Below, in pieces: positions 1 through 64,000 of a stretch of 64,000 nt of DNA. The DNA comes from Rhodothermales bacterium (GTDB lineage Bacteria > Bacteroidota > Rhodothermia > Rhodothermales > Bin80). The DNA is taken from contig OZ244061.1 of NCBI GenBank assembly GCA_965215475.1, forward strand, positions 2,728,307 through 2,792,306, written 5' to 3'. The notes under the pieces were generated by a model. The model had not been told where the DNA came from and did not search any database. It was given only the letters and a program-made list of their open reading frames with translations. Position 1 is the first letter of the stretch. Each line of letters starts with the position of its first letter. Made by a program: the position numbers and the translations under genes.

Positions 1-1700
1 AGAAACCGATCAGGTGTGAATCGTAGCGTCGAATGTAAAGGAACCATGGATGACGTGTCGAAAAGATATAGACGAGAGTCAAAACCAAGGTAGGGAGGGA
101 ATCTTGGGACAAGGTTGGCGGATACCTGCCAACTGGCCTATAGAAGGCGAGACTGCGATTCGGGCCCTTATACGGAACCTGTCGGGAGAATGCAAAGGGA
201 GCGTATCAAGCGGGCCGTACCCGTGAGATACAGAGTACCAACGTATCCCACAGGGGCGGATCCCCTCGTAGTAGTGAAGAAGTGTCTGTAATGGAAACGG
301 AGCGAAGGGGGTGAACCATGCAGCAGGACGCAAAGAAGCAACCGAGAGGGAGGACTTCCATGCAAACCGCAAAACCGTTTCCGGTGCCCCAGCAACAAGT
401 ATGGGACGCGTGGAAACGAGTAAAGGAAAATCAAGGAGGAGCGGGAATGGATGGGCAGTCCATTGCCGAATTTGAGGAAAATCTTGAAGATAATATCTAC
501 AAGATATGGCATCGGGCAGTTACCATCCTCAAGCGGTTCGGCGAGTGAATATCCCGAAGCCAGACGGGGGAATCCGTCCTTTGGGAATTCCAACGGTATC
601 GGATCGCGTGGCACAGATGGTGGTCAAGACGGTACTGGAACCAGAGGTGGAACGTGTGTTCCATTCGGATTCCTACGGATACCGACCGAACAAATCAGCC
701 CATGATGCACCCCAACGGGCACGTGTGCGTTGTTGGAAGTGGGCATGGGTTTTAGACATGGATATCAAAGGATACTTTGATACCATCAACCATGATCTGC
801 TGATGAAAGCGGTCACACGAACCAGAAGTGGATACTCTTGTACATAGAGCGTTGTCTGACGGTATCGGTGGAACCGAAGAGGCGCGAGAGGTAGGAACTC
901 CGCAAGGAGGGGTGATGAGTCCACTCTTGGCAAATCTGTTTCTGCACGATGCGTTTGACAGGTGGATGGAGATTCATTTTCCAACCCTACCGTTTGAACG
1001 CGATGCCGATGATATCGTGTGCCACTGCACAAGCGAGGAACAAGCCCAAGATCTTTGGCAAGTATGGAAAGATCGTTTCACGGCTTGTCACTTAACCGTA
1101 CACCCGGATCAAACACGGATTGTATCCTGCAAGCAAGCGGGCCGGAATGACACGTATCCAAACGTTTCGTTTGACTTTTTGGGCTATACGTTTAGACCAA
1201 GAATCGCAGGGGCAGAATCTTTCTGGGGTTTAATCCAGCGGTGAGCAAGAAGGTGGCGAAAGCCCTACGGAAGACGATTCACGATTGGAAGTTGACTCGC
1301 ATGAGTCCACACACCATGGAGCAGATCGCGAGTAAAATCAATGCCACGGTACGCGGATGGATTGACTACGATGGCGCATTCTTTCAATCAGAGTTAAAGC
1401 GGCTCTTTAAGAGCATCCATGAACATCTGATCCGATGGATGATGCGAAAGTACAAGCGGTGTAGGGGACATTGGAGACGATCATGGCGATGGTTAGAAAA
1501 GGTGGCACGTCAAAATTCGGGTCTGTTTGTGCATTGGGAGTTTCTCTATGGTCCACCTTTATTCAATTCCAAAACGGTTGCATGGGAAGAGCCGAATGAG
1601 TCGAGAGGCTCACAGAACCGAATAAATTGATTTTCACCCGGTGAATCAATGTAGTAACTCTTCATAGATTGATGTACTGGAATCTGGGACTACAAACGTA
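1..1700 (+). mobile_element. Group II intron, decayed; ends unresolved (5' end may lie at GTGTG 13-17 or upstream of the window)
   Basis: An intron-type RT/maturase ORF starts at 318 and is preceded by ORF-poor, RNA-like sequence. GTGTG at 13-17 fits the GUGYG 5' consensus but lies only ~300 nt before the ORF, which is short for domains I-III. No convincing domain V was found after the ORF stop at 1630, so the 3' end is a guess. Confidence 0.6.
318..1630 (+). pseudogene. Group II intron reverse transcriptase/maturase, at least four frameshifts
   Basis: Motifs are spread over three frames: WKRVKENQGGAGMDG, SGSYHPQAVRRVNIPKPDGGIRPLGIPTVSDRVAQ, LDMDIKGYFDTINHD, KWILLYIERCL, GTPQGGVMSPLLANLFLH, FLGYTFRPR, RGWIDYDG. 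Frame switches occur near 510, 808, 850 and 1205. The catalytic YADD reads DADD (GAT at 1002-1004). Confidence 0.85.
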
Positions 1701-1922
1701 TGGTCATTGATGAAAATTTCAAACTCTTGATCTTAATAGAGCGTCATTTCATAATGAAGATCTTTGATTTCTTGATATTTAATACAGTCAATTATCATCC
1801 GATGCAAACTTAGAAAACCGTCAGAAATGGCATGATTTTCAGGTGCTATTTCCCTATAATTGGTTAGCGTTCCATGTAGAACCCGCCCCTACCTTTACGC
1901 TTGTCCTCGCGTTTGTCTTTCT

Positions 1923-3152
1923 TCACGCTGGGTTGATCATTCTTTTTAGGGGGGGGGGCAGTAACGGCTCGGGCATAGGAGACAGCTGCTTTGGTGTCGG
2001 CGGAATGTCATCGCTTTTGTCTTTACCATATTCCTCCATAAGCCATCTGTGTAGGGAGGGAATGGGGATGCCATAGCGCCCCCTCTTGCGTTTATCAAGT
2101 ATTCCCTGCTCAAGTGCTTGCGCGAATAGGACATCTGCTTCTTTTTGAGCAAGTCCACTGTTTTTCAGGCTAGAAATAATGGCTGGACGAGTCGTTGTGG
2201 CATCTAAGGGGACATCCACGACGGCTTGAGCCAAGGCTTGGCGGTAATCTTCGTCAATATCATGTGCCCTTTTATCATAATACTGTAATCGATATTCATT
2301 CCCCTTCTTATGTACAAACTCCAATCCCCTCTCCGTCATTTCCCCGTGGTTAGATACAAGAAATTTCACAGCAGGCTTGATATAGGATATGATATGCTGG
2401 GGCCACCCATGTGCTTGCTCGGCTATGGAATCAATCCATCTGCTCGGATCACCTGCCGCTCCGCCTGCTTGCGTGAGCCAGTCTTGAATCACGGCACGCT
2501 CTGACTCCTTGTCCAACCGCCCAAGTTGCACGGTACAATCAACATCAATCCTTGAAATCCCTAGTGAGCCGTAAGCGGACTCGGATGTTCCCAACCCCGC
2601 CGTAAGCAGGATAACTGGACTCTCCAATTTACCATTGTGAATCATTTCTAAGGTGTCCGATGCTACGGTATGCCTCTCCGAATTATCTGGAATCTTATGC
2701 AATCTTTGGGCTTCGTCAAGCACCAGGATCAATCCATTTTCGGGTGCCAGCCGCTTGAGTATTTCTTCTGAGCTTGCATGCCCTGCCACGCTCTCAACAA
2801 GCCCACCTTCAATGAACTTAATACCAGCCTTTAATGCAACCTCACTATTGAGAACGTAAGCCTTCCCCAGTGACTGTGCCATTGAGACTGGGGAATATAA
2901 GTTTTTTATAGTGATATCCGCAATCTCCCAACCGTTTGACTTTGCCTGCCTAGACAGCACATCAAGCAGTGCCGTCTTCCCAGCACCGGGTGCTCCCTGG
3001 ATCAGAAAGGTGGTTCCCTCATTTTCCTCCCGAGAGAATTCAAGCACACTGCTGAATGTATCAATAATCTCTTCTCTCCCATGAAAATACTTGGCAGGTC
3101 CACGATCCTTGAGGAATTTTGAACTCATGAAAGTGTATATAGTACTGGTCAA
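1923..3152 (-). CDS. P-loop NTPase (AAA/STAND-like, ORC-Cdc6/ATPase_2-like layout), paralog A
   Basis: Intact 409 aa ORF. Walker A is GAPGAGKTALL and Walker B is LILVLDEAQRL. A HGWPQHI motif is followed by a helical C-terminal region. Roughly 55-60% identical by eye to the ORF at 35596-36816. Confidence 0.8.
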   Translation of the reverse strand: MTSTIYTFMSSKFLKDRGPAKYFHGREEIIDTFSSVLEFSREENEGTTFLIQGAPGAGKTALLDVLSRQAKSNGWEIADITIKNLYSPVSMAQSLGKAYVLNSEVALKAGIKFIEGGLVESVAGHASSEEILKRLAPENGLILVLDEAQRLHKIPDNSERHTVASDTLEMIHNGKLESPVILLTAGLGTSESAYGSLGISRIDVDCTVQLGRLDKESERAVIQDWLTQAGGAAGDPSRWIDSIAEQAHGWPQHIISYIKPAVKFLVSNHGEMTERGLEFVHKKGNEYRLQYYDKRAHDIDEDYRQALAQAVVDVPLDATTTRPAIISSLKNSGLAQKEADVLFAQALEQGILDKRKRGRYGIPIPSLHRWLMEEYGKDKSDDIPPTPKQLSPMPEPLLPPPLKRMINPA

Positions 3153-3225
3153 TAATGACTATTGCCAACTCTGTGATTCCAGATTGGTTCACAATCAAGG
3201 TGGTCCACGTTCCGCATTTCATATG

Positions 3226-3282
3226 GTAGATTTGCAGTTTTAGTATCAGTAGATTTGCAGAATGGAATATGGTAGATTTGCA
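3226..3282 (+). repeat. Three direct copies of GTAGATTTGCA at exactly 23-bp spacing (3226, 3249, 3272), 74-130 bp upstream of ATPase paralog A
   Basis: Read directly from the sequence. Copies 1 and 3 extend to ATATGGTAGATTTGCA. The core TAGATTTG matches the Bacteroidota -7 promoter consensus TAnnTTTG on the + strand. Function is unknown (operator, iteron or tandem promoter). Confidence 0.85.
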
Positions 3283-3964
3283 ATTCTCAAATCATTCATG
3301 GATATTTTTGAGCATACGACCGTGTCCCCGAAACCCTGATGTTACGCATGGACGCAGAGAGCCAAAAGATGTGATAAAATCGTATCCAAAAGTATGCTAA
3401 AGTCGCTGAGAACGCCACCTATGAGCGGGTATTCTTGGGTGATTGATCAATCTGCGCCGAATGTTTTAAGAATCTGCATCTTTCGTAGCAGAACTTCTGT
3501 GTTGCTAAGCAACCTGGCACCGTTCTTTGCATGATTCTTTTCTGGGGATGCAAGCGTTCATTTTACCACCGTATTATCGCACCTACTCCTCCCCGCGATA
3601 TCTAAGATTCTAGCTTGCTCGTTCAAACTCATTGAGCATTGTCACGAGCTTCTCTCGCTCCAATCATCAATAATTTCCATGTCGGGTTCATGGCTGTATC
3701 CAACCGACTCTAATTGTCTATGATACCTAATACATAGTTTCTTGGCAATGACTCCTTGTCTGGGAGTCAAACTGGACTGCTCCGCAAGGCTCGCACCGAT
3801 GAGGGCATCCGTACGATTGAACCCAACACAATCCTTCTCAGCTGCCCCATCGCATGCCCATGCTATGATCTGAACGCCTTGATGGTAATGCTCAATCTCT
3901 CTGGTGGTTAGTTTTTTGGCCTACTCGGTAATTCCATTATAGGATAGAGATTTAGAAGATGTGT

Positions 3965-4390
3965 CTAAAAAAAAAAAACTGTCTCAGATGTGTCGTTCGG
4001 ACTGGATCGTTTAGAAGGGCTAAGGTCCATGGCTGTCACATCTTTCAGAGCTTTATTGATCAGCTCTTGACGGAGGCGAGGATCCATCTCTTCGTCAAGT
4101 GCGAGATCAAGCACCTCCTGTCTGTTGACCACCGAGTGTGCTATCAGTGCATCAATAGACCCCTCTACAACCAAGTGCTGGACCAGAACTGGTTCGGTCT
4201 GTCCAATCCGATGACACCGATCCTCCGCTTGCGAAAGGATGCCTAGCACCCAATCTAACTCGGCAAAGATAACATGGCAAAACTTAACCCTACTTTTTCT
4301 AAAAAAAGCACAGATGTTCCGCACCATTTGGGTGGATTTTGCAAGCATGATTTTATTCTCTTTGGTGAGAGAGTATGATTGCTCTCTCAA
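3965..4390 (-). pseudogene. SNF2-family helicase, C-terminal fragment only
   Basis: VIFAELDW..QAEDRCHRIGQTEPVLVQHLVVEGSIDALI matches SNF2 helicase motifs V-VI. No N-terminal ATPase lobe is present. The fragment abuts the trbF stop. An open frame-shifted stretch further downstream (about 3600-3925) may be a continuation. Confidence 0.8.
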
Positions 4391-4407
4391 TTTTGTGCTG
4401 TTTCCAT

Positions 4408-5070
4408 CTAGAGCGTGCTAACCTCGGTCAATGCATAGTCCATAATGTAGATGCCAAGCGGGTTATGATCCAGCACTTCTTCATCTTCGGGAGATTCAAC
4501 TCGAACCTGAAAATGCCCTTCATACGCGGATACGCGTTCTTCATGACCAACTCTGAGGAGCTCTCGCCAGGAGACCCGGTACAGGATCCCTTCACCGGGT
4601 ACCTTTAGAACGCTACTGATTTCGGTCACATAACGGGTGTCCCCACGCTGAAGCATACGCTCCAAGTTTTCTCGGTCACGATCCAGATCCGTTACCAGTG
4701 TCTTTGAGGCGCGGCCATCTACATGTGTACGCGCATCCTGTAAGCGTACGTTCAATAGGCGCGCATCGGTTGGAACCGTCCTCAAGTTATGCACAAACCT
4801 ACGCAGTGTGGCGGTGATTGCCCGTTCCGGCACATCGCGTACAGATAGCGTACCCGCCGCACGCATCTCACCCAACTCGTCCAGTTCCACCACGTAGGGG
4901 ATGACCTTATGTTGTGAAGCCAGATGAATATATCCCGCCGTGAGTACGAGATTCAGCAGTAGTGCAAGAAAGGCAACAGATTGCCAGGACCGTCTGCCTC
5001 GTGCAAGATCACCAAAGAGTCGCTCAAATGCATACCTTCCCGCCAGATAGGGATGATCTTCCTTTGCCAT
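4408..5070 (-). CDS. trbF: Conjugal transfer protein TrbF (VirB8-like)
   Basis: 220 aa with an N-terminal TM segment followed by KVIPYVVELDELGE, as is typical of TrbF. Its position after trbL matches the canonical P-type gene order. Confidence 0.75.
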   Translation of the reverse strand: MAKEDHPYLAGRYAFERLFGDLARGRRSWQSVAFLALLLNLVLTAGYIHLASQHKVIPYVVELDELGEMRAAGTLSVRDVPERAITATLRRFVHNLRTVPTDARLLNVRLQDARTHVDGRASKTLVTDLDRDRENLERMLQRGDTRYVTEISSVLKVPGEGILYRVSWRELLRVGHEERVSAYEGHFQVRVESPEDEEVLDHNPLGIYIMDYALTEVSTL

Positions 5071-5072
5071 AA

Positions 5073-5975
5073 TTAAAGGTTCCCTAGCGTACGCCTGAAG
5101 TTGATCGTTAGGCCACTACTGAGCTGGGTTGCAATCCGCCCAGGCATATGAAGTCCCAGTCCAGCCAGCAAGATCGCTACGGCTGTCATGGACCACAGAA
5201 ACCCCAATCGGGAGGATACCGCACTTGCGGTACTTCCCGGGTCTTGGGAGAATAACTGCTCAAAAGCGATCAACCAAAGATTATCGTATGACTGTAAGAG
5301 TGCTACCATATCGTCTCCGATGGATGTAGCAACCCCCGCGATTAGAATAATAAAAAACAGCTTGACTCCGACATATACTACGTACTTCAAGTATCCTTCG
5401 CCAAGAGGAGCTGTTCCACGAAATGCCATAAAACCGACGAAGAAGAGCCCACCGGTGACGACCACATAACTCTCGATCATCGTCACAAGCAGGTGTGCTG
5501 CAAGTGCGACAAAGCACAGTAGCATGATGAGTGCCGGAATTATGGCCAGGGAGGTTATAAGATCCGAGATCAATCCTACGGATTTCATGACATTGAGCAG
5601 CATACTCAGCCCAACGTTTAAGAGATGGGTAGGGGATAGGTGTGACACATCACTGCCACCGATATAGACGGAAGTTTCGCCAAACCCCTGTACAATCATG
5701 GGTAGCCATCTGTGGTAGGTAGATAAAAGTCCGAGTACGAAGGCTAATAGGCCAATCTTGAGTGCAAACTGACTGATGAGATCTCCAGATTGTTTATTGC
5801 GCCCAGACCAAACCATGTAGCCGGTGACCACAATTTCCAAGAGCGCCAAACTGAGAAAAAGTGTTTGTGCTGCATCTAGCGCACGGGTCAGCCAAGCCTC
5901 TGTAGTCAGTCGAAAAACTTCTTGTGCACAATCGAAAAACATTGTAGGTGCACAATTCTGTATGGCTTGTTGCAT
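5073..5975 (-). CDS. trbL: Conjugal transfer protein TrbL (VirB6-like), short form
   Basis: 300 aa polytopic membrane protein located between trbJ and trbF. It lacks the usual long C-terminal tail. Confidence 0.6.
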   Translation of the reverse strand: MQQAIQNCAPTMFFDCAQEVFRLTTEAWLTRALDAAQTLFLSLALLEIVVTGYMVWSGRNKQSGDLISQFALKIGLLAFVLGLLSTYHRWLPMIVQGFGETSVYIGGSDVSHLSPTHLLNVGLSMLLNVMKSVGLISDLITSLAIIPALIMLLCFVALAAHLLVTMIESYVVVTGGLFFVGFMAFRGTAPLGEGYLKYVVYVGVKLFFIILIAGVATSIGDDMVALLQSYDNLWLIAFEQLFSQDPGSTASAVSSRLGFLWSMTAVAILLAGLGLHMPGRIATQLSSGLTINFRRTLGNL

Positions 5976-6033
5976 GCGTATGCCGTCGAATCACTAGGTG
6001 GGGGAGTTCCGTTTTGAAATGGTTCGGTACGTT

Positions 6034-6777
6034 TTATGGAGTTTGGGGCATTTTCAAAAAGCGTTTCACATCATAGCGACTAGGATTTCCCAACCATTCC
6101 GTGCTTCCGACAAACGTATCATAGCGCATCTGTTCCTGTGCCTTTTGACTGACTACTTCAGCAGCGCGAACTGCTTCCAGATTGACTAGGCTCATAAATG
6201 CCTGTCGGGTGAGCAAGAGTTCTCGGGCGTGTACAACCTGAAGGTTGGCCTGTACATCACGTATTTCTTGAGGCTCCTTGGCATGAATGATCTCCTGTTT
6301 TAGATGCTCTAGCTCTCCATGTGCTTGATCGACGGAGTGATGATGAACTCGCAGAGATGCAAGCGTCCCCTGGAGTGTTGCCATCGTTTGTTCATGCGTA
6401 GTTTTTTGGGCTACCAGCGGGTCCGGCGGATTCTGATACATCAAAAAGGTTCTCCGAAATACTTCTGGATTCTCCCAGGTCATGCTATGGGTCGTCTCAT
6501 GTGCCTGTCGAATTTTCCGAACATATGTTCCGAGTGCTTCGGTCGGAATGAGGCCGCGTTTCGACAGAGCGCGCTCATACCTGTGCAAATGTGTTTGGGT
6601 GTTCTGTTTAATTTCCGTGGATATGGCAACCTCTTTTAAGAGCAAGTTTACCTGGCGGCGAAGTTCTGCAACCGTTGTGATGGTTTCGGTCAGAACAGCG
6701 ACGTCAACAACAGGGAGTTGCGCCCGGCTTCCAGTCGCACTCCCAATCAGGAGGAAAAATAACAGTAAGCGTTTCAT
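6034..6777 (-). CDS. trbJ: Conjugal transfer protein TrbJ (VirB5-like)
   Basis: 247 aa with signal peptide MKRLLLFFLLIGSATGSRAQ and a helical body. It overlaps the trbE stop (6774-6777) and sits in the canonical position. Confidence 0.65.
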   Translation of the reverse strand: MKRLLLFFLLIGSATGSRAQLPVVDVAVLTETITTVAELRRQVNLLLKEVAISTEIKQNTQTHLHRYERALSKRGLIPTEALGTYVRKIRQAHETTHSMTWENPEVFRRTFLMYQNPPDPLVAQKTTHEQTMATLQGTLASLRVHHHSVDQAHGELEHLKQEIIHAKEPQEIRDVQANLQVVHARELLLTRQAFMSLVNLEAVRAAEVVSQKAQEQMRYDTFVGSTEWLGNPSRYDVKRFLKMPQTP

Positions 6778-9197
6778 GGATACTTGAGATGGTGAAAGAA
6801 ATCGTGCCCGTGATTCCGAATAGCTTCCTGAATGTGAGCACGGGAGGTTTCGACTGTCATGCCAGGCAGTGGCATCAGCAATGAGCGTGCGATCTGCCCG
6901 AGATTCAGTTCAAAGAGACGGTTTCCCGATGAACTTTTATAGAAATACTCTCGCTTTGGTTTTGCGGAGGAAACGGTATCAATTGCACGCGGACTCAGAT
7001 CCAGTGCTCGGTACATAGCGGCTCCCTCTTCGGTCCGTGCCTCTGGGTTAGGGAGGATAATTTTCGTGGGGCATGACTCCGTAATCAGGGTTGCATTTGG
7101 GAGGGCGGCAATCTGAGACGGTGAGTGGGCAACCAGAAGGACGGATGCATTATGCTTTCGGAGGGTCAGGAGCCAAGCTTTGATCCGTTCTGCAAAACGC
7201 GATCTTAAAAGAGCAGCCCAGGCTTCTTCAATCACAATCAGCGTCGGAGCTCCGTTTAATGTGCGCTCAATGGATCGAAACAATGTTAGGAGCAGGGGAA
7301 CGAGAACGGCATCTCCTTGGTCTAGTACTTGACCCAGTTCATAGACTTGCATACGTGAGGAAGCCTCTAATCCTTGATCTCCATCAAAGAGTCGACCATA
7401 GGGCCCGTCTACAGTATACCGCATGATCGTACTTTGTAATGGCTGAGGAAGCAGAAGATGAAGTGCAGACAGGGTTCGATGTTCTGGAGGCGATTGGTAG
7501 AGCAGGTCGAGAGTTTCTGCAAGTGCCAGGTGCCCATCTGCGCTGGGTACCTCGTTTGCAAGGTCATAAATCGTTTCCAGCCAGGTTAATGCCCATAACC
7601 TTTCGGCTTCCTCATGGATATGGCGAAGAGGTTGCAGGGGATTTGTTGTTCCAAATGAAAAATGAATTCCATCTGCAGCCATACAGGGAATCTGATGAGA
7701 TCGTCCGATATCAAATACATGGACGCGGCTATTTGGATAACGTAAAAAATTGAGTGCCAACCATCCAACAAGTACGCTCTTTCCAGCACCAGTTGCTCCA
7801 ATGACGAGGGTGTGCCCAACATCTCCCTGGTACAGATTCATCATAAATGGCATCTTTCCCTGTGTCCGCGCACAGGCTAGTGGGGGGCTACCAGTCGGAA
7901 ATATGGGATTGGGACAGGTTGGAGTTCCTTTCCATGGAGCAGAAACGGGGAATAAATGTGCAATATTCCGACTAGATAAAAGGGGCCGGCGAAGGTTGGC
8001 GTAGCCATGCCCGGGAAGGGTTCCGATGAAGGCATCGGTTGCATTAATAGTTTCCAGAGCGGAGGTAAATCCCTGATCTCGCAAGACCTGTAAGAGTTCT
8101 TGGCTACGAGCGAGACCACGCTGCATTTGTTGATCACGCAGGATGAAACTATTCGTGAAGTATCCGAATCGGACACGCCCACTGGAAGATTCCGCGTAGG
8201 CAGAGGCAGCTTCATGTTGCATGTCAACGGCATCCTGATCTTCAAACCCATCCTCTTCAGGTGCGATCAATTTTCGTAATCCCCGTCGTTGATGAAACCA
8301 ACTGGTTTGCAGTCGCTTGATGCGACGCCCGGCAGTGTGTCGATCCATACCAATGAATCGCATATGCCAGCGACATTCTCCCTCAATTTGATCCAAAAAT
8401 GATCCCATCGCTACTTGAGTTTGCATTCCGAGAGAGGCAATCGTGGCAACAAAAAGGTACTGACCTCCGATTACAGGGTAAAACCCCGTTTGAAAATCAT
8501 CGGAGGCAAGCGTGCGACTGAGGTAGCCGCTTGGAGGCGTTTTCACATGATCATTCTGCCCTGTGAGAGCACAATGACACTCAGTCAAGAGCTCACTGTT
8601 ACTTAGTGGTGTTATACGAAACTGTCCGGCCAGGAGTGTGCAGACTTCTCCTAAAATGCGGTTGAAGTCAGACAGGGTTTGTGTATAATCAAAATTTTTC
8701 CGGTGCCCCTGAACCATTGGGGTTTCCCAACGAGACCAGAATTCTCGGGGTGGGGTATAGGTAAATAGGAGGGTATGCCTGAGAGTATAGTGATTCCCGA
8801 TTTTCTCATATTGTTTTTGCCGTTCATGTTCCATCGCTTTCAGAGTAGCAGTTGGGTAATGATGGTTTCCCTGAATTGGGTATTCGGTGCTGTGTTTTCG
8901 GTGCACATTGACCTCAATCCCATATCCTTCGCCCAGAAGCATCAGCATATCGTGGACAGAATCGGTAACGCTGTTTGCTTCGGCAGCACTGGTTGTTTCG
9001 AGATCGGGAGGATTGATTTCGAACCCACTCAAAAAGGATCCATCTTTCATGAGAATGACTCCTTCGTCAATCAGGAATGCCCAGCCCAAAAGATCTCCAA
9101 GCCCTTCGACAGGTCGTTTCAGATGCTGTAATCGCTGGATCGCCCAAATCGCTCCGGCACCGGTAAAGGTGCCGATTCCAAATGTTAATGGATCCAT
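6774..9197 (-). CDS. trbE: Conjugal transfer ATPase TrbE (VirB4)
   Basis: 807 aa with Walker A GATGAGKSVL. Size and layout match VirB4/TrbE. The start overlaps the trbD stop. Confidence 0.9.
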   Translation of the reverse strand: MDPLTFGIGTFTGAGAIWAIQRLQHLKRPVEGLGDLLGWAFLIDEGVILMKDGSFLSGFEINPPDLETTSAAEANSVTDSVHDMLMLLGEGYGIEVNVHRKHSTEYPIQGNHHYPTATLKAMEHERQKQYEKIGNHYTLRHTLLFTYTPPREFWSRWETPMVQGHRKNFDYTQTLSDFNRILGEVCTLLAGQFRITPLSNSELLTECHCALTGQNDHVKTPPSGYLSRTLASDDFQTGFYPVIGGQYLFVATIASLGMQTQVAMGSFLDQIEGECRWHMRFIGMDRHTAGRRIKRLQTSWFHQRRGLRKLIAPEEDGFEDQDAVDMQHEAASAYAESSSGRVRFGYFTNSFILRDQQMQRGLARSQELLQVLRDQGFTSALETINATDAFIGTLPGHGYANLRRPLLSSRNIAHLFPVSAPWKGTPTCPNPIFPTGSPPLACARTQGKMPFMMNLYQGDVGHTLVIGATGAGKSVLVGWLALNFLRYPNSRVHVFDIGRSHQIPCMAADGIHFSFGTTNPLQPLRHIHEEAERLWALTWLETIYDLANEVPSADGHLALAETLDLLYQSPPEHRTLSALHLLLPQPLQSTIMRYTVDGPYGRLFDGDQGLEASSRMQVYELGQVLDQGDAVLVPLLLTLFRSIERTLNGAPTLIVIEEAWAALLRSRFAERIKAWLLTLRKHNASVLLVAHSPSQIAALPNATLITESCPTKIILPNPEARTEEGAAMYRALDLSPRAIDTVSSAKPKREYFYKSSSGNRLFELNLGQIARSLLMPLPGMTVETSRAHIQEAIRNHGHDFFHHLKYP

Positions 9198-9526
9198 CAG
9201 CGGGTTCGTGTTGAGCGGTCACGCCAGTAACAGGTAACTTCTTTTTCCTGTCTCAGATAACGTGGGGTATACCTTAATGCCCTAGGTATCACGACCATGA
9301 AGAAGGGATCTTTTTCGAATACTCTTCGAAGCAAAGGTAGAAGAAGTAGATATGCCAAACCGCACATAACCAAAATTTTCGGGTCTAAACGCGAAGCAAT
9401 CCCCAACGTGATCATGATCAGTGCCAACAACAGAAACGCATCCTGTGGTAGACCGCCCATGGTGGGGCGACGTTGGAGGGATGTATGAACCGTAGCGGTT
9501 TCTAGTGCTTCACGGGAGCTCTCCAT
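9197..9526 (-). CDS. trbD: Conjugal transfer protein TrbD (VirB3-like)
   Basis: 109 aa with one or two TM segments and a KDPFFMVV motif. It is translationally coupled between trbC and trbE. Confidence 0.7.
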   Translation of the reverse strand: MESSREALETATVHTSLQRRPTMGGLPQDAFLLLALIMITLGIASRLDPKILVMCGLAYLLLLPLLRRVFEKDPFFMVVIPRALRYTPRYLRQEKEVTCYWRDRSTRTR

Positions 9527-9849
9527 CAGATGACAGCACCTTGGAAGGAAAAGAACTCACTGATCTGGACAGCTCCAAAGATGATTACAGCTCCCATCAC
9601 GGTTCGACCTAGAATTTCACCGGCGCGACTGGATCGGGTTACCCACCAAGCAAGACCTCCAAGAACAATGATTAACAGGAATGCTGCCGTAGCCAAGTCA
9701 CCTGTGAGGAGTCCAACGATCTTAGATACCGTAGAGGTAGCTACTCTGACCCCTCCGACGCCGCTGGCATCAGCCAGAATAGGGAGTAAAACTATGACAG
9801 ATCCGATCATAGCCGCAGAAGACAGTAGTCGTATTCGATGAAGTAGCAT
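9526..9849 (-). CDS. trbC: TrbC/VirB2-type pilin
   Basis: 107 aa with a signal-like N-terminus and two hydrophobic helices. It is the first gene of the operon fragment. Confidence 0.65.
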   Translation of the reverse strand: MLLHRIRLLSSAAMIGSVIVLLPILADASGVGGVRVATSTVSKIVGLLTGDLATAAFLLIIVLGGLAWWVTRSSRAGEILGRTVMGAVIIFGAVQISEFFSFQGAVI

Positions 9850-10397
9850 TCGCGTTTAGGTGGATGGTTTCCTGTGGTACACGCGATTGAGGCATTTGGA
9901 AGCGTACCCTCTGTTACAGTTTGAACAAAGCGTAAGGCAAGATGAAAATTTATGGTTCTATCATGAATGTTGTGGATAGAATCTTTCTTGGTATTCAAGA
10001 TCTATGGACAGGAAAAGCAAATGCTCCATAATCGTTCGATACTCCTAAAAGCTGCTTTCGGCAAAATAGGGGTTGCTTATCCGAAAGTAACAGGATCTTC
10101 TTTTTGTTCGAAAAGTGATTTTAGATCAATTCCCACGTATCTGACGGTAAGGATGAGATCGTTATAGATTCATAAAATCTGATCCATGAAGATCTCGCCA
10201 TCGAAAGATTCAGCGGAGACAGACACGGCACATATGTCCAGAAGGCGATAAAGTAAAAGTGATCCATTTTTGAAGAGAGTGGCACGATAATTCATGGCTT
10301 CCGCTTTCATGCAGTGAAAGATCAAATTATCTCGGAGTAGGTTTAAAACGCAAACTAGAACATCTACGATAATATTAGAAAATGTTAGAACTTATAC

Positions 10398-11426
10398 ATG
10401 CATTTCAGTACAGTGAGGGCTATGTCTGATTTTGTTATATCCGTGAATCAATCTGATTCTTCCGACAGCATTAGACGTCCAGTTACGTCGACGGATTTAC
10501 GTATTTTGATGGAATCATCGCTCGCTCCACGAACACGTGAAGCTTACCGTAGCGAATGGAAGAAGTTATCGGCTTGGCTTCATGGCCGCTCACTCTGTGA
10601 TAAGTTATTAGCAGAGTATTTGGCCTGCTTATATAAGAAGGGTCTTGCACCAGCTTCAATCAGTTTAGTGCTAGCCGCTGTACGTTGTTTTTACCGTCTT
10701 GCGGATGTAGAGACGCCCGTTGGGCCTATGACAATAAGTGTCATGGGTGGTATTCGTCGCGAAGGTCGGGGGCGAGGCCGTGGCCAAGTTGCGCCTATTC
10801 GGTTTCGAGATGCAGATTTGTTAGCAATGATGATTGAACGGGAAGCGTCTTTAGGATCTCCTGAAGCAGGAGCTCGGGATGCAGCATTGGTCAGCACAAT
10901 GAGCGATGCGATGCTCCGTGTATCTGAATTAGTTGCAATTCGTTGGAGCGATCTTCATTGGGAGCGTGATGGTTCTGGTCGGCTTACGATTCCTGTGTCA
11001 AAATCGGATCAGGAAGGGCAGGGTGCCGTGCTCTATCTGGGGGACTTGACCGTGACACGCCTGAAAGCTTGGCGTAAGCTACAAGGCAGGGGTAAACACT
11101 TTGTATTTACAGGTATTCGGCGCGGGGGCTCAATTCAATCCAAGCCTCTAACTCGTCAGTCGGTGCGACGTATCATTGTTATACATGCAAAGCGTTATCT
11201 ACCTCAATTATTTCCCGAGAGTAACTCCTCGTGTGAGGATGTAAGTTCCGCTCCTTCATCTCATTCGTTTCGGATAGGTTCTGCTCAGAGCCTTGTTCGT
11301 CGGGGAGCAACCCTTCCTCAGCTACAAACGGCTGGTCGATGGAAATCCCCGTCAATGCCTGCGGCATATTGCCGAAATGAAGCAGCAGCCTCTGGTGCCA
11401 TGGCACGTCTGCGCTATAACCGGTAA
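10398..11426 (+). CDS. Tyrosine recombinase/integrase
   Basis: 342 aa. The C-terminal catalytic region reads RVSELVAIRWSDL, HSFRIGSAQSL, GRWKSPSMPAAY (R..HxxR..Y). It is divergent from the trb operon. Confidence 0.9.
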   Translation: MHFSTVRAMSDFVISVNQSDSSDSIRRPVTSTDLRILMESSLAPRTREAYRSEWKKLSAWLHGRSLCDKLLAEYLACLYKKGLAPASISLVLAAVRCFYRLADVETPVGPMTISVMGGIRREGRGRGRGQVAPIRFRDADLLAMMIEREASLGSPEAGARDAALVSTMSDAMLRVSELVAIRWSDLHWERDGSGRLTIPVSKSDQEGQGAVLYLGDLTVTRLKAWRKLQGRGKHFVFTGIRRGGSIQSKPLTRQSVRRIIVIHAKRYLPQLFPESNSSCEDVSSAPSSHSFRIGSAQSLVRRGATLPQLQTAGRWKSPSMPAAYCRNEAAASGAMARLRYNR

Positions 11427-11829
11427 GGCTCTGAAAGTTTGGTAACACACACGATTATATCTTGCTACAAGTATTGAAATGAGGGGATCAAACTAAAATG
11501 ACTCTCCCAATAGGATCTCACGGACTGTTTGGTTTTCCTCAATCCGATAAGGAGTATTCGCTCAATCGCTCTCACATAAATTCCGTTTTTCAGTTTGCTT
11601 CGATGGTATTTAGATTGTAGTGTGTTATTCCACTAGCTCAGAACAAACCTTTGGTAGGAAATGAATACCGACTCAACTCGTAGTCTATCTGGGATACAAC
11701 TCGAACCCATAGAATTCGAACAGAAGGACTACCACAGTTCTCCACCGGAATACAAAATACTGGCTCTTCCCTTTTAAGAGTGGATAATCTATTTTTAGGG
11801 GCGTTTTGGATACAGATCTAATCCCCCAA

Positions 11830-12330
11830 TATGGAAGTAAATTGCATTGGAGAAGCATTCTTTGTTTCGAAACTCTCGTGCACGAGCTGTGACCATTATA
11901 ATCCGACTGTTGATGCTTTCAACTGACCATTACTGACGCTGAGAATCACTGCATTGATGATCCCTCACGGATGGTTTTGATAGCTTTTTTATCGATTCAA
12001 GCCGGCAGCGCATGACCCAGGATAACCATCTCTTCTATGCCTTCAAGTGCACAGGTGCGACTCCGATAATTCCACAGTGAGACCCCAAAATTATGGGCTT
12101 CGGATGGGGCCAGATATAAGGCGCACAGGACGAATTGGAAATTTTGTCGTTAAGCCGAGGTGGTTCGCAGTAGCACCACCCCAAGAAACTATTGTTTCAC
12201 CTCCATAAAATTGATAATCCAGCAAATGCTACGTCCAGATGAGGCCCCGTACGCTGATTTTCGTCTTAATCGTACACGTATGCACACCCGGGAAAATGCG
12301 CATAAATTTTTCAGATCAAGCAAGATGAGA
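11830..12330 (-). mobile_element. ISL3-like transposase remnant (multiple stops)
   Basis: The minus-strand translation contains VESINSRIIMVTARARVSKQRMLL, which resembles the ISL3-family C-terminal motif (E.lN..I......ArGfrn). Upstream, HFPGCAYVYD is broken by stops. This is a weak, memory-based match. Confidence 0.3.
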
Positions 12331-12750
12331 TGGAACTTAATCAATCAAAGCACGACTTCTTAAGTGTAACAAAGCTCCTCGGGCAAAATGGAGTACTCTC
12401 TCGAAGGATAATGCATATCTCATGATCGGCTCGACAAAAGAAACGATGATTCTCCAAATAGTTAATCAATTCAAAAATTCACAATATCAGTGCGTGAGTG
12501 CGTAAATCTCCATTCACTATGTTTTTAGTATTGCCCAACTATTCCCAACAACAGATGGTGTGATTAGGCAAACAGTGGGGAAAATTTCAAATATATCGAT
12601 GGGGAGAATATTGCGAAGTGTCAATAGATACCCAAAATTCTATAGGATAGTCAGGGGGGAGGAAGGCAAGTCAATCAAGGAACAAACAGCCCTCCATAGG
12701 GTATTTTTCTATACAAATCGCAGTAAAGACTTCTTTATTTAAACTCATAT

Positions 12751-13107
12751 ATGGGAGAACAGGATCCTGACGAATTTGGTCAATTTACCCGAGTTTCTCA
12801 CTTGCTCCGCAAGTCTGGACTCGAAGCAGATGAGGCAAACGAACTCACAGAACGTATCACGAACATGGCATCTATAAATGTATTAGACAGGATTGACACG
12901 ATCAGCGCTCGATTGGAATCCAAGTTTGATTCTCAGAACTCCAAGTTTGATTCTCAGAACTCCAGGATTGACACGATCAGCGCTCGATTGGAATCCAAGA
13001 TTGACTCTCAGAATGCAAAGTACAATACCTTGATTATCATCTTGAGTATATTAGCAGCCACAGGAGTTCTCGGATTTTTGGCAAACATCTTCAACTGGGG
13101 TGCCTAA
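12751..13107 (+). CDS. Small tail-anchored coiled-coil protein with heptad repeats
   Basis: 118 aa. RIDTISARLES occurs twice and (K/R)(F/I)DSQNS three times. The C-terminal TM segment is LIIILSILAATGVLGFLANIF. Confidence 0.65.
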   Translation: MGEQDPDEFGQFTRVSHLLRKSGLEADEANELTERITNMASINVLDRIDTISARLESKFDSQNSKFDSQNSRIDTISARLESKIDSQNAKYNTLIIILSILAATGVLGFLANIFNWGA

Positions 13108-13596
13108 TTCCCCATTTGCCAAATGAATCTGAGTCTACGCGGGTCCACATAATGTGGCACAACTTATTGCGATTCTCTGTTCATTTCTCAACACTTGTCT
13201 CTTAGATTGGGTGAACCTACGAGAGTGGTTGGAAGGGCGTATTCCAACGTATTGGGCTATTTCGCTGGAAGTAGAACAGTCGGTTGTTTGAAGGCAAGGT
13301 CGGAAAATTGAGAGGATCAGAGAATTTGACAAAGAACCGAATCATTTCGCACAAATTGTGATCGAACTTGGATAAAAAGTGTGAAAGCATCGGCGGTGCA
13401 AGAAGTAATTGAGGTTGCAGAGAGGTTTGAACGTCACTTTGTAGGGGTGCGTGATGCACTTTGACATCTGCAATTCATCCCGACATTGAACCTTGTCAAT
13501 CCATGTGGATCATAGCCTATGGGGTTTTCGGATGAGAACGATCAATCCAGACCTCCAGTAGGGCTCCTTCCATCACTGATTCCAACTCTCCCAACC

Positions 13597-13630
13597 AAAA
13601 GCGCCCCGATACCAAGAGGTACCGGGGCGC
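13597..13630 (-). terminator. Rho-independent terminator of giant gene A
   Basis: On the minus strand: GCGCCCCGGTAC-ctcttg-GTATCGGGGCGC followed by TTTT. A 12-bp stem (one G-U pair) lies about 40 nt after the stop. Confidence 0.8.
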
Positions 13631-13669
13631 CTTGTTTCCCACGTGAGTAGCTACGCTACTCGATCTGCT

Positions 13670-16600
13670 TTACTTCACCAGCGTCATGCGCCCCGTCTTC
13701 ACAAACCTGCTCTCTGCTCCTGTCGCAATCATCCGGTACAGGTAGGTCCCCGAGGCAAGACTCACCGCATTCAGCTCCATGCTCCGGTTCGCCCCCGCCT
13801 CAAACTCCTGCGCCGGCAGCGTCATCACTTCACGACCCAACATGTCCACAATCTGAAGACTCACACGAGCCGACTCCGGTAGATCAAACTGGATCCGCGT
13901 CGAAGGATTGAACGGGTTCGGATAGTTCCCATGCAAGGTGAACTCCGTCGGAAGCTCCTCCGCTTCGGCAACACTGGTCACATTGAAGTGCGCCACACGC
14001 TCCCCATTCACATCCACTCCGTAGACCTCCAAGCTTGCCGCCTGATTGGACAGGTTCAAGATCAAAGCCTCGCCCTGACGCCCCGCCAGATCCAACTGGA
14101 AGACCGCAACCTCCGTGTTGTCCGCCGTGGTGACCTGCAAGTTCACAAAGTCCGGCTCCAACTGCAAATACCGCGTCGTATTGTTGAACGCAAGCTGCCG
14201 CGTCAATACCCGATCCAACTGGTTACTGTTGGATGGATCCAACACATTCACGTTCACCGCCGGCGCATCGCCCGAGCCATGAACCAAGATCGCCTCCACC
14301 ATCGTGCTCGTACTGGATTTCAGGCGGGTTTCAATCGTGTTCACCGCAAGGTTGCCCAACATGCCGTGCGCGATGACCGCATAGCTCTTGTTTGCCCCCA
14401 ACGAAGGCAGGGTCACATCCGTGGTCTGCTCTGCCGGAGCACCCACTAACTGGAGCTGCACCTCATGGGATCCTGCGCTAAGCTTCGTATAGCCCGTCGC
14501 AGTCTGGAACCGCACGTTAGAAAGAAGCGGTGCCCCATCCAGAGATACATTCACCGGTGCAGGTAAGTCTGCGTTATGAATGATCTGAACCTCCGCCAAG
14601 CCACCCGTAATTTCCGCGCGGTGAATGGGGTTCTCAATCCCATTCGCTGCCACGCCCAAAATCGCACATGTGCCAATCTCCACCGTCTCCTGCGTCAAAT
14701 TCAGAACGCCATTCACATATCCGTTTTCCGCAAACGATTCGTCGCCATTTCCGGTGACGGAGGTTCCCGCCAATTTTGCATTCCCCCACTTACAATCCCA
14801 CTGCACCATGCGGATTCCCGCCTGATCAAATACGTTCACCAGTCCGCCCGCTCCAATCCGAACACGAGGATGCACATCCAACTCGTCTTTGAACTCCACT
14901 TTCCAGAAGATGTCCGCATATACATCCAGCGTTAACGCCCCTCCTGAGGTGACGATATTGTCGGCAGGCCAGGATGGTGTTGTCCCGTCGGGAACCGTAA
15001 TCGGCGTCACCGTCGCCGGCATCGCTTCCGATAAATCATCCTCCAGTTGCAGAATCAGCGGACGATAATGCGCCTCCTCTCCACTAGTACCCCCCACCGG
15101 GAACAGGTACCCACCGCTCAATTCCGCCGTCCCCCCAGAAATCCCATCCTTCACATGACGAGAAACCCCCGCCGAGGCATGCGTGCGACGAGTGCCTCCT
15201 GTGATCACTCTGCCACACTTCTCACCCATATCACAGTTGGTCACGGCATTGTTGCGCCCACGGAGATCCTCTTCAATGTTCGGGTTCTTCAACGTCCAGG
15301 TATACTGATCGCTGTGGATGATTCCTCGGGTCAGCGTCAACGTACTCGTTTCCCCTTGCGCGACATTACTCTCCAGCATGATCCCGTTGGCATTGTTGAT
15401 CTCTACCTTCCCCCCGAAGTCTGCCAGGGAACGCACCTTCTGCGCTTCTTTTCCTGAAAACTCCACATCGGCCTGGATCGCGTAATTTTTTGCGGTCGGA
15501 CCAAAGTCAAAGTCTCCCTCCAACTTGAGCTGCGTTCCGGCCTGCGTCGAGAACCGAGCCGCCGCTCCTGGACCAGAGACCTTGAAGCCCTTCTTGGCGG
15601 TCAAGTTCGTATGCGCACTCAAATAGATTGCATCCGTAGGGTCTTGCATATTTGCAGCTCCCGTCGCATTTGTAATGACCTTCGAAAAGTTTCCCTCAAT
15701 GGTCAGCGATCTTTTGGCGTCTGCAGTCCTCCCGGAAGAGAATCCTGCCGTCCCGCTGATCGTGAGATCCTTTTTGAATTCCAATGTATTCAACTCCTGA
15801 TAGAGTCTCGCAGAGGTAACGGCCACATTTTTGTTGATCGTGACCCTGGACCCGCGGAACTCAACCGACCCATTGGATACGTTCAGGGAGTCTACCGCTG
15901 CAGCCCCAGCACCCACCACATACAAGGTCCCGTCCGAGTTTGGTTCTGGTTTTGGTGGCGTTGATTTCTCTGGCGTCTTCATTCCATCAAACACGATGGT
16001 GTCAAATTTCGCGCCGATGATCTCCGTCTGCTTACTTCCTTTCGGCACCCGAATGAGTCCATTGACCGCGCTGCCTTGTTTCACGTCTAATTTCACATGA
16101 GGCCGTGCTACACCTATACTATTGGCCTCACGTCTCATATCTTCGGCCTCAATCGGATACTGAGAATCATCGAACAACCCATCCACCGGATTCGTCGTTT
16201 CGGGGCCTAGCTGGAGAGCACCCTTCTCGCCCACATCAATCGTCCCGACTCCAGCACTCGCTCCACTCTTCCCATTCCCCAAGGTGACGACCGCAGTGGC
16301 GTTGTCCAAACCCTTGCTACTGTTGAGCTGCCCCAATACATGGAGCTCGCCCCCACCCGTCATGATCTTGCCCGTTATCTTGCCCGTTTGCTTGTCTGCC
16401 GTGCCCACATCCACCTTGCCATGCACCACCACGTTATTTCCGTTGGCATGCAGCTCTCCGTTGTCAATCATCAAGGACGGATCATGTGCAATCGAGGGCC
16501 CAATCGTCAGATGAGATCCCTCTCCTTTCAGGTGTAGATGTCCATTAAAGATGTGGACCCCCTCGATCAGAGATTGCTTCTCGTCCACGATCACGACCGC

Positions 16601-19369
16601 ATCCTTATGATCTATCGCCACTTTCCGTACGCCCGTAAACCACTCGCTGTCAATCGTGTGCTCTTTCTCTACTACATACTTTAGAATATAACCGTGACCT
16701 TCGGTACGATTGGCTTCCTTATCCGGAACGTCCGTGCCAATGCTCCCCGGATCATTGGTGTCCAAACTCAGCGTGCCTTCCTTCACCGTAATCTGCTCCG
16801 TCACCATCAGCGTATTCTGCGTATCGGTTCCTGCAGCAAACAGAACCAGAGGGCCCTTGCAGAGTCCCAGGTTCTTGGTCTCGGTCACCTCATCCAGACG
16901 TAACTCTCCGCCATCCAGATAGATGGACAACGATTCAAGTGCCCCCTTCTCCGTGAGGCCTGTGACGATATCCGTGTTCCGGCTGGCATACACCAAGTGC
17001 TTCAGAGTAGACATGGATGACAATTCGCCATCCAATTCGCCATCAAGAAGTAGCGCGTCATTGACGGTGAGCGTTCCTCCATCGGCATCCAGATCGGATC
17101 CGCCACCAACATGAAGCGTCGTAACCGTCAGACTGCCATCTATCTCCAGATCTTCCAATGTGACCAACGTAGCAATCTCCAGACTATACGAACTTGGGAT
17201 CGTATGATCGCCTTCATCGGTCAGGATCAGGCGAGTCCCGGCACGTAGTGAAAGCGTGTTCGTGCACATTCCTTCATCCAGGGCCTCGGCAGCGACTTCC
17301 ATCTCAATCGGATTCCCCGATGCAAAAATGTCTCCGTCCAACTCCAGGTTGTGAACCGAAGTAGCTTTGGTCACAGCCGTCATATCGGCATCCAGAAGAA
17401 TTCTGTGATCATGATCTTCTTCTGCTTCAATATTCAAATCTCCTTCGATACGAGACGTGATCGTGGCGTCTTTGGCGCCCGCCTTCTTCGCCGCAAAAAT
17501 TACACGAGGAGCACAGCTTGTATCCTTGCGGTCCCGCGCGGCGAAATTATTATCACCCTCAGCATCGCGAGCATCTTGCTTAATGACAGAGGCGCGAATA
17601 TCCAAGTCTCCCTCAATCGTCACGGCATCCTGGAACTGCACACCTGGAATATAAAATCCAGGTCCTGCCGTTGCGGTGTTCTGATTCTTGAAGAACCGCA
17701 CATCCGACGGGTCGTCTACCAAGAGGTTCTCCTCCGACGCCGTGACGGTGATCTCGACGGAAGAGGGTGCTCCCTGACGCACCGTATTCGGCAACTTATC
17801 CAACGCCACCGTGAAGGTGCCCGCGGCTACTGTGGGTGATACCGTAAGGTCAACACTACTCGTCGTGCCACTACTAATCGGTATACTCGGACTAGCCGGC
17901 GTCACCGAGCTGACTAGGGTCCCGCTCACGACCAATGGAACCGTCACCGTAGTGTTATCTGGATGCGGTTTGCCGAGGGTCGCGGTCACCGTCACGGTTC
18001 CACCTGCACCCGCCACCAATGGGTTGGGGGTGGTGGTTGCAGTCAAACTCACCACAGGCGTATCCACGATGCGAACTTCGTCCATTGCAGTGCGATAGGT
18101 GCACGAAAACGGAACGTTGTCCGCCTCGCTGGCCAGCTTGACGCCCTGTCGGATCGAAATGACAACATCAGAATCGTCGTCCCGAGCTGTACCAAAACCG
18201 GATAGGCTAGTCGGAAGTGCTCCATCTTCCATAATCACATCTCCCGTAATCGTTGCAGTCTGTTCAAACACCACCCGGGCATCGTTCCACTGCACCACAT
18301 CGCCATCCACCTCGACCTCCTTCCGGAAAATGACGTCCGTTGTGACATCCTGATTTAGGGTGGCAATATCAGCGAGTTCAGCGATACTTCCTGCGACCGT
18401 TATATCGCCAATCTTTGTGAGGTCCACACAGATATTTCCTGCCGCAATCGCACGGATCTCATTCTCGATCTCCCCGCTACCTGAAATCCAGACACAATCC
18501 TCATGATTCGCCACATTTTTACTATCCGGCATGTAGTCACTGCTCGAATGGAAAATGCTTTGGTCGGCATTGTCTCCTGTGCCACCAACGAATTTATCAG
18601 CTCCTAGGTCAGCTCGGTCTGCTTCGGTATTTGCATGAGCAATCCAAACGGTTCCGGGCCCATCAATCGTGCCATTCACGGTTAGGATTCCCTTCCGATC
18701 ACCTGCTCCTGACTTCTTCAGAGGAACACGCAGATCAATCTCCGTTGCAGCGGTTGCGCCGCCTACCGTCAGGGTTGCTCCACTATTCACCGTCAACTCA
18801 TCCACGCGAAGCACCGGATTCGCTCCGGATCCTTCGATCGTCAGATCCTCCGCGACGGTAAGTGCTGGAATCGTAGCACTCACGGTCGTTAATGTCCCCG
18901 TAATCGATAACCTTCCTCCAGGGTGGGTGTCCTTATCAGTGGCCTTCAAAACCGAAATCGTTCCCGCTGTCTCTATAATGGTAACATCCTCGAATTGAAC
19001 CGTGGTTAAGGGGTGGACCACAAATCCTCCCCCACCAATTGTAAATTCGTCCGTGAATTCGATCGTTCCCTTTACCGGGTCTCCACTTCCTCGCACATAG
19101 GTGCCAAATTGTACGGTGGCCTCTAGGGTAGCAGGTGGGTCTAGCGTGACCGTACCACCTACCCTCCGAACCCGAACCAAGAGAGTGTCTCCACTAGCAG
19201 CTGTTATTCCCGCAGCCAATGTGCACGGGGTGCCATTACTACAGTCCGTGTTCGTTGTAATCGGATCTACATACGTATATGTAATCTGCGCAAATGCGCC
19301 GGAGGCGGCAAACAGCATGGCCAACAGTGCCACGCAGCCAACCCCGAAAAGTTTAGTAAAATGTTTCAT
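13670..19369 (-). CDS. Giant secreted protein A (1899 aa), T9SS C-terminal sorting domain
   Basis: Signal peptide MKHFTKLFGVGCVALLAMLFAASGAFAQ. The C-terminus NYPNPFNPSTRIQFDLPESARVSLQIVDMLGREV...GTYLYRM is a type A Por/T9SS CTD. Two DUF4397-like modules precede it (VQIIHNADLPAPVNVSLDG; ILVHGSGDAPAVNVNVLD). The N-terminal half has beta-helix-like repeats. Confidence 0.9.
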   Translation of the reverse strand: MKHFTKLFGVGCVALLAMLFAASGAFAQITYTYVDPITTNTDCSNGTPCTLAAGITAASGDTLLVRVRRVGGTVTLDPPATLEATVQFGTYVRGSGDPVKGTIEFTDEFTIGGGGFVVHPLTTVQFEDVTIIETAGTISVLKATDKDTHPGGRLSITGTLTTVSATIPALTVAEDLTIEGSGANPVLRVDELTVNSGATLTVGGATAATEIDLRVPLKKSGAGDRKGILTVNGTIDGPGTVWIAHANTEADRADLGADKFVGGTGDNADQSIFHSSSDYMPDSKNVANHEDCVWISGSGEIENEIRAIAAGNICVDLTKIGDITVAGSIAELADIATLNQDVTTDVIFRKEVEVDGDVVQWNDARVVFEQTATITGDVIMEDGALPTSLSGFGTARDDDSDVVISIRQGVKLASEADNVPFSCTYRTAMDEVRIVDTPVVSLTATTTPNPLVAGAGGTVTVTATLGKPHPDNTTVTVPLVVSGTLVSSVTPASPSIPISSGTTSSVDLTVSPTVAAGTFTVALDKLPNTVRQGAPSSVEITVTASEENLLVDDPSDVRFFKNQNTATAGPGFYIPGVQFQDAVTIEGDLDIRASVIKQDARDAEGDNNFAARDRKDTSCAPRVIFAAKKAGAKDATITSRIEGDLNIEAEEDHDHRILLDADMTAVTKATSVHNLELDGDIFASGNPIEMEVAAEALDEGMCTNTLSLRAGTRLILTDEGDHTIPSSYSLEIATLVTLEDLEIDGSLTVTTLHVGGGSDLDADGGTLTVNDALLLDGELDGELSSMSTLKHLVYASRNTDIVTGLTEKGALESLSIYLDGGELRLDEVTETKNLGLCKGPLVLFAAGTDTQNTLMVTEQITVKEGTLSLDTNDPGSIGTDVPDKEANRTEGHGYILKYVVEKEHTIDSEWFTGVRKVAIDHKDAVVIVDEKQSLIEGVHIFNGHLHLKGEGSHLTIGPSIAHDPSLMIDNGELHANGNNVVVHGKVDVGTADKQTGKITGKIMTGGGELHVLGQLNSSKGLDNATAVVTLGNGKSGASAGVGTIDVGEKGALQLGPETTNPVDGLFDDSQYPIEAEDMRREANSIGVARPHVKLDVKQGSAVNGLIRVPKGSKQTEIIGAKFDTIVFDGMKTPEKSTPPKPEPNSDGTLYVVGAGAAAVDSLNVSNGSVEFRGSRVTINKNVAVTSARLYQELNTLEFKKDLTISGTAGFSSGRTADAKRSLTIEGNFSKVITNATGAANMQDPTDAIYLSAHTNLTAKKGFKVSGPGAAARFSTQAGTQLKLEGDFDFGPTAKNYAIQADVEFSGKEAQKVRSLADFGGKVEINNANGIMLESNVAQGETSTLTLTRGIIHSDQYTWTLKNPNIEEDLRGRNNAVTNCDMGEKCGRVITGGTRRTHASAGVSRHVKDGISGGTAELSGGYLFPVGGTSGEEAHYRPLILQLEDDLSEAMPATVTPITVPDGTTPSWPADNIVTSGGALTLDVYADIFWKVEFKDELDVHPRVRIGAGGLVNVFDQAGIRMVQWDCKWGNAKLAGTSVTGNGDESFAENGYVNGVLNLTQETVEIGTCAILGVAANGIENPIHRAEITGGLAEVQIIHNADLPAPVNVSLDGAPLLSNVRFQTATGYTKLSAGSHEVQLQLVGAPAEQTTDVTLPSLGANKSYAVIAHGMLGNLAVNTIETRLKSSTSTMVEAILVHGSGDAPAVNVNVLDPSNSNQLDRVLTRQLAFNNTTRYLQLEPDFVNLQVTTADNTEVAVFQLDLAGRQGEALILNLSNQAASLEVYGVDVNGERVAHFNVTSVAEAEELPTEFTLHGNYPNPFNPSTRIQFDLPESARVSLQIVDMLGREVMTLPAQEFEAGANRSMELNAVSLASGTYLYRMIATGAESRFVKTGRMTLVK

Positions 19370-19461
19370 GTGTTTGGGCCTCTGCCCGTTGAGTTATGAA
19401 TTTAGATGCAATCCGGCACTGGGATGACAAGCCATAGTAGATAAACCTAATTCGACATAGG
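19370..19461 (-). promoter_or_regulatory. Conserved 92-bp upstream block (promoter/5' UTR) of giant gene A
   Basis: Identical to the reverse complement of 28055-28146. Homology stops abruptly at 19461/19462. Confidence 0.7.
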
Positions 19462-20036
19462 GAACTCTATTTTATCGGATCAGACCGTCGATCGAATCTC
19501 TCTATTCTCCTTCTGGGGCATGGTGAAGACAGCACCATAGAAGCCCTAGATGCAAGGGAGCGGTGGATGCACCTGAATCATTTTGAATGTTGAATACCGT
19601 AGTTGATTTCCTGATGAAGAGCTCCTTGCATGTGCATGTTTTGTCCACGACCGAATCCCTCGCGCCCATTCTTTGGCAGTAATTAAGATTATGACAATTC
19701 CTTGGGCGAATACGCTAGAGTACTGGGCGGTTGATGTGCTATAAGCAACCAAAACCAGACAAAAACAGCCAATCTACTTCGGTGTGGGTTTCACGAAATC
19801 CATGGAGGGATGCATCGCAGGGGGGAACTGCGGAATGGAACGAAGAACCTTAGGGGATGTGGAACAGGTGAGTATGGAGGAAAAAGCCCTGAAGCGAGGG
19901 TGTGTATGCAACGATCATCTATGATTTCACTGGTAGAACCGTTCTTAACGTAGGGGAAGAACGCACGAAAAAAGGCACCATCGCGCTTTTATAGCACCTT
20001 TTTGTGTACTCAGCGCGTTCTTTCATCTCATTTTAC

Positions 20037-20098
20037 ACATCCCACAGAGGTGGATCCCCTCTTAGTAGTGTTGAAGTTTCAATAATGGAACTTGGCTT
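20037..20098 (+). repeat. ~60-bp block homologous to the pre-ORF region of the group II intron (244-300)
   Basis: ATCCCACAGAGGTGGATCCCCTCTTAGTAGTG...TAATGGAA here matches ATCCCACAGGGGCGGATCCCCTCGTAGTAGTG...TAATGGAA at 244-300. GTGTG at 19792 lies about 250 bp upstream, similar to the arrangement at 13-17. This is a possible remnant of a second intron copy. Confidence 0.4.
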
Positions 20099-20201
20099 CC
20101 CCCTTAAATTGAGGGCATTTAGGGGCAACAGTATTGGATTTAGGAGGGAAGTCAAGTACGTATGATATAAAGACAGATGATTGCATGAATCTGCGGCATT
20201 C

Positions 20202-21965
20202 TCAGACAAAGTCTGATCTCCACAAATGTACAGCTCTCTCAGCAAGTCGCTGCTGTCGTTTATTAACTAGTTCTGGCGTCCATGTCTCAGGCGCAATTTC
20301 AGGGAGCTCCTTGGTAAGTTCGTAGGCACTGTTTTTGTACGCTTCACATTTTTCGTCATACGTTGTATTACTGATTTTTTTATTTGCTGATGACTCAAGA
20401 AGAGTCAGATTGCCGAGACGATACACTGAAGATTCCTGAATTTCGAGTGGAAAAGTTTCTTCCCATGCCTCTACTGGATTTTCGGGAAAAATATGCTCAA
20501 TTGTTCCAGGATCTGTCTCAAAATCACACGAACGCCCTCCAATATTTTGTTCAAGACGTGCTAGAATATATTTCGCCAACTTCCTCCTCAATCCGCGAGG
20601 GGGGATTACTAAGATTGAAAAATCTTGATACATTTTTTCGTCATCTACGTAAACTGGTTTGATTAGCTTGAACACGTCTGCTGGCGATGTTGCCTCTCGA
20701 TCTATAACTGCTCTTGCCGCATTGGGATAGACACGTTCAAGCACATTGGTATTAAGACGGCTGACTACGTTATAGCGAAATGATGTGACGCTTAAGAGTT
20801 TAAGGGTTCGTACAAAATCCTTTTTGGAAAAAACTTCCCAAGTGGCGAATATAAGCGGTAGCATCTGGCGAACTCGAAAAAGGCAAACTTCTCGTATATA
20901 TGGTTTTGCATTGGGTAAGTCCATCCAATAACCATGATTTGGATCCGAGAATGCCGCAAACAGTTCTGCCCTACCTTCCAGTTCATCGAGAAGTACAAAA
21001 ACATCCTCTTGTGACCTGGTTATGTCTCGTATTAGCTTGAAAAGGCGCTTGCTTCGTACCTTGCTCTGTCTACAGAGTAAATGATAGCGTAGAAATTCTG
21101 TAAACCGATCTTGACCTACAGTTGAAATCAATTTTGTCCACCGGCGCTGGAGAGCTTCCAGATCAGCAGGAACTTGTACCAAGGAGAACAGATAGTTCTT
21201 GAGTAAATCCGTTGTTGTAAGCTCAAGACCACGCGCGTTGAGAGTCTCAAATACCGTATACGCATTCAGTTCGTCATCTACTGTTATAAGGATAAACAGC
21301 AGTTGGCGTGCTACGCTTTCAGACAGAATACCAGCCACAATCTCTCCATCCGTTTTCAGATCTTCCGATTCATCAAGTCGTTCTCTAAAGTACAGAAAAC
21401 ATTTCCAGAGTAGGTTGTTCGATTTAGGGAGTCTCCTCGGATTAAGAGGTCTTCTCAACTGGACTAGATAGTCCTGATAGAAGCCGTTATCTGTATGATT
21501 TAATACGAGCCGAGTACTCTCGGTAAGTGATGCGGGGTCTTTTTCTCCAATGAAGCGATTACGCAACTGTTGCGCGCGTTCCTTATTTGAGTCAGGCTCA
21601 ACCCCTTCATTCGCCATCATGTACAATTTACTGATTATGGCAAGTGCAAACAGACTTAATGTGGCTAACCGCTGCTGCCCATCAATGACCAAGAATTCAC
21701 GGTCGCTTTTCCCCTGAATTACCAAAGATCCCATGAAGTGATGATCTTGATCACCAGATGTCAACCCGGCAATATCGTTCCATAGATCTTCCCACTCCTC
21801 TTCTGACCAAGAATAGTCGCGTTGATACGGTGGTACACTGTAGGATCTGCCGTTACCTATCAACTCCATATAGTTAATTGTGCGAGTGTTCAGGATATTT
21901 GTTTTTCCCATCTCAAGAAGCTGTTCGGTTATCTCGGTTTTTTGAATATAGGTTGGACTACACAA
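20202..21965 (-). CDS. DUF262/DUF1524 (GmrSD-like) nuclease, likely type IV restriction/defence
   Basis: Intact 587 aa ORF. N-terminal DUF262 motifs are PPYQRDYSW and VIDGQQRLATL. The C-terminal DUF1524 His-Me finger reads TIEHIFPENP...YRLGNLTLLE. An alternative start exists at 21911 (MGKTNIL). Confidence 0.85.
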   Translation of the reverse strand: MCSPTYIQKTEITEQLLEMGKTNILNTRTINYMELIGNGRSYSVPPYQRDYSWSEEEWEDLWNDIAGLTSGDQDHHFMGSLVIQGKSDREFLVIDGQQRLATLSLFALAIISKLYMMANEGVEPDSNKERAQQLRNRFIGEKDPASLTESTRLVLNHTDNGFYQDYLVQLRRPLNPRRLPKSNNLLWKCFLYFRERLDESEDLKTDGEIVAGILSESVARQLLFILITVDDELNAYTVFETLNARGLELTTTDLLKNYLFSLVQVPADLEALQRRWTKLISTVGQDRFTEFLRYHLLCRQSKVRSKRLFKLIRDITRSQEDVFVLLDELEGRAELFAAFSDPNHGYWMDLPNAKPYIREVCLFRVRQMLPLIFATWEVFSKKDFVRTLKLLSVTSFRYNVVSRLNTNVLERVYPNAARAVIDREATSPADVFKLIKPVYVDDEKMYQDFSILVIPPRGLRRKLAKYILARLEQNIGGRSCDFETDPGTIEHIFPENPVEAWEETFPLEIQESSVYRLGNLTLLESSANKKISNTTYDEKCEAYKNSAYELTKELPEIAPETWTPELVNKRQQRLAERAVHLWRSDFV

Positions 21966-22344
21966 ATCACTCCTTTACGAAATCTTATGCAAAAACAGCC
22001 CTAAATTGCTCCAAAAAATTCTCGGAGAATTTGCCCCTTAAAAGGTAGCAACGTCAATCTGAACCATGTGACAACTTCGGTTTGAGTGTACAAGCCTCGC
22101 GAAAAATATACCAAATTTCTGATTGGAATACATGCCTCAATTCATTTCGCGCGAACACTCCACCGATAAAACATCCTCTTCAAGCAGAAAACGATCTTGT
22201 AACCGCGTCCTTCCACATGCAGAAATCGTTCAAACCCCTTCTGGAAAGGAGATGATGTGGTGTTCAGTTTTTCAAAAATCCCAACCCATTACCTCTGTAT
22301 AAGAGGTAATCACCGAAGTTAGGGCCATAGCCCACGAGTCCGAA

Positions 22345-22880
22345 GATTCCTGCGACGGCCATGATCCAGGCCTTACTCGCACTCAAACTCTGGGGAATTG
22401 GGCGACCGTATCATGTCATGCCCCATATCCCGGATCGCGGCAGTGCGTTCTTTGCTGGGCTCAATGTCCTGCCAAAAAATCGACGTTGACGGAGTATAGC
22501 ACCCGGATGGATTCCGACCCTGGAGAGATCCTTTGATTTGGATTTTCATGCGATCCCCTATCATGGGGATGAGGTGTTCATGCAGAAGCATTCTATCTCC
22601 AAGCGGAGTCGTCAGCGTGGAATCTTGGCATTGGTGGCACGAGAGGCCAGTCAGCGGGTGTTGATCCATGGGGATGCGAAGATCACGAAAGCGACCCAGA
22701 ATGGTGCCATTTTATCCTTCACTGACCTCTGGAAACAACGGACGGGAGAAGTACCAAAGGAATTGGTCTTTGACCGCCGCTTTACGACCTATGCGCATCT
22801 GGCGAAACTCCATGAACGGGGAATCTTCTTCTTAACGTTGCGCAAGCTTGCCCCACTATAATCCAGCAGATCTTGGAGCA
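22345..22880 (+). mobile_element. IS4-superfamily DDE transposase fragment (3'-truncated, frameshifted)
   Basis: Contains LALKLWGIGRPYHVM..FFAGLNVLPK, KSTLTEYSTR and FDLDFHAIPYHGDE. About 97% identical in DNA (22515-22880) to 53795-54160. Confidence 0.7.
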
Positions 22881-22976
22881 ACCACCGAACAAAATTCACA
22901 AATGAGCATTTTCTGGATAGACACTCTGTAATAGATTCAGTCCGTCACAAAACATATATCGCAAAGTCCAAACACC

Positions 22977-25234
22977 ATGCGTATAGAGTGCATCGAAGTG
23001 AGTAACTTCAGAAGGTTGCTAGCTACACACGTAGACATTGCTGCTACAAAGACACTGTGAGTGGGGGCAAATAATAGCGGCAAGACCTCCGCTATGGTAG
23101 CCCTCCGCCTGTTTCTTAAAGAGAGAGGTGGGTTTTCAGTCAAAGATATTACCGCCTCCAACTGGCCGGAAATTGAACGCTTCGCAAATACTTGGGGCAC
23201 GGATGATGATTCTGGATCCCATGATCCAGAACGACTCAATCAGTTCCTACCTGCGATAGACGTCTGGATTTCGATTGCAGATAACGAACTTCGTCATGTA
23301 GCGCATTTGATACCAAGCCTGGACTGGGACGGTGATAACCTTGGCGTGCGTATACGCATAGAGGCAAAATCGTTTGAGGATCTTCGGAAGGACTTTGTTC
23401 AAGCACAGTTGAACGCCAAAGAGCGGGGCGAGAACTACAATTCAGAGAACAATGCATCTTCGGGGAACTTCTCGCTTTGGCCAAAATCCCTCCAAGATTA
23501 CTTGGATCGTAAATTCACTTCAGCACTGACCATGGAATCTTAAATCCTTGACCCAGACAAGGTTGTACAGCCCGAAACGAATCATACCGCTGAACCCCAA
23601 AAGCTTCCTGAACGGGCTCAATCACTTGGCAAAGATCCTTTTGCTGGGCTCATTCATCTTCGAGAAATCAGAGCGCAACGTGGATTCACGGATGCTTCCG
23701 AAAGCCGTCATCAAGACTCTCATGAAAGCACCGGCAAACGAAGCAGAACAAAAAATCAAAAACTATCTTCTCAACTCAGTACATACTATCACCGACATCT
23801 TTCCCCAGATCAGAATCCCACCAGCGAAGACGTTTCCGCATTGGAAGCAATCCATACTGCTCAATCCACTTTCGACGAGAAACTGGAAATTGGGTTTAAG
23901 TCTGCCATAAACGAGCTTTCGCAACTCGGTTATCCGGGTATGTCAAATCCGAAATTGTCAATCTCAACCAGAATCCGGCCCACTGATGGGCTCGATCATG
24001 CGTCTGCTGTGCAGTACGATATTGGCGGAGCAGGTGGGCTGTTCGTCTTCCAGAAGATTACAGTGGGCTTGGGTTTCAGAACCTTATTTCTATGGTATTT
24101 CAGCTTATGTGTTTTCGGGATGAGTGGATGCGTGTCGGGAAACTATCAAGTACTACGGTGACCGATACCAAACCTGTTATCGAGCCTCTCCAATTGATTC
24201 TTATTGAAGAACCAGAAGCGTATCTCCATGCCCAGGTGCAGCAAGTATTTATTCGCAAAGCATAGGATGTCTTGCGCAACCATCCTGATCTGGGTGAAAT
24301 AACGGATTTCCACTCCCAACTCATCGTTAGTACACACTCAAGTCACATCGTACACGAATTGGATTTTAAGAACTTACGCTATTTCAAGCGCCTACCTGCT
24401 ACAGAAACGAATGTGCCAACCTCAGTGGTCGCTAATCTGTCTGCCCTATTTGGAAAGGGTAACGAGACAACACGTTTCGTCCGGCGCTATCTCAAGACGA
24501 CCCATTGTGATCTATTCTTCGCCGATGCAATTATCTTGGTGGAAGGAGCGGCTGAAAGAATCCTCATTTCCCATTTTATTGAACACCACTCCCCTGACCT
24601 CGCCCACCGGTACGTCTCACTATTGGAGCTTGGCGGTAGTCATGCACATCGGTTGAAGCCACTCGTTGAGATACTTTCTATACCAACACTAATAATTACT
24701 GATCTTGATGCGGTTGATCCGAAAAATAACGGTAAGTCAGTACTTCCGCAACATGGCCAAGAATACGACACTGGCAATTCCGTCCTTAAATCGTGGTTGC
24801 CCAAGAAAACGAAGATTGATGAACTCCTAGACCAAGAAAATCTTGTGGCGGAAGAAGCCGGAGGTGGTTATGGAATAATTGGAGTGGTTTTTCAACGGAA
24901 ATTTCTAGTCACTTATCCAGAAGGATCGGAGCCAGTCTCACTGATTCCAAGTACATTTGAAGACGCACTGATATTAGCAAATTTGGATATAGTTAAGAAT
25001 CTTTCAGGTGTGACCATGACGAACGCATTTGCAGAAATTATACGGAAAGGTGCCAATGTTGGAGATATTGCGCAAGGACTCTATGATCGTCTTAGGAACT
25101 CACCTCAAAAAGCAGCATTCGCCCTCGATTTATTGGTAAGCGAAAACTTTGACCAATTAGTTCTACCGCCATACGTAAAAAAAGGTTTTTGTTGGCTTCA
25201 AGAACGGCTTGAGACATATGAGAATGTTGGGTGA
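22977..25234 (+). pseudogene. Class-2 OLD-family nuclease (ABC-type ATPase + Toprim), GajA-like, inactivated
   Basis: The N-terminus reads MRIECIEVSNFRRL..TL*VGANNSGKTS. ABC signature/Walker B region: LILIEEPEAYLHAQVQQVF. Toprim: ILVEGAAERIL and ITDLDAVDP. In-frame stops are TGA 23058-23060, TAA 23541-23543 and TAG 24263-24265, with a frameshift near 24030-24050. Confidence 0.85.
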
Positions 25235-27119
25235 TGACTGATACATCTTTCACAGAAGACGACACACGAGACAATACTGCGGATGAGACAATTAAAACCT
25301 GCTTATCACTGAAAAAACCGCATAGTTTTTTCCTCTATGCCGGAGCTGGTTCTGGAAAGACACGTTCACTGAAAGACGCGTTGCATTTTGTTTTGGAGAA
25401 ATATGGTGACGCTTTACGCCGTCAGGGTCGAAAGGTCGCTGTGATCACGTATACAAACGCTGCCTGCGATGAAATTCTCCGCCGTGTCAAACATGATCCT
25501 GTCTTTGATGTCGCTACAATTCATAGTTTCGCTTGGACACTACTTGAGGGGCGAACCCAAGATATTAGTCAGTGGCTGGCTAAGAGACTGCCAAAAGATA
25601 TCGAAAAAAATGTTGGCAAGCTTGGCCACGCGCGAATCAAAAAACACCAAGATATTCACCAGCACAAAATCGCTTCGCTCAAGGAGCGATTAAAGGGACT
25701 GGAAAGCATTATCCAGTTCACCTACAATCCGAACGGGGATAATTTTGGCAAGGATTCTCTCTCTCACAGTGAAGTCATTGACATATCTTCTGATTTCCTC
25801 ATCCATAAGCCGACGCTTCAGAAAATTGTGCTTAGCCGCTATCCCTTTTTGCTGATTGATGAGAGCCAAGACACGCTCAAACAGTTTATGGAGGCCATTC
25901 TAGAATTTGAAAAAGTACATAAAGGTCAGATCGTAATAGGTCTCTTTGGGGATACAATGCAACGTATCTATGGCCATGGCAAGAGCGACCTTATGGAATC
26001 TATCCCTGAGTACTGGAAAAAGCCTAAAAAATGCATGAATCATCGAAGCCGAGAACGTATCATCAGGTTAGCAAATGCGATTCGTAAGGACGCTGATGGC
26101 TGGTCACAGCGGGATCGAGCCAACAAATCAGGTGGCCACGTAGCTGCTTATATCGTTCCAGTTACCACCGCAGATAAGTCCGCTTTGGAAGGCCGAATTT
26201 GTAAAGACCTTGCTGAACGTACAAGCGATCCAGACTGGACTGACATGAAGGTCGTGAAAATGATAACCGTTGAACATCATATGGCAGCTGAAAGACTCGG
26301 GTTTAAGACTCTGTTTTCCGCGATTGATCCGGTTTCTACACTGAGGACAGGATTTCGTGATGGCTCTCTTGCAGCACTTCGTTTTTTCACTGAGCTAGTA
26401 TTGCCGCTCGTAAATGCACATCAAGAAGGAAGTCACTATGCCGTTATGTCTATTTTACGTAGCCAGTCGCCACTGCTTTCAAGAACACAACTACAATTGA
26501 AGAAAGATACAATCAAAACATCCATGGAGATCGTTCGAAGGGCTGTCTCAGTTCTCACGACACATTTTGAGAATAGTAATGATCCCCGATGTATCGATAT
26601 TCTCTCTATAGTAAAAACCTACAGGCTTTTCACTATCCCTGAGGATCTTCTTACGGCATTAGATTTGCGAAATAATGCATCCACGGAGGGTAGTTTTGAT
26701 GAAAAGATGATAAGATTGCTGCCTGGCAGAAATTGCTCGATGTTCAATTTTCGGAAATTTCACTATACAAAGACTATGTGAACGATCGTAGCCGATTTGG
26801 CACGCATCAAGGTGTGAAGGGTTTAGAGTATCCACGAGTCATGGTAATCACTGACGATTCCAGCATGCGCTTCAAAGGTTCGGTAGCTTATGATAAACTC
26901 TTTGGTGCGAAGCCTCCAAGTAAAACCGATATGGATAATGAAAGAGATGGAAGAGAGACCATGAATGATCGTACCCGGCGTTTGCTCTATGTTACTTGTA
27001 CACGGGCCAAAGAAAGCTTGGCATTGGTAATCTATAGTAACAATCCAAACCCGATAAAAGAGACTTTATTGGACAAGCAATGGTTCAAGGAGGACGAGAT
27101 TAATACATCAATCCATTAA
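25231..27119 (+). pseudogene. UvrD/PcrA/Rep-like helicase (GajB-like), one frameshift
   Basis: Walker A is YAGAGSGKT, motif II is FLLIDESQDT, and the C-terminus reads THQGVKGLEYPRVMVI...RRLLYVTCTRAKESL. The frame switches at about 26697-26710 next to GAAAAG. The start overlaps the OLD stop (ATGA). Confidence 0.8.
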
Positions 27120-28054
27120 CTGGGTTGAATAATCTAACGGATTTATATATGTGTACACCCATAGAAAACTGCAACATCTTCTTGAGTTCAGGTGAATTCT
27201 TCTCTCCGGGAGGAGGCAGATGTGCTTGTTATGCTGGTGCTATCAACGCCGGTAAATTGGCTACCATTCATGGCTGTACATTGCCGAAAACATCAACTTG
27301 CGCTGAGGAGAATCTTTTATGTTTGAGCAGGAGTTTGCAAGAGCCTCCCTATCTACGTCATCTGGAACAACGACCATGTAGTCGCGATGCAAAACCTGAA
27401 GACAACAAGTATTTGCTACGGCTTGTCGGAGCTGAGGAACAAGATTAGTCTGACGACATCTGGGATACACAATGCCTTGGACGAGAATCTTGAGCGTATA
27501 CTGAAGCGAGAGATATCAGAGGAAGTCCTTGAAGGGCTATTCAATGGCCAAGGGCATAAATTCAGGATGAAGAAAAAGCAGGCAAAGAAAAATCCGTTCA
27601 TTCTGCGTTCAATCATTGAGAACGCAAATGCCCAAGGACGACAAAGTCACACGCTCAAGCTACATCTTAAACAGGATCGTCCAAATCCGTCCCACATATG
27701 AAGAGTGAAGTCGGAAATTCAAACAATAGATTCACCAAGGTACGTTTTAAGTTTGAAGATCAAGTACCTCATATCGTGTGCGTTTCAATCGGATCAAACT
27801 GATCAAGTCACTGTTGAACGAAATCAAGTTACAGGATCCTACTTCACACAAGCCACTAGGATTTCGGAGGTAATGCTCCAATACGATATATATTATCGTC
27901 ACAACGAGGCAATATTGCAATAGCGATCTCCTATTGTTTCCTCCTGATATTGGAGAAATCTTCCAACCTTTTGAAAAAATACTTGTTAAAGTCTTGAATG
28001 GAATTACGCGTAGTCGTTAGTTATTGTGTAATTCCCGAAAGAGGTGCTGGGATA

Positions 28055-28146
28055 CCTATGTCGAATTAGGTTTATCTACTATGGCTTGTCATCCCAGTGC
28101 CGGATTGCATCTAAATTCATAACTCAACGGGCAGAGGCCCAAACAC
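28055..28146 (+). promoter_or_regulatory. Conserved 92-bp upstream block (promoter/5' UTR) of giant gene B
   Basis: Identical to the reverse complement of 19370-19461. It contains TAGGTTTA (28067-28074), a near match to the Bacteroidota -7 box TAnnTTTG. The promoter assignment is weak. Confidence 0.6.
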
Positions 28147-31100
28147 ATGAAACATTTTACTAAACTTTTCGGGGTTGGCTGCGTGGCACTGTTGGCCATG
28201 CTGTTTGCCGCCTCCGGCGCATTTGCGCAGACAACAAGATATGTGGATGTAAATAATGGAAGCGGTGCGGATTGTACCCTTACGGCACCGTGTCTGTTAG
28301 ACAACGCCATAGGCTCTGAAGGCACCGTCTTGATCCGGGTTCGCCGGGCAGGGAGCACCGTTACGCTTGCTCCCCCTGCGTCTTCCCTAACAGCGAATAT
28401 AACGTTTGGGGCTTATGTGCGGGGCAGTGGAAGCGCGGTCAAGGGGACGTTGGAATTTGAAGACGAATTTACAATTGGTGCTGGGACATTTACAATCCAC
28501 AAAGATGCGACGGTTCAATTTGAGGATGTGAAATTGTCTGATGATGCAACAAGGACTTCTGGAGCAATAGCGTTTGCTGATTCTCCTGCTGACGACAAAA
28601 ATCATCCAGCAAGCAGGCTGTCGATTACGGGGACCTTGACGGTCGTGGGGTCGTCAAACTACCTCGACGCACTCGAGGTGGCGAACGATCTAACGATTGA
28701 GGGTGAGAGCACGAGTCCAAGATTGAGAGTGAATCAGCTAACGGTCAAGCGTGGTGCCACGCTGACGGTAGGCGGCTCCACTGCTGCCGCGGAGATTGAT
28801 CTACACGTTGCTCTGAAAAAATCAGCAAAGGATAGTAAGAATGGAATCCTGACGGTAGATGGCACAATTGACGGGCCGGGAACGGTTTGGTTTACCCCGG
28901 AAGCTCGAACTTCAAGCTTCTTTCATCTGAGTAGTGATTATCAACCCGATGCCAGGAATGTGATAGATCATGATGATTGTGTTCTGGTGACCGGAGGCGG
29001 GGAGATCGAAAATGAGATCCGCGCGATCGCGGCAGGGAATATCTGTATCAATCTGACAAAGATTGGGGATTTGACGGTGGCAGGAAGTATTGCAGCTGAC
29101 GCCACCGATAATCCGGACGTCACGACGGATGTCATTTTCCGGAACGAGGTCGAGATTGATGGGGATGTGGTGCAGTGGAACGATGCCCGGGTGGTGTTTG
29201 AGAAGGATGCCACGGTCACGGGGGATGTGATTTTGGCAGATGGAGTGTTGCCGACCGGCGTATTTCCAAGCAGTTTTCCAGTCGATCAGAGTACAGCTCG
29301 GGTGGATGATGGAGGTGTTGCGACTTCAATCCGCAGGGGCGTCAAGCTGGCCAGCGCGGCGGAAAACGATCCGTTTACGTGTGAGTACCTCAATGACATG
29401 GCAGCGGTGCGCATCGTGGATACGCCTGTGGTGAGTTTGAGCGCCACTCCCACCTCACAGGTTGTGGGTGGAACCGTGACGGTGACCGCGACCCTCAATA
29501 AAGCGCATCCAGATGGCACTGATGTAACGGTTCCATTGGTCGTGAACCCAGCCAACGCGGTGACGCCGGCTAATCCGAGTATAACGATTGCTGGTGTCGC
29601 CACGACGGGTAGTGTTCCCCTTACGGTATCAAACACACCGGGCACCTTCACGGTGGCGTTGGGTGAGGTGATGAATGCGCGTCCAGGCACCACCGCCACG
29701 TCCGTCTCGATCACCGTCACGCCGACGGGGAAGAACCTCTTGGTAGACGACCCGTCGGATGCGCGGTTCTTCAAGAATCAGGACACCGCAACGGCAGGAC
29801 CGGGATTTTATATTCCGGGAGTCCTCTTCCAGGGCGAGGTGACGATTGAGGGGGATCTGGATATTCGCTCCGATGACATTGCTGGAATAGATTCCGCGCC
29901 GAACCGCAAGGATACAAGCTGTGCTCCTCGTGTGATTTTCGCGGCAGAGAAGGTAGGCAAGGCGAACTCGGCCATCATGTCGCGGATTGAAGGAGATTTG
30001 AACATTGAAGCCACGCACAATGACCGCATCCTTCTGGATGCCCATATGGATGGCGCAATTATTTCGGCGCACAACTTGGCATTGGACGGAGAGATTTTTG
30101 CGGAGGAGGGGGCACCGATTGAAATGGAAAATCCCGCGGAGACGCTGGATGAGGGGGAGTGCAAGAATACGCTTGCGTTAAATGGCGGGACACGCCTGAT
30201 TTTGACCGAGGAAGGAAACGGCCGGGAGATTTCGGGGGATCTGATGATTCATGCGTTGGTCACCTTGGAAGACCTAGAGATTACGGGAGATGTGACGGTT
30301 ACGACGCTTCATGTGGGGAGCGGATCTGACCTTGAGGTGGATGAAACGCTCACCGTCAAAGACGCGCTGATCCTTGAGGGCGAATTGGATGGTGCATTGC
30401 ATTCCAACTCCGAGTTGAAGCACTTGGTGTATGCCAGCCGGAACACGGATATCGTCACAGGCCTCACGGAGAAGGGGGCACTTGAATCGTTGTCCATCTA
30501 TCTGGATGGCGGAGAGTTACGTCTGGATGAGGTGACCGAGACCAAGAACCTGGGACTCTGCAAGGGCCCTCTGGTTCTGTTTGCTGCAGGAACCGATACG
30601 CAGAATACGCTGATGGTGACGGAGCAGATTACGGTGAAGGAGGGTACGCTGAGTTTGGACACCAATGATCCGGGGAGCATTGGCACGGACGTTCCGGATA
30701 AGGAAGCCGATCGTACCGGAAATCACGGTTATATTCTAAAGTATGTAGTAGAGAAAGAGCACACGATTGACAGCGAGTGGTTTACGGGCGTACGGAAAGT
30801 GGCGATAGATCATAAGGATGCGGTCGTGATCGTGGACGAGAAGCAATCTCTGATCGAGGGGGTCCACATCTTTAATGGACATCTACACCTGAAAGGAGAG
30901 GGATCTCATCTGACGATTGGGCCCTCGAGTAAACATGCTCCGTTCTTGATGATTGACAACGGAGAGCTACATGCCAACGGAAATAACGTGGTGGTGCATG
31001 GCAAGGTGGATGTGGGCAAGGCAGACAAGCAAACGGGCAAGATCATGACGGGTGGGGGCGAGCTCCATGTGCTGGGGCAGCTCAACAGTAGCAAGGGTTT

Positions 31101-33750
31101 GGACAACGCCACTGCGGTCGTCACCTTGGGGAATGGGAAGAGTGGAGCGACTGCTGGAGTCGGGACGATTGATGTGGGCGAGGGTGCTCTCCAGCTAGGC
31201 CCCGAAACGACGAATCCGTTGGATGAGTTGGGCAATGATTGGCAGTATCCGATTCCGAACGCGAATGCACGGCGGCCTCATGTGAAATTAGACGTGAAAC
31301 AAGGCAGCGCGGTCAATGGACTCATTCGGGTGCCGAAAGGAAGTAAGCAGACGGAGATCATCGGCGCGAAATTTGACACCATCGTGTTTGATGGAATGAA
31401 GACGCCAAATAAACCAGGGACGGTGGATCCCAGCAAATTAAACTGGGACGGGACCTTGTATGTGATGGGTATCGGAGCCGCGGGGAAAGAAGCGATCACA
31501 GTGGATTCCCTGAACGCATCGAATGGGGCGGTTGAGTTCTGGGGGTCCAAGGCCACGATCACCAAAAATGTGGACGTTACCTCTGCGAACCTCTTCCAGC
31601 AGTTGAATACGTTGGAATTCAAAAAGGATCTCACGATCAGCGGGACGGCAGGATTCTCTTCCAGAGAGGGGGATGCAGACGCCAAAAAATCGCTGACCAT
31701 TGAGGGAAACTTTTCGAAGGTCATTACAAGTGCGACGGGAGCTGCTAATGAGGATCAAGAGAGAGGGATTTCGAATACTCCTACGGATGCAATCTATTTG
31801 AGTGAGTATACGAACTTGACCGCCAAGAAGGACTTCAAGGTCTCTGGTCCAGGAGCGGCCACTCGGTTCTTGACGCAGAACGGAACGCAGCTTAAGTTGG
31901 AGGGAGACTTTGACTTTGGTCCGACCGCAGAAGGTTATGCGATCGAGGCCGATGTGGAGTTTTCAGGAAAAGAAGCGCAGAAGGTGCGTTCCCTGGCAGA
32001 CTTCGGGGGGAAGGTAGAGATCAACAATGCCAACGGGATCATGCTGGAGAGTAATGTCGCGCAAGGGGAAACGAGTACGTTGACGCTGACCCGAGGAATC
32101 ATCCACAGCGATCAGTATACCTGGACGTTGAAGAACCCGAACATTGAAGAGGATCTCCGTGGGCGCAACAATGCCGTGACCAACTGTGATACGGATGAGA
32201 ATTGTGACAAAGTGATCACAGGAGGCACGCGTCGCACGCATGCCTCGGCGGGGGTTTCTCGTCATGTGAAGGATGGGATTTCTGGGGGGACGGCGGAATT
32301 GAGCGGTGGGTACCTGTTCCCGGTGGGGGGTACTAGTGGAGAGGAGGCGCATTATCGTCCGCTGATTCTGCAACTGGAGGATGATTTATCGGAAGCGATG
32401 CCGGCGACGGTGACGCCGATTACGGTTCCCGACGGGGCAACACCATCCTGGCCTGCCGACAATATCGTCACCTCAGGAGGGGCGTTAACGCTGGATGTAT
32501 ATGCGGACATCTTCTGGAAAGTGGAGTTCAAAGACGAGTTGGATGTGCATCCTCGTGTTCGGATTGGAGCGGGCGGACTGGTGAACGTATTTGATCAGGC
32601 GGGAATCCGCATGGTGCAGTGGGATTGTGAATGGGATAATCCGAAATTGGCGGGAACCTCCGTCACCGGAAATGGCGACGAATCGTTTGCGGAAAACGGA
32701 TATGTGAATGGCGTTCTGAATTTGACGCAGGAGACGGTGGAGATTGGCACATGTGCGATTTTGGGCGTGGCAGCGAATGGGATTGAGAACCCCATTCACC
32801 GCGCGGAAATTACGGGGGGCTTGGCGGAGGTTCAGATCATTCATAACGCAAACTTACCTGCACCGGTGAATGTATCTCTGGATGGGGCGCCGCTTCTTTC
32901 TGGCGTGCGGTTCCAGACTGCGACGGGCTATACGAAGCTTAGCGCAGGATCCCATGAGGTGCAGCTCCAGTTAGTGGGTGCTCCGGCAGAGCAGACCACG
33001 GATGTGACCCTGCCTTCGTTGGGGGCAAACAAGAGCTATGCGGTCATCGCGCACGGCATGTTGGGCAACCTTGCGGTGAACACGATTGAAACCCGCCTGA
33101 AATCCAGTACGAGCACGATGGTGGAGGCGATCTTGGTTCATGGCTCGGGCGATGCGCCGGCGGTGAACGTGAATGTGTTGGATCCATCCAACAGTAACCA
33201 GTTGGATCGGGTATTGACGCGGCAGCTTGCGTTCAACAATACGACGCGGTATTTGCAGTTGGAGCCGGACTTTGTGAACTTGCAGGTCACCACGGCGGAC
33301 AACACGGAGGTTGCGGTCTTCCAGTTGGATCTGGCGGGGCGTCAGGGCGAGGCTTTGATCTTGAACCTGTCCAATCAGGCGGCAAGCTTGGAGGTCTACG
33401 GAGTGGATGTGAATGGGGAGCGTGTGGCGCACTTCAATGTGACGAGTGTTGCCGAAGCGGAGGAGCTTCCGACGGAGTTCACCTTGCATGGGAACTATCC
33501 GAACCCGTTCAATCCTTCGACGCGGATCCAGTTTGATCTACCGGAGTCGGCTCGTGTGAGTCTTCAGATTGTGGACATGTTGGGTCGTGAAGTGATGACG
33601 CTGCCGGCGCAGGAGTTTGAGGCGGGGGCGAACCGGAGCATGGAGCTGAATGCGGTGAGTCTTGCCTCGGGGACCTACCTGTACCGGATGATTGCGACAG
33701 GAGCGGAGAGCAGGTTTGTGAAGTCGGGTCGTATGACGCTGGTGAAGTAA
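28147..33750 (+). CDS. Giant secreted protein B (1867 aa), T9SS C-terminal sorting domain, paralog of A
   Basis: Same signal peptide and T9SS CTD as A. Residues 29 to about 755 are only ~60-70% identical to A. From LKHLVYASRNTD onward the two are near-identical, except for a variable patch at about 31165-31960. Confidence 0.9.
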   Translation: MKHFTKLFGVGCVALLAMLFAASGAFAQTTRYVDVNNGSGADCTLTAPCLLDNAIGSEGTVLIRVRRAGSTVTLAPPASSLTANITFGAYVRGSGSAVKGTLEFEDEFTIGAGTFTIHKDATVQFEDVKLSDDATRTSGAIAFADSPADDKNHPASRLSITGTLTVVGSSNYLDALEVANDLTIEGESTSPRLRVNQLTVKRGATLTVGGSTAAAEIDLHVALKKSAKDSKNGILTVDGTIDGPGTVWFTPEARTSSFFHLSSDYQPDARNVIDHDDCVLVTGGGEIENEIRAIAAGNICINLTKIGDLTVAGSIAADATDNPDVTTDVIFRNEVEIDGDVVQWNDARVVFEKDATVTGDVILADGVLPTGVFPSSFPVDQSTARVDDGGVATSIRRGVKLASAAENDPFTCEYLNDMAAVRIVDTPVVSLSATPTSQVVGGTVTVTATLNKAHPDGTDVTVPLVVNPANAVTPANPSITIAGVATTGSVPLTVSNTPGTFTVALGEVMNARPGTTATSVSITVTPTGKNLLVDDPSDARFFKNQDTATAGPGFYIPGVLFQGEVTIEGDLDIRSDDIAGIDSAPNRKDTSCAPRVIFAAEKVGKANSAIMSRIEGDLNIEATHNDRILLDAHMDGAIISAHNLALDGEIFAEEGAPIEMENPAETLDEGECKNTLALNGGTRLILTEEGNGREISGDLMIHALVTLEDLEITGDVTVTTLHVGSGSDLEVDETLTVKDALILEGELDGALHSNSELKHLVYASRNTDIVTGLTEKGALESLSIYLDGGELRLDEVTETKNLGLCKGPLVLFAAGTDTQNTLMVTEQITVKEGTLSLDTNDPGSIGTDVPDKEADRTGNHGYILKYVVEKEHTIDSEWFTGVRKVAIDHKDAVVIVDEKQSLIEGVHIFNGHLHLKGEGSHLTIGPSSKHAPFLMIDNGELHANGNNVVVHGKVDVGKADKQTGKIMTGGGELHVLGQLNSSKGLDNATAVVTLGNGKSGATAGVGTIDVGEGALQLGPETTNPLDELGNDWQYPIPNANARRPHVKLDVKQGSAVNGLIRVPKGSKQTEIIGAKFDTIVFDGMKTPNKPGTVDPSKLNWDGTLYVMGIGAAGKEAITVDSLNASNGAVEFWGSKATITKNVDVTSANLFQQLNTLEFKKDLTISGTAGFSSREGDADAKKSLTIEGNFSKVITSATGAANEDQERGISNTPTDAIYLSEYTNLTAKKDFKVSGPGAATRFLTQNGTQLKLEGDFDFGPTAEGYAIEADVEFSGKEAQKVRSLADFGGKVEINNANGIMLESNVAQGETSTLTLTRGIIHSDQYTWTLKNPNIEEDLRGRNNAVTNCDTDENCDKVITGGTRRTHASAGVSRHVKDGISGGTAELSGGYLFPVGGTSGEEAHYRPLILQLEDDLSEAMPATVTPITVPDGATPSWPADNIVTSGGALTLDVYADIFWKVEFKDELDVHPRVRIGAGGLVNVFDQAGIRMVQWDCEWDNPKLAGTSVTGNGDESFAENGYVNGVLNLTQETVEIGTCAILGVAANGIENPIHRAEITGGLAEVQIIHNANLPAPVNVSLDGAPLLSGVRFQTATGYTKLSAGSHEVQLQLVGAPAEQTTDVTLPSLGANKSYAVIAHGMLGNLAVNTIETRLKSSTSTMVEAILVHGSGDAPAVNVNVLDPSNSNQLDRVLTRQLAFNNTTRYLQLEPDFVNLQVTTADNTEVAVFQLDLAGRQGEALILNLSNQAASLEVYGVDVNGERVAHFNVTSVAEAEELPTEFTLHGNYPNPFNPSTRIQFDLPESARVSLQIVDMLGREVMTLPAQEFEAGANRSMELNAVSLASGTYLYRMIATGAESRFVKSGRMTLVK

Positions 33751-33789
33751 AGCAGATCGAGTAGCGTAGCTACTCACGCAGGAAACAAG

Positions 33790-33823
33790 GCGCCCCGGTA
33801 CTTCTTGGTATCGGGGCGCTTTT
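33790..33823 (+). terminator. Rho-independent terminator of giant gene B
   Basis: GCGCCCCGGTAC-ttcttg-GTATCGGGGCGC followed by TTTT. It is a homologue of the terminator at 13597-13630, with one difference in the loop. Confidence 0.8.
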
Positions 33824-33898
33824 GCGTTGGGAAAAAAGTTCGGGAGGGAGGTAACCCCATTATATTTTCACATGATCACATAAAAAACGAAGTAAAAA

Positions 33899-34120
33899 AT
33901 GACGGATAAGATTGAAAATAATTCTACCAGAATTATCAAGACAGCGGCTGGGGGCGCAGCAGGAGCAACGGCCGGAGGACTTATAGGTAGCAAAATTGGT
34001 ATCGCTGCAATGGGAACTGCTATTGCAGGAACTGTGCCTTTAGCTATACTTGGCGGTATTATCAGTGTTGGTGCAATCATTCTAAACAAGAAGTTAAAAA
34101 GCAAATCCAACAATAATTGA
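33899..34120 (+). CDS. Small glycine-zipper membrane protein (73 aa)
   Basis: AAGGAAGATAGGLIGSKIGIAAMGTAIAGTVPLAILGGIISVGAIIL followed by a basic tail KKLKSKSNNN. There are no homology anchors, so coding status is moderately supported. Confidence 0.5.
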   Translation: MTDKIENNSTRIIKTAAGGAAGATAGGLIGSKIGIAAMGTAIAGTVPLAILGGIISVGAIILNKKLKSKSNNN

Positions 34121-34218
34121 GTTGAAGTTCATATAGGGCTTTACTGCCGGGGTTGTTTCAATCCTTCAACAACTTTTCCGGTTACAAAAGATAGAGATGA
34201 GGCATACTTGTTGATTTT

Positions 34219-35036
34219 ATGAAAGCGCAAGTTTGCAATTTGTATGGGATCAAAAAAAAACGCCTTGCCTTGGACCGACCGAACGAAGATCTATGTAAAG
34301 AAGCAGCAGAATTTTTCAAGATCGTGCATTCTTTGGAGCATGAGTGCTCAAGGGATACAATGAATCCGCTCATGCAGGGAGGTAATGGGTTGCCTCAATT
34401 TGATGTATTTATGGAGCCGGTTCAATTCTTGACGACATGGATTCATGTATATGGCAATGTGAGGTCGGCGATCATAGCATCCAAGATTTGTGTGGTAAAG
34501 TTAGCTCCCACCTTAAAGCTACACTTTGCCTGCTTCGGAATGGCTATTACGACGAAGCACTTGCACTTTGCAGAATCATCGGTGAAACGACTAATTTACT
34601 CTGTCTTTTCTACGCTGATGGACAAGAACTGGAGAAGTGGCGTTTACTTGTGGAGAGATAGTATAACGCCCAAATCAAGCCGGTTGAGGTCCGTAAACGT
34701 CTAGAAGAATTGGGTATAAAACACCCGCCTATTGATAAGGAGAAATACAAAGATCTATCTGCGGGTTTAGTGCACGCATCTCCTCATGCTAGACCTAATA
34801 AACACAATGATGAGAATATTCCCATACTTGGGAGCGTTTTCCAAAAGAATGGATTAAATCAAGGACTATCTGAACTCGCACGACTCTCATGTTTAGCGAC
34901 ATTTTTTGGGTCAAAGCTGGTACAACTCCCCAGTCGTCCAAAACAGATTATTGAGGGACACATTCTATCTATCGCAGAAAGCATGAATATTGGCATGGAT
35001 TCATTTGAGCAAGGGGGCATGCCCCATAAGCGTTAA
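34219..35036 (+). pseudogene. Helical protein of unknown function (DUF5677/AbiV-like resemblance), frameshift plus in-frame TAG
   Basis: Frame 0 reads ...HLKATLCLLRNGYYDEALALCRIIGETTNLL...ELEKWRLLVER*YNAQIKPVEVRKRLEELG. The TAG lies at 34659-34661. The N-terminal part (34219-~34430) is in another frame. The family assignment is from memory and is weak. Confidence 0.45.
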
Positions 35037-35469
35037 CTTGAAAAGTATTTCTCTATTTGATGGTTTCTGCGCCTTGGAGATTCTGTAAGCGATTTCGAGA
35101 TGATTGTCCGATTTCTAATCATTTCACTCAATAAGTAGTAGGAGCAATTGTTCGCAAGACTTGATTTAGCGTAGTTTAGGGTTTAGTGGAAACTCTGGTT
35201 TCGAATGAAAAATCTTCCTGATGCCTTTCTATCCTGCCTTTAATTGATCGTAGTGGTGGATAATCTCACAAGTATTTTGGATTTGGAACCATCGCAAGCT
35301 TGCAAATTCCTAATGAGGAGTACATCATATTGCAGTGTAGCCCTGCCTCAGTATTTTAAATTTGATTCTTTGTTGACGTCTATCGCCGAAGCTGTGGGTA
35401 ATGATGCGAATTCTGATTATTACTGTCGAAAAGAAATCCCATCCTTCATATGCCGGGGAATCGTCGCCT

Positions 35470-35560
35470 CCCCCGACTGGACGTGACCGAGGCCCTGCGG
35501 CATTTTTTCACGGAAGGGAAGACATTCTATCCAGTTTTGAGACTGTCCTCTCTGATACAA
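35470..35560 (+). pseudogene. Orphan 5' fragment of a third ATPase paralog
   Basis: Encodes RDRGPAAFFHGREDILSSFETVL. Compare EDRGPAEYFHGRQEIIDTFTSAL (paralog B, about 100 bp downstream) and KDRGPAKYFHGREEIIDTFSSVL (paralog A). Confidence 0.6.
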
Positions 35561-35595
35561 TGTGTCCTGATTTGCCGTATCTTCATGCCATGTAA

Positions 35596-36816
35596 TTGAT
35601 CAAAAACATCATGAGTTCTGATTTCATTGAGGATCGAGGTCCAGCTGAATATTTTCACGGGAGGCAAGAAATTATTGACACTTTTACCAGTGCCCTTGAA
35701 CGCTATCTCGGCAAAAAAAGGGGAACCACCTTCTTGATCCAGGGTGCACCCGGAGCGGGAAAGACGGCTCTACTGGATAAACTGTCTGTAGAGGCACGGG
35801 CCAAAAACTGGGACGTCGCAATCATCAAGATGAAAGATTTGTATGATCCTATATCCATGGCACAATCTCTGGGAGAATCCTACGTCATGGATAAACAGTA
35901 TGCTGCGAACGTTGGTATTCATGGGTTCGGCGGTGGGTATAGCAGAAATGTGGCAGGATATTCCAGTGTGGATGGGTTACTGAAAGAGGTGGCACCCGAG
36001 GAAGGATTGATTTTGGTGCTGGATGAAGCCCAGCGTCTGATCAATCTAGAAAAAACTCCAACGGAATCACATCGAGCGGGAGACACGTTGGACAAGATTC
36101 ATAATGGTGGGCTGGGAAAACCCGTCATGCTACTGACGGCGGGGTTAGGCACGACCCAATCGGCCTTTCGCAAGCTGGGGATTTCCCGATTTGCAGGAGA
36201 GGCTTTGATAAATCTCGGGCGATTGGATAAGAAATCTGAGCGGTTGGTAATTCGTGATTGGTTAATCAAAGACGGGGGGGCCAAGGGGAATCCTGATCCA
36301 TGGATTGATGCGATTGCCAAGGAGACGCATGGATGGCCCCAGCATATCATTTCCTATGTTAAGCCCGCGGTTGCGTACCTTGAATCCAACCATCGTCGCA
36401 TGACGGATGAGGGCTTGCGGATTGTGCTAGAGAAGGGCAATGAGTTTCGAATCAACTATTACGAAACCCGCGCGCACGAGATTGACGTGGAGCAACGGCA
36501 ATCTCTTACCAGATCTCTCGCCCATGTTCCACTTGGTGGAACTACGACACGCACGTCAATTATAGCTATACTTAATGAAGAATATCCTCCTGAAGTAGCA
36601 GACAATTTCTTCAAACAAGCACTTGAGCAAGGAATCATTGATAAGCGCAAAGGTGGATACTACGGGGTGCCGATTCCCTCAATGCAAACATGGTTGATTG
36701 AAGAGTATGGCAGAGAACAGATTCAAATGCCGAAGATACACGATGAGTTATCCAAGGTGAGGCATGAGTCGCCAAAACAAGAAAAAGACTCCTCAAAGTG
36801 GAGTATGGAACGTTAA
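35596..36816 (+). CDS. P-loop NTPase (AAA/STAND-like), paralog B
   Basis: Intact 406 aa ORF with GAPGAGKTALL, LILVLDEAQRL and HGWPQHI. It is colinear with paralog A over its full length. Confidence 0.8.
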   Translation: MIKNIMSSDFIEDRGPAEYFHGRQEIIDTFTSALERYLGKKRGTTFLIQGAPGAGKTALLDKLSVEARAKNWDVAIIKMKDLYDPISMAQSLGESYVMDKQYAANVGIHGFGGGYSRNVAGYSSVDGLLKEVAPEEGLILVLDEAQRLINLEKTPTESHRAGDTLDKIHNGGLGKPVMLLTAGLGTTQSAFRKLGISRFAGEALINLGRLDKKSERLVIRDWLIKDGGAKGNPDPWIDAIAKETHGWPQHIISYVKPAVAYLESNHRRMTDEGLRIVLEKGNEFRINYYETRAHEIDVEQRQSLTRSLAHVPLGGTTTRTSIIAILNEEYPPEVADNFFKQALEQGIIDKRKGGYYGVPIPSMQTWLIEEYGREQIQMPKIHDELSKVRHESPKQEKDSSKWSMER

Positions 36817-37074
36817 ATGTTACTTGACTATCCCAAGTTCGACATTTTTGCTTGCGCTCAAGATACGAAAACCTCTCGTTTCCGTATTTGACTGATGTTT
36901 TTCTTGATCCGTACTCTTGTGAGAGTTTACGATTTGATGGGGCGTGGCCGTGTACCCTGTTTTGCGCCTGATTCCGCACAATTTCCCCGTAATTTCTTCA
37001 CATCCATCCCCATCGGATGTACCTCGGGCTCCTGAGTCCGTTCTTTCCCTCTTTATGAATCCACGCGCTTCATG

Positions 37075-38700
37075 TTACGGGTCGGGTGGCTTTTTGGGGA
37101 CGGCCGAACTGGGTTCCTCGACGTATTCCTTGATCGTTTTCGTGGCCCCAGGGTCATACTTCAGGTTCAAGTGCGCGAACCCATCCTCTAAAAAGGGAGT
37201 CAGCTCCTGATCACATACATGAATCAAGTAGCGGTGTTTGTTTTTGGGAAGCCGGGTGGTGATCCGCTTGAGTTGACGCCGAATCGTATCCCAGTTTGCA
37301 TGCACCCCTTTGTCTTTGAGTTGGGCCATATGGACCGTATAGTAGGCCAGAGGAACAGATGTGCTTCTATATGCGCATCCTTGCTGTGATCAATGGGGCG
37401 CATGCCCAGATCTGACTTCATGAATCGGAAGGCACTCTCAAGCTCGGTCAACTTCCAGTACAAGCGAGCAATTTGTTGCAGCGTCAGGTCCTGTATACGG
37501 GTTCGGATGACATAGCCCCCCACCGCCTAAATCCGGTGAGGAGGAGCAGGAAGCTTCGTATCGGTCACCGATTGTGCATGCTTCGCCTCCGACCGCAGAA
37601 CCTTGACCTCGTACAAAGGAGAGATCCAGCTGTACTGCTGCTTCAAACGTCCAACTTTGATCAAAACCTGATCATAGGTTTTCAAATAGCCAGACCTCAT
37701 GTAGCTTCTCAAGGGTTTCGGTATACGGCTCGCCTTTCTTCGCAAGGATCTGCTCCTGGTCGGGCTTCCCTGTGCACATAGACCAAACGTTCGTCCTTCT
37801 TGGGATCGTCCACTTTCTCATTTGGTTCTTTTGGGGTAGCGTCCTCCTCCGCTTCTTTGGTGGATTCCCATGCCCGGATTTCTTTTCCGCCCGCCGTCCA
37901 AAACGTTTCTTCAGGGGCTCGATCCGGTACCGGAGGTGCCTTCGTGCGCTCCACGGTAATCCAGTCCGGGTTCTGCGCCTCCAAGTACTCCAGATTCTCC
38001 TTGGATGCAATCCATGATCATCGTTACCCGCTCTCCTTGGAGATTCAACCCCTCCAACGTGTGCGGGCTCACTCGCGTTTCCGGCGAGAACCTTCACCGT
38101 GCGAGGAAGACCTGAAGCACTCATCGTCATGGACGCCGTTACCCGGGACCATCCTGTCGCTTCTGCTTGCTCCGCCCAAGAGTTCTCCCTTCTCTTGGCC
38201 ATGGTAAAACGTGTTCGTTCAATCATAAAAAACCAGCGTGGGATCAAAATCCAACCTCTCTTCGGCCTTCCCATGAAGGCGGTCTATGATTGATGCGTGC
38301 ACAGCTTGACCCCATATCGGTGCAGCGTTTGATCCAGATGCAAAAGCTCCAGAATACTGGACTCGTTACACATCCAGTCCAGCGTGTGCCGCTCCCGCGG
38401 AGCGCACGCCCGATGATCCGAGCACAGGCAATCTTAATGCCCCGATTGGAGAAGTCAAGCTCCTGCAACAAGCCCGATCCGCGTGTAACAAGAGTCGCTC
38501 TCGGTGCCGGAATCGGGGTGCGTGATCTGATCCACATGGATATATTGTCTTTTCTCCACCTTCGTATGGATGTCATATCCGTTTTGCAGAAGACGCTCCA
38601 CGACCGCATCCTTGATCGCTTTGTCTTCGGAAAATGGGCTCCTGTTTCAGGCGGGCTTCCACCTGTTTACCGGCCATTGTTCTTGCGCAGTGGCAAATTC
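37075..38700 (-). mobile_element. IS1634-like (IS4 superfamily) transposase, heavily degraded
   Basis: Minus-strand pieces include TLVFYD*TNTFYHGQEKGELLGGASRSDR, GRLKQQYSWISPLYEV and YWKLTELESAFRFMKSDLGMRPIDHSKDAHIEAHLFL. There are many stops and frameshifts. Confidence 0.6.
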
Positions 38701-38719
38701 TTGTCCCAGATTCAAAAGG

Positions 38720-39080
38720 GTGGTCTGTCTGGAGAGGGGACGATTGATGTGGGAGATGATGCACTCCAGCTAGGCCCCGAAACGATGAATCCGGTCAATG
38801 GGTTGACCCAAGATTGGCGATATCCAATTGTCCCCGTCCCTCCAGAAGACGAACCAGATGCCCCAAATAATCTAGATGCACGGCTTCACGTGAAACTGGA
38901 AGTCATCGGGAACAACAGTGCCGTTGTGGGTACGATTCGTGTGCCGAAGGGAAGCAAGGAAACCGAGATCATCGGTGCAGACTTTGATACCATCGTTTTT
39001 GATGGGACAAAGACGCCAAAGAAATCAGGGGATGACAACTGGGACGGGACCTTGTATGTGGTTAGTGTTGTAGATAGCAT
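38720..39080 (+). pseudogene. Fragment of a third giant-protein paralog (covers the internal variable patch)
   Basis: GTIDVGDDALQLGPETMNPVNGLTQDWRYPIV...LHVKLEV...IRVPKGSKETEIIGADFDTIVFDGTKTPKK...NWDGTLYVV aligns with B 31165-31470 and A about 15900-16240. DNA identity to B is ~75-80% by eye. Confidence 0.8.
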
Positions 39081-39135
39081 AAACGCAAGTTTGCAATTTA
39101 TAGTGGATTTTTTCATGAGTTTCGGTGGTTCCCAT

Positions 39136-40300
39136 GGGGTTGTTTCAAAAACAGGTTAAACTTTTGAGTTTTCACTGTGACTGGCAGGGCAAAATCCCTA
39201 CTCATAATCACATAAAATCAAAAGTAAAATGTGCCCTTCTGATGAACAATTTTCGTTGAATGATCTTCTACAAAATCCGTCCATTTCGGATCCTTCTCTC
39301 CGCCTCCATTTACTGCGTCATTACATTGAGCTTCTCGGGGATTTGACCCGTGGTTTATTGTTGGATGTATCGTCATCTGAGGCAAAGATCTTGCCTGATC
39401 TAGAGGATCTACCACCGCCGAGTTCGGAAAATTTAGAGTCCGAGACTACAGCTTTATCTGCGCCACCCGACGATGGAGATGCGGGATCTCTTGCAAAGAC
39501 ACGTATGGAGGCCTTAGAGCTGTTTGATTCCCGTCTTTTTGCGAGGTACTGCTATGTGGCGATATGGGTGGATATGATCCATGTATGGGGGCATCCCATG
39601 CTTCTATGTGTGGGAACCACCGTTGAAGGCTACCGCCAGATTCTGGGCTTTATCGAAGCGCCTCCACAAGATGTGGTCGCCATGCAACGACTCTTTCAGG
39701 ATCTGATCGAACGTGGATTGCCTACTGGACTTCTTTGTGTCACCTCTGGGGGTCAAGACTGATTGTAGATTGCTTGGCCGGATTCAATACTGCCAGTTGT
39801 GCAAACGTGAGAGCGTGTCAAGTTTTCTTGAAGAATCGGATTCTGCTCCGATCAAAGGGGCGATGAAGCAGGCGTATGAGAGTCCAGACCATGAAACCGC
39901 CCTGGATGCGCTCATGGACATTCATGCGGATTTACTTCATCGCAATCGGAGTGCAGCTCACACGCTTGAACAAGATCTGGACAAAACATTGACGGTACAC
40001 CGAACCGGACATATGAGCCCTTCTTATTCATCTCAACCTCCGATCTCTGTTAAATCGTCATCTTGCTGAGATTCGCAGCTTTTCTTTCTTCATCGTCGAT
40101 ATTTTCGGGTCAAATCCTGATTATTTTGGCTAAAAAGGTAGGCATGAAGACGCTGTTTATGTCCAAGTCTGGGTTGACGGTTCATCCATCGCAGGGAGAT
40201 GATACACGAACCTCTCATGCAACAGAATCTCCTGCTTTTTTCCGTTGGAATCAGGCTAACTACTATCATGGTAGTAGTTCGGCCCTCCAATCGCAGTCAT
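39136..40300 (+). mobile_element. IS256-family element, degraded (left IR plus frameshifted transposase)
   Basis: The left IR is GGGGTTGTTTCAAAAACAGGTTAAAC (39136-39161). Transposase pieces include YVAIWVDMIHVWGHPMLLCVGTTVEGYRQILGF, QYCQLCKRESV and, in another frame, NLRSLLNRHLAEI. Confidence 0.65.
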
Positions 40301-40404
40301 GTATCGCATACCCAATCCTACCGTATGGACGCACCTCTCCTATACGTTGATGTTTCGGATTTTTTTTTTGACTTGTAAAACCACCTCAGATGAGGTGGTT
40401 GGCG

Positions 40405-41947
40405 TTAGATATCGGGCAAGCCGTGCCACCGCAGTCGCAGAAGGTGATCCCAAAAACGGATCCATAGTTGCTCTGCCGACAGGGCGATAGAAAACGTAAC
40501 GTAGCGACTATGGCGTGCAAGGGTTGCACCGACTTTTAGTAGGTGGAGGCGAAAGGTGGTAATCTGCATGTGAGGGGTATGCTTTAGTTTGGAGTCTACC
40601 TCTGTACTGGCATCGGTGTTCTGCGTGTCATCCACCATCATCGTTTCCGTGTTGATCTTCAGAGATGTATCCTGATGAACTTCGGTGTCTGATGTGACAG
40701 GGCTACGCTCCACATTGGGCACCACCTCTGGTGCGATGAAGGCATCGACCAATATGCATGATCTGATATGCATAGAGAACCGATAGAAGACGCACGGCAT
40801 TTTCTCTGCGAACCTCTCGTTCTTCCACTGTTTCAGGCTCCTGTTCACGGATGATCTTATGGCCTCTGTAGTGTTCCTTGGGGCGTTCTGTGGATGACAG
40901 CATGACTTGATTGATCAACTCTTTGATTTCCCCCTGATGCTTTTCAGCCTTTCCACGCATCGCGTATATCTTCGCCAGTGCTTCCCCCGAATAGGTCTCT
41001 GCGTCAAGGTTGGTCAGCAAAAAGAAGTAGTCTTCATAGAGTTCAGCTGGACGAGGCCGTATGACCATCACGACCCGACGTGGACCATCCCAACTCTCCG
41101 CTTGATACATCAACTCAACATAGCCATAGGTGTTCGGTGGACATCCTTTCCCATCAAAATAGGCTTCGGCCATCGCCTTTAACTTGTTGTTGCCCTTCAA
41201 GCGTGTCACATAAAACAGGCCTGCGCTCTCTATATCCTCGTACACCTCAGGACTATTGAATCCCGCATCAAGGCGAAAAATGACACGATCCGCGGCATGT
41301 TTTTGAACCTGTTCACCGATAGGAATCATGACCTTCTGACAGTTGGTCGCTTCCCGTTGCGTGCCTGGATGCTCCAAGGACATCCCCCGTTTCTCCACAC
41401 GTCACAAACAACGGCAAGAAGACGGTTCGCTTGTAATGACCATTATACTTGCATCCCAGTTGATGGCCATGGGCATGGCATCGACATCAAGGATGACTTC
41501 ATCCAGACGTTCACCGCCGCTGCGTACGAGCCTATGCTCCATTCAGAAGACCCTTCTGCATCACCTCAACATTATCCGGTGCACCGAGAATGCTCCAAAA
41601 GCGTGACATCGTCGGTTGCGATGCCGGCTGGTTGGCTGGATCGACAACGGCTTCGCCCCGCTCCGTACTGAGAGCGACCCGTAATCATTGCCCAGATCTT
41701 TACTGGACAAGTCCCATCCTTGCATCGTCGGCTGCAAAAGCAGATCCTCCATGGAGTGTGTGGTACGATAGGGATCCCGTGGATCATGGAGATTGTCCAC
41801 CAGATAGGGAAGAATACCTGTAGCTTCAATCAGCCCCCTCATAGATAGAGCCCCCGCATCGGAAGTCGTATGGTTGGTCGTGGATGCCTGCACCAAAATA
41901 GAGTGGTTATAGGGGATCTGAACCTGTAAGTTTTGAGAGTCCGTCAT
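40405..41947 (-). mobile_element. IS1380-family transposase pseudogene
   Basis: Contains RLDAGFNSPEVYEDIE..FYVTRLKGN, YQAESWDGPRRVVMV, FFLLTNLD and YAMRGKAEKHQGEIK. The N-terminal part (41561-41947) is in a different frame. Confidence 0.7.
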
Positions 41948-42490
41948 GATTCACCTCCGGGGTGAAATTGGTGACGAAAAAACATCCATCTCAGACAATT
42001 GGAGCATGGATCCAATGGATCCAATGGCAACAAAAATTTGAAATTGCGTGAAGATGCGGGAAACTATTATAGATAAAAAAAGCTCAAAATACGTTTGACT
42101 TATCTCAACAATGGATTTTTTTCAATAAAAAAAGAGAAAAATGCCCTCTTGAAAAGAGAATTATCAAGGTTCTCCTTATCTTGGAAGGGTTGTTTGATCA
42201 GATGAGCAAATCTGAATCGTTCAAGCTGGGCTCAAATCGCAATTTGAGATGAATAAGGGGGGATGAGTCGACTGAGTCGCAGTTTACGGACGACCCGCTG
42301 TATCACCCGTATTGGGCAAAAGCTCAACAAGCGGTTGAAAGAGATCCAGGGCTGGCTTCCCCCCACCGACCGACGCGCCCAAATCGCATTAGGGCTTTTG
42401 GAAATAGAATTAGACATGCGTACCTTAGATCATGCTTCGCAGTTACCTGCGTTACTCAACCCGGTCAAATCTTGACGATCAAGTACGCGA

Positions 42491-43738
42491 ATGGAAAAGC
42501 GCCACCCCACTTCTTCCTCCAAAAGATCCCCCTCACGGCTTTCTTCGGCAGAACTCGCCCCCCTTCTCCGCGAATGGCCCGAAACGGAGTCTCTGGATGA
42601 TTATTTGCTTGATCTTCATGCGTGGATTGCCATGGAGATCGAAGTGACGGAGCTTTGTGGGAAGCGCCATCTTCAATTTGATCCAGAGAAACGGCGCTAT
42701 CAGCGCCGGGGGAGCAATCCTGGTGCGATTCGGATTCGCTCGGAGTGGGTGGCAATCGAGGTTCCAAGGGTTCGGGACTTTCGAACGGGGAAAGAGAAAT
42801 CACTCAAGAGTTACCAGAGGCTTCGCCAACTGTCCAAGAAACAGGAACTAGGGTTGGTCAATCTTGTGGATCGTGGACTGAGTCAGCGCAACTATAAACA
42901 GTCGGTTCAGGAGTGTGCAAAGAGTCATGGATTAAGTGCGTCTACCGTCCGTCGGATCTTTACAAGGCGGACCACGGAGATACTCCATGAATTTGAAACC
43001 ATGGATTTGTCGGAGCAGAGCTATGTCGTTGTGATGATGGATGCAACGAAGATCCGAGAGAAACACATGATGATTTGTGTTGGAATCACCGCAACAGGAA
43101 CGAAAAAGGTATTAGGGTTTGCGGAGGTATCGTCGGAAAATGCAAAGGCCATAGAGAGCTTATTGGCGCGTTTGTTCCGTCAGGGGGTACAGATTGATCA
43201 CGGAATCTTGTTTGTGGTAGATGAATCTAAGGGCATTCACAGAGCCATCAAAGCGGTCTGTGGCCGGTATGCACAGATCCAGCGATGTACGCAGCATAAA
43301 CGAGAAAATATCAAGGGGCATATCCGTTGTGAGAAGACGAGGGCTTCGGTGGAGCGTCAACTCAATGCGGTCTATCTTGGATCGCAGACCTACAGCGAAG
43401 CGAAACAGGCTTTGGACACGTTAGGACTACACTTAGCCAATGATGGGTATACACAAGCGGTCAGGAGTCTGGAAGAAGAACGAGAAGAGACGTTAACGCT
43501 CCATCGTCTGAGCGTCCACCCGGATTTGCGGTCCTGTTTGCGAACCACCAACATCATGGAAAGTCTGAACGCTACCTTGAAGGAACGGTGCCGTAAGATC
43601 CGACGGTGGAACAGTTCGAAACAGTGTCATAGATGGGTGGCTTTGGGGGTGCAGGAAGCCGAAGCTAAGATGCAAAAAATCTCCTTGAAAAAGGAGCTGA
43701 TTGAGCTGAAAAAAACCCTCAAGAAACATGTGCAATAA
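42491..43738 (+). CDS. IS256-family (mutator-type) transposase, apparently intact
   Basis: 415 aa with YVVVMMDATKIREKHMMICVGITATGTKKVLGF, QIQRCTQHKRENI and TTNIMESLNATLKERCRKI. Only ~35% identical to the degraded copy at 39.2-40.3 kb. Confidence 0.85.
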   Translation: MEKRHPTSSSKRSPSRLSSAELAPLLREWPETESLDDYLLDLHAWIAMEIEVTELCGKRHLQFDPEKRRYQRRGSNPGAIRIRSEWVAIEVPRVRDFRTGKEKSLKSYQRLRQLSKKQELGLVNLVDRGLSQRNYKQSVQECAKSHGLSASTVRRIFTRRTTEILHEFETMDLSEQSYVVVMMDATKIREKHMMICVGITATGTKKVLGFAEVSSENAKAIESLLARLFRQGVQIDHGILFVVDESKGIHRAIKAVCGRYAQIQRCTQHKRENIKGHIRCEKTRASVERQLNAVYLGSQTYSEAKQALDTLGLHLANDGYTQAVRSLEEEREETLTLHRLSVHPDLRSCLRTTNIMESLNATLKERCRKIRRWNSSKQCHRWVALGVQEAEAKMQKISLKKELIELKKTLKKHVQ

Positions 43739-43779
43739 TACATCAATTTAACGAGCTAAATGCCTGCGCCAGAAAATGA

Positions 43780-43806
43780 GTTTAACCTATTTTTGAAACA
43801 ACCCCC
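43780..43806 (-). repeat. IS256-type terminal inverted repeat (right end)
   Basis: The reverse complement GGGGGTTGTTTCAAAAATAGGTTAAAC matches 39136-39161 at 25 of 26 positions. A weaker possible left partner is GGGTTGTTTG at 42187. Confidence 0.75.
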
Positions 43807-44262
43807 ATCCACTGTTGCATATTCTTCATAAGATTCGGTACCTTTAACAGATCTGCCTGCACCGTAAGCTGTTGCGAAAACTTTTTTTCTTACACAAGCT
43901 ACATCATTAGTTTCGATCGGACCATTCTGATCAAATAATTCCTGAGAAACAGATTCGTACTCCCCTTTTATATAAGTCTTAATCGTATAACGCTCACCTT
44001 TGTCACTTTTTAGATCTATCTCAATGGCCCCTTCCAGTTCATCCCTTCTTAGATATTCTCCATGTAATTCCAATAAAAGTCCTGATGCACCTTCTTTATC
44101 GCATAGTCCCACAGACAGACTTCTGAGAATAGTTGTCTTTCCATCTCCGTTATCTCCCACGAATAGAGACCAATTTTTAATGTTACCTTCGTCATCCTCA
44201 AACGAAATCTCAATATCTTTGAAGCATTTAATGTTCTTAAGTCTCAATTTTGATATTTTCAT
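43807..44262 (-). pseudogene. ABC/AAA_21-like ATPase, N-terminal ~150 aa only, truncated at the IS end
   Basis: MKISKLRLKNIKCFKDIEISF...WSLFVGDNGDGKTTILRSL is a Walker A region typical of defence-type SMC-like ATPases. The ORF runs into the IS inverted repeat at 43806. Confidence 0.65.
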
Positions 44263-45084
44263 TTTCAGGTGATGTCAACAGAATTCTTCCTTAGACCAAG
44301 AAACCGAGCATTTCTTTCAGATCCAGTCGATAAACAGCAAGAGAACTGTGTCATAGATTAGGAGCCTACGAAACTACATGTTACAGGAGTTCCCGCTAAC
44401 TGTTTCTGTTCAGGGAATTAGAGACTGCCCGGCATTCCGTTCTCTGTGAAGTGTTTGCATTTTGTTCTCCCCTAGCAAGGTTCCTTTTTCAACGGGGCAA
44501 CTCTTCCTCCCTGTAGATTGTACGAGATGCTGATTTAGATTATTGTTTAGGGTCTTCAGTTCGACAAAGATTCGTCAATTGGTTGAGAGGCTTGAATGTC
44601 AACTGGACAAATCCGAGCTTCAATGATGCCAAAAAGTTGAAAGGATTTACATCCATCAAACGTCAGTCCCTCTTTGGGAGCGAATGGATCTTTATCTACA
44701 TTCCTCAAAAGAGTTTTTTCACTCATAAAAGGAAAGTGTCCAACTCAGGTTTGCGATTTCTTTTTTACGGAGACCTGGATCTTTACCCACAAAAATCGCG
44801 GTAGAACCAACAAATCAATGAGCTCGTTAGGATCAGTGTATTTAACTCCATCCTCTGATATCAGAACAGCATTTTCACGCAAGTTTCAAAAATTTGTAAA
44901 TTAGACTAGAATTCGGTCAATCTGTACTCAAAATTGCATACTTGCGATTACGGAACCTTCTCATTTTCTTCATATTTTAGGATGTTAGAAAGGATAAGAT
45001 TACATTGGTAGTGAATGGTATAAATTTTTCGGATAGGACCAAAAACCACCCTGTTTTGTGCCAGATGAAGGATACGATTTGATC

Positions 45085-45570
45085 ATGAAGGAATTCACGC
45101 ACCTTGGGGATAAAGGTGGTATTCATATGGTTGATGTTTCGAGTAAACCCTCTTCGAAACGAAATGCCTCTGCCGAAGCAAGTGTGCTCCTTGGGGCGGA
45201 TGCCTACGAGGCTTTGACGCAAAAGCGTATTGCGAAGGGGGATGTTCTGACTACGGCACAGATCGCGGGTATCATGGGAGCCAAAGATACGGCTCGACTG
45301 ATTCCACTATGCCATCCGATTTCGTTGGATTCGGTAGAATTGTCGTTTTTATTTGACGAAACAATCCATGCAGTGAAGATTAAAGCCGAGGTTACATCAT
45401 GTGGGCGTACCGGCGTAGAAATGGAGGCATTGACGGCCGTGTCCATGGCTTCGTTATCGATCTACGACATGTGTAAATCAATTTCGAAAGCAATACGTAT
45501 CACGGATATACAACTGATATCCAAAGACGGTGGAGTACACGGTCGATATTCGGCAGGCAGCAATCCGTAA
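45085..45570 (+). CDS. moaC: Cyclic pyranopterin monophosphate synthase MoaC
   Basis: Contains LTHLGDKGGIHMVDVS, ARLIPLCHP and GVEMEALTAVS. The start was moved to the ATG at 45085. Confidence 0.9.
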   Translation: MKEFTHLGDKGGIHMVDVSSKPSSKRNASAEASVLLGADAYEALTQKRIAKGDVLTTAQIAGIMGAKDTARLIPLCHPISLDSVELSFLFDETIHAVKIKAEVTSCGRTGVEMEALTAVSMASLSIYDMCKSISKAIRITDIQLISKDGGVHGRYSAGSNP

Positions 45571-45594
45571 TCGAAAAATCTATAGACGAAACAA

Positions 45595-46596
45595 ATGGAG
45601 AATTTATTGAACCTGGGCAGTTTTATTATCATTCTACTGATTCTTGTTGGCGTAATCTTGTTGTTGTACTTCGTTCCAGTACGACTTTGGATCACGGCAA
45701 TCTTCTCAGGTGTTCATCTGAAGCTCTTTCGTGATTTGGTCGGAATGCGACTCCGTCGGGTTCCACCGGATCGGATTGTAAAGCCGCTGATCACAGCTCA
45801 TAAGGCTGGGATTCCATCTGAGACTCCAAAATTGGAGGCACACTTTTTGGCAGGGGGGAATGTGCAACAGGTCATTAATGCACTGATCTCAGCAGATAAA
45901 GCGGATATTGATTTACCGTTTGAGCGCGCGACGGCGATTGATCTTGCTGGGCGAGATGTATTTGAGGCGGTTCAGGTTTCTGTGAATCCGAAGGTCATCG
46001 AAACTCCGCCGATCTCGGCAATCGCAAAAGATGGAATACAACTTCGTGCAATTGCACGCGTTACGGTCCGTGCCAATATCGAGCGACTCGTTGGTGGAGC
46101 CGGAGAAGAAACGATTATTGCCAGGGTCGGAGAGGGGATTGTTTCTACGATTGGATCATCTGATTCTCATGCGGCGGTACTGGAAAACCCGGATATAATT
46201 TCCAAGACCGTATTGGCGAAAGGATTGGATTCAGGCACGGCATTTGAGATTTTATCGATCGATATCGCAGATGTGGACGTTGGAGAGAATATTGGTGCGA
46301 AATTGCAGACGGATCAAGCGGAAGCGGACTTGCAGGTTGCCCGGGCGAAAGCAGAGGAGCGGCGAGCTGCTGCGGTTGCGCTTGAGCAAGAGATGATCGC
46401 TCGTGTACAGGAAGCTCGTGCCCGTGTCGTGGAAGCAGAGGCCATGGTCCCAGAAGCCATTGCCGAGGCGTTCCGCAAAGGGCAATTGGGTGTAATGGAT
46501 TACTATAATCTGCGTAATATTGAAGCAGATACAGATATGCGCACTGCTATCGGCAGTGGTGACACAGAGGCTGGAAGCGAGAGTAAATCCTCTTAG
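45595..46596 (+). CDS. floA: Flotillin-like protein FloA (UPF0365/YqfA family)
   Basis: Colinear with the recalled B. subtilis FloA sequence. Shared motifs include [65 protein letters not shown] and [16 protein letters not shown]. Confidence 0.9.
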
Positions 46597-47834
46597 TCGA
46601 CCATCGAGAGTTGGACGAGTTCAATCCGGTTTCGTGACGCTTTGAGAATTTCGATTTGGAAGGGTTCAATGACTACCTTGTCATTCGGGGAAGGGATTGC
46701 ACCACTATGATCAAGGATAAATCCGGCGATCGTTTCAAAATCTCCCGTTGGGATCGTTAATCCAAACCGTTCGTTGATTTCATTGATTTCGGCTTTTCCG
46801 CTGAATCGGAACGTCCGGGGAGTGATTTTACTCATGGTGACGTTTTCCGTATCAAACTCATCCTGGATATCACCGAAGAGTTCTTCCAGAAGATCTTCAC
46901 GTGTAATCAAGCCCGCAGTACCTCCATACTCGTCAATGACGATCACGATGGATCGATGACTGTCACGGAACTCTCGAAGAAGCTCTTTGGCGGGTTTCGA
47001 TTCTGGAACAAATCGGGCGGGCCGGACGACCTCTTGTAAGGTCTTTGGGCCCTCAAATAGATGGTAAGCAAAGGCAATGCCTATGATGGTGTCGATATTT
47101 TCTCGGTAGACCGGGATTTTAGAGTATCCGCTTTCAGCACAGAGCACTCGAAAATTCTCGAGTGTGGAATCCTCTGAAATAGAGACGATCTCAGTCCGCG
47201 GAGTCATGCATACTTTGGCACGTTTTGCATGAAGACCAAAGACATTGGTGAGCATGCCGGTTTCTTCGGCATCAAGGTCGAGAGATCCACGCTCCACATT
47301 TTCTTCAATCATTTTTTCAAAGGAACGCCGTGAAAAACGGGTCAGCTGATCAGAGGCACCGCCGAGCCCTCGGACAAGAAGCTGTGCAGTCCAACCGACC
47401 AAAAGGATTAGGGGCAAGAGTAGGATATAGGTGGCAGCGAGTGGAATAGCAAGAAAAAAAACGGCCTGGTTTGCGGATTCGCGCATGATGGTTTTAGGGA
47501 GGATTTCTCCAATCAGGAGCACCACGATTGCAGCGATCAGCGTCTGAACAATCAACTGTGGGCTCTCGCCGAAAACAAAACGAGAGAGTGGTTCGGCCAA
47601 GGCAAGTGTCATAGCAGTAGAAAAGATGACCAATGCGATATTATTGCCGACCAGAGTCGTCGTCAATAACCGTGTAGGCGATTCAACGAAAAACGTGACT
47701 AGATGCCCAAGAACGCCGTGGCGTCGTGCTCGCATTTCGACACGAAGACGATTTGCGGCAACGAATGCGATTTCTGTGCCAGAAAAGAACGCACTCAAAA
47801 AGAGTGTACAGATGATGAAGAGCAGCAAAGCCAT
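46593..47834 (-). CDS. CNNM/HlyC-CorC family transporter (DUF21 + CBS pair + CorC_HlyC)
   Basis: 413 aa with four N-terminal TM helices, CBS-like repeats and a C-terminal transporter-associated domain. Confidence 0.8.
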
Positions 47835-47849
47835 GCGTAAAGCAGGCGA

Positions 47850-48692
47850 TCAGGTCCGGGATCTAGACTGAAGTACAGGAGCCTCCCAATCATTTTCACT
47901 CTCCTCTGGCCCAAATACAGATTCAATCTGAGAAACAGAAGCTTCGGTTTCCTCAACCTCAGAGAGAAGAAGGTCAAGTTGGTAGGTGATTTCTTCGGGA
48001 TTATTCAGGGTCAGAGACTGTTCATGGATGTATTTTACGACATCCTCAATCGTCGCGACTTGCGCCTCAATCATTTCCAGTTGTTCCTGAGTTTGTTTGA
48101 AGCGTTCCCGACGCTGTTCTAATACCTTGAGTCTCCTCAGTTTAATATTACGAACGGGTTCAGAAGCATTTTTCAATTCCACCTCCACAGCAGCGATTGC
48201 TGTGGTAAGTTCTTGTTCACGTTTATGTTGACCAAAAGAAGTATAGCGCTCCTGTTGAAACATGAGTTTGAGGCAAGAGGTCATGAGTCCTTCAATCTTA
48301 GCGGTATGGCTGTCTAGAATCCCTTGACTTGCAAAACTAAATTTGCGGTAATTTGCCTGTAATTCCTTTTCCAGATCCTTTAATCGAATATAACGACGCT
48401 GGTTGATTCGGCTGAGCTGCCGATACATTTCACGTTGAGAAGGAGGTTTGGCCGCAATAGCTGCATATTTGGCACGGATAAGGTTACGGAATCGCTTATT
48501 ACGGGACATGTATCCCAAGACCAATAGTTCAATAGCCACGGTTGCTGTCAGAACGGATTGGAAGAGGGTCTCTCCCAAGGGAGCCCCAATCATACCGAGT
48601 GTCAGTGCTGCCCCTGCCCCAATGGTGAGGAAGGATAAATTCCACGGATGTAGGAAGGTCTCACGGGTATAATTGATCTCGCCCTCTTTCAT
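47850..48692 (-). CDS. Membrane-anchored coiled-coil protein, unknown function
   Basis: 280 aa with two N-terminal TM helices and a long coiled coil. It overlaps the stop of the upstream small ORF (ATGA), which suggests an operon with pspA. Confidence 0.6.
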   Translation of the reverse strand: MKEGEINYTRETFLHPWNLSFLTIGAGAALTLGMIGAPLGETLFQSVLTATVAIELLVLGYMSRNKRFRNLIRAKYAAIAAKPPSQREMYRQLSRINQRRYIRLKDLEKELQANYRKFSFASQGILDSHTAKIEGLMTSCLKLMFQQERYTSFGQHKREQELTTAIAAVEVELKNASEPVRNIKLRRLKVLEQRRERFKQTQEQLEMIEAQVATIEDVVKYIHEQSLTLNNPEEITYQLDLLLSEVEETEASVSQIESVFGPEESENDWEAPVLQSRSRT

Positions 48693-49048
48693 GCACCTGG
48701 TTCTGGAGTGTTCGCCTTTAAGTTTGGACCGATGGTTTTAGTAGGAGGGTCGGGGGGGGGAGTAGTGGCATCCAAGTCAGTGGACGATGACGATGTTCCC
48801 TCTTGTGTGCTCTGGTTCTCTAATGCAATCTCGAAACGAGCCTCATTCAGAGCGGTCTCTGCATCCAATCGTGCCGTGAATTCATCCGTAGTATTCTCTG
48901 TGCTCACCAAGGTATCTACCATGGACTCCAGCGCGTGATTGATTGCCTTGGTTTTCTTGGCAGATTCAAGGTTACGACGAATTCGCTTACGTTCTCGAAA
49001 CTCCTTGATATACTGTTCTTTAAGTCGTGCGCGTTCCTCTTCAGGCAT
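48689..49048 (-). CDS. Small acidic coiled-coil protein, unknown function
   Basis: 119 aa, located between the pspA-like gene and the membrane coiled-coil gene. It contains a C9 tract (48752-48760) encoding PPP. Confidence 0.5.
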   Translation of the reverse strand: MPEEERARLKEQYIKEFRERKRIRRNLESAKKTKAINHALESMVDTLVSTENTTDEFTARLDAETALNEARFEIALENQSTQEGTSSSSTDLDATTPPPDPPTKTIGPNLKANTPEPGA

Positions 49049-49050
49049 CG

Positions 49051-49806
49051 CTATGATTCCCGGTTACGTGTACGCCCCATGGTCTTTTCTTCAGAGCTGT
49101 CTGTATCGATACGTCCAGATTCCGGGGTAGGTTCATTAAGGAGCCCCATCTCGCGTTTCATCTGATTAACCAGTTCAGCAGCTCGCAGATCTTCTGCTTC
49201 TTCATCTAGGCGGATTGCCTGCACATCCACGGAATCCATGGCAACTTCGATACGCGCTTCATTTTTGGCTGTTTCTTGGTCAAGGCGTTGAATCATTTCA
49301 TCGTGAGTCTGATCAATGCCTCCCACTTCAAATTTCTCAAGTGCATCGGCAACATTCGCCTGCCATTTTGCACGTTCACTGGCACGCAGAGCATCCTGAG
49401 CGGCGTCAATTTTCCTCTGGCGTTCCCGCATAAATGCCTTTTTGACTTGTTGAGCTTTGTCGTAGGCTGCGGTTGCATGAGCAAGTTGCTCTTGGGTTTT
49501 TACAAGATTCTCCTGAGCAGTTTCGAAGCGTACCGCATGTTGTTGGGCAAGGTCGTCACGTCCACCTTGGATCGCAGATTGAATCTTGGATTTCAATGTT
49601 TGTACTTCAGCCTGGATGCGCTTGAGTTCTTTTTGCAGTAGAATGACATTGGCCTTGACGGTCGCAATGTTTTCATTCATTTTCGGGACTTGGTCATTCA
49701 GCTCCCGTATATTCTGCTCCAGAATTAGCTTGGGGTTTTCCAGGGAAGAGATCGCACCCCCGAAGATGGATCGAAGTGCACGTTTGAACCGGGTCCAGAG
49801 AGACAT
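49051..49806 (-). CDS. PspA/IM30 family protein
   Basis: 251 aa. ENPKLILEQNIRELNDQVPKMNENIATVKA plus the long coiled coil is typical of PspA/Vipp1. Confidence 0.85.
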   Translation of the reverse strand: MSLWTRFKRALRSIFGGAISSLENPKLILEQNIRELNDQVPKMNENIATVKANVILLQKELKRIQAEVQTLKSKIQSAIQGGRDDLAQQHAVRFETAQENLVKTQEQLAHATAAYDKAQQVKKAFMRERQRKIDAAQDALRASERAKWQANVADALEKFEVGGIDQTHDEMIQRLDQETAKNEARIEVAMDSVDVQAIRLDEEAEDLRAAELVNQMKREMGLLNEPTPESGRIDTDSSEEKTMGRTRNRES

Positions 49807-49862
49807 GATGATAGTAAGTTTACTGAACTACAAGATACCTAATTCTAGGGATTTATATTCTG

Positions 49863-51200
49863 TTAGTGCAAATTGGATGCCCACCCCTTAAATGTGAGGC
49901 GATCTATAAGGATGTTCGGTTTATCTACGGGTTGTTTGGCAAAGGTAAAGGTTTCGATAATTTGCTGTTCAACCTCCTCATATTGGTCAATCTTTCGGGT
50001 ATAGAAGCTTGCAAGTGGTTGACCGGGTAGGGCTCGATCGCCTGGGCGCAGGTGTAACACGATTCCTACTTCAGGATCAATTTTATCCTCAATCATCAGT
50101 CTTCCAACCCCTAGCTTATTACCAATTTCTGCCAGCACGAATGGATCTATGTCACTCACGTATCCGCTGATATCCAACGGAACCGTGACGGTATAAGGCT
50201 CCAGAGACCGAATACGTAATGAAGGATCATGAATAATAGCAGGATTTCCTCCTTGAGCTTCCACGATTTTAGACAGAAAATTCAGTGCTTTGCCGGATTG
50301 GAGTGTAGCATAGGCCATTTCCTCCCCTTTTTCGGATGTTTCCGCCAAGCCTGCGAGGGCAATCATCTCGCCACTGATCTTCAAGGACAATTCCATCACA
50401 TCTTCGGGACCTTCCCCACGTAAACAGCTGATAGATTCTTCAACCTCCAGCCAATTCCCAATGGCATATCCCATAGGGATATCCATGTTGGTTAGCCAAG
50501 CAATGGTAGATATTCCAAAATGTTCTCCAACCGTCACCAAGGTTTCTGCAAGTTCTCGGGCATCTTCCTTTTCTCTCATAAATGCGCCACGGCCAAGTTT
50601 TACGTCAAGTACCAGACCATCAATACCTGCGGCCAGTTTTTTGCTCAGTATGGATGCGGTAATAAAGGGGATAAAGTCAACACTCGCGGTGACATCCCGA
50701 AGGGCATAGAGTTGGCGGTCAGCAGGAGCGATTTCCTTATTCGCTCCAACCATTACAACTCCAAGTTCACGAATCTGGTGGTAGACTTCATTAATCCTCA
50801 AATTCGTGCGAAAACCGGGAATCGATTCTAGCTTGTCAAGCGTTCCCCCAGTATGTCCCAATGCTCGGCCAGAGATCATAGGTACACGCACTCCACATGC
50901 CCCGACAATAGGAGCGAGTACCAGTGAGATTTTATCTCCAACCCCCCCGGTTGAATGCTTGTCAATAATATGAGAGGAAATGACTGAGAAATCTAGAATT
51001 CTCCCCGAATTCAGCATACATTGGGTCAAGGTAATCGTCTCATTCATGACCATACCTTGTAATTGGGCAGCCATTAGAAACGCTGCCATCTGATAATCAG
51101 GTATACGTCCAGCCGTATATCCTTCAATCAGGTACTGAATCTCAGCAGATGAGAGTTCTAAACCTTCCCGCTTCTTTTTAATAATGTGAATTGTATCCAT
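49863..51200 (-). CDS. deoA: Thymidine/pyrimidine-nucleoside phosphorylase
   Basis: 445 aa with DKHSTGGVGDK, SGRALGHTGGTLDKLE and the C-terminal PYNP domain. Confidence 0.9.
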   Translation of the reverse strand: MDTIHIIKKKREGLELSSAEIQYLIEGYTAGRIPDYQMAAFLMAAQLQGMVMNETITLTQCMLNSGRILDFSVISSHIIDKHSTGGVGDKISLVLAPIVGACGVRVPMISGRALGHTGGTLDKLESIPGFRTNLRINEVYHQIRELGVVMVGANKEIAPADRQLYALRDVTASVDFIPFITASILSKKLAAGIDGLVLDVKLGRGAFMREKEDARELAETLVTVGEHFGISTIAWLTNMDIPMGYAIGNWLEVEESISCLRGEGPEDVMELSLKISGEMIALAGLAETSEKGEEMAYATLQSGKALNFLSKIVEAQGGNPAIIHDPSLRIRSLEPYTVTVPLDISGYVSDIDPFVLAEIGNKLGVGRLMIEDKIDPEVGIVLHLRPGDRALPGQPLASFYTRKIDQYEEVEQQIIETFTFAKQPVDKPNILIDRLTFKGWASNLH

Positions 51201-51273
51201 GACCTTACGAAATACAGAAGGCGAACCAGATCACGGCTCGCCTCCTAACGACAATGTTCATTCCCCGAAAATT

Positions 51274-51492
51274 CTATTCGCTGGCATCTTTTTTGCCGTA
51301 CCTGCGATGGAATTTCTCTACACGCCCTGCAGTATCTACGTATTGTCGACGTCCTGTATAAAATGGATGATTGGTACTATCAACATCGGATACATACTGC
51401 TCAGTCGGCATCGTTGACCGTGTTTCAAATTCGGTCCCGTCTGCAAGACGCACTTTGATGGGAGTATAATCTGGATGGATCTCTTTTTTCAT
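51274..51492 (-). CDS. rpmE: 50S ribosomal protein L31
   Basis: Reads MKKEIHPDY...HPFYTG...RVEKFHRRYG. The start was trimmed to the ATG at 51492. Confidence 0.9.
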   Translation of the reverse strand: MKKEIHPDYTPIKVRLADGTEFETRSTMPTEQYVSDVDSTNHPFYTGRRQYVDTAGRVEKFHRRYGKKDASE

Positions 51493-51538
51493 AGAAACGA
51501 CAGTATGGATGAATGCGAATCCAATCATTCTTTTTTAG

Positions 51539-53605
51539 CTATGTTCCCTCATTGAGAAGAGATTCGATGCGGGAAATATTATCTCGAAGGTTCGCGGCCT
51601 TTTCAAATTCCATTTTCTCAGCAGCTTCCAGCATTTCTTTGTTCATTTGTTTGATCAAATCCTTTTTCTCCGCTTCGCTGAGCATTTTGAATAGGGGATC
51701 ATCTATTTCTTGCGGGATTTCAGGTTTTTCTTCCGGGTGAACAGTTGGTGTCTGTCCTGCAGGATCGCGCTCTTCAGCGACCACAGTTCCGAGGAGTACA
51801 TCACTGCGATCTTTATGCACCGTATGAGGAACGATACCATGTTTTTTGTTATAATCAAGCTGCTTTGTACGGCGTCGGTTGGATTCATCAAGCATTCGCT
51901 GCATACTGCCGGTGATTTTATCTGCATACAGGATGATTTTACTGTTAATGTTGCGCGCAGCACGTCCAGCCGTCTGGATGAGTGCACGGTCACTTCGGAG
52001 GAATCCCTCTTTATCCGCATCAATGATCGCAACCAGAGACACCTCTGGAAGGTCAAGACCTTCTCGAAGCAGGTTCACACCTACGAGAACATCATACGTG
52101 CCAAGTCGAAGATCCCGTAATAATTCAACCCTTGTGAGTGCATCTATATCTGAGTGTAGGTAGCGACATCGAATCCCGAATGAGTCCAGATAATCTGTCA
52201 GATCTTCAGACATCCGTTTGGTCAGCGTCGTAACCAGGGTTCGTTCTTTTCTGGCATTCACCAGTCGGATCTCTTCTAGAAGATCATCAATCTGATGTTC
52301 GCTGGGTCGGATCAAGACCGGAGGATCAGGGATGCCCGTTGGGCGGATGACTTGTTCGACAAACTCTCCTTCTGATTTTTGAAGTTCGTAATCTCCGGGA
52401 GTTGCACTCATGAAAATCGTTCGCTGTTGCCTCTGTTCATATTCTTCAAACGTCATAGGCCGATTATCCAGGGCAGAGGGAAGCCTGAAGCCATGCTCAA
52501 CCAGCGTGAGCTTGCGTGCTCGGTCGCCGTTGTACATGGCTCGGATTTGTGGAATCGTGGCATGGCTTTCGTCAACCACCAGAAGGAAATCATTAGGAAA
52601 ATAATCCAAGAGGCAATAGGGGCGTTGCCCCTCAGGAAGTCCCGTCATATGACGGCTGTAATTTTCAATCCCGGAGCAATAGCCCAGTTCACGAATCATC
52701 TCAAGATCAAACATGGTACGTTGTTCTAATCGTTGGGCTTCCAGCATTTGATTTCTTTGCCGTAGCACGGCCAAACGCCATTGCAATTCGTCTTCAATCG
52801 TAGCAACGGCCCGTTCAATCTGTTCCGTTGGGGTCACGAAAATACGTGCGGGGTAGATAGTTAGTGCTGCATGCTCCTCTTCAAGAATTTTCCCGGTGAG
52901 GGGATGGATCATAGTAATCTGTTCAATCTCATCTCCCCAGAAAAGAACACGATAAGCAAGATCTTCGGCATACGTGGGGTAAATATCTACCGTATCTCCA
53001 CGTACTCTGAATGTCCCTGGTTGGAGTTCTATGTCATTGCGCTTATAAAAAATTCCGATCAACTGCAGAAGTAGTTCTCCACGTTCTATTTCCTGTCCAG
53101 GTACAATTTGGACAATTTGGGATTGATATTCCTTAGGGGAGCCTAAGCCATAGATACAGGAAACACTTGCTACCACGATTACATCTTTGCGCCCGGAGAC
53201 TAGAGAACTGGTTGCTCGTAACCGCAGTCGGTCAATTCGATCATTGATGGACATATCCTTTTCGATATACGTATCGGAGTGGACGATATAGGCCTCGGGT
53301 TGATAGTAATCGTAGTAAGAAATAAAGAATTCAACAGCATTATTCGGGAAAAATTGTCGAAACTCGGCATACAGCTGTGCAGCAAGCGTTTTGTTATGGC
53401 TCATGACCAGCGTCGGCCTTCCGATATTTTGGATGACATTGCTGATCGTGAATGTTTTTCCTGATCCAGTTACCCCGAGGAGTGTCTGATATTCCTTTCC
53501 TTGAACCAGCCCTTCCGTCAGGTCCTTGATCGCGGTAGGCTGATCTCCAAATGGTTCGAAGGGGGCAGATAACTCAAACGTACGCTCGTTAAGCGGAATA
53601 GCCAT
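51539..53605 (-). CDS. uvrB: Excinuclease ABC subunit B
   Basis: 688 aa with GVTGSGKTF, YYDYYQPEAY, the helicase motifs and the C-terminal UVR domain (EKMEFEKAANLRD). Confidence 0.95.
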   Translation of the reverse strand: MAIPLNERTFELSAPFEPFGDQPTAIKDLTEGLVQGKEYQTLLGVTGSGKTFTISNVIQNIGRPTLVMSHNKTLAAQLYAEFRQFFPNNAVEFFISYYDYYQPEAYIVHSDTYIEKDMSINDRIDRLRLRATSSLVSGRKDVIVVASVSCIYGLGSPKEYQSQIVQIVPGQEIERGELLLQLIGIFYKRNDIELQPGTFRVRGDTVDIYPTYAEDLAYRVLFWGDEIEQITMIHPLTGKILEEEHAALTIYPARIFVTPTEQIERAVATIEDELQWRLAVLRQRNQMLEAQRLEQRTMFDLEMIRELGYCSGIENYSRHMTGLPEGQRPYCLLDYFPNDFLLVVDESHATIPQIRAMYNGDRARKLTLVEHGFRLPSALDNRPMTFEEYEQRQQRTIFMSATPGDYELQKSEGEFVEQVIRPTGIPDPPVLIRPSEHQIDDLLEEIRLVNARKERTLVTTLTKRMSEDLTDYLDSFGIRCRYLHSDIDALTRVELLRDLRLGTYDVLVGVNLLREGLDLPEVSLVAIIDADKEGFLRSDRALIQTAGRAARNINSKIILYADKITGSMQRMLDESNRRRTKQLDYNKKHGIVPHTVHKDRSDVLLGTVVAEERDPAGQTPTVHPEEKPEIPQEIDDPLFKMLSEAEKKDLIKQMNKEMLEAAEKMEFEKAANLRDNISRIESLLNEGT

Positions 53606-53794
53606 GAGGATGATCGACAGAAAATAGGACTGATGGTTGTAAGGTCAAGCTGAAGATTTTGATTGAAGAGGGACCCTGAATCTGTGTGAAAGTTGAGATC
53701 ATGATGATTGGATTTCGTTCGCTAATTCTCGCGATCCTTGGAGCTTTCGCATTGACTTTCTGGTCAACTCAATTTTGTGTGTATTGTTGACGAT

Positions 53795-54671
53795 TCCGAC
53801 CCTGGAGGGATCCTTTGATTTGGATTTTCATGCGATCCCCTATCATGGGGATGAGGTGTTCATGCAGAAGCATTCTATCTCCAAGCGGAGTCGTCGTCAG
53901 CGTGGAATCTTGGCATTGGTGGCACGAGAGGCCAGTCAGCGGGGGTTGATCCATGGGGATGCGAAGATCACGAAAGCGGCCCAGAATGGTGCCATTTTAT
54001 CCTTCATTGACCTCTGGAAACAACGGACGGGAGAGGTTCCAAAGGAATTGGTCTTTGACCGCCGCTTTACGACCTATGCGCATCTGGCCAAACTCCATGA
54101 GCGGGGGATCTTCTTCTTAACGTTGCGCAAGCGTGCCCCCACCATCATCCAGCAGATCTTGGAGCGTCCCCGCGATCAATGGAAAAAGATTCGTCTTCAC
54201 AATATCGGGCGCAAGTACGCAACGCCTCAGGTATTGGACCAAACGATTCTCCTGAACCAGGACCAATTCCCCGTCCGGCAACTCGCGATCAAAGGGCTGG
54301 GCCATGAACGACCCACCCTCCTGATCACCAATCATAGGGACGCACGCGCCGCCGACCTGGTGGATCGATATGCCCGGCGCATGCTGGTGGAACATGCCAT
54401 TCAGGATGCGCTCTCGAGTACGATTCCATTGCGAATGGATTTGGATCTACAGCTGACGATGATGGCAAGTACCCTGTATCAGGTATTTGCACACCGACTC
54501 GGTCCCCGATACCAGACTGCAAAAACGCAAACCCTGTTTCGAAACCTTGTCCAGGCTCCTGGAAAAATCGTCACCAACCACGACCAGATCATCGTACAAT
54601 TCAACCGGCGTTCCTACCATCCCGAACTGCGGAGTGCCGGGTATGTTGGTTCCCAAGGTGAAATCCCCTAG
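53795..54671 (+). mobile_element. IS4-superfamily DDE transposase fragment (5'-truncated, degraded)
   Basis: The homologue of 22515-22880 continues here to the C-terminus. TAG at 54669-54671 sits where this family normally has PW(L). It shares the same internal deletion/frameshift before FDLDFH as the 22.5-kb copy. Confidence 0.7.
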
Positions 54672-55051
54672 ATGCAGAATCGAACGGTGATCCTTGAATA
54701 TCCATGAGCTGCAAATTGAATCGTTTTGTCACAAAAAAACGTGGTTGGAAATTCAGGGTACAGAAATGGGAACGTGTGAAACAGGGGATGGAGCATCTAT
54801 GGCATTTTGTAGTGACTGGCCTCCTAAAAGATATGTCGTCAAACGGTGGAACGTAACGCAAGGCAGGAGCCGAGCCCCTACCGTGATAAATTCCCCCAGG
54901 CTGTCCGACACTAAATTATATGGAATTCTTGGACGAATACAAAAAATCTATTCAGGAATCCGTTTTTCAAGGTTCCCTTCCCAAAGAAAAACGATACTGC
55001 ATCTTTGAAAAAAGCGATCATAGGATGTGTAAATCATTTTGGGCAGGCTGG

Positions 55052-56038
55052 TTACAGCCATCCCTGTTCACGATACCAGGCAATCGTTTCATAAATGCCA
55101 TCCTTCAATGAGATCTGGGAAGTATACCCGAAATGTTCAGTGGCTTTATTGGAGGAACATTGTTTGGTCGCATAAAGAATTTCCCGGGCCTTCTCACGGT
55201 TCAGAGGGGGGGAGGTTCGGGAAAGATTTCCAGCCAATTCACTAATAGTTCCGAGGGTCAAAATCAGCGAGCGAGGAATTTGGATCAGGCGAGATTTTTT
55301 TTCCAGTGCAGAGTCAGATGATTTTTTCAGTTCGTCCCAGGAGATGATTCTGTCATTTCCCATATAATATGTTTCGCCCGTAGTTCGAAGAGATTCTGCT
55401 GCTTCAATCATTCCACGGGCCAGATCACGTACATGCACTAGTGAGAGTCCAGAATCATCACGCGGGATAACACAGAGTCCGCGATTTACGGCAGCAAAAA
55501 AGGTTAGTAGATCTCGATCTCTTGGTCCATACACAACAGGTGGGCGGATGATCACCATCGGTAGATCTATCTTCGCCAATGCATATTCCATGGCCAGTTT
55601 GCTTCGGCCATACATCGAAACGGGATTGCAAAGAGTAGATTCATCGGCGAGGACTTCTTGGGTATCACCAGCGACGGCCAAGCTACTGGCAATACATATG
55701 TTGGTAATGGTTGAAGTTTCCGCTGCCGCCGCCATTAAACGTACCGTAGAAGCAACATTGGCCTCATACAGGATTTCCCACGAGGATGCTCGTGTCATTG
55801 CACCTAAATGGTATACAAAGTCTACTCCTTGCAGAGCCTGTTTCACTAGTTTGGAGTCATTCAAGCTTCCGTGAATCTGTACCACATCCAGATCAGCCAG
55901 CCATTTTGGTTCAGAACGAACCAAGCAGCGAATCTCAGAGTACCCTCGTTGGAGTAATGCCTCAACCAGGTGACTGCCAATAAATCCGGTTCCTCCCGTC
56001 ACAAATGCGACTTTATCCATCGGGGTGCTTTTTTTCAA
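55052..56038 (-). CDS. NAD-dependent epimerase/dehydratase family protein
   Basis: 328 aa with an N-terminal Rossmann motif VTGGTGFIGSHL and a YGRSK catalytic motif. Confidence 0.85.
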   Translation of the reverse strand: MKKSTPMDKVAFVTGGTGFIGSHLVEALLQRGYSEIRCLVRSEPKWLADLDVVQIHGSLNDSKLVKQALQGVDFVYHLGAMTRASSWEILYEANVASTVRLMAAAAETSTITNICIASSLAVAGDTQEVLADESTLCNPVSMYGRSKLAMEYALAKIDLPMVIIRPPVVYGPRDRDLLTFFAAVNRGLCVIPRDDSGLSLVHVRDLARGMIEAAESLRTTGETYYMGNDRIISWDELKKSSDSALEKKSRLIQIPRSLILTLGTISELAGNLSRTSPPLNREKAREILYATKQCSSNKATEHFGYTSQISLKDGIYETIAWYREQGWL

Positions 56039-57476
56039 GTAAGATCACGTTCTCAAGATGGTGGGTGTGAGGAAATAAATCTATCGGTTGTGCAACAACG
56101 GCATCAAAGGATTCCGATAGGACTTGTAGATCTCGTGCTTGGGACTGAATATTACAACTCACGTATATGATCTTCCGGGCGTTTAGCTTAGATACCTGTT
56201 TGGCTACCTTTGGATGCATACCTGCTCGAGGAGGATCAAGTACGACGACATCTGGATGTCCATGCTTGGTAATAAAATCTGGCTTCAAGAGATGCATCAT
56301 ATCTCCACTGATAAAACTGGTATTTTTGATTCGATTCCGTTTCGCATTCCTTTTTGCATTACATATAGCATCTTCAATCAATTCAATCCCAGTCACATGC
56401 CCAGCAAATTTGGCTAGGGATAATGCGATCGTCCCTGTGCCACAGTAGAGATCATATACATGTTCCGTATTGGTCACCTTAGCGAGATCCAGAACAACAT
56501 TTACCAATGTTTCTGCCTGAAGAGTGTTGGTTTGAAAAAATGCACCTGGCGCAATCTCGAATGTGAGTTTACCGATACGTTCTTGCAGGATCCCAGAGCC
56601 GTAGATAATCTCAGTTCGTTCTCCGAATGCGGTCTGAGCAGGGGTTGAATTGATGGTGTTGACCAGTGTGGTCACGTAAGGATGCTCTTCTTTGAGATAG
56701 GTTTCAAATCTGGACATTCGTTTTACATCATATTCAGACGTGATGAGATTCACCATGAAATCGGGCATATGGAACGACTTCCGGATAACAAGGTGACGTA
56801 AAAATCCATCCTGATCTCGCCAGTTCCAGGGGATCCAATGATGTTGCTTTGCAAGAGATCGGATCCCGTTAACGACTGCCGTACTTCGTTCATCTTGAAG
56901 GTGGCACTGGTGGATGTCCAAGATTTTTGCAAATACCTTTGGTGGGTGAAGGCCAAGTGCAAAGGATGTGTCAAATTTTTCTCCGGAGTCAATTTCCTCT
57001 CTGGTGAGCCAGCGGTAAGGAGAAAAGGAGAACTCCATTTTATTTCGGTATCCATAGATGGCGGGTGCTTTCAGTGGTCTACGAATTTTCAGATTAGGAA
57101 GACCAGCGATTCGTTCCATGGTCTCGCATACCAAGCGGTATTTATCCCTGAGCTGCTGTTCATAGGATGTAGACTGGAGAGTGCACCCTCCACAGTTTCC
57201 AAAATATTTACATCGTGGCTGAACCCGGTGTGGGGAAGGTTGCAGCACATCCTGAAGTTGTGCCTCGGCGAATTTCCGTCGCCGTTTGGTTACTTTGACG
57301 CGCACACGTTCGCCGGCCAAGCTGTGGGGAACAAACACAACCTGGCCGTGATGATACCCGAGACATTTTCCTAGGTCTGCGATTTTTTCCATCTTTAATT
57401 CGACAACGTCCCCCCGTCGCAGAGGATGTTTCGGCGATGGATCTCTTTCAATGCTCGGATCAGAAGGCATGACCAA
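56013..57476 (-). CDS. 23S rRNA (uracil-5-)-methyltransferase, RlmD/RumA family
   Basis: 487 aa with a TRAM-like N-terminus, an Fe-S cysteine cluster CKYFGNCGGC, the SAM motif DLYCGTGT and DPPRAG. Confidence 0.85.
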   Translation of the reverse strand: MVMPSDPSIERDPSPKHPLRRGDVVELKMEKIADLGKCLGYHHGQVVFVPHSLAGERVRVKVTKRRRKFAEAQLQDVLQPSPHRVQPRCKYFGNCGGCTLQSTSYEQQLRDKYRLVCETMERIAGLPNLKIRRPLKAPAIYGYRNKMEFSFSPYRWLTREEIDSGEKFDTSFALGLHPPKVFAKILDIHQCHLQDERSTAVVNGIRSLAKQHHWIPWNWRDQDGFLRHLVIRKSFHMPDFMVNLITSEYDVKRMSRFETYLKEEHPYVTTLVNTINSTPAQTAFGERTEIIYGSGILQERIGKLTFEIAPGAFFQTNTLQAETLVNVVLDLAKVTNTEHVYDLYCGTGTIALSLAKFAGHVTGIELIEDAICNAKRNAKRNRIKNTSFISGDMMHLLKPDFITKHGHPDVVVLDPPRAGMHPKVAKQVSKLNARKIIYVSCNIQSQARDLQVLSESFDAVVAQPIDLFPHTHHLENVILLEKKHPDG

Positions 57477-59937
57477 GTCGAAAATAGCCTACCCAATCAT
57501 TCAGTCCTGATGGGAAAAATCCTGCACTTGGACGTTTAGGGTCGCGTACTTGGACGGCCAGATCCAAGCGAGCGACTAGGTAGGCCCATGATACTCGGAT
57601 CCCAACGCCCCATCCCATACCGGTTTCCTGAAGTAGGTTTTGAAAAATAAGACGCCCGGTCGGTTGTCCAGGAGTAGTCTCTGAGAATCCAGGATTACGT
57701 GGACCAAACCATACATTACCTGCATCCGTAAAGGTGGTGAGGATCCAATCCGCTCCGAGGCGATTCTGGACTACGGTTTGGCGTAATTCTAAACTGGCTT
57801 CCAGTTTGATATCTCCTCCAAGCAGGTTCGTTTCCCGTTGATTATTGGATAACTGACTAAAACTGGCTGCTCCTGGGCCTAATTGTCGGAGCCCCCATCC
57901 CCGTACGCTTGATGCACCACCACTATAAAAGCGATGGGTAAAGGGTACCACGGTAGATTTCCCAATAGGATGAACCCAGCCACCAAAGAATTTGGAAGCC
58001 AGAACGGTGCGGTTACCTAGCCGATAGTATCGTCGAAGGCTACCTGTAAATCGGATATACTGGCGGTAGTAGGCCTCGGAATTACTACCCGTAAAAGAGA
58101 AAAGACGTAAGCTTTGATCCAGTGTTCCCGGAGTAAAAACGTAACGATCCAAGAAATAGGGAAGCATTCCTCCTAATTCCGCACTGGCCTCATAGCTATA
58201 GCCATCATCTTTACGAAGGAGATTGACCCGCTCAGATCGAAAGGTATAGCGGATTGCATTGTTGATTTGCGGTTGAGTATAATCTTCCAGAATTTGAGCA
58301 CGTTGAACCGGATCAATGATTTGCCTTCTTTCCTCCGTACCCAGTACCCGTTGGAGGAATCTTAATTCAAAGCCTCGCAATGTATCAGGTTGGCTTAAAC
58401 TTAGATCCATCAGATCAATGAATGAAGTGATATTGGGAGTGTGCCGGAGTTCAAAACGAATGCGTGTTGCAATACGTCCACGGATAATCAGGCTTAAATC
58501 TTCACGGCGAGCGGTGAGATAGCTAAACGTAAATCGGGTTCGAGTTTGCAACAGATCCAGATCCAGAGTATGGAACGGGGCAATCAGATAGGGTAGACTC
58601 AAATTTGCTGAGAATTCTGCTAGAGTAGATGAGAAAAGAGTCGAATCTATATCTGCTGCAACCGATCCCGTCGAGCTCAAACTGAATACTTCTCCACCGC
58701 CAAACAGGTTGGCATTTTTATATGTGAGGCCCAGTCCACCACCAAATTCATTCTCAACATCCACTAATGCATCGTTACTCTGGCGAAGAAAAGCTGAAAA
58801 CAAAAATTGATGTCGTGGGCGGGTTCGAACCATGATCTGATGCGGGAGCACTTGATCAATGGGGGATTGAGATACAATGTCTGTGAATGTGAACACCCCC
58901 GTAGCTTCCAGATGTCGTTTGGTGGTCAGAACCTCGGATTGATTGTACCACGCACCGGGTTGAATATCCAGGGCTTCAACTAGTAGAGAACTCTTGATTC
59001 TACGATCTCCCTGAATTTTTGTAATCACCAGTTTAGAGGTATCCCTGTGAGTGAAGAACGTATCTATTCGTGCCGGTGCGTCCGGTTCGGGGCCTTCAAC
59101 TTCAAGCCGTATGTTGCCGTAACGGAAGCGTCTGCCGGTATGAATAAGTAACTCGACGTTAAATGAATCTGTGGTGACAGGTGTCACGATTGCACGAATA
59201 GAATCTCGTGTGACGGTGGCAAACCCCATATTTCGTAGCAGAATCATGAGTCTACTTCTTTCTTCCAATAATAGGCTCTCTCGGTATCGCTGCGGTACGG
59301 GCTTATAATCTAGAAGTGGTTGATTGGGGAGTGGAGGAAAGAGGGAGGATTGAGTGAGTCGCTGCTGTTGCGGATGATCAAGACTGTCAAGACCGACATA
59401 GGATACGCGGCTGATCAGTGTCGGAGGACCCTGGACAAGATGAAACGTGATGTAGGCATGGTTTTTATTAAAGGCAATCTGATAGCTAATGTCGGTTTGG
59501 AGATAGCCTTCCCGTTCAAAAAAAATACGAAGCTGTTCCACATCCCTTTCCAGCACAGTTTCGTCTACAATCGAAGGTGGTTCTCCCAGGTTCAAGAGGG
59601 CTCTACTTAATCGTGAGCCCAGTTTGCCGGCTTCCCCAACTCGGTAGAGCCATAGCCACCAATGTGCGCCACGAATCCCAAGAAACTTACGATTCGCGGA
59701 TGTACGGATACGACTTTGGAGAATTTCGTTGGAGAAATCCGTGTCCCCTACGAAAAATACACCTCCAATATGAGGTTGATCACGGTCAGATTGAGCGGAG
59801 GCAACTGCTGATGGGAGCCCTCCAACAAGCACAAGCAGGCAAATACTCCACCTACTCGTCCTCAAAGTAGAAATCGTCGTCGGCCGTCGGATAGTCAGGC
59901 CATACTTCATCCATGCTTTCGTAGGGTTCGCCTTCAT
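57460..59937 (-). CDS. Omp85/BamA-TamA family outer membrane protein
   Basis: 825 aa with a signal-like segment, POTRA-like repeats and a C-terminal beta-barrel ending YFRLGHAF. The start is uncertain because it overlaps the upstream gene by up to 86 nt. Confidence 0.75.
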   Translation of the reverse strand: MKANPTKAWMKYGLTIRRPTTISTLRTSRWSICLLVLVGGLPSAVASAQSDRDQPHIGGVFFVGDTDFSNEILQSRIRTSANRKFLGIRGAHWWLWLYRVGEAGKLGSRLSRALLNLGEPPSIVDETVLERDVEQLRIFFEREGYLQTDISYQIAFNKNHAYITFHLVQGPPTLISRVSYVGLDSLDHPQQQRLTQSSLFPPLPNQPLLDYKPVPQRYRESLLLEERSRLMILLRNMGFATVTRDSIRAIVTPVTTDSFNVELLIHTGRRFRYGNIRLEVEGPEPDAPARIDTFFTHRDTSKLVITKIQGDRRIKSSLLVEALDIQPGAWYNQSEVLTTKRHLEATGVFTFTDIVSQSPIDQVLPHQIMVRTRPRHQFLFSAFLRQSNDALVDVENEFGGGLGLTYKNANLFGGGEVFSLSSTGSVAADIDSTLFSSTLAEFSANLSLPYLIAPFHTLDLDLLQTRTRFTFSYLTARREDLSLIIRGRIATRIRFELRHTPNITSFIDLMDLSLSQPDTLRGFELRFLQRVLGTEERRQIIDPVQRAQILEDYTQPQINNAIRYTFRSERVNLLRKDDGYSYEASAELGGMLPYFLDRYVFTPGTLDQSLRLFSFTGSNSEAYYRQYIRFTGSLRRYYRLGNRTVLASKFFGGWVHPIGKSTVVPFTHRFYSGGASSVRGWGLRQLGPGAASFSQLSNNQRETNLLGGDIKLEASLELRQTVVQNRLGADWILTTFTDAGNVWFGPRNPGFSETTPGQPTGRLIFQNLLQETGMGWGVGIRVSWAYLVARLDLAVQVRDPKRPSAGFFPSGLNDWVGYFRLGHAF

Positions 59938-60073
59938 CCTCGAGCTCTCGGAGGTTCTCCATCACTTCGAAGGGAGCTCCAGTACGTTCCGCATAATCAA
60001 TGAGCTCCTCCTGAGTGGCTGGCCAAGGAGCATCTTCCAGATAGGAGGCCAGTTCGAGTGTCCAGTATCCCAT
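59852..60073 (-). CDS. DUF2795 family protein
   Basis: 73 aa. The LASYLEDAPWPATQEELIDYAERTGAPFEVMENL pattern fits DUF2795. Confidence 0.7.
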   Translation of the reverse strand: MGYWTLELASYLEDAPWPATQEELIDYAERTGAPFEVMENLRELEDEGEPYESMDEVWPDYPTADDDFYFEDE

Positions 60074-60165
60074 TTTGAATTTAAAGTGCGCTTCGTGTCA
60101 AAAACCGGATATTATGAAATTCAGAGGAATATGTTGTAATGCGTAGGCGATAACTCAAAAAAAAG

Positions 60166-61140
60166 TTAATCCAGTAGCGGAACACGACTAAGGTTATCTG
60201 CCCTGTCTAAGAGTTCTTGATACTGTTGCGGTGTCATAGTAGGTCCCAGGAAGTAACGGGGATCGAGAGCATTGTTATTATGATCACGCACTTCGTAGTG
60301 AACATGAGGGCCAACACTTAATCCGGTGTTCCCACTTTTTGCAACCTGTTGCCCGCGAACGACCTTCACCCCTTCTTTGATGTTTGGCAATACCGTATCC
60401 AAATGACCATAGAGCGTTTTATAGCCAGACTTAGGATGATCAATGAGGATATATCGACCATATCCCATATTGGAATAACTAATTCTTTCAACGACACCAG
60501 CTCCTGTAGCGTATATCGGGCTACCTTGGGGGATTGCAATGTCTAAACCAGAATGCATCCTTCGGTAATTCAGGATAGGATGTAAACGATACCCAAAACC
60601 GGATACGATTCGTCCCCCTTTGGTAGGAGGAATTGCTGGAAGTTGTGCAAGGGTCTCGATTCGTTGGATCCCAAGTGTTTTGAGATATTGAAAACTAACC
60701 GTCTGCAGGTTGATCTGCCTTTCAAGTTGATCAAGTAGTTGGATATGATCTCGAAGCAGTTCAGATGTCGATTTACTGAATCCATCAAAATGAGCATAGG
60801 GGTCAGCACCACCTATACCGACTTGACGTACATCACTAGAGATGGAGTCAGTTTGCAGAATCAATCGATATAATTCCTGGTCGGTTTCCGAGAGGCTCTC
60901 CAATTGTTCACTCAATCCAGCCACGCGTTGACGGGATTTGGATAATTCCTCTTGAAGGATCTCATTTTCTGCGATCAGGATCTGTTCCTGCACCGAAGTC
61001 ACAAGAAAACCAGTGACAAACCAGAGAACAGCAAACACCGCGAGGCAACCGGCTCCCCATAGGAGGGAGCGGCTCAATCTAGCAGGTTCATACTCTGGCT
61101 CAAGCGTACGTTCGTTGATACGAATTTTCTTGAACCTCAT
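60166..61140 (-). CDS. M23 family metallopeptidase
   Basis: 324 aa with an N-terminal TM segment and a coiled coil. It contains HSGLDIA, GHLD and GPHVHYEV. Confidence 0.85.
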   Translation of the reverse strand: MRFKKIRINERTLEPEYEPARLSRSLLWGAGCLAVFAVLWFVTGFLVTSVQEQILIAENEILQEELSKSRQRVAGLSEQLESLSETDQELYRLILQTDSISSDVRQVGIGGADPYAHFDGFSKSTSELLRDHIQLLDQLERQINLQTVSFQYLKTLGIQRIETLAQLPAIPPTKGGRIVSGFGYRLHPILNYRRMHSGLDIAIPQGSPIYATGAGVVERISYSNMGYGRYILIDHPKSGYKTLYGHLDTVLPNIKEGVKVVRGQQVAKSGNTGLSVGPHVHYEVRDHNNNALDPRYFLGPTMTPQQYQELLDRADNLSRVPLLD

Positions 61141-61308
61141 ACTATCACGAAAAATTTTGTAATGAATGTATGTAGATACTGGTACTTAGGCGGGGAAAAT
61201 ATACAAAATGAACCAACAATAATCCCCCAAAAAAGCGTTTGTACGTGCGAGTTTACAAAATGATTACGTTTTTATATAGGAAATTCACTTGCAAAACATA
61301 TATAAATA

Positions 61309-62304
61309 TTACGGAACCTCAATCTTATCAAGAATTTTCTGGATAATTATTTCAGGTTCCAATTCTTCTGCTTCTGCTTCATAGGTTACTGCAACGCGGT
61401 GGCGGAGCACATCCATCACAATGGAGCGTACATCTTCGGGCGTGACATAAGCGCGATGCCGAAGAAATGCATGAGCACGTGCTGCAAGATTAAGATTGAT
61501 GGTTGCCCTGGGAGAGGCGCCATATTCTATCAGGGGAATCAAGTCAGGTAATTGGTAAGACTGGGGATCTCGTGTGGCAATGACCAGATCTACAATATAT
61601 CGTTCGACACGCTCATCCATATAGAGTTCATTCAGAATTTGCCGCGCAGAAAGAATGGTTTCGGGTTGAACGATCGTTTTGACTTCGGTTTCGGGGTTTG
61701 CTCGGGCCATCCGCCGCATGATTTCCATTTCTTCCTCATGGGAGGGATAGTCAATTTTGATCTTTAACATGAAGCGATCAACCTGTGCTTCAGGTAGGGG
61801 ATAGGTTCCTTCCTGTTCAATAGGGTTTTGCGTTGCAAGCACCAGGAACGGTTCTTCAAGCAGGAACGTGGTTTCCCCAATGGTAATTTGTCGCTCTTGC
61901 ATACTCTCCAGCAAAGCGCTCTGAACCTTTGCCGGGGAGCGATTGACCTCATCTGCGAGGACCATGTTTGCAAATAATGGTCCTTTTTTAATGGAGAAAT
62001 CCCCGGTCTGTTGATTATAGATCAGGGTGCCCAAAAGATCCGCAGGAAGAAGGTCAGGGGTAAATTGAATCCGTTGGAATTGTCCGCCAATGGACCGGGC
62101 AAGAGAGCTTACGGTGAGGGTCTTTGCTAGTCCGGGAACCCCTTCCAGTAATACATGTCCAGAGGCGAGCAGTCCAATGATCAGACGTTCAACCATATAG
62201 CTCTGTCCAACGATGACACGTCCGATCTCTTCCCGCAGATCATCGACAAATGCGCTCTCAATACGAATACGTTCGCTAACCTCAGCAAGATCAAAATTGG
62301 CCAT
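61309..62304 (-). CDS. MoxR-family AAA+ ATPase
   Basis: 331 aa with GVPGLAKT, LADEVNR and ATQNPIEQEGTYPLPEAQVDRF. Confidence 0.9.
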   Translation of the reverse strand: MANFDLAEVSERIRIESAFVDDLREEIGRVIVGQSYMVERLIIGLLASGHVLLEGVPGLAKTLTVSSLARSIGGQFQRIQFTPDLLPADLLGTLIYNQQTGDFSIKKGPLFANMVLADEVNRSPAKVQSALLESMQERQITIGETTFLLEEPFLVLATQNPIEQEGTYPLPEAQVDRFMLKIKIDYPSHEEEMEIMRRMARANPETEVKTIVQPETILSARQILNELYMDERVERYIVDLVIATRDPQSYQLPDLIPLIEYGASPRATINLNLAARAHAFLRHRAYVTPEDVRSIVMDVLRHRVAVTYEAEAEELEPEIIIQKILDKIEVP

Positions 62305-62586
62305 GAAGCAGTGGTTTAGTCAAGCATGGGCGGGCTTACGCGATCTGGTCAATCATGTTCACCTGAGTCGTCCCTGGGAATCTTGATCTCGGCAGTCACC
62401 TCCTGCTCTGGGTAGGTAACGGTTAAAGTCAGGGAATTCGGAAAATGAGTGATGAAAAAGGGAATTGACTGTATGTGTGCCCCCCTTACCTGCTCTCTAC
62501 TAGATCGCTGATGGAACATTCAGGCTTGTTTGGAATGTGATCGGGATCAGAGATCGCTCCGAGCATAGCAGTCAAGAGTCATAAGG

Positions 62587-64000
62587 CTACTTGGTAATAC
62601 GGCTGGAATTAATTCGGAGAAACGCAGCCATGATTGCAGGCAGGAGCACGATCAGAATTGCGGTAGTAATCATAATCCCAATTCCGAGCGATGCGGCAAA
62701 CGGAGTCAAATACTGCGCCTGAATCGCCGGCTCCAGAATAAGCGGAGTGAAGGCTAAAAAGGTAGTCACGGAGGTTAACATGATGGGGCGGAAGCGACTC
62801 TTAGCCCCATCAATGATTGCTTGCCTTGGCGCAATTCCACTTTGAATACGACGATCAATGGAATCCATCATGACCAAGGCATCATTGATAACGACACCGC
62901 TGAGGCCGAAAAATCCCAAGACTGAAGCAGAAGCAACACTGATCGGAATTCCCAGAATTACATGGCCAAGTAGAACGCCAATGAGGCCGAAAGGAACGAT
63001 TGCCAGGAGCAGAAATGGCTTAAAGAAAGATCGTAGACCAATGGCTAACAGGGCAAAAATGGCTAACATTGCAAAGAGGAATCCGCGGTATAGAGCTCCC
63101 ACCGACTCCAGTTGTTCCTGCTGTTCACCTCCAAAGGAATACGTTAATTCGGGATCGGAGGCAGTCAATTCTGCGAGAAATGTATTTTCAAGAATTTCAT
63201 TTGCCTGCCCCCCAGAGATTACGTCAGTATTCACGTCTGCGGTCACGGTGACGATTCTTAGTCCGTCTTTACGTCGGATCACAGGCTGAGAAGTTCCCAT
63301 GTTGATGGAAGCTACCTGATGGATGGGTACTTTTGAGTTGGGCTGGGTTTGGATGAGATAGCTTTCAATGTCAGTAATTGATTCTCTCTCATCCGCCGGG
63401 AGTCTCGTATAGACCCGCACTTCGTCTTCCTCCCGCTGGAGTCTCACTGCTTCGACTCCAAAAAAGGCAGCTCGTACTTGCTGTGCTAGGTCTTCAACCG
63501 TAACACCAAGTGTCCGAGCGGCAGGTTGCAACTCCAGCTGCATCTCTCTGACTCCCGGTGCATGATCGGATCGGATATCAAAGATCCCTGCTACAGTGTA
63601 TAAATCATTGATCACGGAATCGGTTGCAGCAGCGAGACGTTCTGGATTTGAGTGGGATAGAACGACTTCCACGGGGTTCCCAAGATTAATTACATTTCCG
63701 CTGAATGTGAGCCCTCGAACATAAGGGAGAAGCCCTACTTCTTCTCGCCAAGCCTGCACGATTGTGGTTGTAGATATATCGCGTTCCTGAGCACTCAAGA
63801 GTTTGAATTCGATACTGGCAATATTTGATGGTGGATTCATGGTCGGAGCTGGATTAAGGCCTCCCCCCTCAAGGCGTGGCCCTTGACCAACCACTAGGAT
63901 GACTCCCATCAGTAGAGAAGGTGCCCCTTCAGGTCTTTGTTCATCCAGACGTTCAATGACTCGGAGTCCCTTAGCTTCCAGCTCTAGGGCAACTTCAAGA
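62587..64000 (-). CDS. RND efflux transporter permease (AcrB family), C-terminal part; the gene continues past the window end
   Basis: The frame is open to position 64000. A porter/docking subdomain is followed by TM7-12 with typical RND hydrophobic helices. Confidence 0.8.
   Translation of the reverse strand, partial: LEVALELEAKGLRVIERLDEQRPEGAPSLLMGVILVVGQGPRLEGGGLNPAPTMNPPSNIASIEFKLLSAQERDISTTTIVQAWREEVGLLPYVRGLTFSGNVINLGNPVEVVLSHSNPERLAAATDSVINDLYTVAGIFDIRSDHAPGVREMQLELQPAARTLGVTVEDLAQQVRAAFFGVEAVRLQREEDEVRVYTRLPADERESITDIESYLIQTQPNSKVPIHQVASINMGTSQPVIRRKDGLRIVTVTADVNTDVISGGQANEILENTFLAELTASDPELTYSFGGEQQEQLESVGALYRGFLFAMLAIFALLAIGLRSFFKPFLLLAIVPFGLIGVLLGHVILGIPISVASASVLGFFGLSGVVINDALVMMDSIDRRIQSGIAPRQAIIDGAKSRFRPIMLTSVTTFLAFTPLILEPAIQAQYLTPFAASLGIGIMITTAILIVLLPAIMAAFLRINSSRITK

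Follow-up and report, generated by a model that had tools for sequence, protein, structure and literature searches.

Two giant genes, A and B, start head to head in the window (the 64,000-nt stretch of Rhodothermales DNA analyzed here) and are transcribed outward, away from the 8.6-kb segment that separates them (Table 1). The host is apparently sponge-associated. Both proteins contain a DUF4397 domain and a T9SS sorting domain, all above the Pfam and TIGRFAM cut-offs (PF18962, 32.5 and 32.4 bits, cut-off 27; TIGR04183, 32.6 bits, cut-off 23), and their N-termini read as signal peptides that end in AFAQ. A C-terminal sorting domain together with an N-terminal signal peptide identifies the products as T9SS type A cargo. 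The original prediction of two divergent giant T9SS genes was accurate, also in coordinates. In Rhodothermales MAGs, the family to which they belong numbers dozens of paralogues per genome. Gene B had no match in a PDB sequence search, and none turned up when the exact sequences of gene A, gene B and the window recombinase were looked up.

A repeat search of the window returned 19 colinear inverted pairs, which make up the spans 13596–19461 and 28055–33824. This confirms that the inverted repeat, predicted at ~5.8 kb with sharp inner ends, is real. The inner ends are abrupt (19461/19462 and 28054/28055), and the outer ends lie 74 nt 3' of the stop codons, just past a strong hairpin terminator. 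Identity between the arms is mosaic. The arms match perfectly over 177 nt, a tract that starts 92 bp 5' of the ATG and ends with the final signal-peptide codon, at the cleavage motif AFAQ. Arm identity is ~60–80% in the N-terminal half, 96–100% at 16377–17075, and 98–100% over the final 2 kb. RNAalifold predicted no structure in the leader.

Table 1. Features of the locus, in window coordinates
Feature	Position	Strand	Remarks
Xer-like tyrosine recombinase, 342 aa	10398..11426	+	R..K..HxxR..W..Y residues readable; apparently intact
Repeat arm A	13596..19461	-	Complete cassette: candidate recombination site, leader, gene A, terminator
Shared 3' flank with hairpin terminator	13596..13669	-	GCGCCCCG..CGGGGCGC then T run; partner 33751-33824
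Gene A, giant T9SS-sorted surface protein, 1899 aa	13670..19369	-	DUF4397 + Por_Secre_tail
Site 1 (A), candidate recombination site	19446..19461	-	CCTAT GTCGAA TTAGG; -92..-77 of gene A
Inter-site core, 8,593 bp, candidate invertible segment	19462..28054	.	Between inner repeat ends
Core left end, non-coding	19462..19886	.	88-93% conserved beside A locus of sister genome
GmrSD-type (type IV restriction-like) gene, intact	20202..21965	-	PADLOC HEC-06/Orf5
IS fragment (IS1380/IS4-like)	22510..22854	+	96-99% identical to 53792-54139
Gabija GajA pseudogene (OLD-family ATPase + TOPRIM)	23061..25234	+	PADLOC; at least 3 pieces
Gabija GajB (UvrD-like helicase), split in two	25231..27119	+	Frameshift near 26733-26781
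Ancestral upstream region of gene B	27348..28054	+	75% identical to L002 9209-9917
Conserved upstream block	27957..28054	+	-190..-93 of gene B; candidate promoter TTACGC-17-TGTAAT
Repeat arm B	28055..33824	+	Candidate recombination site, leader, gene B, terminator
Site 1 (B), candidate recombination site	28055..28070	+	Same sequence as site 1 (A), inverted relative to it
Perfect 177-nt tract	28055..28231	+	Partner 19285-19461; site, 5' leader and signal peptide
Gene B, giant T9SS-sorted surface protein, 1867 aa	28147..33750	+	DUF4397 + T9SS C-terminal sorting domain

The segment between the arms

The core has the predicted size of 8,593 bp, but it is not unique throughout, as it was thought to be. 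The IS fragment copies part of an element elsewhere in the window, and the last ~700 bp represents not cargo but the ancestral upstream region of gene B, with decayed gene remnants and a conserved upstream block. The GmrSD-, OLD- and UvrD-like genes of the prediction were correctly named (the latter two are GajA and GajB by PADLOC), but only the first is intact. We required GmrSD_N (DUF262) and GmrSD_C (DUF1524, HNH-like) within a single intact protein, and both occur there (PF03235, 129.8 bits; PF07510, 87.1 bits); this protein also matches HEC-06 over its full length, at 692 bits. Homology to Gabija is strong, with E-values down to 5e-111 for the GajA pieces and 1e-166 for GajB. The adjacent intact GajA and GajB genes by which Gabija is recognized are nonetheless lacking. 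GajA is spread over two reading frames, contains an internal stop and is missing its first ~29 residues; with GajA in pieces and N-terminally incomplete, and a frameshift in GajB, we regard the system as decayed.

Cargo is not stable at these loci. IS activity has brought about turnover between the window and a sister strain, whose genome likewise retains GmrSD between the arms. On its own, the GmrSD gene is ~80% identical to unrelated metagenome contigs, and a metagenome scan with it recovered only such ~80% relatives in unrelated contexts, with no alternative arrangement of the locus. Another divergent pair, on OZ241385.1, has a 16-kb gap filled with ThsB-TIR + 8xMP, AAA_14/DUF4143 and a STAND ATPase. 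Since cargo differs between sister strains, and given the decay of Gabija and the solitary GmrSD genes in unrelated contigs, the defence cargo looks incidental. The arrangement had been read as a composite, defence-carrying module, a view these data do not sustain.

A 16-bp palindrome at the inner ends of the repeat

The inner ends of the repeat coincide with a palindromic 16-bp site, CCTA(A/T)-N6-TTAGG. In 1.67 Mb searched, 13 of the 14 exact matches to CCTA[AT]N6TTAGG fall in giant-gene leaders. The arms of the site reach ~11 nt and its spacers group into classes; within the window, only the two copies listed in Table 1 have extended arms. One-mismatch palindromes at 37526 and 42378 were rejected, as they lack extended arms and are within the chance expectation of 1.3. 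The core-side extension at gene A is GAGTTC, the type that adjoins the recombinase gene in relatives, and that at gene B is GGGATA, the type that adjoins the upstream block. The repeat ends at the edge of the site in L007 and L067 (L numbers denote the loci compared) just as it does in the window.

The upstream block abuts the site of gene B. Across four genomes, no other 100 bp of the 2.49-kb core is as well conserved (95%, versus 88–94% for the recombinase gene). It is found at gene B of the window, L002 giant1, L007A and L067g2, and is missing 5' of gene A. This ~100-bp block is probably a promoter or regulatory region. Scans of the core for sigma-70 promoters and for terminators yielded fewer matches than shuffled sequence and were thus uninformative, and no leftover copy of the block, expected from a simple one-step inversion, was found elsewhere in the window. 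A promoter could also reside in the 92-nt leader itself, which would make flipping silent, and the palindromes could be operator sites.

The tyrosine recombinase gene of the window lies 8 kb from the nearer site, outside the inter-site segment, and adjoins no site, unlike its counterparts in nearly every relative examined. There, homologues with 66–78% identity are found directly beside giant-gene leaders. No stepwise series of events was found that would carry the gene from a place next to the site (L086, L002) to beyond gene A, where it lies in the window. Nearly all close integrase homologues examined neighbor a giant gene, in a search that began from the integrase. The giant gene is divergent from the recombinase gene, 50–160 bp apart, in L086–L088, L090–L092 and L093; at L089, the neighbor of the recombinase is just a 167-aa fragment without assigned identity, where the contig ends. 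The spacer between the two genes contains an exact site in L088, L089 and L090–L092; in L086 and L087, inspection by eye picked out a degenerate version. No site was found in that spacer of L093.

Arrangements in relatives

Pairs of giant-gene paralogues are tandem in L001 and L002, convergent in L012, and divergent in L007, L067, L089 and L090. A comparison of synteny in relatives, suggested with the original prediction, did reveal the same head-to-head architecture with different cargo. In four relatives, the core holds only the recombinase. A small ORF called in these 2.4-kb cores was rejected as coding, having stops in both frames in some genomes, and Rfam gave no match in the cores or 3' of the window recombinase.

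Comparison of L007 and L067 showed a reciprocal exchange exactly at the 16-bp site, which flips a 2.4-kb core containing the recombinase gene and the highly conserved upstream block. In the adjoining 60 nt of core, L007A pairs with L067g2 (98%) and L007B with L067g1 (82%). In the 90 nt towards the gene, the partners change: L007A pairs with L067g1 (91%) and L007B with L067g2 (83%). Gene bodies and the right flank are colinear. The crossover is resolvable only at the site itself; gene-body identities could not place it, since each genome has homogenised its own paralogues. RecA-mediated crossover in the C-terminal halves had been predicted, but the flip in these relatives maps to the 16-bp site and points to a tyrosine recombinase.

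The window may be flipped relative to L002. Gene A corresponds in position to L002 giant1 and to the A' gene in the sister genome. Like giant1, it is convergent with the recombinase gene, and its N-terminal region is the closer one to giant1, but the region upstream of giant1 in L002 now adjoins gene B; the comparison depends on weak N-terminal similarity (65–72% versus 58–62%). Within the species, no inversion was seen: the window and the sister genome, the two genomes compared, share the same core orientation. Three assemblies of one relative (L090–L092) are likewise identical, with no orientation polymorphism. The idea of an invertible segment holds to the extent that the DNA between the genes has flipped among relatives, but not between the two genomes of this species.

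Gene conversion between the arms

The sister genome (L094 + L096) is 98.3% identical to the window in the flanks. At its A locus, the variable half has been overwritten by a B-type N-terminal half. From the site spacer onward, its arms are identical for ~4.9 kb, save for one 15-nt indel. This identity shows gene conversion between the arms, which are indeed recombination partners, as predicted. In the window, dS for gene A versus gene B varies along the gene between 0.00 and 1.28, with perfect tracts of up to 540 nt. Mosaic synonymous divergence and non-reciprocal replacement, the marks of RecA-type concerted evolution, are thus both present. Because the two genes of the sister strain have the same variable half, a switch there would be antigenically without effect.

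Discussion

On balance we favor, with modest confidence, a picture of head-to-head paralogous surface-protein cassettes that undergo both homologous and site-specific recombination, with the defence genes as passengers. The cassettes belong to a large, fast-evolving family of giant T9SS-secreted surface proteins of Rhodothermales. Homologous recombination between the arms, in the form of multi-kilobase gene conversion, holds the leader, signal peptide and C-terminal half near-identical, and can also write one variable N-terminal half over the other. Site-specific recombination would occur at the inner ends of the repeat, as it has in relatives and may in the window, between identical 16-bp palindromes that begin each leader and are mutually inverted. 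In the window, the block faces gene B only, and if the 8.6-kb core flipped, gene A would acquire it instead. This suggests an expression switch akin to those of vpma and sap, and we infer that the locus may have two expression states. The defence genes are partly decayed and look separately acquired; they would have enlarged the inter-site segment from ~2.4 kb to 8.6 kb, and the recombinase gene is now situated outside it. A broader scheme, which we offer tentatively as a possibility, is a hitherto undescribed surface-variation system for giant adhesin-like T9SS proteins. In one clade, a promoter-bearing segment lying between two head-to-head genes would be flipped at CCTAA-N6-TTAGG sites by a dedicated Xer-like recombinase, with gene conversion reshuffling the variable halves; in a sister clade, poly-G tracts within the signal-peptide codons would switch the same family. 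The segment would also serve as a protected landing pad for defence genes.

We doubt that the genes are simply passive paralogues, subject to RecA-dependent conversion only, with inversion as a neutral by-product, palindromes as regulator sites and a recombinase derived from a mobile element. Such a reading accords with the direct evidence of conversion, the lack of orientation polymorphism within this species, and the conjugation genes frequently close by, and 3'-biased homogenisation of the same kind recurs in tandem pairs, L001 among them. But the exchange between L007 and L067 involves 16 bp, too short for homologous recombination. In addition, the 2.4-kb cores of L007, L067, L089 and L090 hold the recombinase and sites without other mobile-element genes, and the L012/L002 divergent pair shares site and spacer despite an identity of only ~73% between the gene bodies.

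The site is precisely where homology breaks off, as would happen at attL and attR; the recombinase is of integrase type; and type IV secretion and conjugation genes lie near the locus in the window, L001, L002, L086 and L087. The sites might accordingly be attachment sites, and the core an integrated (conjugative) element inserted into giant-gene leaders. We regard this as improbable, for no transfer or replication genes were found in the 2.4-kb cores. Moreover, the sites are inverted rather than direct in the window, the sister genome, L007, L067, L089 and L090, which argues for inversion rather than excision.

Quite improbable, and not supported by the data, is a composite RecA-invertible module built to carry or switch defence cargo. 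The ~4.9-kb near-perfect inverted repeat of the sister genome is a strong substrate for RecA, GmrSD is kept between its arms, and the divergent pair on OZ241385.1 also encloses defence-type genes. Yet Gabija is a pseudogene pair, IS activity alters the cargo, four relatives have a recombinase-only core, and expression of GmrSD or Gabija would be unaffected by inversion. Nor do the arms look like the termini of a composite element: the giant genes are all that they encode, with no transposase, their outer flanks have no common direct repeat indicative of a target-site duplication, and related pairs are also tandem and convergent. The interpretation given in the original prediction is, overall, partly supported.

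Mis-assembly of one giant gene as an inverted duplicate can scarcely be the explanation, for although long near-identical repeats are prone to assembly error, the arms differ by 20–40% across 2.5 kb, their flanks are distinct, and the same architecture appears in an independent assembly of the sister genome (564x coverage) and in several relatives.

Comparison with known systems

The cassettes under dual recombination that we propose have parallels, and the architecture is not the undescribed one that had been supposed: its logic matches the sap locus of Campylobacter fetus and the vpma/vsa loci of Mycoplasma. At the vpma locus of Mycoplasma agalactiae, site-specific inversion by Xer1 moves a unique promoter between genes; a conserved 5' untranslated leader carries the recombination site at -1 to -72, and a Xer-like tyrosine recombinase is encoded alongside (PMC2268961). 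A multigene surface-protein family, a leader site and a nearby Xer-like recombinase are common to our locus, vpma, and the vsp/Mbr and vsa/HvsR systems of M. bovis and M. pulmonis. Here the candidate leader site starts at -92 or -75. The vpma genes encode small lipoproteins, whereas ours are T9SS cargo genes of 5.6–7.5 kb in Rhodothermales. The two-gene head-to-head units and extensive gene conversion are further differences, and both promoter and switching are putative here. In contrast with vpma, the recombinase gene is inside the invertible segment in relatives and outside it in the window.

The composition and recombination of the sap locus have been described (PMC4943207, PMC3887049). Like the locus studied here, it has oppositely oriented homologues, S-layer genes in its case, with a common conserved 5' region; they flank an invertible segment with unrelated genes (sapCDEF), and recombination among the homologues generates variants. 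According to Dworkin and Blaser (1996–97), sap inversion reportedly moves a single promoter and depends on RecA. It differs in this dependence and in its ~600-bp conserved 5' regions, compared with a 16-bp palindrome that lies beside a recombinase gene in relatives of our locus. The sap cargo is a secretion apparatus, unlike the defence genes and IS debris found here.

Rhodothermales were formerly placed in Bacteroidota, and Bacteroides is a related lineage. In Bacteroides, tyrosine recombinases, including Mpi and the Tsr family, flip DNA between short inverted repeats and thereby vary surface structures. The usual ON/OFF promoters there are 200–300 bp long, in contrast to a segment of 2.4–8.6 kb between two alternative genes. 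Invertible promoters and outer-membrane-protein shufflons of Bacteroides are mentioned alongside the vpma work (PMC2268961).

Inverting hsdS loci of type I restriction systems (for example pneumococcal ivr and Mycoplasma hsd) also have two inverted paralogues around a tyrosine recombinase gene, and their inversions reshuffle variable halves. However, hsdS sites lie within the coding sequence and give rise to chimeric genes, with one promoter-bearing copy; here the site is 5' of the start codon. Finally, kilobase inverted repeats around accessory and defence genes recall a composite transposon or defence island, but the locus has no arm transposase, no target-site duplication and no sign of movement as a unit.

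Implications

Pathogens and gut Bacteroides provide well-studied cases of programmed surface-protein variation. To our knowledge, such variation is undescribed for T9SS cargo proteins of Rhodothermales or for marine-invertebrate symbionts. Kilobase inverted repeats that enclose defence genes are not necessarily a defence device. This locus shows as much: its repeats stem from the concerted evolution of surface-protein paralogues, and its defence genes turn over between sisters. The locus looks like a further example of the surface-variation systems that work by flipping DNA and swapping copies. If so, a 16-bp site, one recombinase and two alternative genes of 5.7 kb would make up a compact system, one that would account for the presence of giant genes at synteny breakpoints in these genomes.

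Two giant genes in a mosaic inverted repeat

A repeat search returned 19 colinear inverted pairs joining 13596-19461 to 28055-33824, as the original prediction of an inverted repeat of two giant genes held, and gene coordinates and strands agree that genes A and B start back to back. In both products, DUF4397 and the T9SS C-terminal sorting domain scored above curated cut-offs. The arms (the two repeat copies) have a G+C content of ∼55%, versus ∼43% for the inter-arm core and flanks, and their homology ends on the outer side 74 nt past the stop codon, directly after a strong hairpin terminator. Base-by-base alignment showed that identity between the arms is a mosaic. A perfect tract of 177 nt runs from 92 nt upstream of the ATG through the last signal-peptide codon, the N-terminal half is ∼60-80% identical, 16377-17075 is 96-100% identical, and the final 2 kb reach 98-100%.

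Principal features of the locus (window positions)
Feature	Position	Strand	Remarks
Gene A	13670-19369	-	1899 aa
Gene B	28147-33750	+	1867 aa
Core	19462-28054		8,593 bp
Tyrosine recombinase gene	10398-11426		homologues at 66-78% identity
GmrSD-type gene, intact	20202-21965		Pfam; PADLOC HEC-06, 692 bits
IS fragment			345 nt, in core; longer form of IS at 53.8 kb

Leaders of most family members contain a short stem-loop 6-10 nt upstream of the ATG (28125-28140 and 19376-19391 in the window), GGGC-AGAG-GCCC in the window's clade versus GGAG-N4-5-CTCC in others, a difference suggestive of two compensatory changes. The stem halves align out of register, and for this reason RNAalifold missed the stem-loop.

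A palindromic site and a recombinase gene next to it in relatives

Each arm begins at its inner end with the 16 nt CCTAT GTCGAA TTAGG. The pattern CCTA[AT]-N6-TTAGG occurs 14 times in 1.67 Mb (window plus relatives' loci), and 13 of these occurrences lie in giant-gene leaders. With one mismatch allowed, the window holds the two arm sites and two others without extended arms (chance expectation, 1.3). The palindrome arms reach ∼11 nt, and the spacers fall into two classes, (A/G)TCGA(A/G) for site 1 and TT(G/A)CAG for site 2. The inner end of a 6-7.5-kb inverted repeat in the related loci L007 and L067 likewise falls at such a site.

Homologues of the window's recombinase adjoin giant genes in L002, L007, L067 and L069. 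Against bias, a second search was begun from the recombinase protein rather than the giant genes; it gave ten clusters grouped tightly at 66-78% identity, followed by a fall to <50%. Six of the ten were looked up, leading to eight contigs, in each of which the recombinase gene has a giant DUF4397/T9SS gene as neighbour. The two genes are divergent and 50-160 bp apart in seven of these contigs. L089 has only an unidentified 167-aa fragment in the divergent position, at the contig end; the complete giant gene follows 2.1 kb downstream, on the recombinase gene's strand. The spacer between the two genes contains an exact palindromic site in L088, L089 and L090-L092 and, by eye, a degenerate one in L086 and L087; none was found in the spacer of L093.

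The recombinase gene is the sole gene in a 2486-2499-bp core between head-to-head giant genes in L007, L067, L089 and L090. Directly downstream of it, the last ∼45 nt of a giant gene and the terminator region recur (window 13593-13715 versus L007 8704-8831 and L067 7617-7664), which suggests that these 2.4-kb cores derive from a tandem giant gene-recombinase gene-giant gene order, as in L002. The same cores share a ∼200-nt stretch, ∼90% conserved (L067 7816-8030, L007 8355-8550, L089 2209-2422, L090 7349-7541) and without an Rfam match; it is probably non-coding, since both candidate frames have stop codons in some genomes. Downstream of the window's recombinase gene lies a ∼320-nt non-coding element (11759-12077), 67-73% identical to sequences in L003, L009, L010, L040 (two copies), L054, L066 and L072, with no Rfam match and no conserved ORF.

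Inversion between relatives

Gene bodies and right flank are colinear between L007 and L067. On the core side of site 2, the 60 nt next to giant gene L007A pair with those next to L067g2 (98%) and those next to L007B with L067g1 (82%); on the gene side, the 90 nt at L007A pair with L067g1 (91%) and those at L007B with L067g2 (83%). As read from these alignments, the two genomes are shown to differ by a reciprocal exchange that does not extend beyond the 16-bp site. A site of this length is too short for homologous recombination to be the means. By leader signature, the recombinase gene lies beside the same giant gene in L067, L088, L089 and L090, and beside the other gene only in L007. The invertible segment that had been proposed finds its counterpart in a core that is flipped between relatives, by exchange at the site rather than by homologous recombination. 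A site-specific inversion system is probably present in this clade; whether the window's core can still flip is evenly balanced.

Gene conversion between the arms

Synonymous divergence between genes A and B ranges from 1.28 down to 0.00 along the same gene, which selection on the protein could not produce. The strongest case is a sister genome, reached by way of its 342-aa recombinase, which falls into one 90%-identity cluster with that of the window. The flanks of this genome are 98.3% identical to those of the window. Its A locus keeps both the A-type 3′ flank and the left end of the window's core, yet the N-terminal half there is 87-100% identical to gene B and only 60-82% to gene A. The sister's two arms are identical for ∼4.9 kb from the 5′-site spacer, except for one 15-nt indel. 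Judged from these comparisons, the change is shown to be a non-reciprocal replacement, i.e. gene conversion between inverted arms. Within the species, recombination between the arms is therefore seen as conversion, and no inversion was observed: core orientation is the same in the two genomes compared, window and sister. Concerted evolution of the giant-gene paralogues through gene conversion is very likely.

Within a 289-aa ORF that has no family matches (38290-39159, +), a ∼100-nt segment (38729-38830) shows 82% identity to the giant genes (31154-31254) and 91% to the sister's copy; either a remnant or a fragment that donates sequence for conversion may be present here.

Arrangement of the family

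When one genome per species was scanned, 528 relatives of the giant genes came up, nearly all in Rhodothermales MAGs, whose bin names suggest a sponge microbiome origin; OZ241874.1 alone gave ∼40 of the 72 loci kept. Neighbouring giant genes are tandem in L001 (left flank syntenic with the window) and L002, convergent in L012, and divergent in L007, L067, L089 and L090. Pairs thus occur in every orientation, and the inverted arrangement is one outcome among several, not a fixed design.

In OZ241874.1, the signal peptides of 28 paralogues (loci L010-L063) have a poly-G tract at codons ∼8-11 (∼9930-10040 of each locus), with a length of 8-14 nt (mode 10). Thirteen are in frame; the other 15 are out of frame, although their ∼1700-aa reading frames are otherwise intact. 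These look like slipped-strand contingency loci, with tract lengths that may include homopolymer consensus errors. Near these copies no homologue of the recombinase turned up, and the window's clade has just G4-G5 at this position. In L067, g2 (the giant gene beside the upstream block) has a frame-breaking 1-nt deletion, GGGG to GGG, at ∼9015 (codon ∼52), whereas the partner gene is intact. A consensus error, phase variation or a genuine pseudogene could each account for the deletion.

Outside the giant genes lie inverted STAND/AAA_16 ATPase paralogues (1923-3152, -; 35596-36816, +; 58% amino acid identity), homologues of which, often several per locus, adjoin giant genes in many relatives. 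Type IV secretion/conjugation genes (VirB8, TrbL, VirB4/TraG-like, TrbC) flank the locus in the window (4408-9849), L001, L002, L086, L087 and L094. They are syntenic in several relatives with varying orientation to the giant genes, which places the latter at rearrangement breakpoints. Mobile elements abound (window 42491-43738 and 53775-54671; sister L094 103-1237, L096 641-2672 and 6004-6945), comprising a Mutator-family transposase, an IS1380/IS4-like element, DDE_Tnp_1 and ISAZ013 transposases and group II intron reverse transcriptase genes, and differ between window and sister.

The core and its cargo

Rather than a clean defence operon, the core holds an intact GmrSD gene, an IS fragment, a decayed Gabija pair and ancestral upstream DNA. 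The GmrSD gene alone is ∼80% identical to unrelated metagenome contigs. GajA survives in no fewer than three pieces, without its first ∼29 residues and with both a frameshift and an internal stop; GajB, too, is split by a frameshift. Nor is the core unique throughout, since the IS fragment recurs at 53.8 kb. The last ∼700 bp of the core (27348-28054) match, at 75% identity, the DNA upstream of an L002 giant gene. On this similarity, that segment is gene B's ancestral upstream region, not cargo. Frame-shifted gene remnants upstream of the block are conserved between genomes (window 27125-27947, L002 8841-9800) and share the peptides IYVIW.NDH and DAKPED.KYLLRL..AEEQD; the L002 remnant keeps a TOPRIM-like FFADTVVLVEGD motif.

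The sister genome lacks Gabija except for a 294-nt GajB fragment and has additional IS copies and an AAA_13 gene among its cargo, and in four relatives the core is free of defence genes. The divergent pair L012/L002 giant1 flanks 16 kb with ThsB-TIR plus 8xMP, DUF4143 ATPases, a transposase and a STAND ATPase; the two share site 1 (spacer ATCGAA), and their gene bodies are only ∼73% identical. Because cargo differs between sisters and relatives, the inter-gene space evidently tolerates insertions, and we find no evidence that the arms serve defence cargo. Overall, the inverted repeat of the original prediction stands, and its interpretation is supported only in part.

The upstream block and the possible effect of a flip

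The most conserved part of the 2.49-kb core is the ∼100 bp beside site 1 (95% versus 88-94% for the recombinase gene). This block aligns with regions upstream of the window's gene B and L002 giant1, and contains a TACGCGTA palindrome as well as a possible promoter, the pair TTACGC-17-TGTAAT. No second copy was found elsewhere in the window; gene A lacks the block because homology stops at the site. A core flip would transfer it from gene B to gene A, and tentatively, such a flip might switch expression. By position, gene A corresponds to L002 giant1: it converges with the recombinase gene, and its N-terminal region is somewhat closer. Yet giant1's upstream region now lies beside gene B in the window. 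This weakly hints at a past flip in the window or L002 lineage.

In C. fetus, an invertible segment bearing the promoter and sapCDEF lies between divergent sap homologues whose 5′ regions are conserved. The giant-gene locus shares its logic with the sap locus, whose composition has been described (PMC4943207, PMC3887049). It also matches the Mycoplasma vpma, vsp and vsa loci, in which the promoter is unique, each gene has a recombination site at -1..-72 and a Xer-like recombinase is adjacent (PMC2268961). Unlike these systems, it combines a different phylum and gene size with T9SS cargo, a proposed two-gene toggle and a strong gene-conversion overlay and, in the window, a core that is enlarged and does not include the recombinase gene.

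Follow-up and report, generated by a model that had tools for sequence, protein, structure and literature searches.

Two genes of about 1,900 codons, referred to here as A and B, lie as an inverted pair in a 64-kb window (the whole stretch of DNA that was analysed) and switch along their length between near-identity and deep divergence. How such a mosaic arises within one gene pair, and what keeps its divergent parts divergent, is the question that this locus raises. Both open reading frames (ORFs) are complete, encode 1899 (A) and 1867 (B) amino acids, and stand head-to-head with 8.8 kb between them, a spacer occupied by a defence island. The host organisms are uncultured Rhodothermales MAGs, and the names of co-occurring MAG records suggest that they are sponge-associated. 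A near-clonal sister genome holds positional orthologs, A2 and B2, and the four genes were compared as assembled sequences; an independent sample gave the very same A2 sequence. In the 64-kb window, scans for Rfam families and tRNAs returned nothing. The coordinates of the features are collected in Table 1.

Table 1. Features of the gene pair and its surroundings, in window coordinates.
Feature	Coordinates	Strand	Description	Evidence
Paralog A	13670..19369	-	1899 aa; signal peptide, all-beta N-terminal region, Calx-beta-like domain, DUF4397, T9SS type-A C-terminal sorting domain	ORF, translation, Pfam + NCBIfam
Paralog B	28147..33750	+	1867 aa; architecture as in A	ORF, Pfam + NCBIfam, AF2 models
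A-B spacer	19462..28054	.	defence island	
GmrSD	20202-21965		within A-B spacer	
OLD-TOPRIM, Gabija-like	24272-25234		within A-B spacer	
UvrD-like, Gabija-like	25231-26781		within A-B spacer	
5' tract, B arm	28055..28231	+	perfect 177 nt; putative 5' homology anchor	
5' tract, A arm	19285..19461	-	perfect 177 nt	
Divergent N-terminal segment of B	28232..30415	+	residues 29-756; 58-69% aa identity to A; dS 0.4-1.1; B-type, common to both sister-strain copies	
Divergent N-terminal segment of A	17005..19284	-	holds most of the 571 A-unique sites	
Probable converted block 1	B 30416..31150	+	pairs with A 16258-17004; about 97-100% identity; dS 0.038	
Divergent patch	B 31151..31945	+	pairs with A 15475-16257; indels; dN/dS about 1	
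Probable converted block 2, B	31946..33824	+	through stop codon and terminator hairpin; dS about 0.022	
Probable converted block 2, A	13596..15474	-	partner of B 31946..33824	
Hypervariable Cys-Cys loop	B 32192..32229	+	CDTDENCDKV (B), CDMGEKCGRV (A), CKDDEKCARV (sister copies); pLDDT <50	
Second small nonsynonymous cluster	B 32629..32643	+	CEWDNPK (B) vs CKWGNAK (A)	
DUF4397 of B	32824..33171	+	residues 1560-1675	
T9SS type-A C-terminal sorting domain of B	33496..33720	+	residues 1784-1858	TIGR04183 32.6 bits vs cut-off 23
Relic fragment F of third paralog	38725..39075	+	patch region only, ~350 nt; embedded in IS debris	
Tyrosine recombinase	10398..11426	+	linked to gene pair	

As read from their sequences, A and B are predicted cargo of the T9SS and are probably giant all-beta, cell-surface-attached proteins of ~200 kDa. 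The C-terminal sorting domain is recognised in the two proteins by TIGR04183 (32.6 and 32.8 bits, cut-off 23) and by PF18962 (32.4 and 32.5 bits, cut-off 27). At the other end, MKHFTKLFGVGCVALLAMLFAASGAFA followed by Q reads as a Sec signal peptide, its n-region being basic, its core hydrophobic and its site AFA-Q. The scanned ORFs of the 64-kb window yielded no T9SS component gene. The DUF4397 domain has a fold similar to the extracellular Ig-like domains of PepT1/2. A Foldseek search of the fold of the N-terminal region against the PDB returned only a Calx-beta/Ig-like domain and no match at E <= 0.001, and the modelled N-terminal region is predicted to be novel and all-beta. Neither an enzyme domain nor a CAD or DUF2436 module was detected in A or B. 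The initial annotation had called the N-terminal parts 'passengers', a term that belongs to type V secretion and does not suit proteins that appear to be T9SS cargo.

The nucleotide alignment of A and B, made with MAFFT and read as identity per 100-nt window, gives a strongly non-uniform profile. Homology starts 92 nt upstream of the ATG, and this leader forms a perfect 177-nt tract together with codons 1-28, which encode the signal peptide. Over the following 2.2 kb identity ranges from 24 to 92% per window, mostly 57-78%, and indels are present. A perfect run then begins at B 30416 / A 17004, precisely at LKHLVYASRNTD; the perfect tracts adjoining the divergent N-terminal segment measure 177 nt and 226 nt, and both boundaries are sharp. 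Outside an interrupting patch, which across the family is a module with two ancient types, identity stays at about 99% and ends ~75 nt beyond the stop codon, with the terminator hairpin included (B 33824 / A 13596). Much of this layout had been proposed in the initial annotation: an identical 5' UTR with codons 1-28, residues 29 to about 755 divergent with indels, near-identity from LKHLVYASRNTD to the end, a patch at B ~31165-31960 and the contrast of CDMGEKCGRV with CDTDENCDKV. The alignment bears out all of these, with the patch placed at B 31151-31945 (A 16257-15475) and near-identity carried on past the stop codon.

Recombination statistics agree with the profile. A max-chi2 breakpoint at B 30416 has chi2 = 565, against a permutation maximum of 30.5 (1000 permutations), and a second breakpoint lies at B 31946. 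The longest identical run between A and B is 540 nt (permutation maximum 113), and the 26 differences downstream of the patch are clustered, with a variance/mean of 2.75 against a permutation maximum of 1.80. Synonymous divergence between A and B, calculated by the Nei-Gojobori method per residue segment, is 1.12 (residues 29-250), 0.40 (251-560) and 0.70 (561-755) in the N-terminal part, 0.13 in the patch, and 0.038 (756-1000), 0.022 (1271-1560) and 0.023 (1561-1867) in the 3' blocks, a contrast of 20-50-fold between segments of one gene pair. The checks of identity and dS proposed with the initial annotation come out on the side of a mosaic: the identity profile is not flat and dS is not comparable between near-identical and divergent segments, the two outcomes that it had named as refuting. 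GC3 is 0.64 in the near-identical 3' part and 0.53-0.57 in the N-terminal part, over a background of 0.45. GC-biased gene conversion was considered as the source of this offset and rejected, since family members without recent conversion show the same lower N-terminal and higher C-terminal values, so the offset is not diagnostic.

The sister genome extends the comparison to two genomes of the species. In the four-way alignment of A, B, A2 and B2, 193 sites within the genes group A with B and A2 with B2, against about 1 site that groups A with A2 and B with B2; sites with the orthology pattern are confined to the flanks. Both genomes carry both copies with the same boundaries, and the duplication is older than the split of the two haplotypes. 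Between -92 and about +4650 (4.7 kb), a span that includes the entire N-terminus, A2 and B2 match at 100%, and the N-terminus of both is of the B type; their differences are restricted to the final ~900 nt, reciprocal to the A/B pattern in the window. The N-terminal segment tree is (A,(B,(A2,B2))) at 100% bootstrap and the C-terminal segment trees are ((A,B),(A2,B2)), with 100% for (A,B) and 98-100% for (A2,B2), and trees of adjacent segments are mutually incongruent at 98-100% bootstrap. The same alignment shows 571 A-unique sites, and B lies near A2 and B2. Between the strains, dS is at most 0.012 in the flanking genes and 0.05-0.73 per segment in the giant genes (0.25 in residues 756-1000), which marks the locus as a recombination hot spot; identity of the two strains is at least 99.7% outside the island, and inside it they diverge by 5-10%. 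The gene content of the A-B spacer differs in the sister strain, GmrSD is 92.5% identical between the two (BLAST), and the spacer has the same orientation in both, with no inversion.

The mosaic, the dS contrast and the grouping of paralogs by genome are very probably the result of segmental gene conversion between A and B, leading to concerted evolution. This had been suggested from the window alone, and the 193 sites against about 1, the flanks that follow orthology and the trees that conflict at 100% bootstrap now argue strongly for it. Homologous recombination between the copies, which we infer to be of the RecA type, would repeatedly and non-reciprocally copy tracts of one into the other, and it is because of this repeated copying that A and B would evolve in concert. 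The latest homogenisation in the window genome would have covered the 177-nt leader and signal peptide tract and the 3' 3.4 kb through the terminator, and the 2.2-kb N-terminal segment and the ~800-nt patch would have been left unconverted or have re-diversified later. The identical 5' and 3' tracts may serve as homology anchors; given their identity, one long tract could swap the whole divergent N-terminal module, and a replacement of this kind apparently occurred in the sister strain. New diversity would come from imported divergent segments (other alleles or paralogs) and, further, from local nonsynonymous change in exposed loops. It is barely credible that strong purifying selection or very recent duplication, with no conversion at all, explains the 3' identity: the C-terminal domains are indeed the most conserved part of the family, but synonymous divergence is also nearly absent from the 3' blocks (dS 0.02 vs 0.4-1.1), and a recent duplication does not fit two genomes that share both copies and their boundaries, yet have paralogs that group by genome. 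Part of the separation of A and B from A2 and B2 could stem from one strain having acquired a divergent haplotype in place of its entire locus, but conversion inside each haplotype would still be required.

Within the framework of segmental conversion, the N-terminal difference itself admits more than one origin. Tentatively, two N-terminal modules per genome may be actively maintained by selection, be it balancing or for functional diversification, with the remainder homogenised by conversion, and the two types would then have selective value. Retention by selection is plausible because in two related species, too, the paired copies differ at the N-terminus, and most strongly there, and because the A/B split is deep (58% aa identity in residues 29-250, dS up to 1.1); in addition, both ORFs are intact with an identical leader. 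The sister copies, however, share a B-type N-terminus that is identical at every base, so a strain can do without one of the types. Divergence above 30% is by itself enough to suppress homologous recombination, and the N-terminal divergence may thus preserve itself, so that the difference would persist without selection; it also affects the folded core as well as the loops. The earlier proposal that two different N-terminal parts are maintained is accordingly supported in part: it agrees with the paired copies of the related species but does not hold for the sister strain, which has a single type. It is also possible, though we hold it loosely, that the copies were fully homogenised and that A then received a ~2.2-kb N-terminal segment from another strain's DNA by homologous recombination at the anchors. 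The sharp boundaries against both perfect tracts, the A-unique sites set against the closeness of B to the sister copies, and a between-strain dS of 0.25 in segments such as residues 756-1000 are in keeping with import, and a 5-10% divergent island in strains that are otherwise at least 99.7% identical requires imports. No donor was found among 5.8 billion proteins, where the best match to the A-type N-terminus reaches 59%, and a second search of that database with A residues 29-790 gave nothing above this value; the nearest relatives found thus lie at 59-62% aa identity (59% in the database, 60-62% for the B-type copies). Moreover, the A type clusters with the B type inside the species lineage at 100% bootstrap, so any donor would be a close relative, and the A-type segment may have come from an unsampled strain.

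Programmed variation of the locus, either as cassette-type antigenic variation or through recombinase inversion at the 177-nt inverted repeats that swaps promoters or modules, is highly unlikely, although several features recall it. Fragment F, the partial third copy, coincides with the variable patch and has variants in common with the sister-strain alleles that A and B lack, and the leader forms part of the perfect inverted 5' tracts. The pair has a linked tyrosine recombinase in the window, the sister strain and one related species, and a second related species lacks it; the position of the recombinase relative to copy 1 varies, as does the orientation of copy 1 among species. A cassette system of the pilE/pilS kind was nevertheless rejected: A and B are both complete and have one leader in common, which leaves no silent copy, and F is a single ~350-nt relic in IS debris. 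A role of the 177-nt tract as recombinase site or promoter swap is not supported, given that the upstream homology of the paired copies in related species is imperfect and shorter (33 nt at 87%, or 8 nt; ~85-87%), that the spacer keeps its orientation from one strain to the other, and that no promoter could be assigned, a sigma-70-type promoter scan giving nothing above shuffle expectation. The tight clustering of nonsynonymous differences in otherwise identical sequence might recall a diversity-generating retroelement, but this origin of the small substitution clusters has a negligible probability and was discarded: tblastn found no reverse transcriptase in the window, the variable clusters have neither a template repeat nor a third copy, and the substitutions show no adenine specificity.

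The mosaic can also be set against protein structure. The initial annotation had described the homogenised part as the secretion and anchor parts; the near-identical part in fact comprises about 1,100 residues of folded beta domains, of which the sorting domain is only the last ~75-90. It had also proposed structure prediction as a way of telling whether the variable segments are surface loops or domains, and in the models the divergence extends over the folded core as well as the loops. Identity per block shows no significant correlation with pLDDT (rho 0.17, p = 0.16), and indels are weakly inclined to low-confidence blocks (rho -0.24, p = 0.04).

That surface-protein paralogs evolve in concert is well established, and the mechanism is therefore not new. 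In Salmonella, the inverted pair tufA/tufB is held nearly identical by RecA-dependent conversion and is homogenised over its full length under purifying selection, whereas homogenisation of A and B is segmental and stands alongside hypervariable modules. In Neisseria pilE/pilS, Borrelia vlsE and Anaplasma msp2, conserved homology flanking variable segments guides segmental gene conversion from many promoterless partial donors into one expression site; fragment F resembles such donors as a partial copy over a variable segment, but A and B are two complete genes with one degraded relic. The babA/babB/babC genes of Helicobacter pylori form chimeras by intragenomic homologous recombination (gene conversion), with a strain-variable genotype (PMC4552749). 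These paralogs for outer-membrane adhesins resemble A and B in recombining by gene conversion, but their products are Hop-family outer-membrane proteins of ~75 kDa, their loci are dispersed and they have phase-variable CT repeats; A and B are an adjacent inverted pair encoding predicted ~200-kDa T9SS cargo, their identical 5' part is leader and signal peptide only, and no slipped-strand repeats were seen. In Porphyromonas gingivalis, the C-terminal adhesin regions of rgpA, kgp and hagA contain sequences that recur unchanged in the same gene and from one gene to another, the functional domains at the N-terminus are distinct, and diversity arises by domain rearrangement and allelic exchange (PMC5266723). 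These too are T9SS-secreted surface proteins, but the gingipains carry protease domains and repeated cleaved-adhesin modules, and belong to another phylum with another genomic arrangement.

What the case adds is a previously uncharacterised family of ~1,900-residue putative T9SS cargo that is largely without structural relatives, together with an unusually clean natural case in which two near-clonal complete genomes show reciprocal conversion patterns at one locus. The locus is the main point of divergence of otherwise near-identical strains, so the protein probably faces diversifying pressure from a host, phage or grazers and would also be useful as a strain marker; whole-gene similarity is unfit for orthology or phylogeny of genes of the A/B type. 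A more far-reaching proposal, which we consider rather unlikely, is that the locus acts as a strain-level variation device for the symbiont's outermost surface protein, with the N-terminal module and the patch as exchangeable cassettes between anchors kept perfect, drawn from a population-wide pool under host or phage recognition. Such a pool would be partly trans-specific, because different species share two ancient patch types and the window contains a relic of a third copy. If this were true, the giant-gene island would be the sole place where near-clonal strains differ by 5-10%, and the conserved tyrosine recombinase nearby might help to rearrange copy orientation. Conversion is not universal in the family, as six dispersed copies in the more distant genome OZ241874.1 carry no recent conversion tracts. 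Other same-contig family pairs are also mosaic, and P0006 and P0007 are 100% identical over residues ~964-1250.

The giant paralogs A and B, whose coordinates are listed in the table below, lie in an inverted, head-to-head arrangement. In a nucleotide alignment with flanks (MAFFT), their homology extends from 92 nt upstream of the ATG to ~75 nt past the stop codon, with a terminator hairpin just inside the 3' limit. The perfect tract at the 5' end is followed by ~2.2 kb in which A/B identity is 24–92% per 100-nt window, mostly 57–78%, with many indels. A perfect run starts at B 30416/A 17004, at LKHLVYASRNTD, and downstream of it the genes are ~99% identical apart from a divergent patch (B 31151–31945) and four small substitution clusters; the coordinates of this mosaic in the initial annotation proved right to within a few bases. 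The maximum chi-square breakpoint at B 30416 has a chi-square of 565 against a permutation maximum of 30.5 (1000 permutations), identical runs reach 540 nt where permuted data reach 113 nt at most, and a second breakpoint lies at B 31946. The pattern is far beyond chance. Nei–Gojobori dS between A and B is 1.12, 0.40, and 0.70 in three N-terminal sub-segments, 0.038, 0.022, and 0.023 in the near-identical blocks, and 0.13 in the patch (dN/dS ~1). The claim of mosaic identity therefore stands, because the profile is non-uniform and dS is unequal among segments, at 0.40–1.12 in the N-terminal part versus 0.022–0.038 in the near-identical blocks.

Features of the giant-gene island and the sister-genome copies (window positions unless a sister-genome sequence is named)
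Feature	Position	Strand	Size	Remark
ORF A	13670-19369	-	1899 aa	
ORF B	28147-33750	+	1867 aa	
Perfect A/B tract	A 19461-19285 / B 28055-28231		177 nt	leader and codons 1-28
GmrSD	20202-21965			spacer
Split Gabija-like GajA	AAA fragment 23061-23543; OLD-TOPRIM 24272-25234			spacer
UvrD-like helicase	25231-26781			spacer
F	38725-39075	+	~350 nt	relic of third giant-gene paralog; downstream of B, in IS debris
IS256-like pieces	39229-40069			broken
DDE transposase	40703-41398			fragment
Mutator-family (IS256-like) transposase	42491-43738			intact
A2	L002 10001-15547			positional ortholog of A
B2	L001 10001-15532			positional ortholog of B

A sister genome, assembled as a 3.709-Mb circular contig (ENA ERZ25072448), carries the orthologs A2 and B2, which are head-to-head like A and B and lie between the same flanks. 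Sequence outside the island is almost clonal between the two genomes: dS is 0.000–0.012 for VirB4, the integrase, and TrbL. Identity to the sister sequence L002 is at least 99% left of ~13.1 kb and 92–94% from ~13.3 kb into gene A, and the drop at ~13100–13300 therefore marks the giant-gene island as a sharp hot spot of divergence between two genomes that are otherwise near-clonal. A four-way alignment contains 193 sites within the genes at which A equals B and A2 equals B2 while the genomes differ, versus ~1 that joins A with A2 and B with B2; sites of the orthology pattern occur only in the flanks. The N-terminal segment tree is (A,(B,(A2,B2))) at 100%, and the C-terminal segment trees are ((A,B),(A2,B2)) at 98–100%. 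Such conflicting trees, together with the within-genome grouping of sites, are what concerted evolution by gene conversion classically leaves behind. The sister strain has the reciprocal conversion pattern: A2 and B2 match at every base between −92 and about +4650, a stretch that takes in the whole N-terminal region (B-type in both), and all their differences fall in the final ~900 nt (dS 0.16). In an independent sample (L003) the A2 sequence recurs without a single base change over 5.9 kb, and this speaks against an assembly artefact in that copy. The segmental gene conversion originally proposed is thus borne out by the dS contrast, the breakpoints, the 193 versus ~1 site pattern, and the conflicting trees, and we consider it very likely that the mosaic is real and that conversion is the right mechanism.

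The second part of that proposal, that different N-terminal "passengers" are retained, is borne out only in part. Over residues 29–250 the A-type is 58% identical to B, and homologs from other species are 51–62% (closer relatives) or 35–39% (most distant) identical; by this measure the A-type N-terminus is a deep lineage, about as far from B as those homologs. It nevertheless clusters with the B-type within this species lineage in the segment tree, and a search of the protein database for a closer relative found none (best 59%). Both types may be old, the sister strain having lost its A-type in a single long conversion event for which the identical 5' and 3' tracts served as anchors; the same tracts could equally have anchored a later import into A of a divergent segment from an unsampled strain, after the copies had once been fully homogenised. 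Each history fits. In the paired copies of two related species (P0006/P0007 and P0004/P0008), the difference is also greatest at the N-terminus, with 100%-identical tracts outside it, and two-type genomes are therefore common. The deep A/B split and these pairs favor retention, but both sister copies are B-type, which shows that the N-terminal difference is dispensable. Divergence above 30% by itself suppresses recombination. Selective maintenance of two N-termini is therefore only plausible. Between strains, dN/dS is ~1.1–1.2 for the B-type N-terminus, 0.12–0.24 for residues 756–1000 and the C-terminal segment 1561–1867, and 0.6–0.7 for the two segments between them; the N-terminal value is consistent with relaxed or diversifying evolution.

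Across the family the patch (B residues ~1001–1270) comes in two ancient types whose distribution does not follow the species tree, each with 100% bootstrap: one comprises A, B, A2, B2, P0004, and P0010, the other P0005–P0009 and P0011. P0004 and P0008, from one genome, differ in type. The relic F lies inside a spurious 289-aa ORF and is confined to the variable patch; at five or more positions it has a variant found in the sister alleles but not in A or B, which indicates that further copies took part in exchange in the past. Nonsynonymous changes concentrate locally in the CDxxExCxxV motif, which has three versions in three distinct alleles (the two sister copies being identical there) and is placed by the model in a loop of pLDDT <50; it was rejected as a DGR target. 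GC3 is 0.53–0.65 in A and B versus a mean of 0.45 in their low-GC3 neighbours; in every family member examined (A, B, L005–L009, L015, L084, and L085), including copies without recent conversion, it rises by ~0.10 from the N-terminal 40% to the C-terminal 60%.

Both products are giant T9SS cargo, probably displayed at the cell surface. Each opens with a typical Sec signal peptide and carries, besides DUF4397 (B residues 1560–1675), a type-A C-terminal sorting domain of the T9SS that scores above curated thresholds; no enzymatic domain was detected in either. AlphaFold2 models from family alignments are all-beta, with a mean pLDDT of 73 for B residues 1–800 and 78 for residues 751–1867. The former gave no PDB match at E ≤ 0.001, only weak ones for a Calx-beta/Ig-like domain (~428–525). 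In the latter, the DUF4397 region has a fold like that of the two-lobed extracellular Ig-like domain in PepT1/2 (E = 6e-6), and faint likenesses to S-layer and biofilm proteins were seen. The 38 homologs in a 5.8-billion-protein database are confined to uncultured Rhodothermales/Rhodothermaceae MAGs, and all genome-level matches are Rhodothermales; names of co-deposited MAGs suggest sponge metagenomes as their source.

Related species show repeated rearrangement of the pair. In L084 (2260–15655) the order is TrbC, copy (−), integrase, copy (+), an inverted pair with an orthologous tyrosine recombinase between the 5' ends (integrases 76% identical in amino acids), and L085 (3274–15637) has a ~6.7-kb tandem duplication beside TrbC without the recombinase. 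The two genomes place the closest N-terminal types, P0008 and P0006, at opposite positions, and nothing ties the recombinase to conversion. The more distant chromosome OZ241874.1 has at least six dispersed members (L006, L008, L009, L012, L013, and L015) at 76–80% nucleotide identity, only the CTD region being closer (83–92%), and no recent conversion tracts were found among these six. The behaviour of A and B matches that of the Helicobacter pylori bab paralogs, in which the ends are nearly identical, the functional region diverges, and intragenomic recombination produces chimeras (PMC4552749), and of Porphyromonas gingivalis rgpA/kgp/hagA, T9SS cargo sharing identical adhesin-region sequence (PMC5266723). 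Cassette-type antigenic variation and a DGR were rejected, as the locus lacks the defining architecture of either, and the evidence on a shufflon tilts towards the negative. For a general readership the case is of modest interest; for those studying these symbiont surface proteins it is useful.

The pair lies within a ~45-kb variable island, with conjugative T4SS genes (TrbL, VirB4/TrbE, TrbC) and a tyrosine recombinase on the A side and IS remnants, then housekeeping genes, on the B side. The spacer (19462–28054) is a defence island with GmrSD and Gabija-like genes; that of the sister strain, in the same orientation, has GmrSD, an AAA_13 protein, and IS4 and ISAZ013 transposases in rearranged order. 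A 374-nt direct repeat (~96% identity, 31 kb apart) lies in the defence island (22510–22879) and between uvrB and an epimerase gene (53792–54165), and a small ORF overlapping it has no Pfam match. Just downstream of gene A, a 118-aa ORF (12751–13107) with a weak BrxL_N-like match contains three overlapping copies of a ~59-nt repeat (12888–13021). Positions 36800–44000 form an IS graveyard that the matching sister-strain flank lacks. Inverted AAA_16/STAND-like ATPase paralogs (58% amino acid identity) at 1923–3152 (−) and 35596–36816 (+) are placed in mirror symmetry with the giant genes, a hint of an older, larger inverted duplication.
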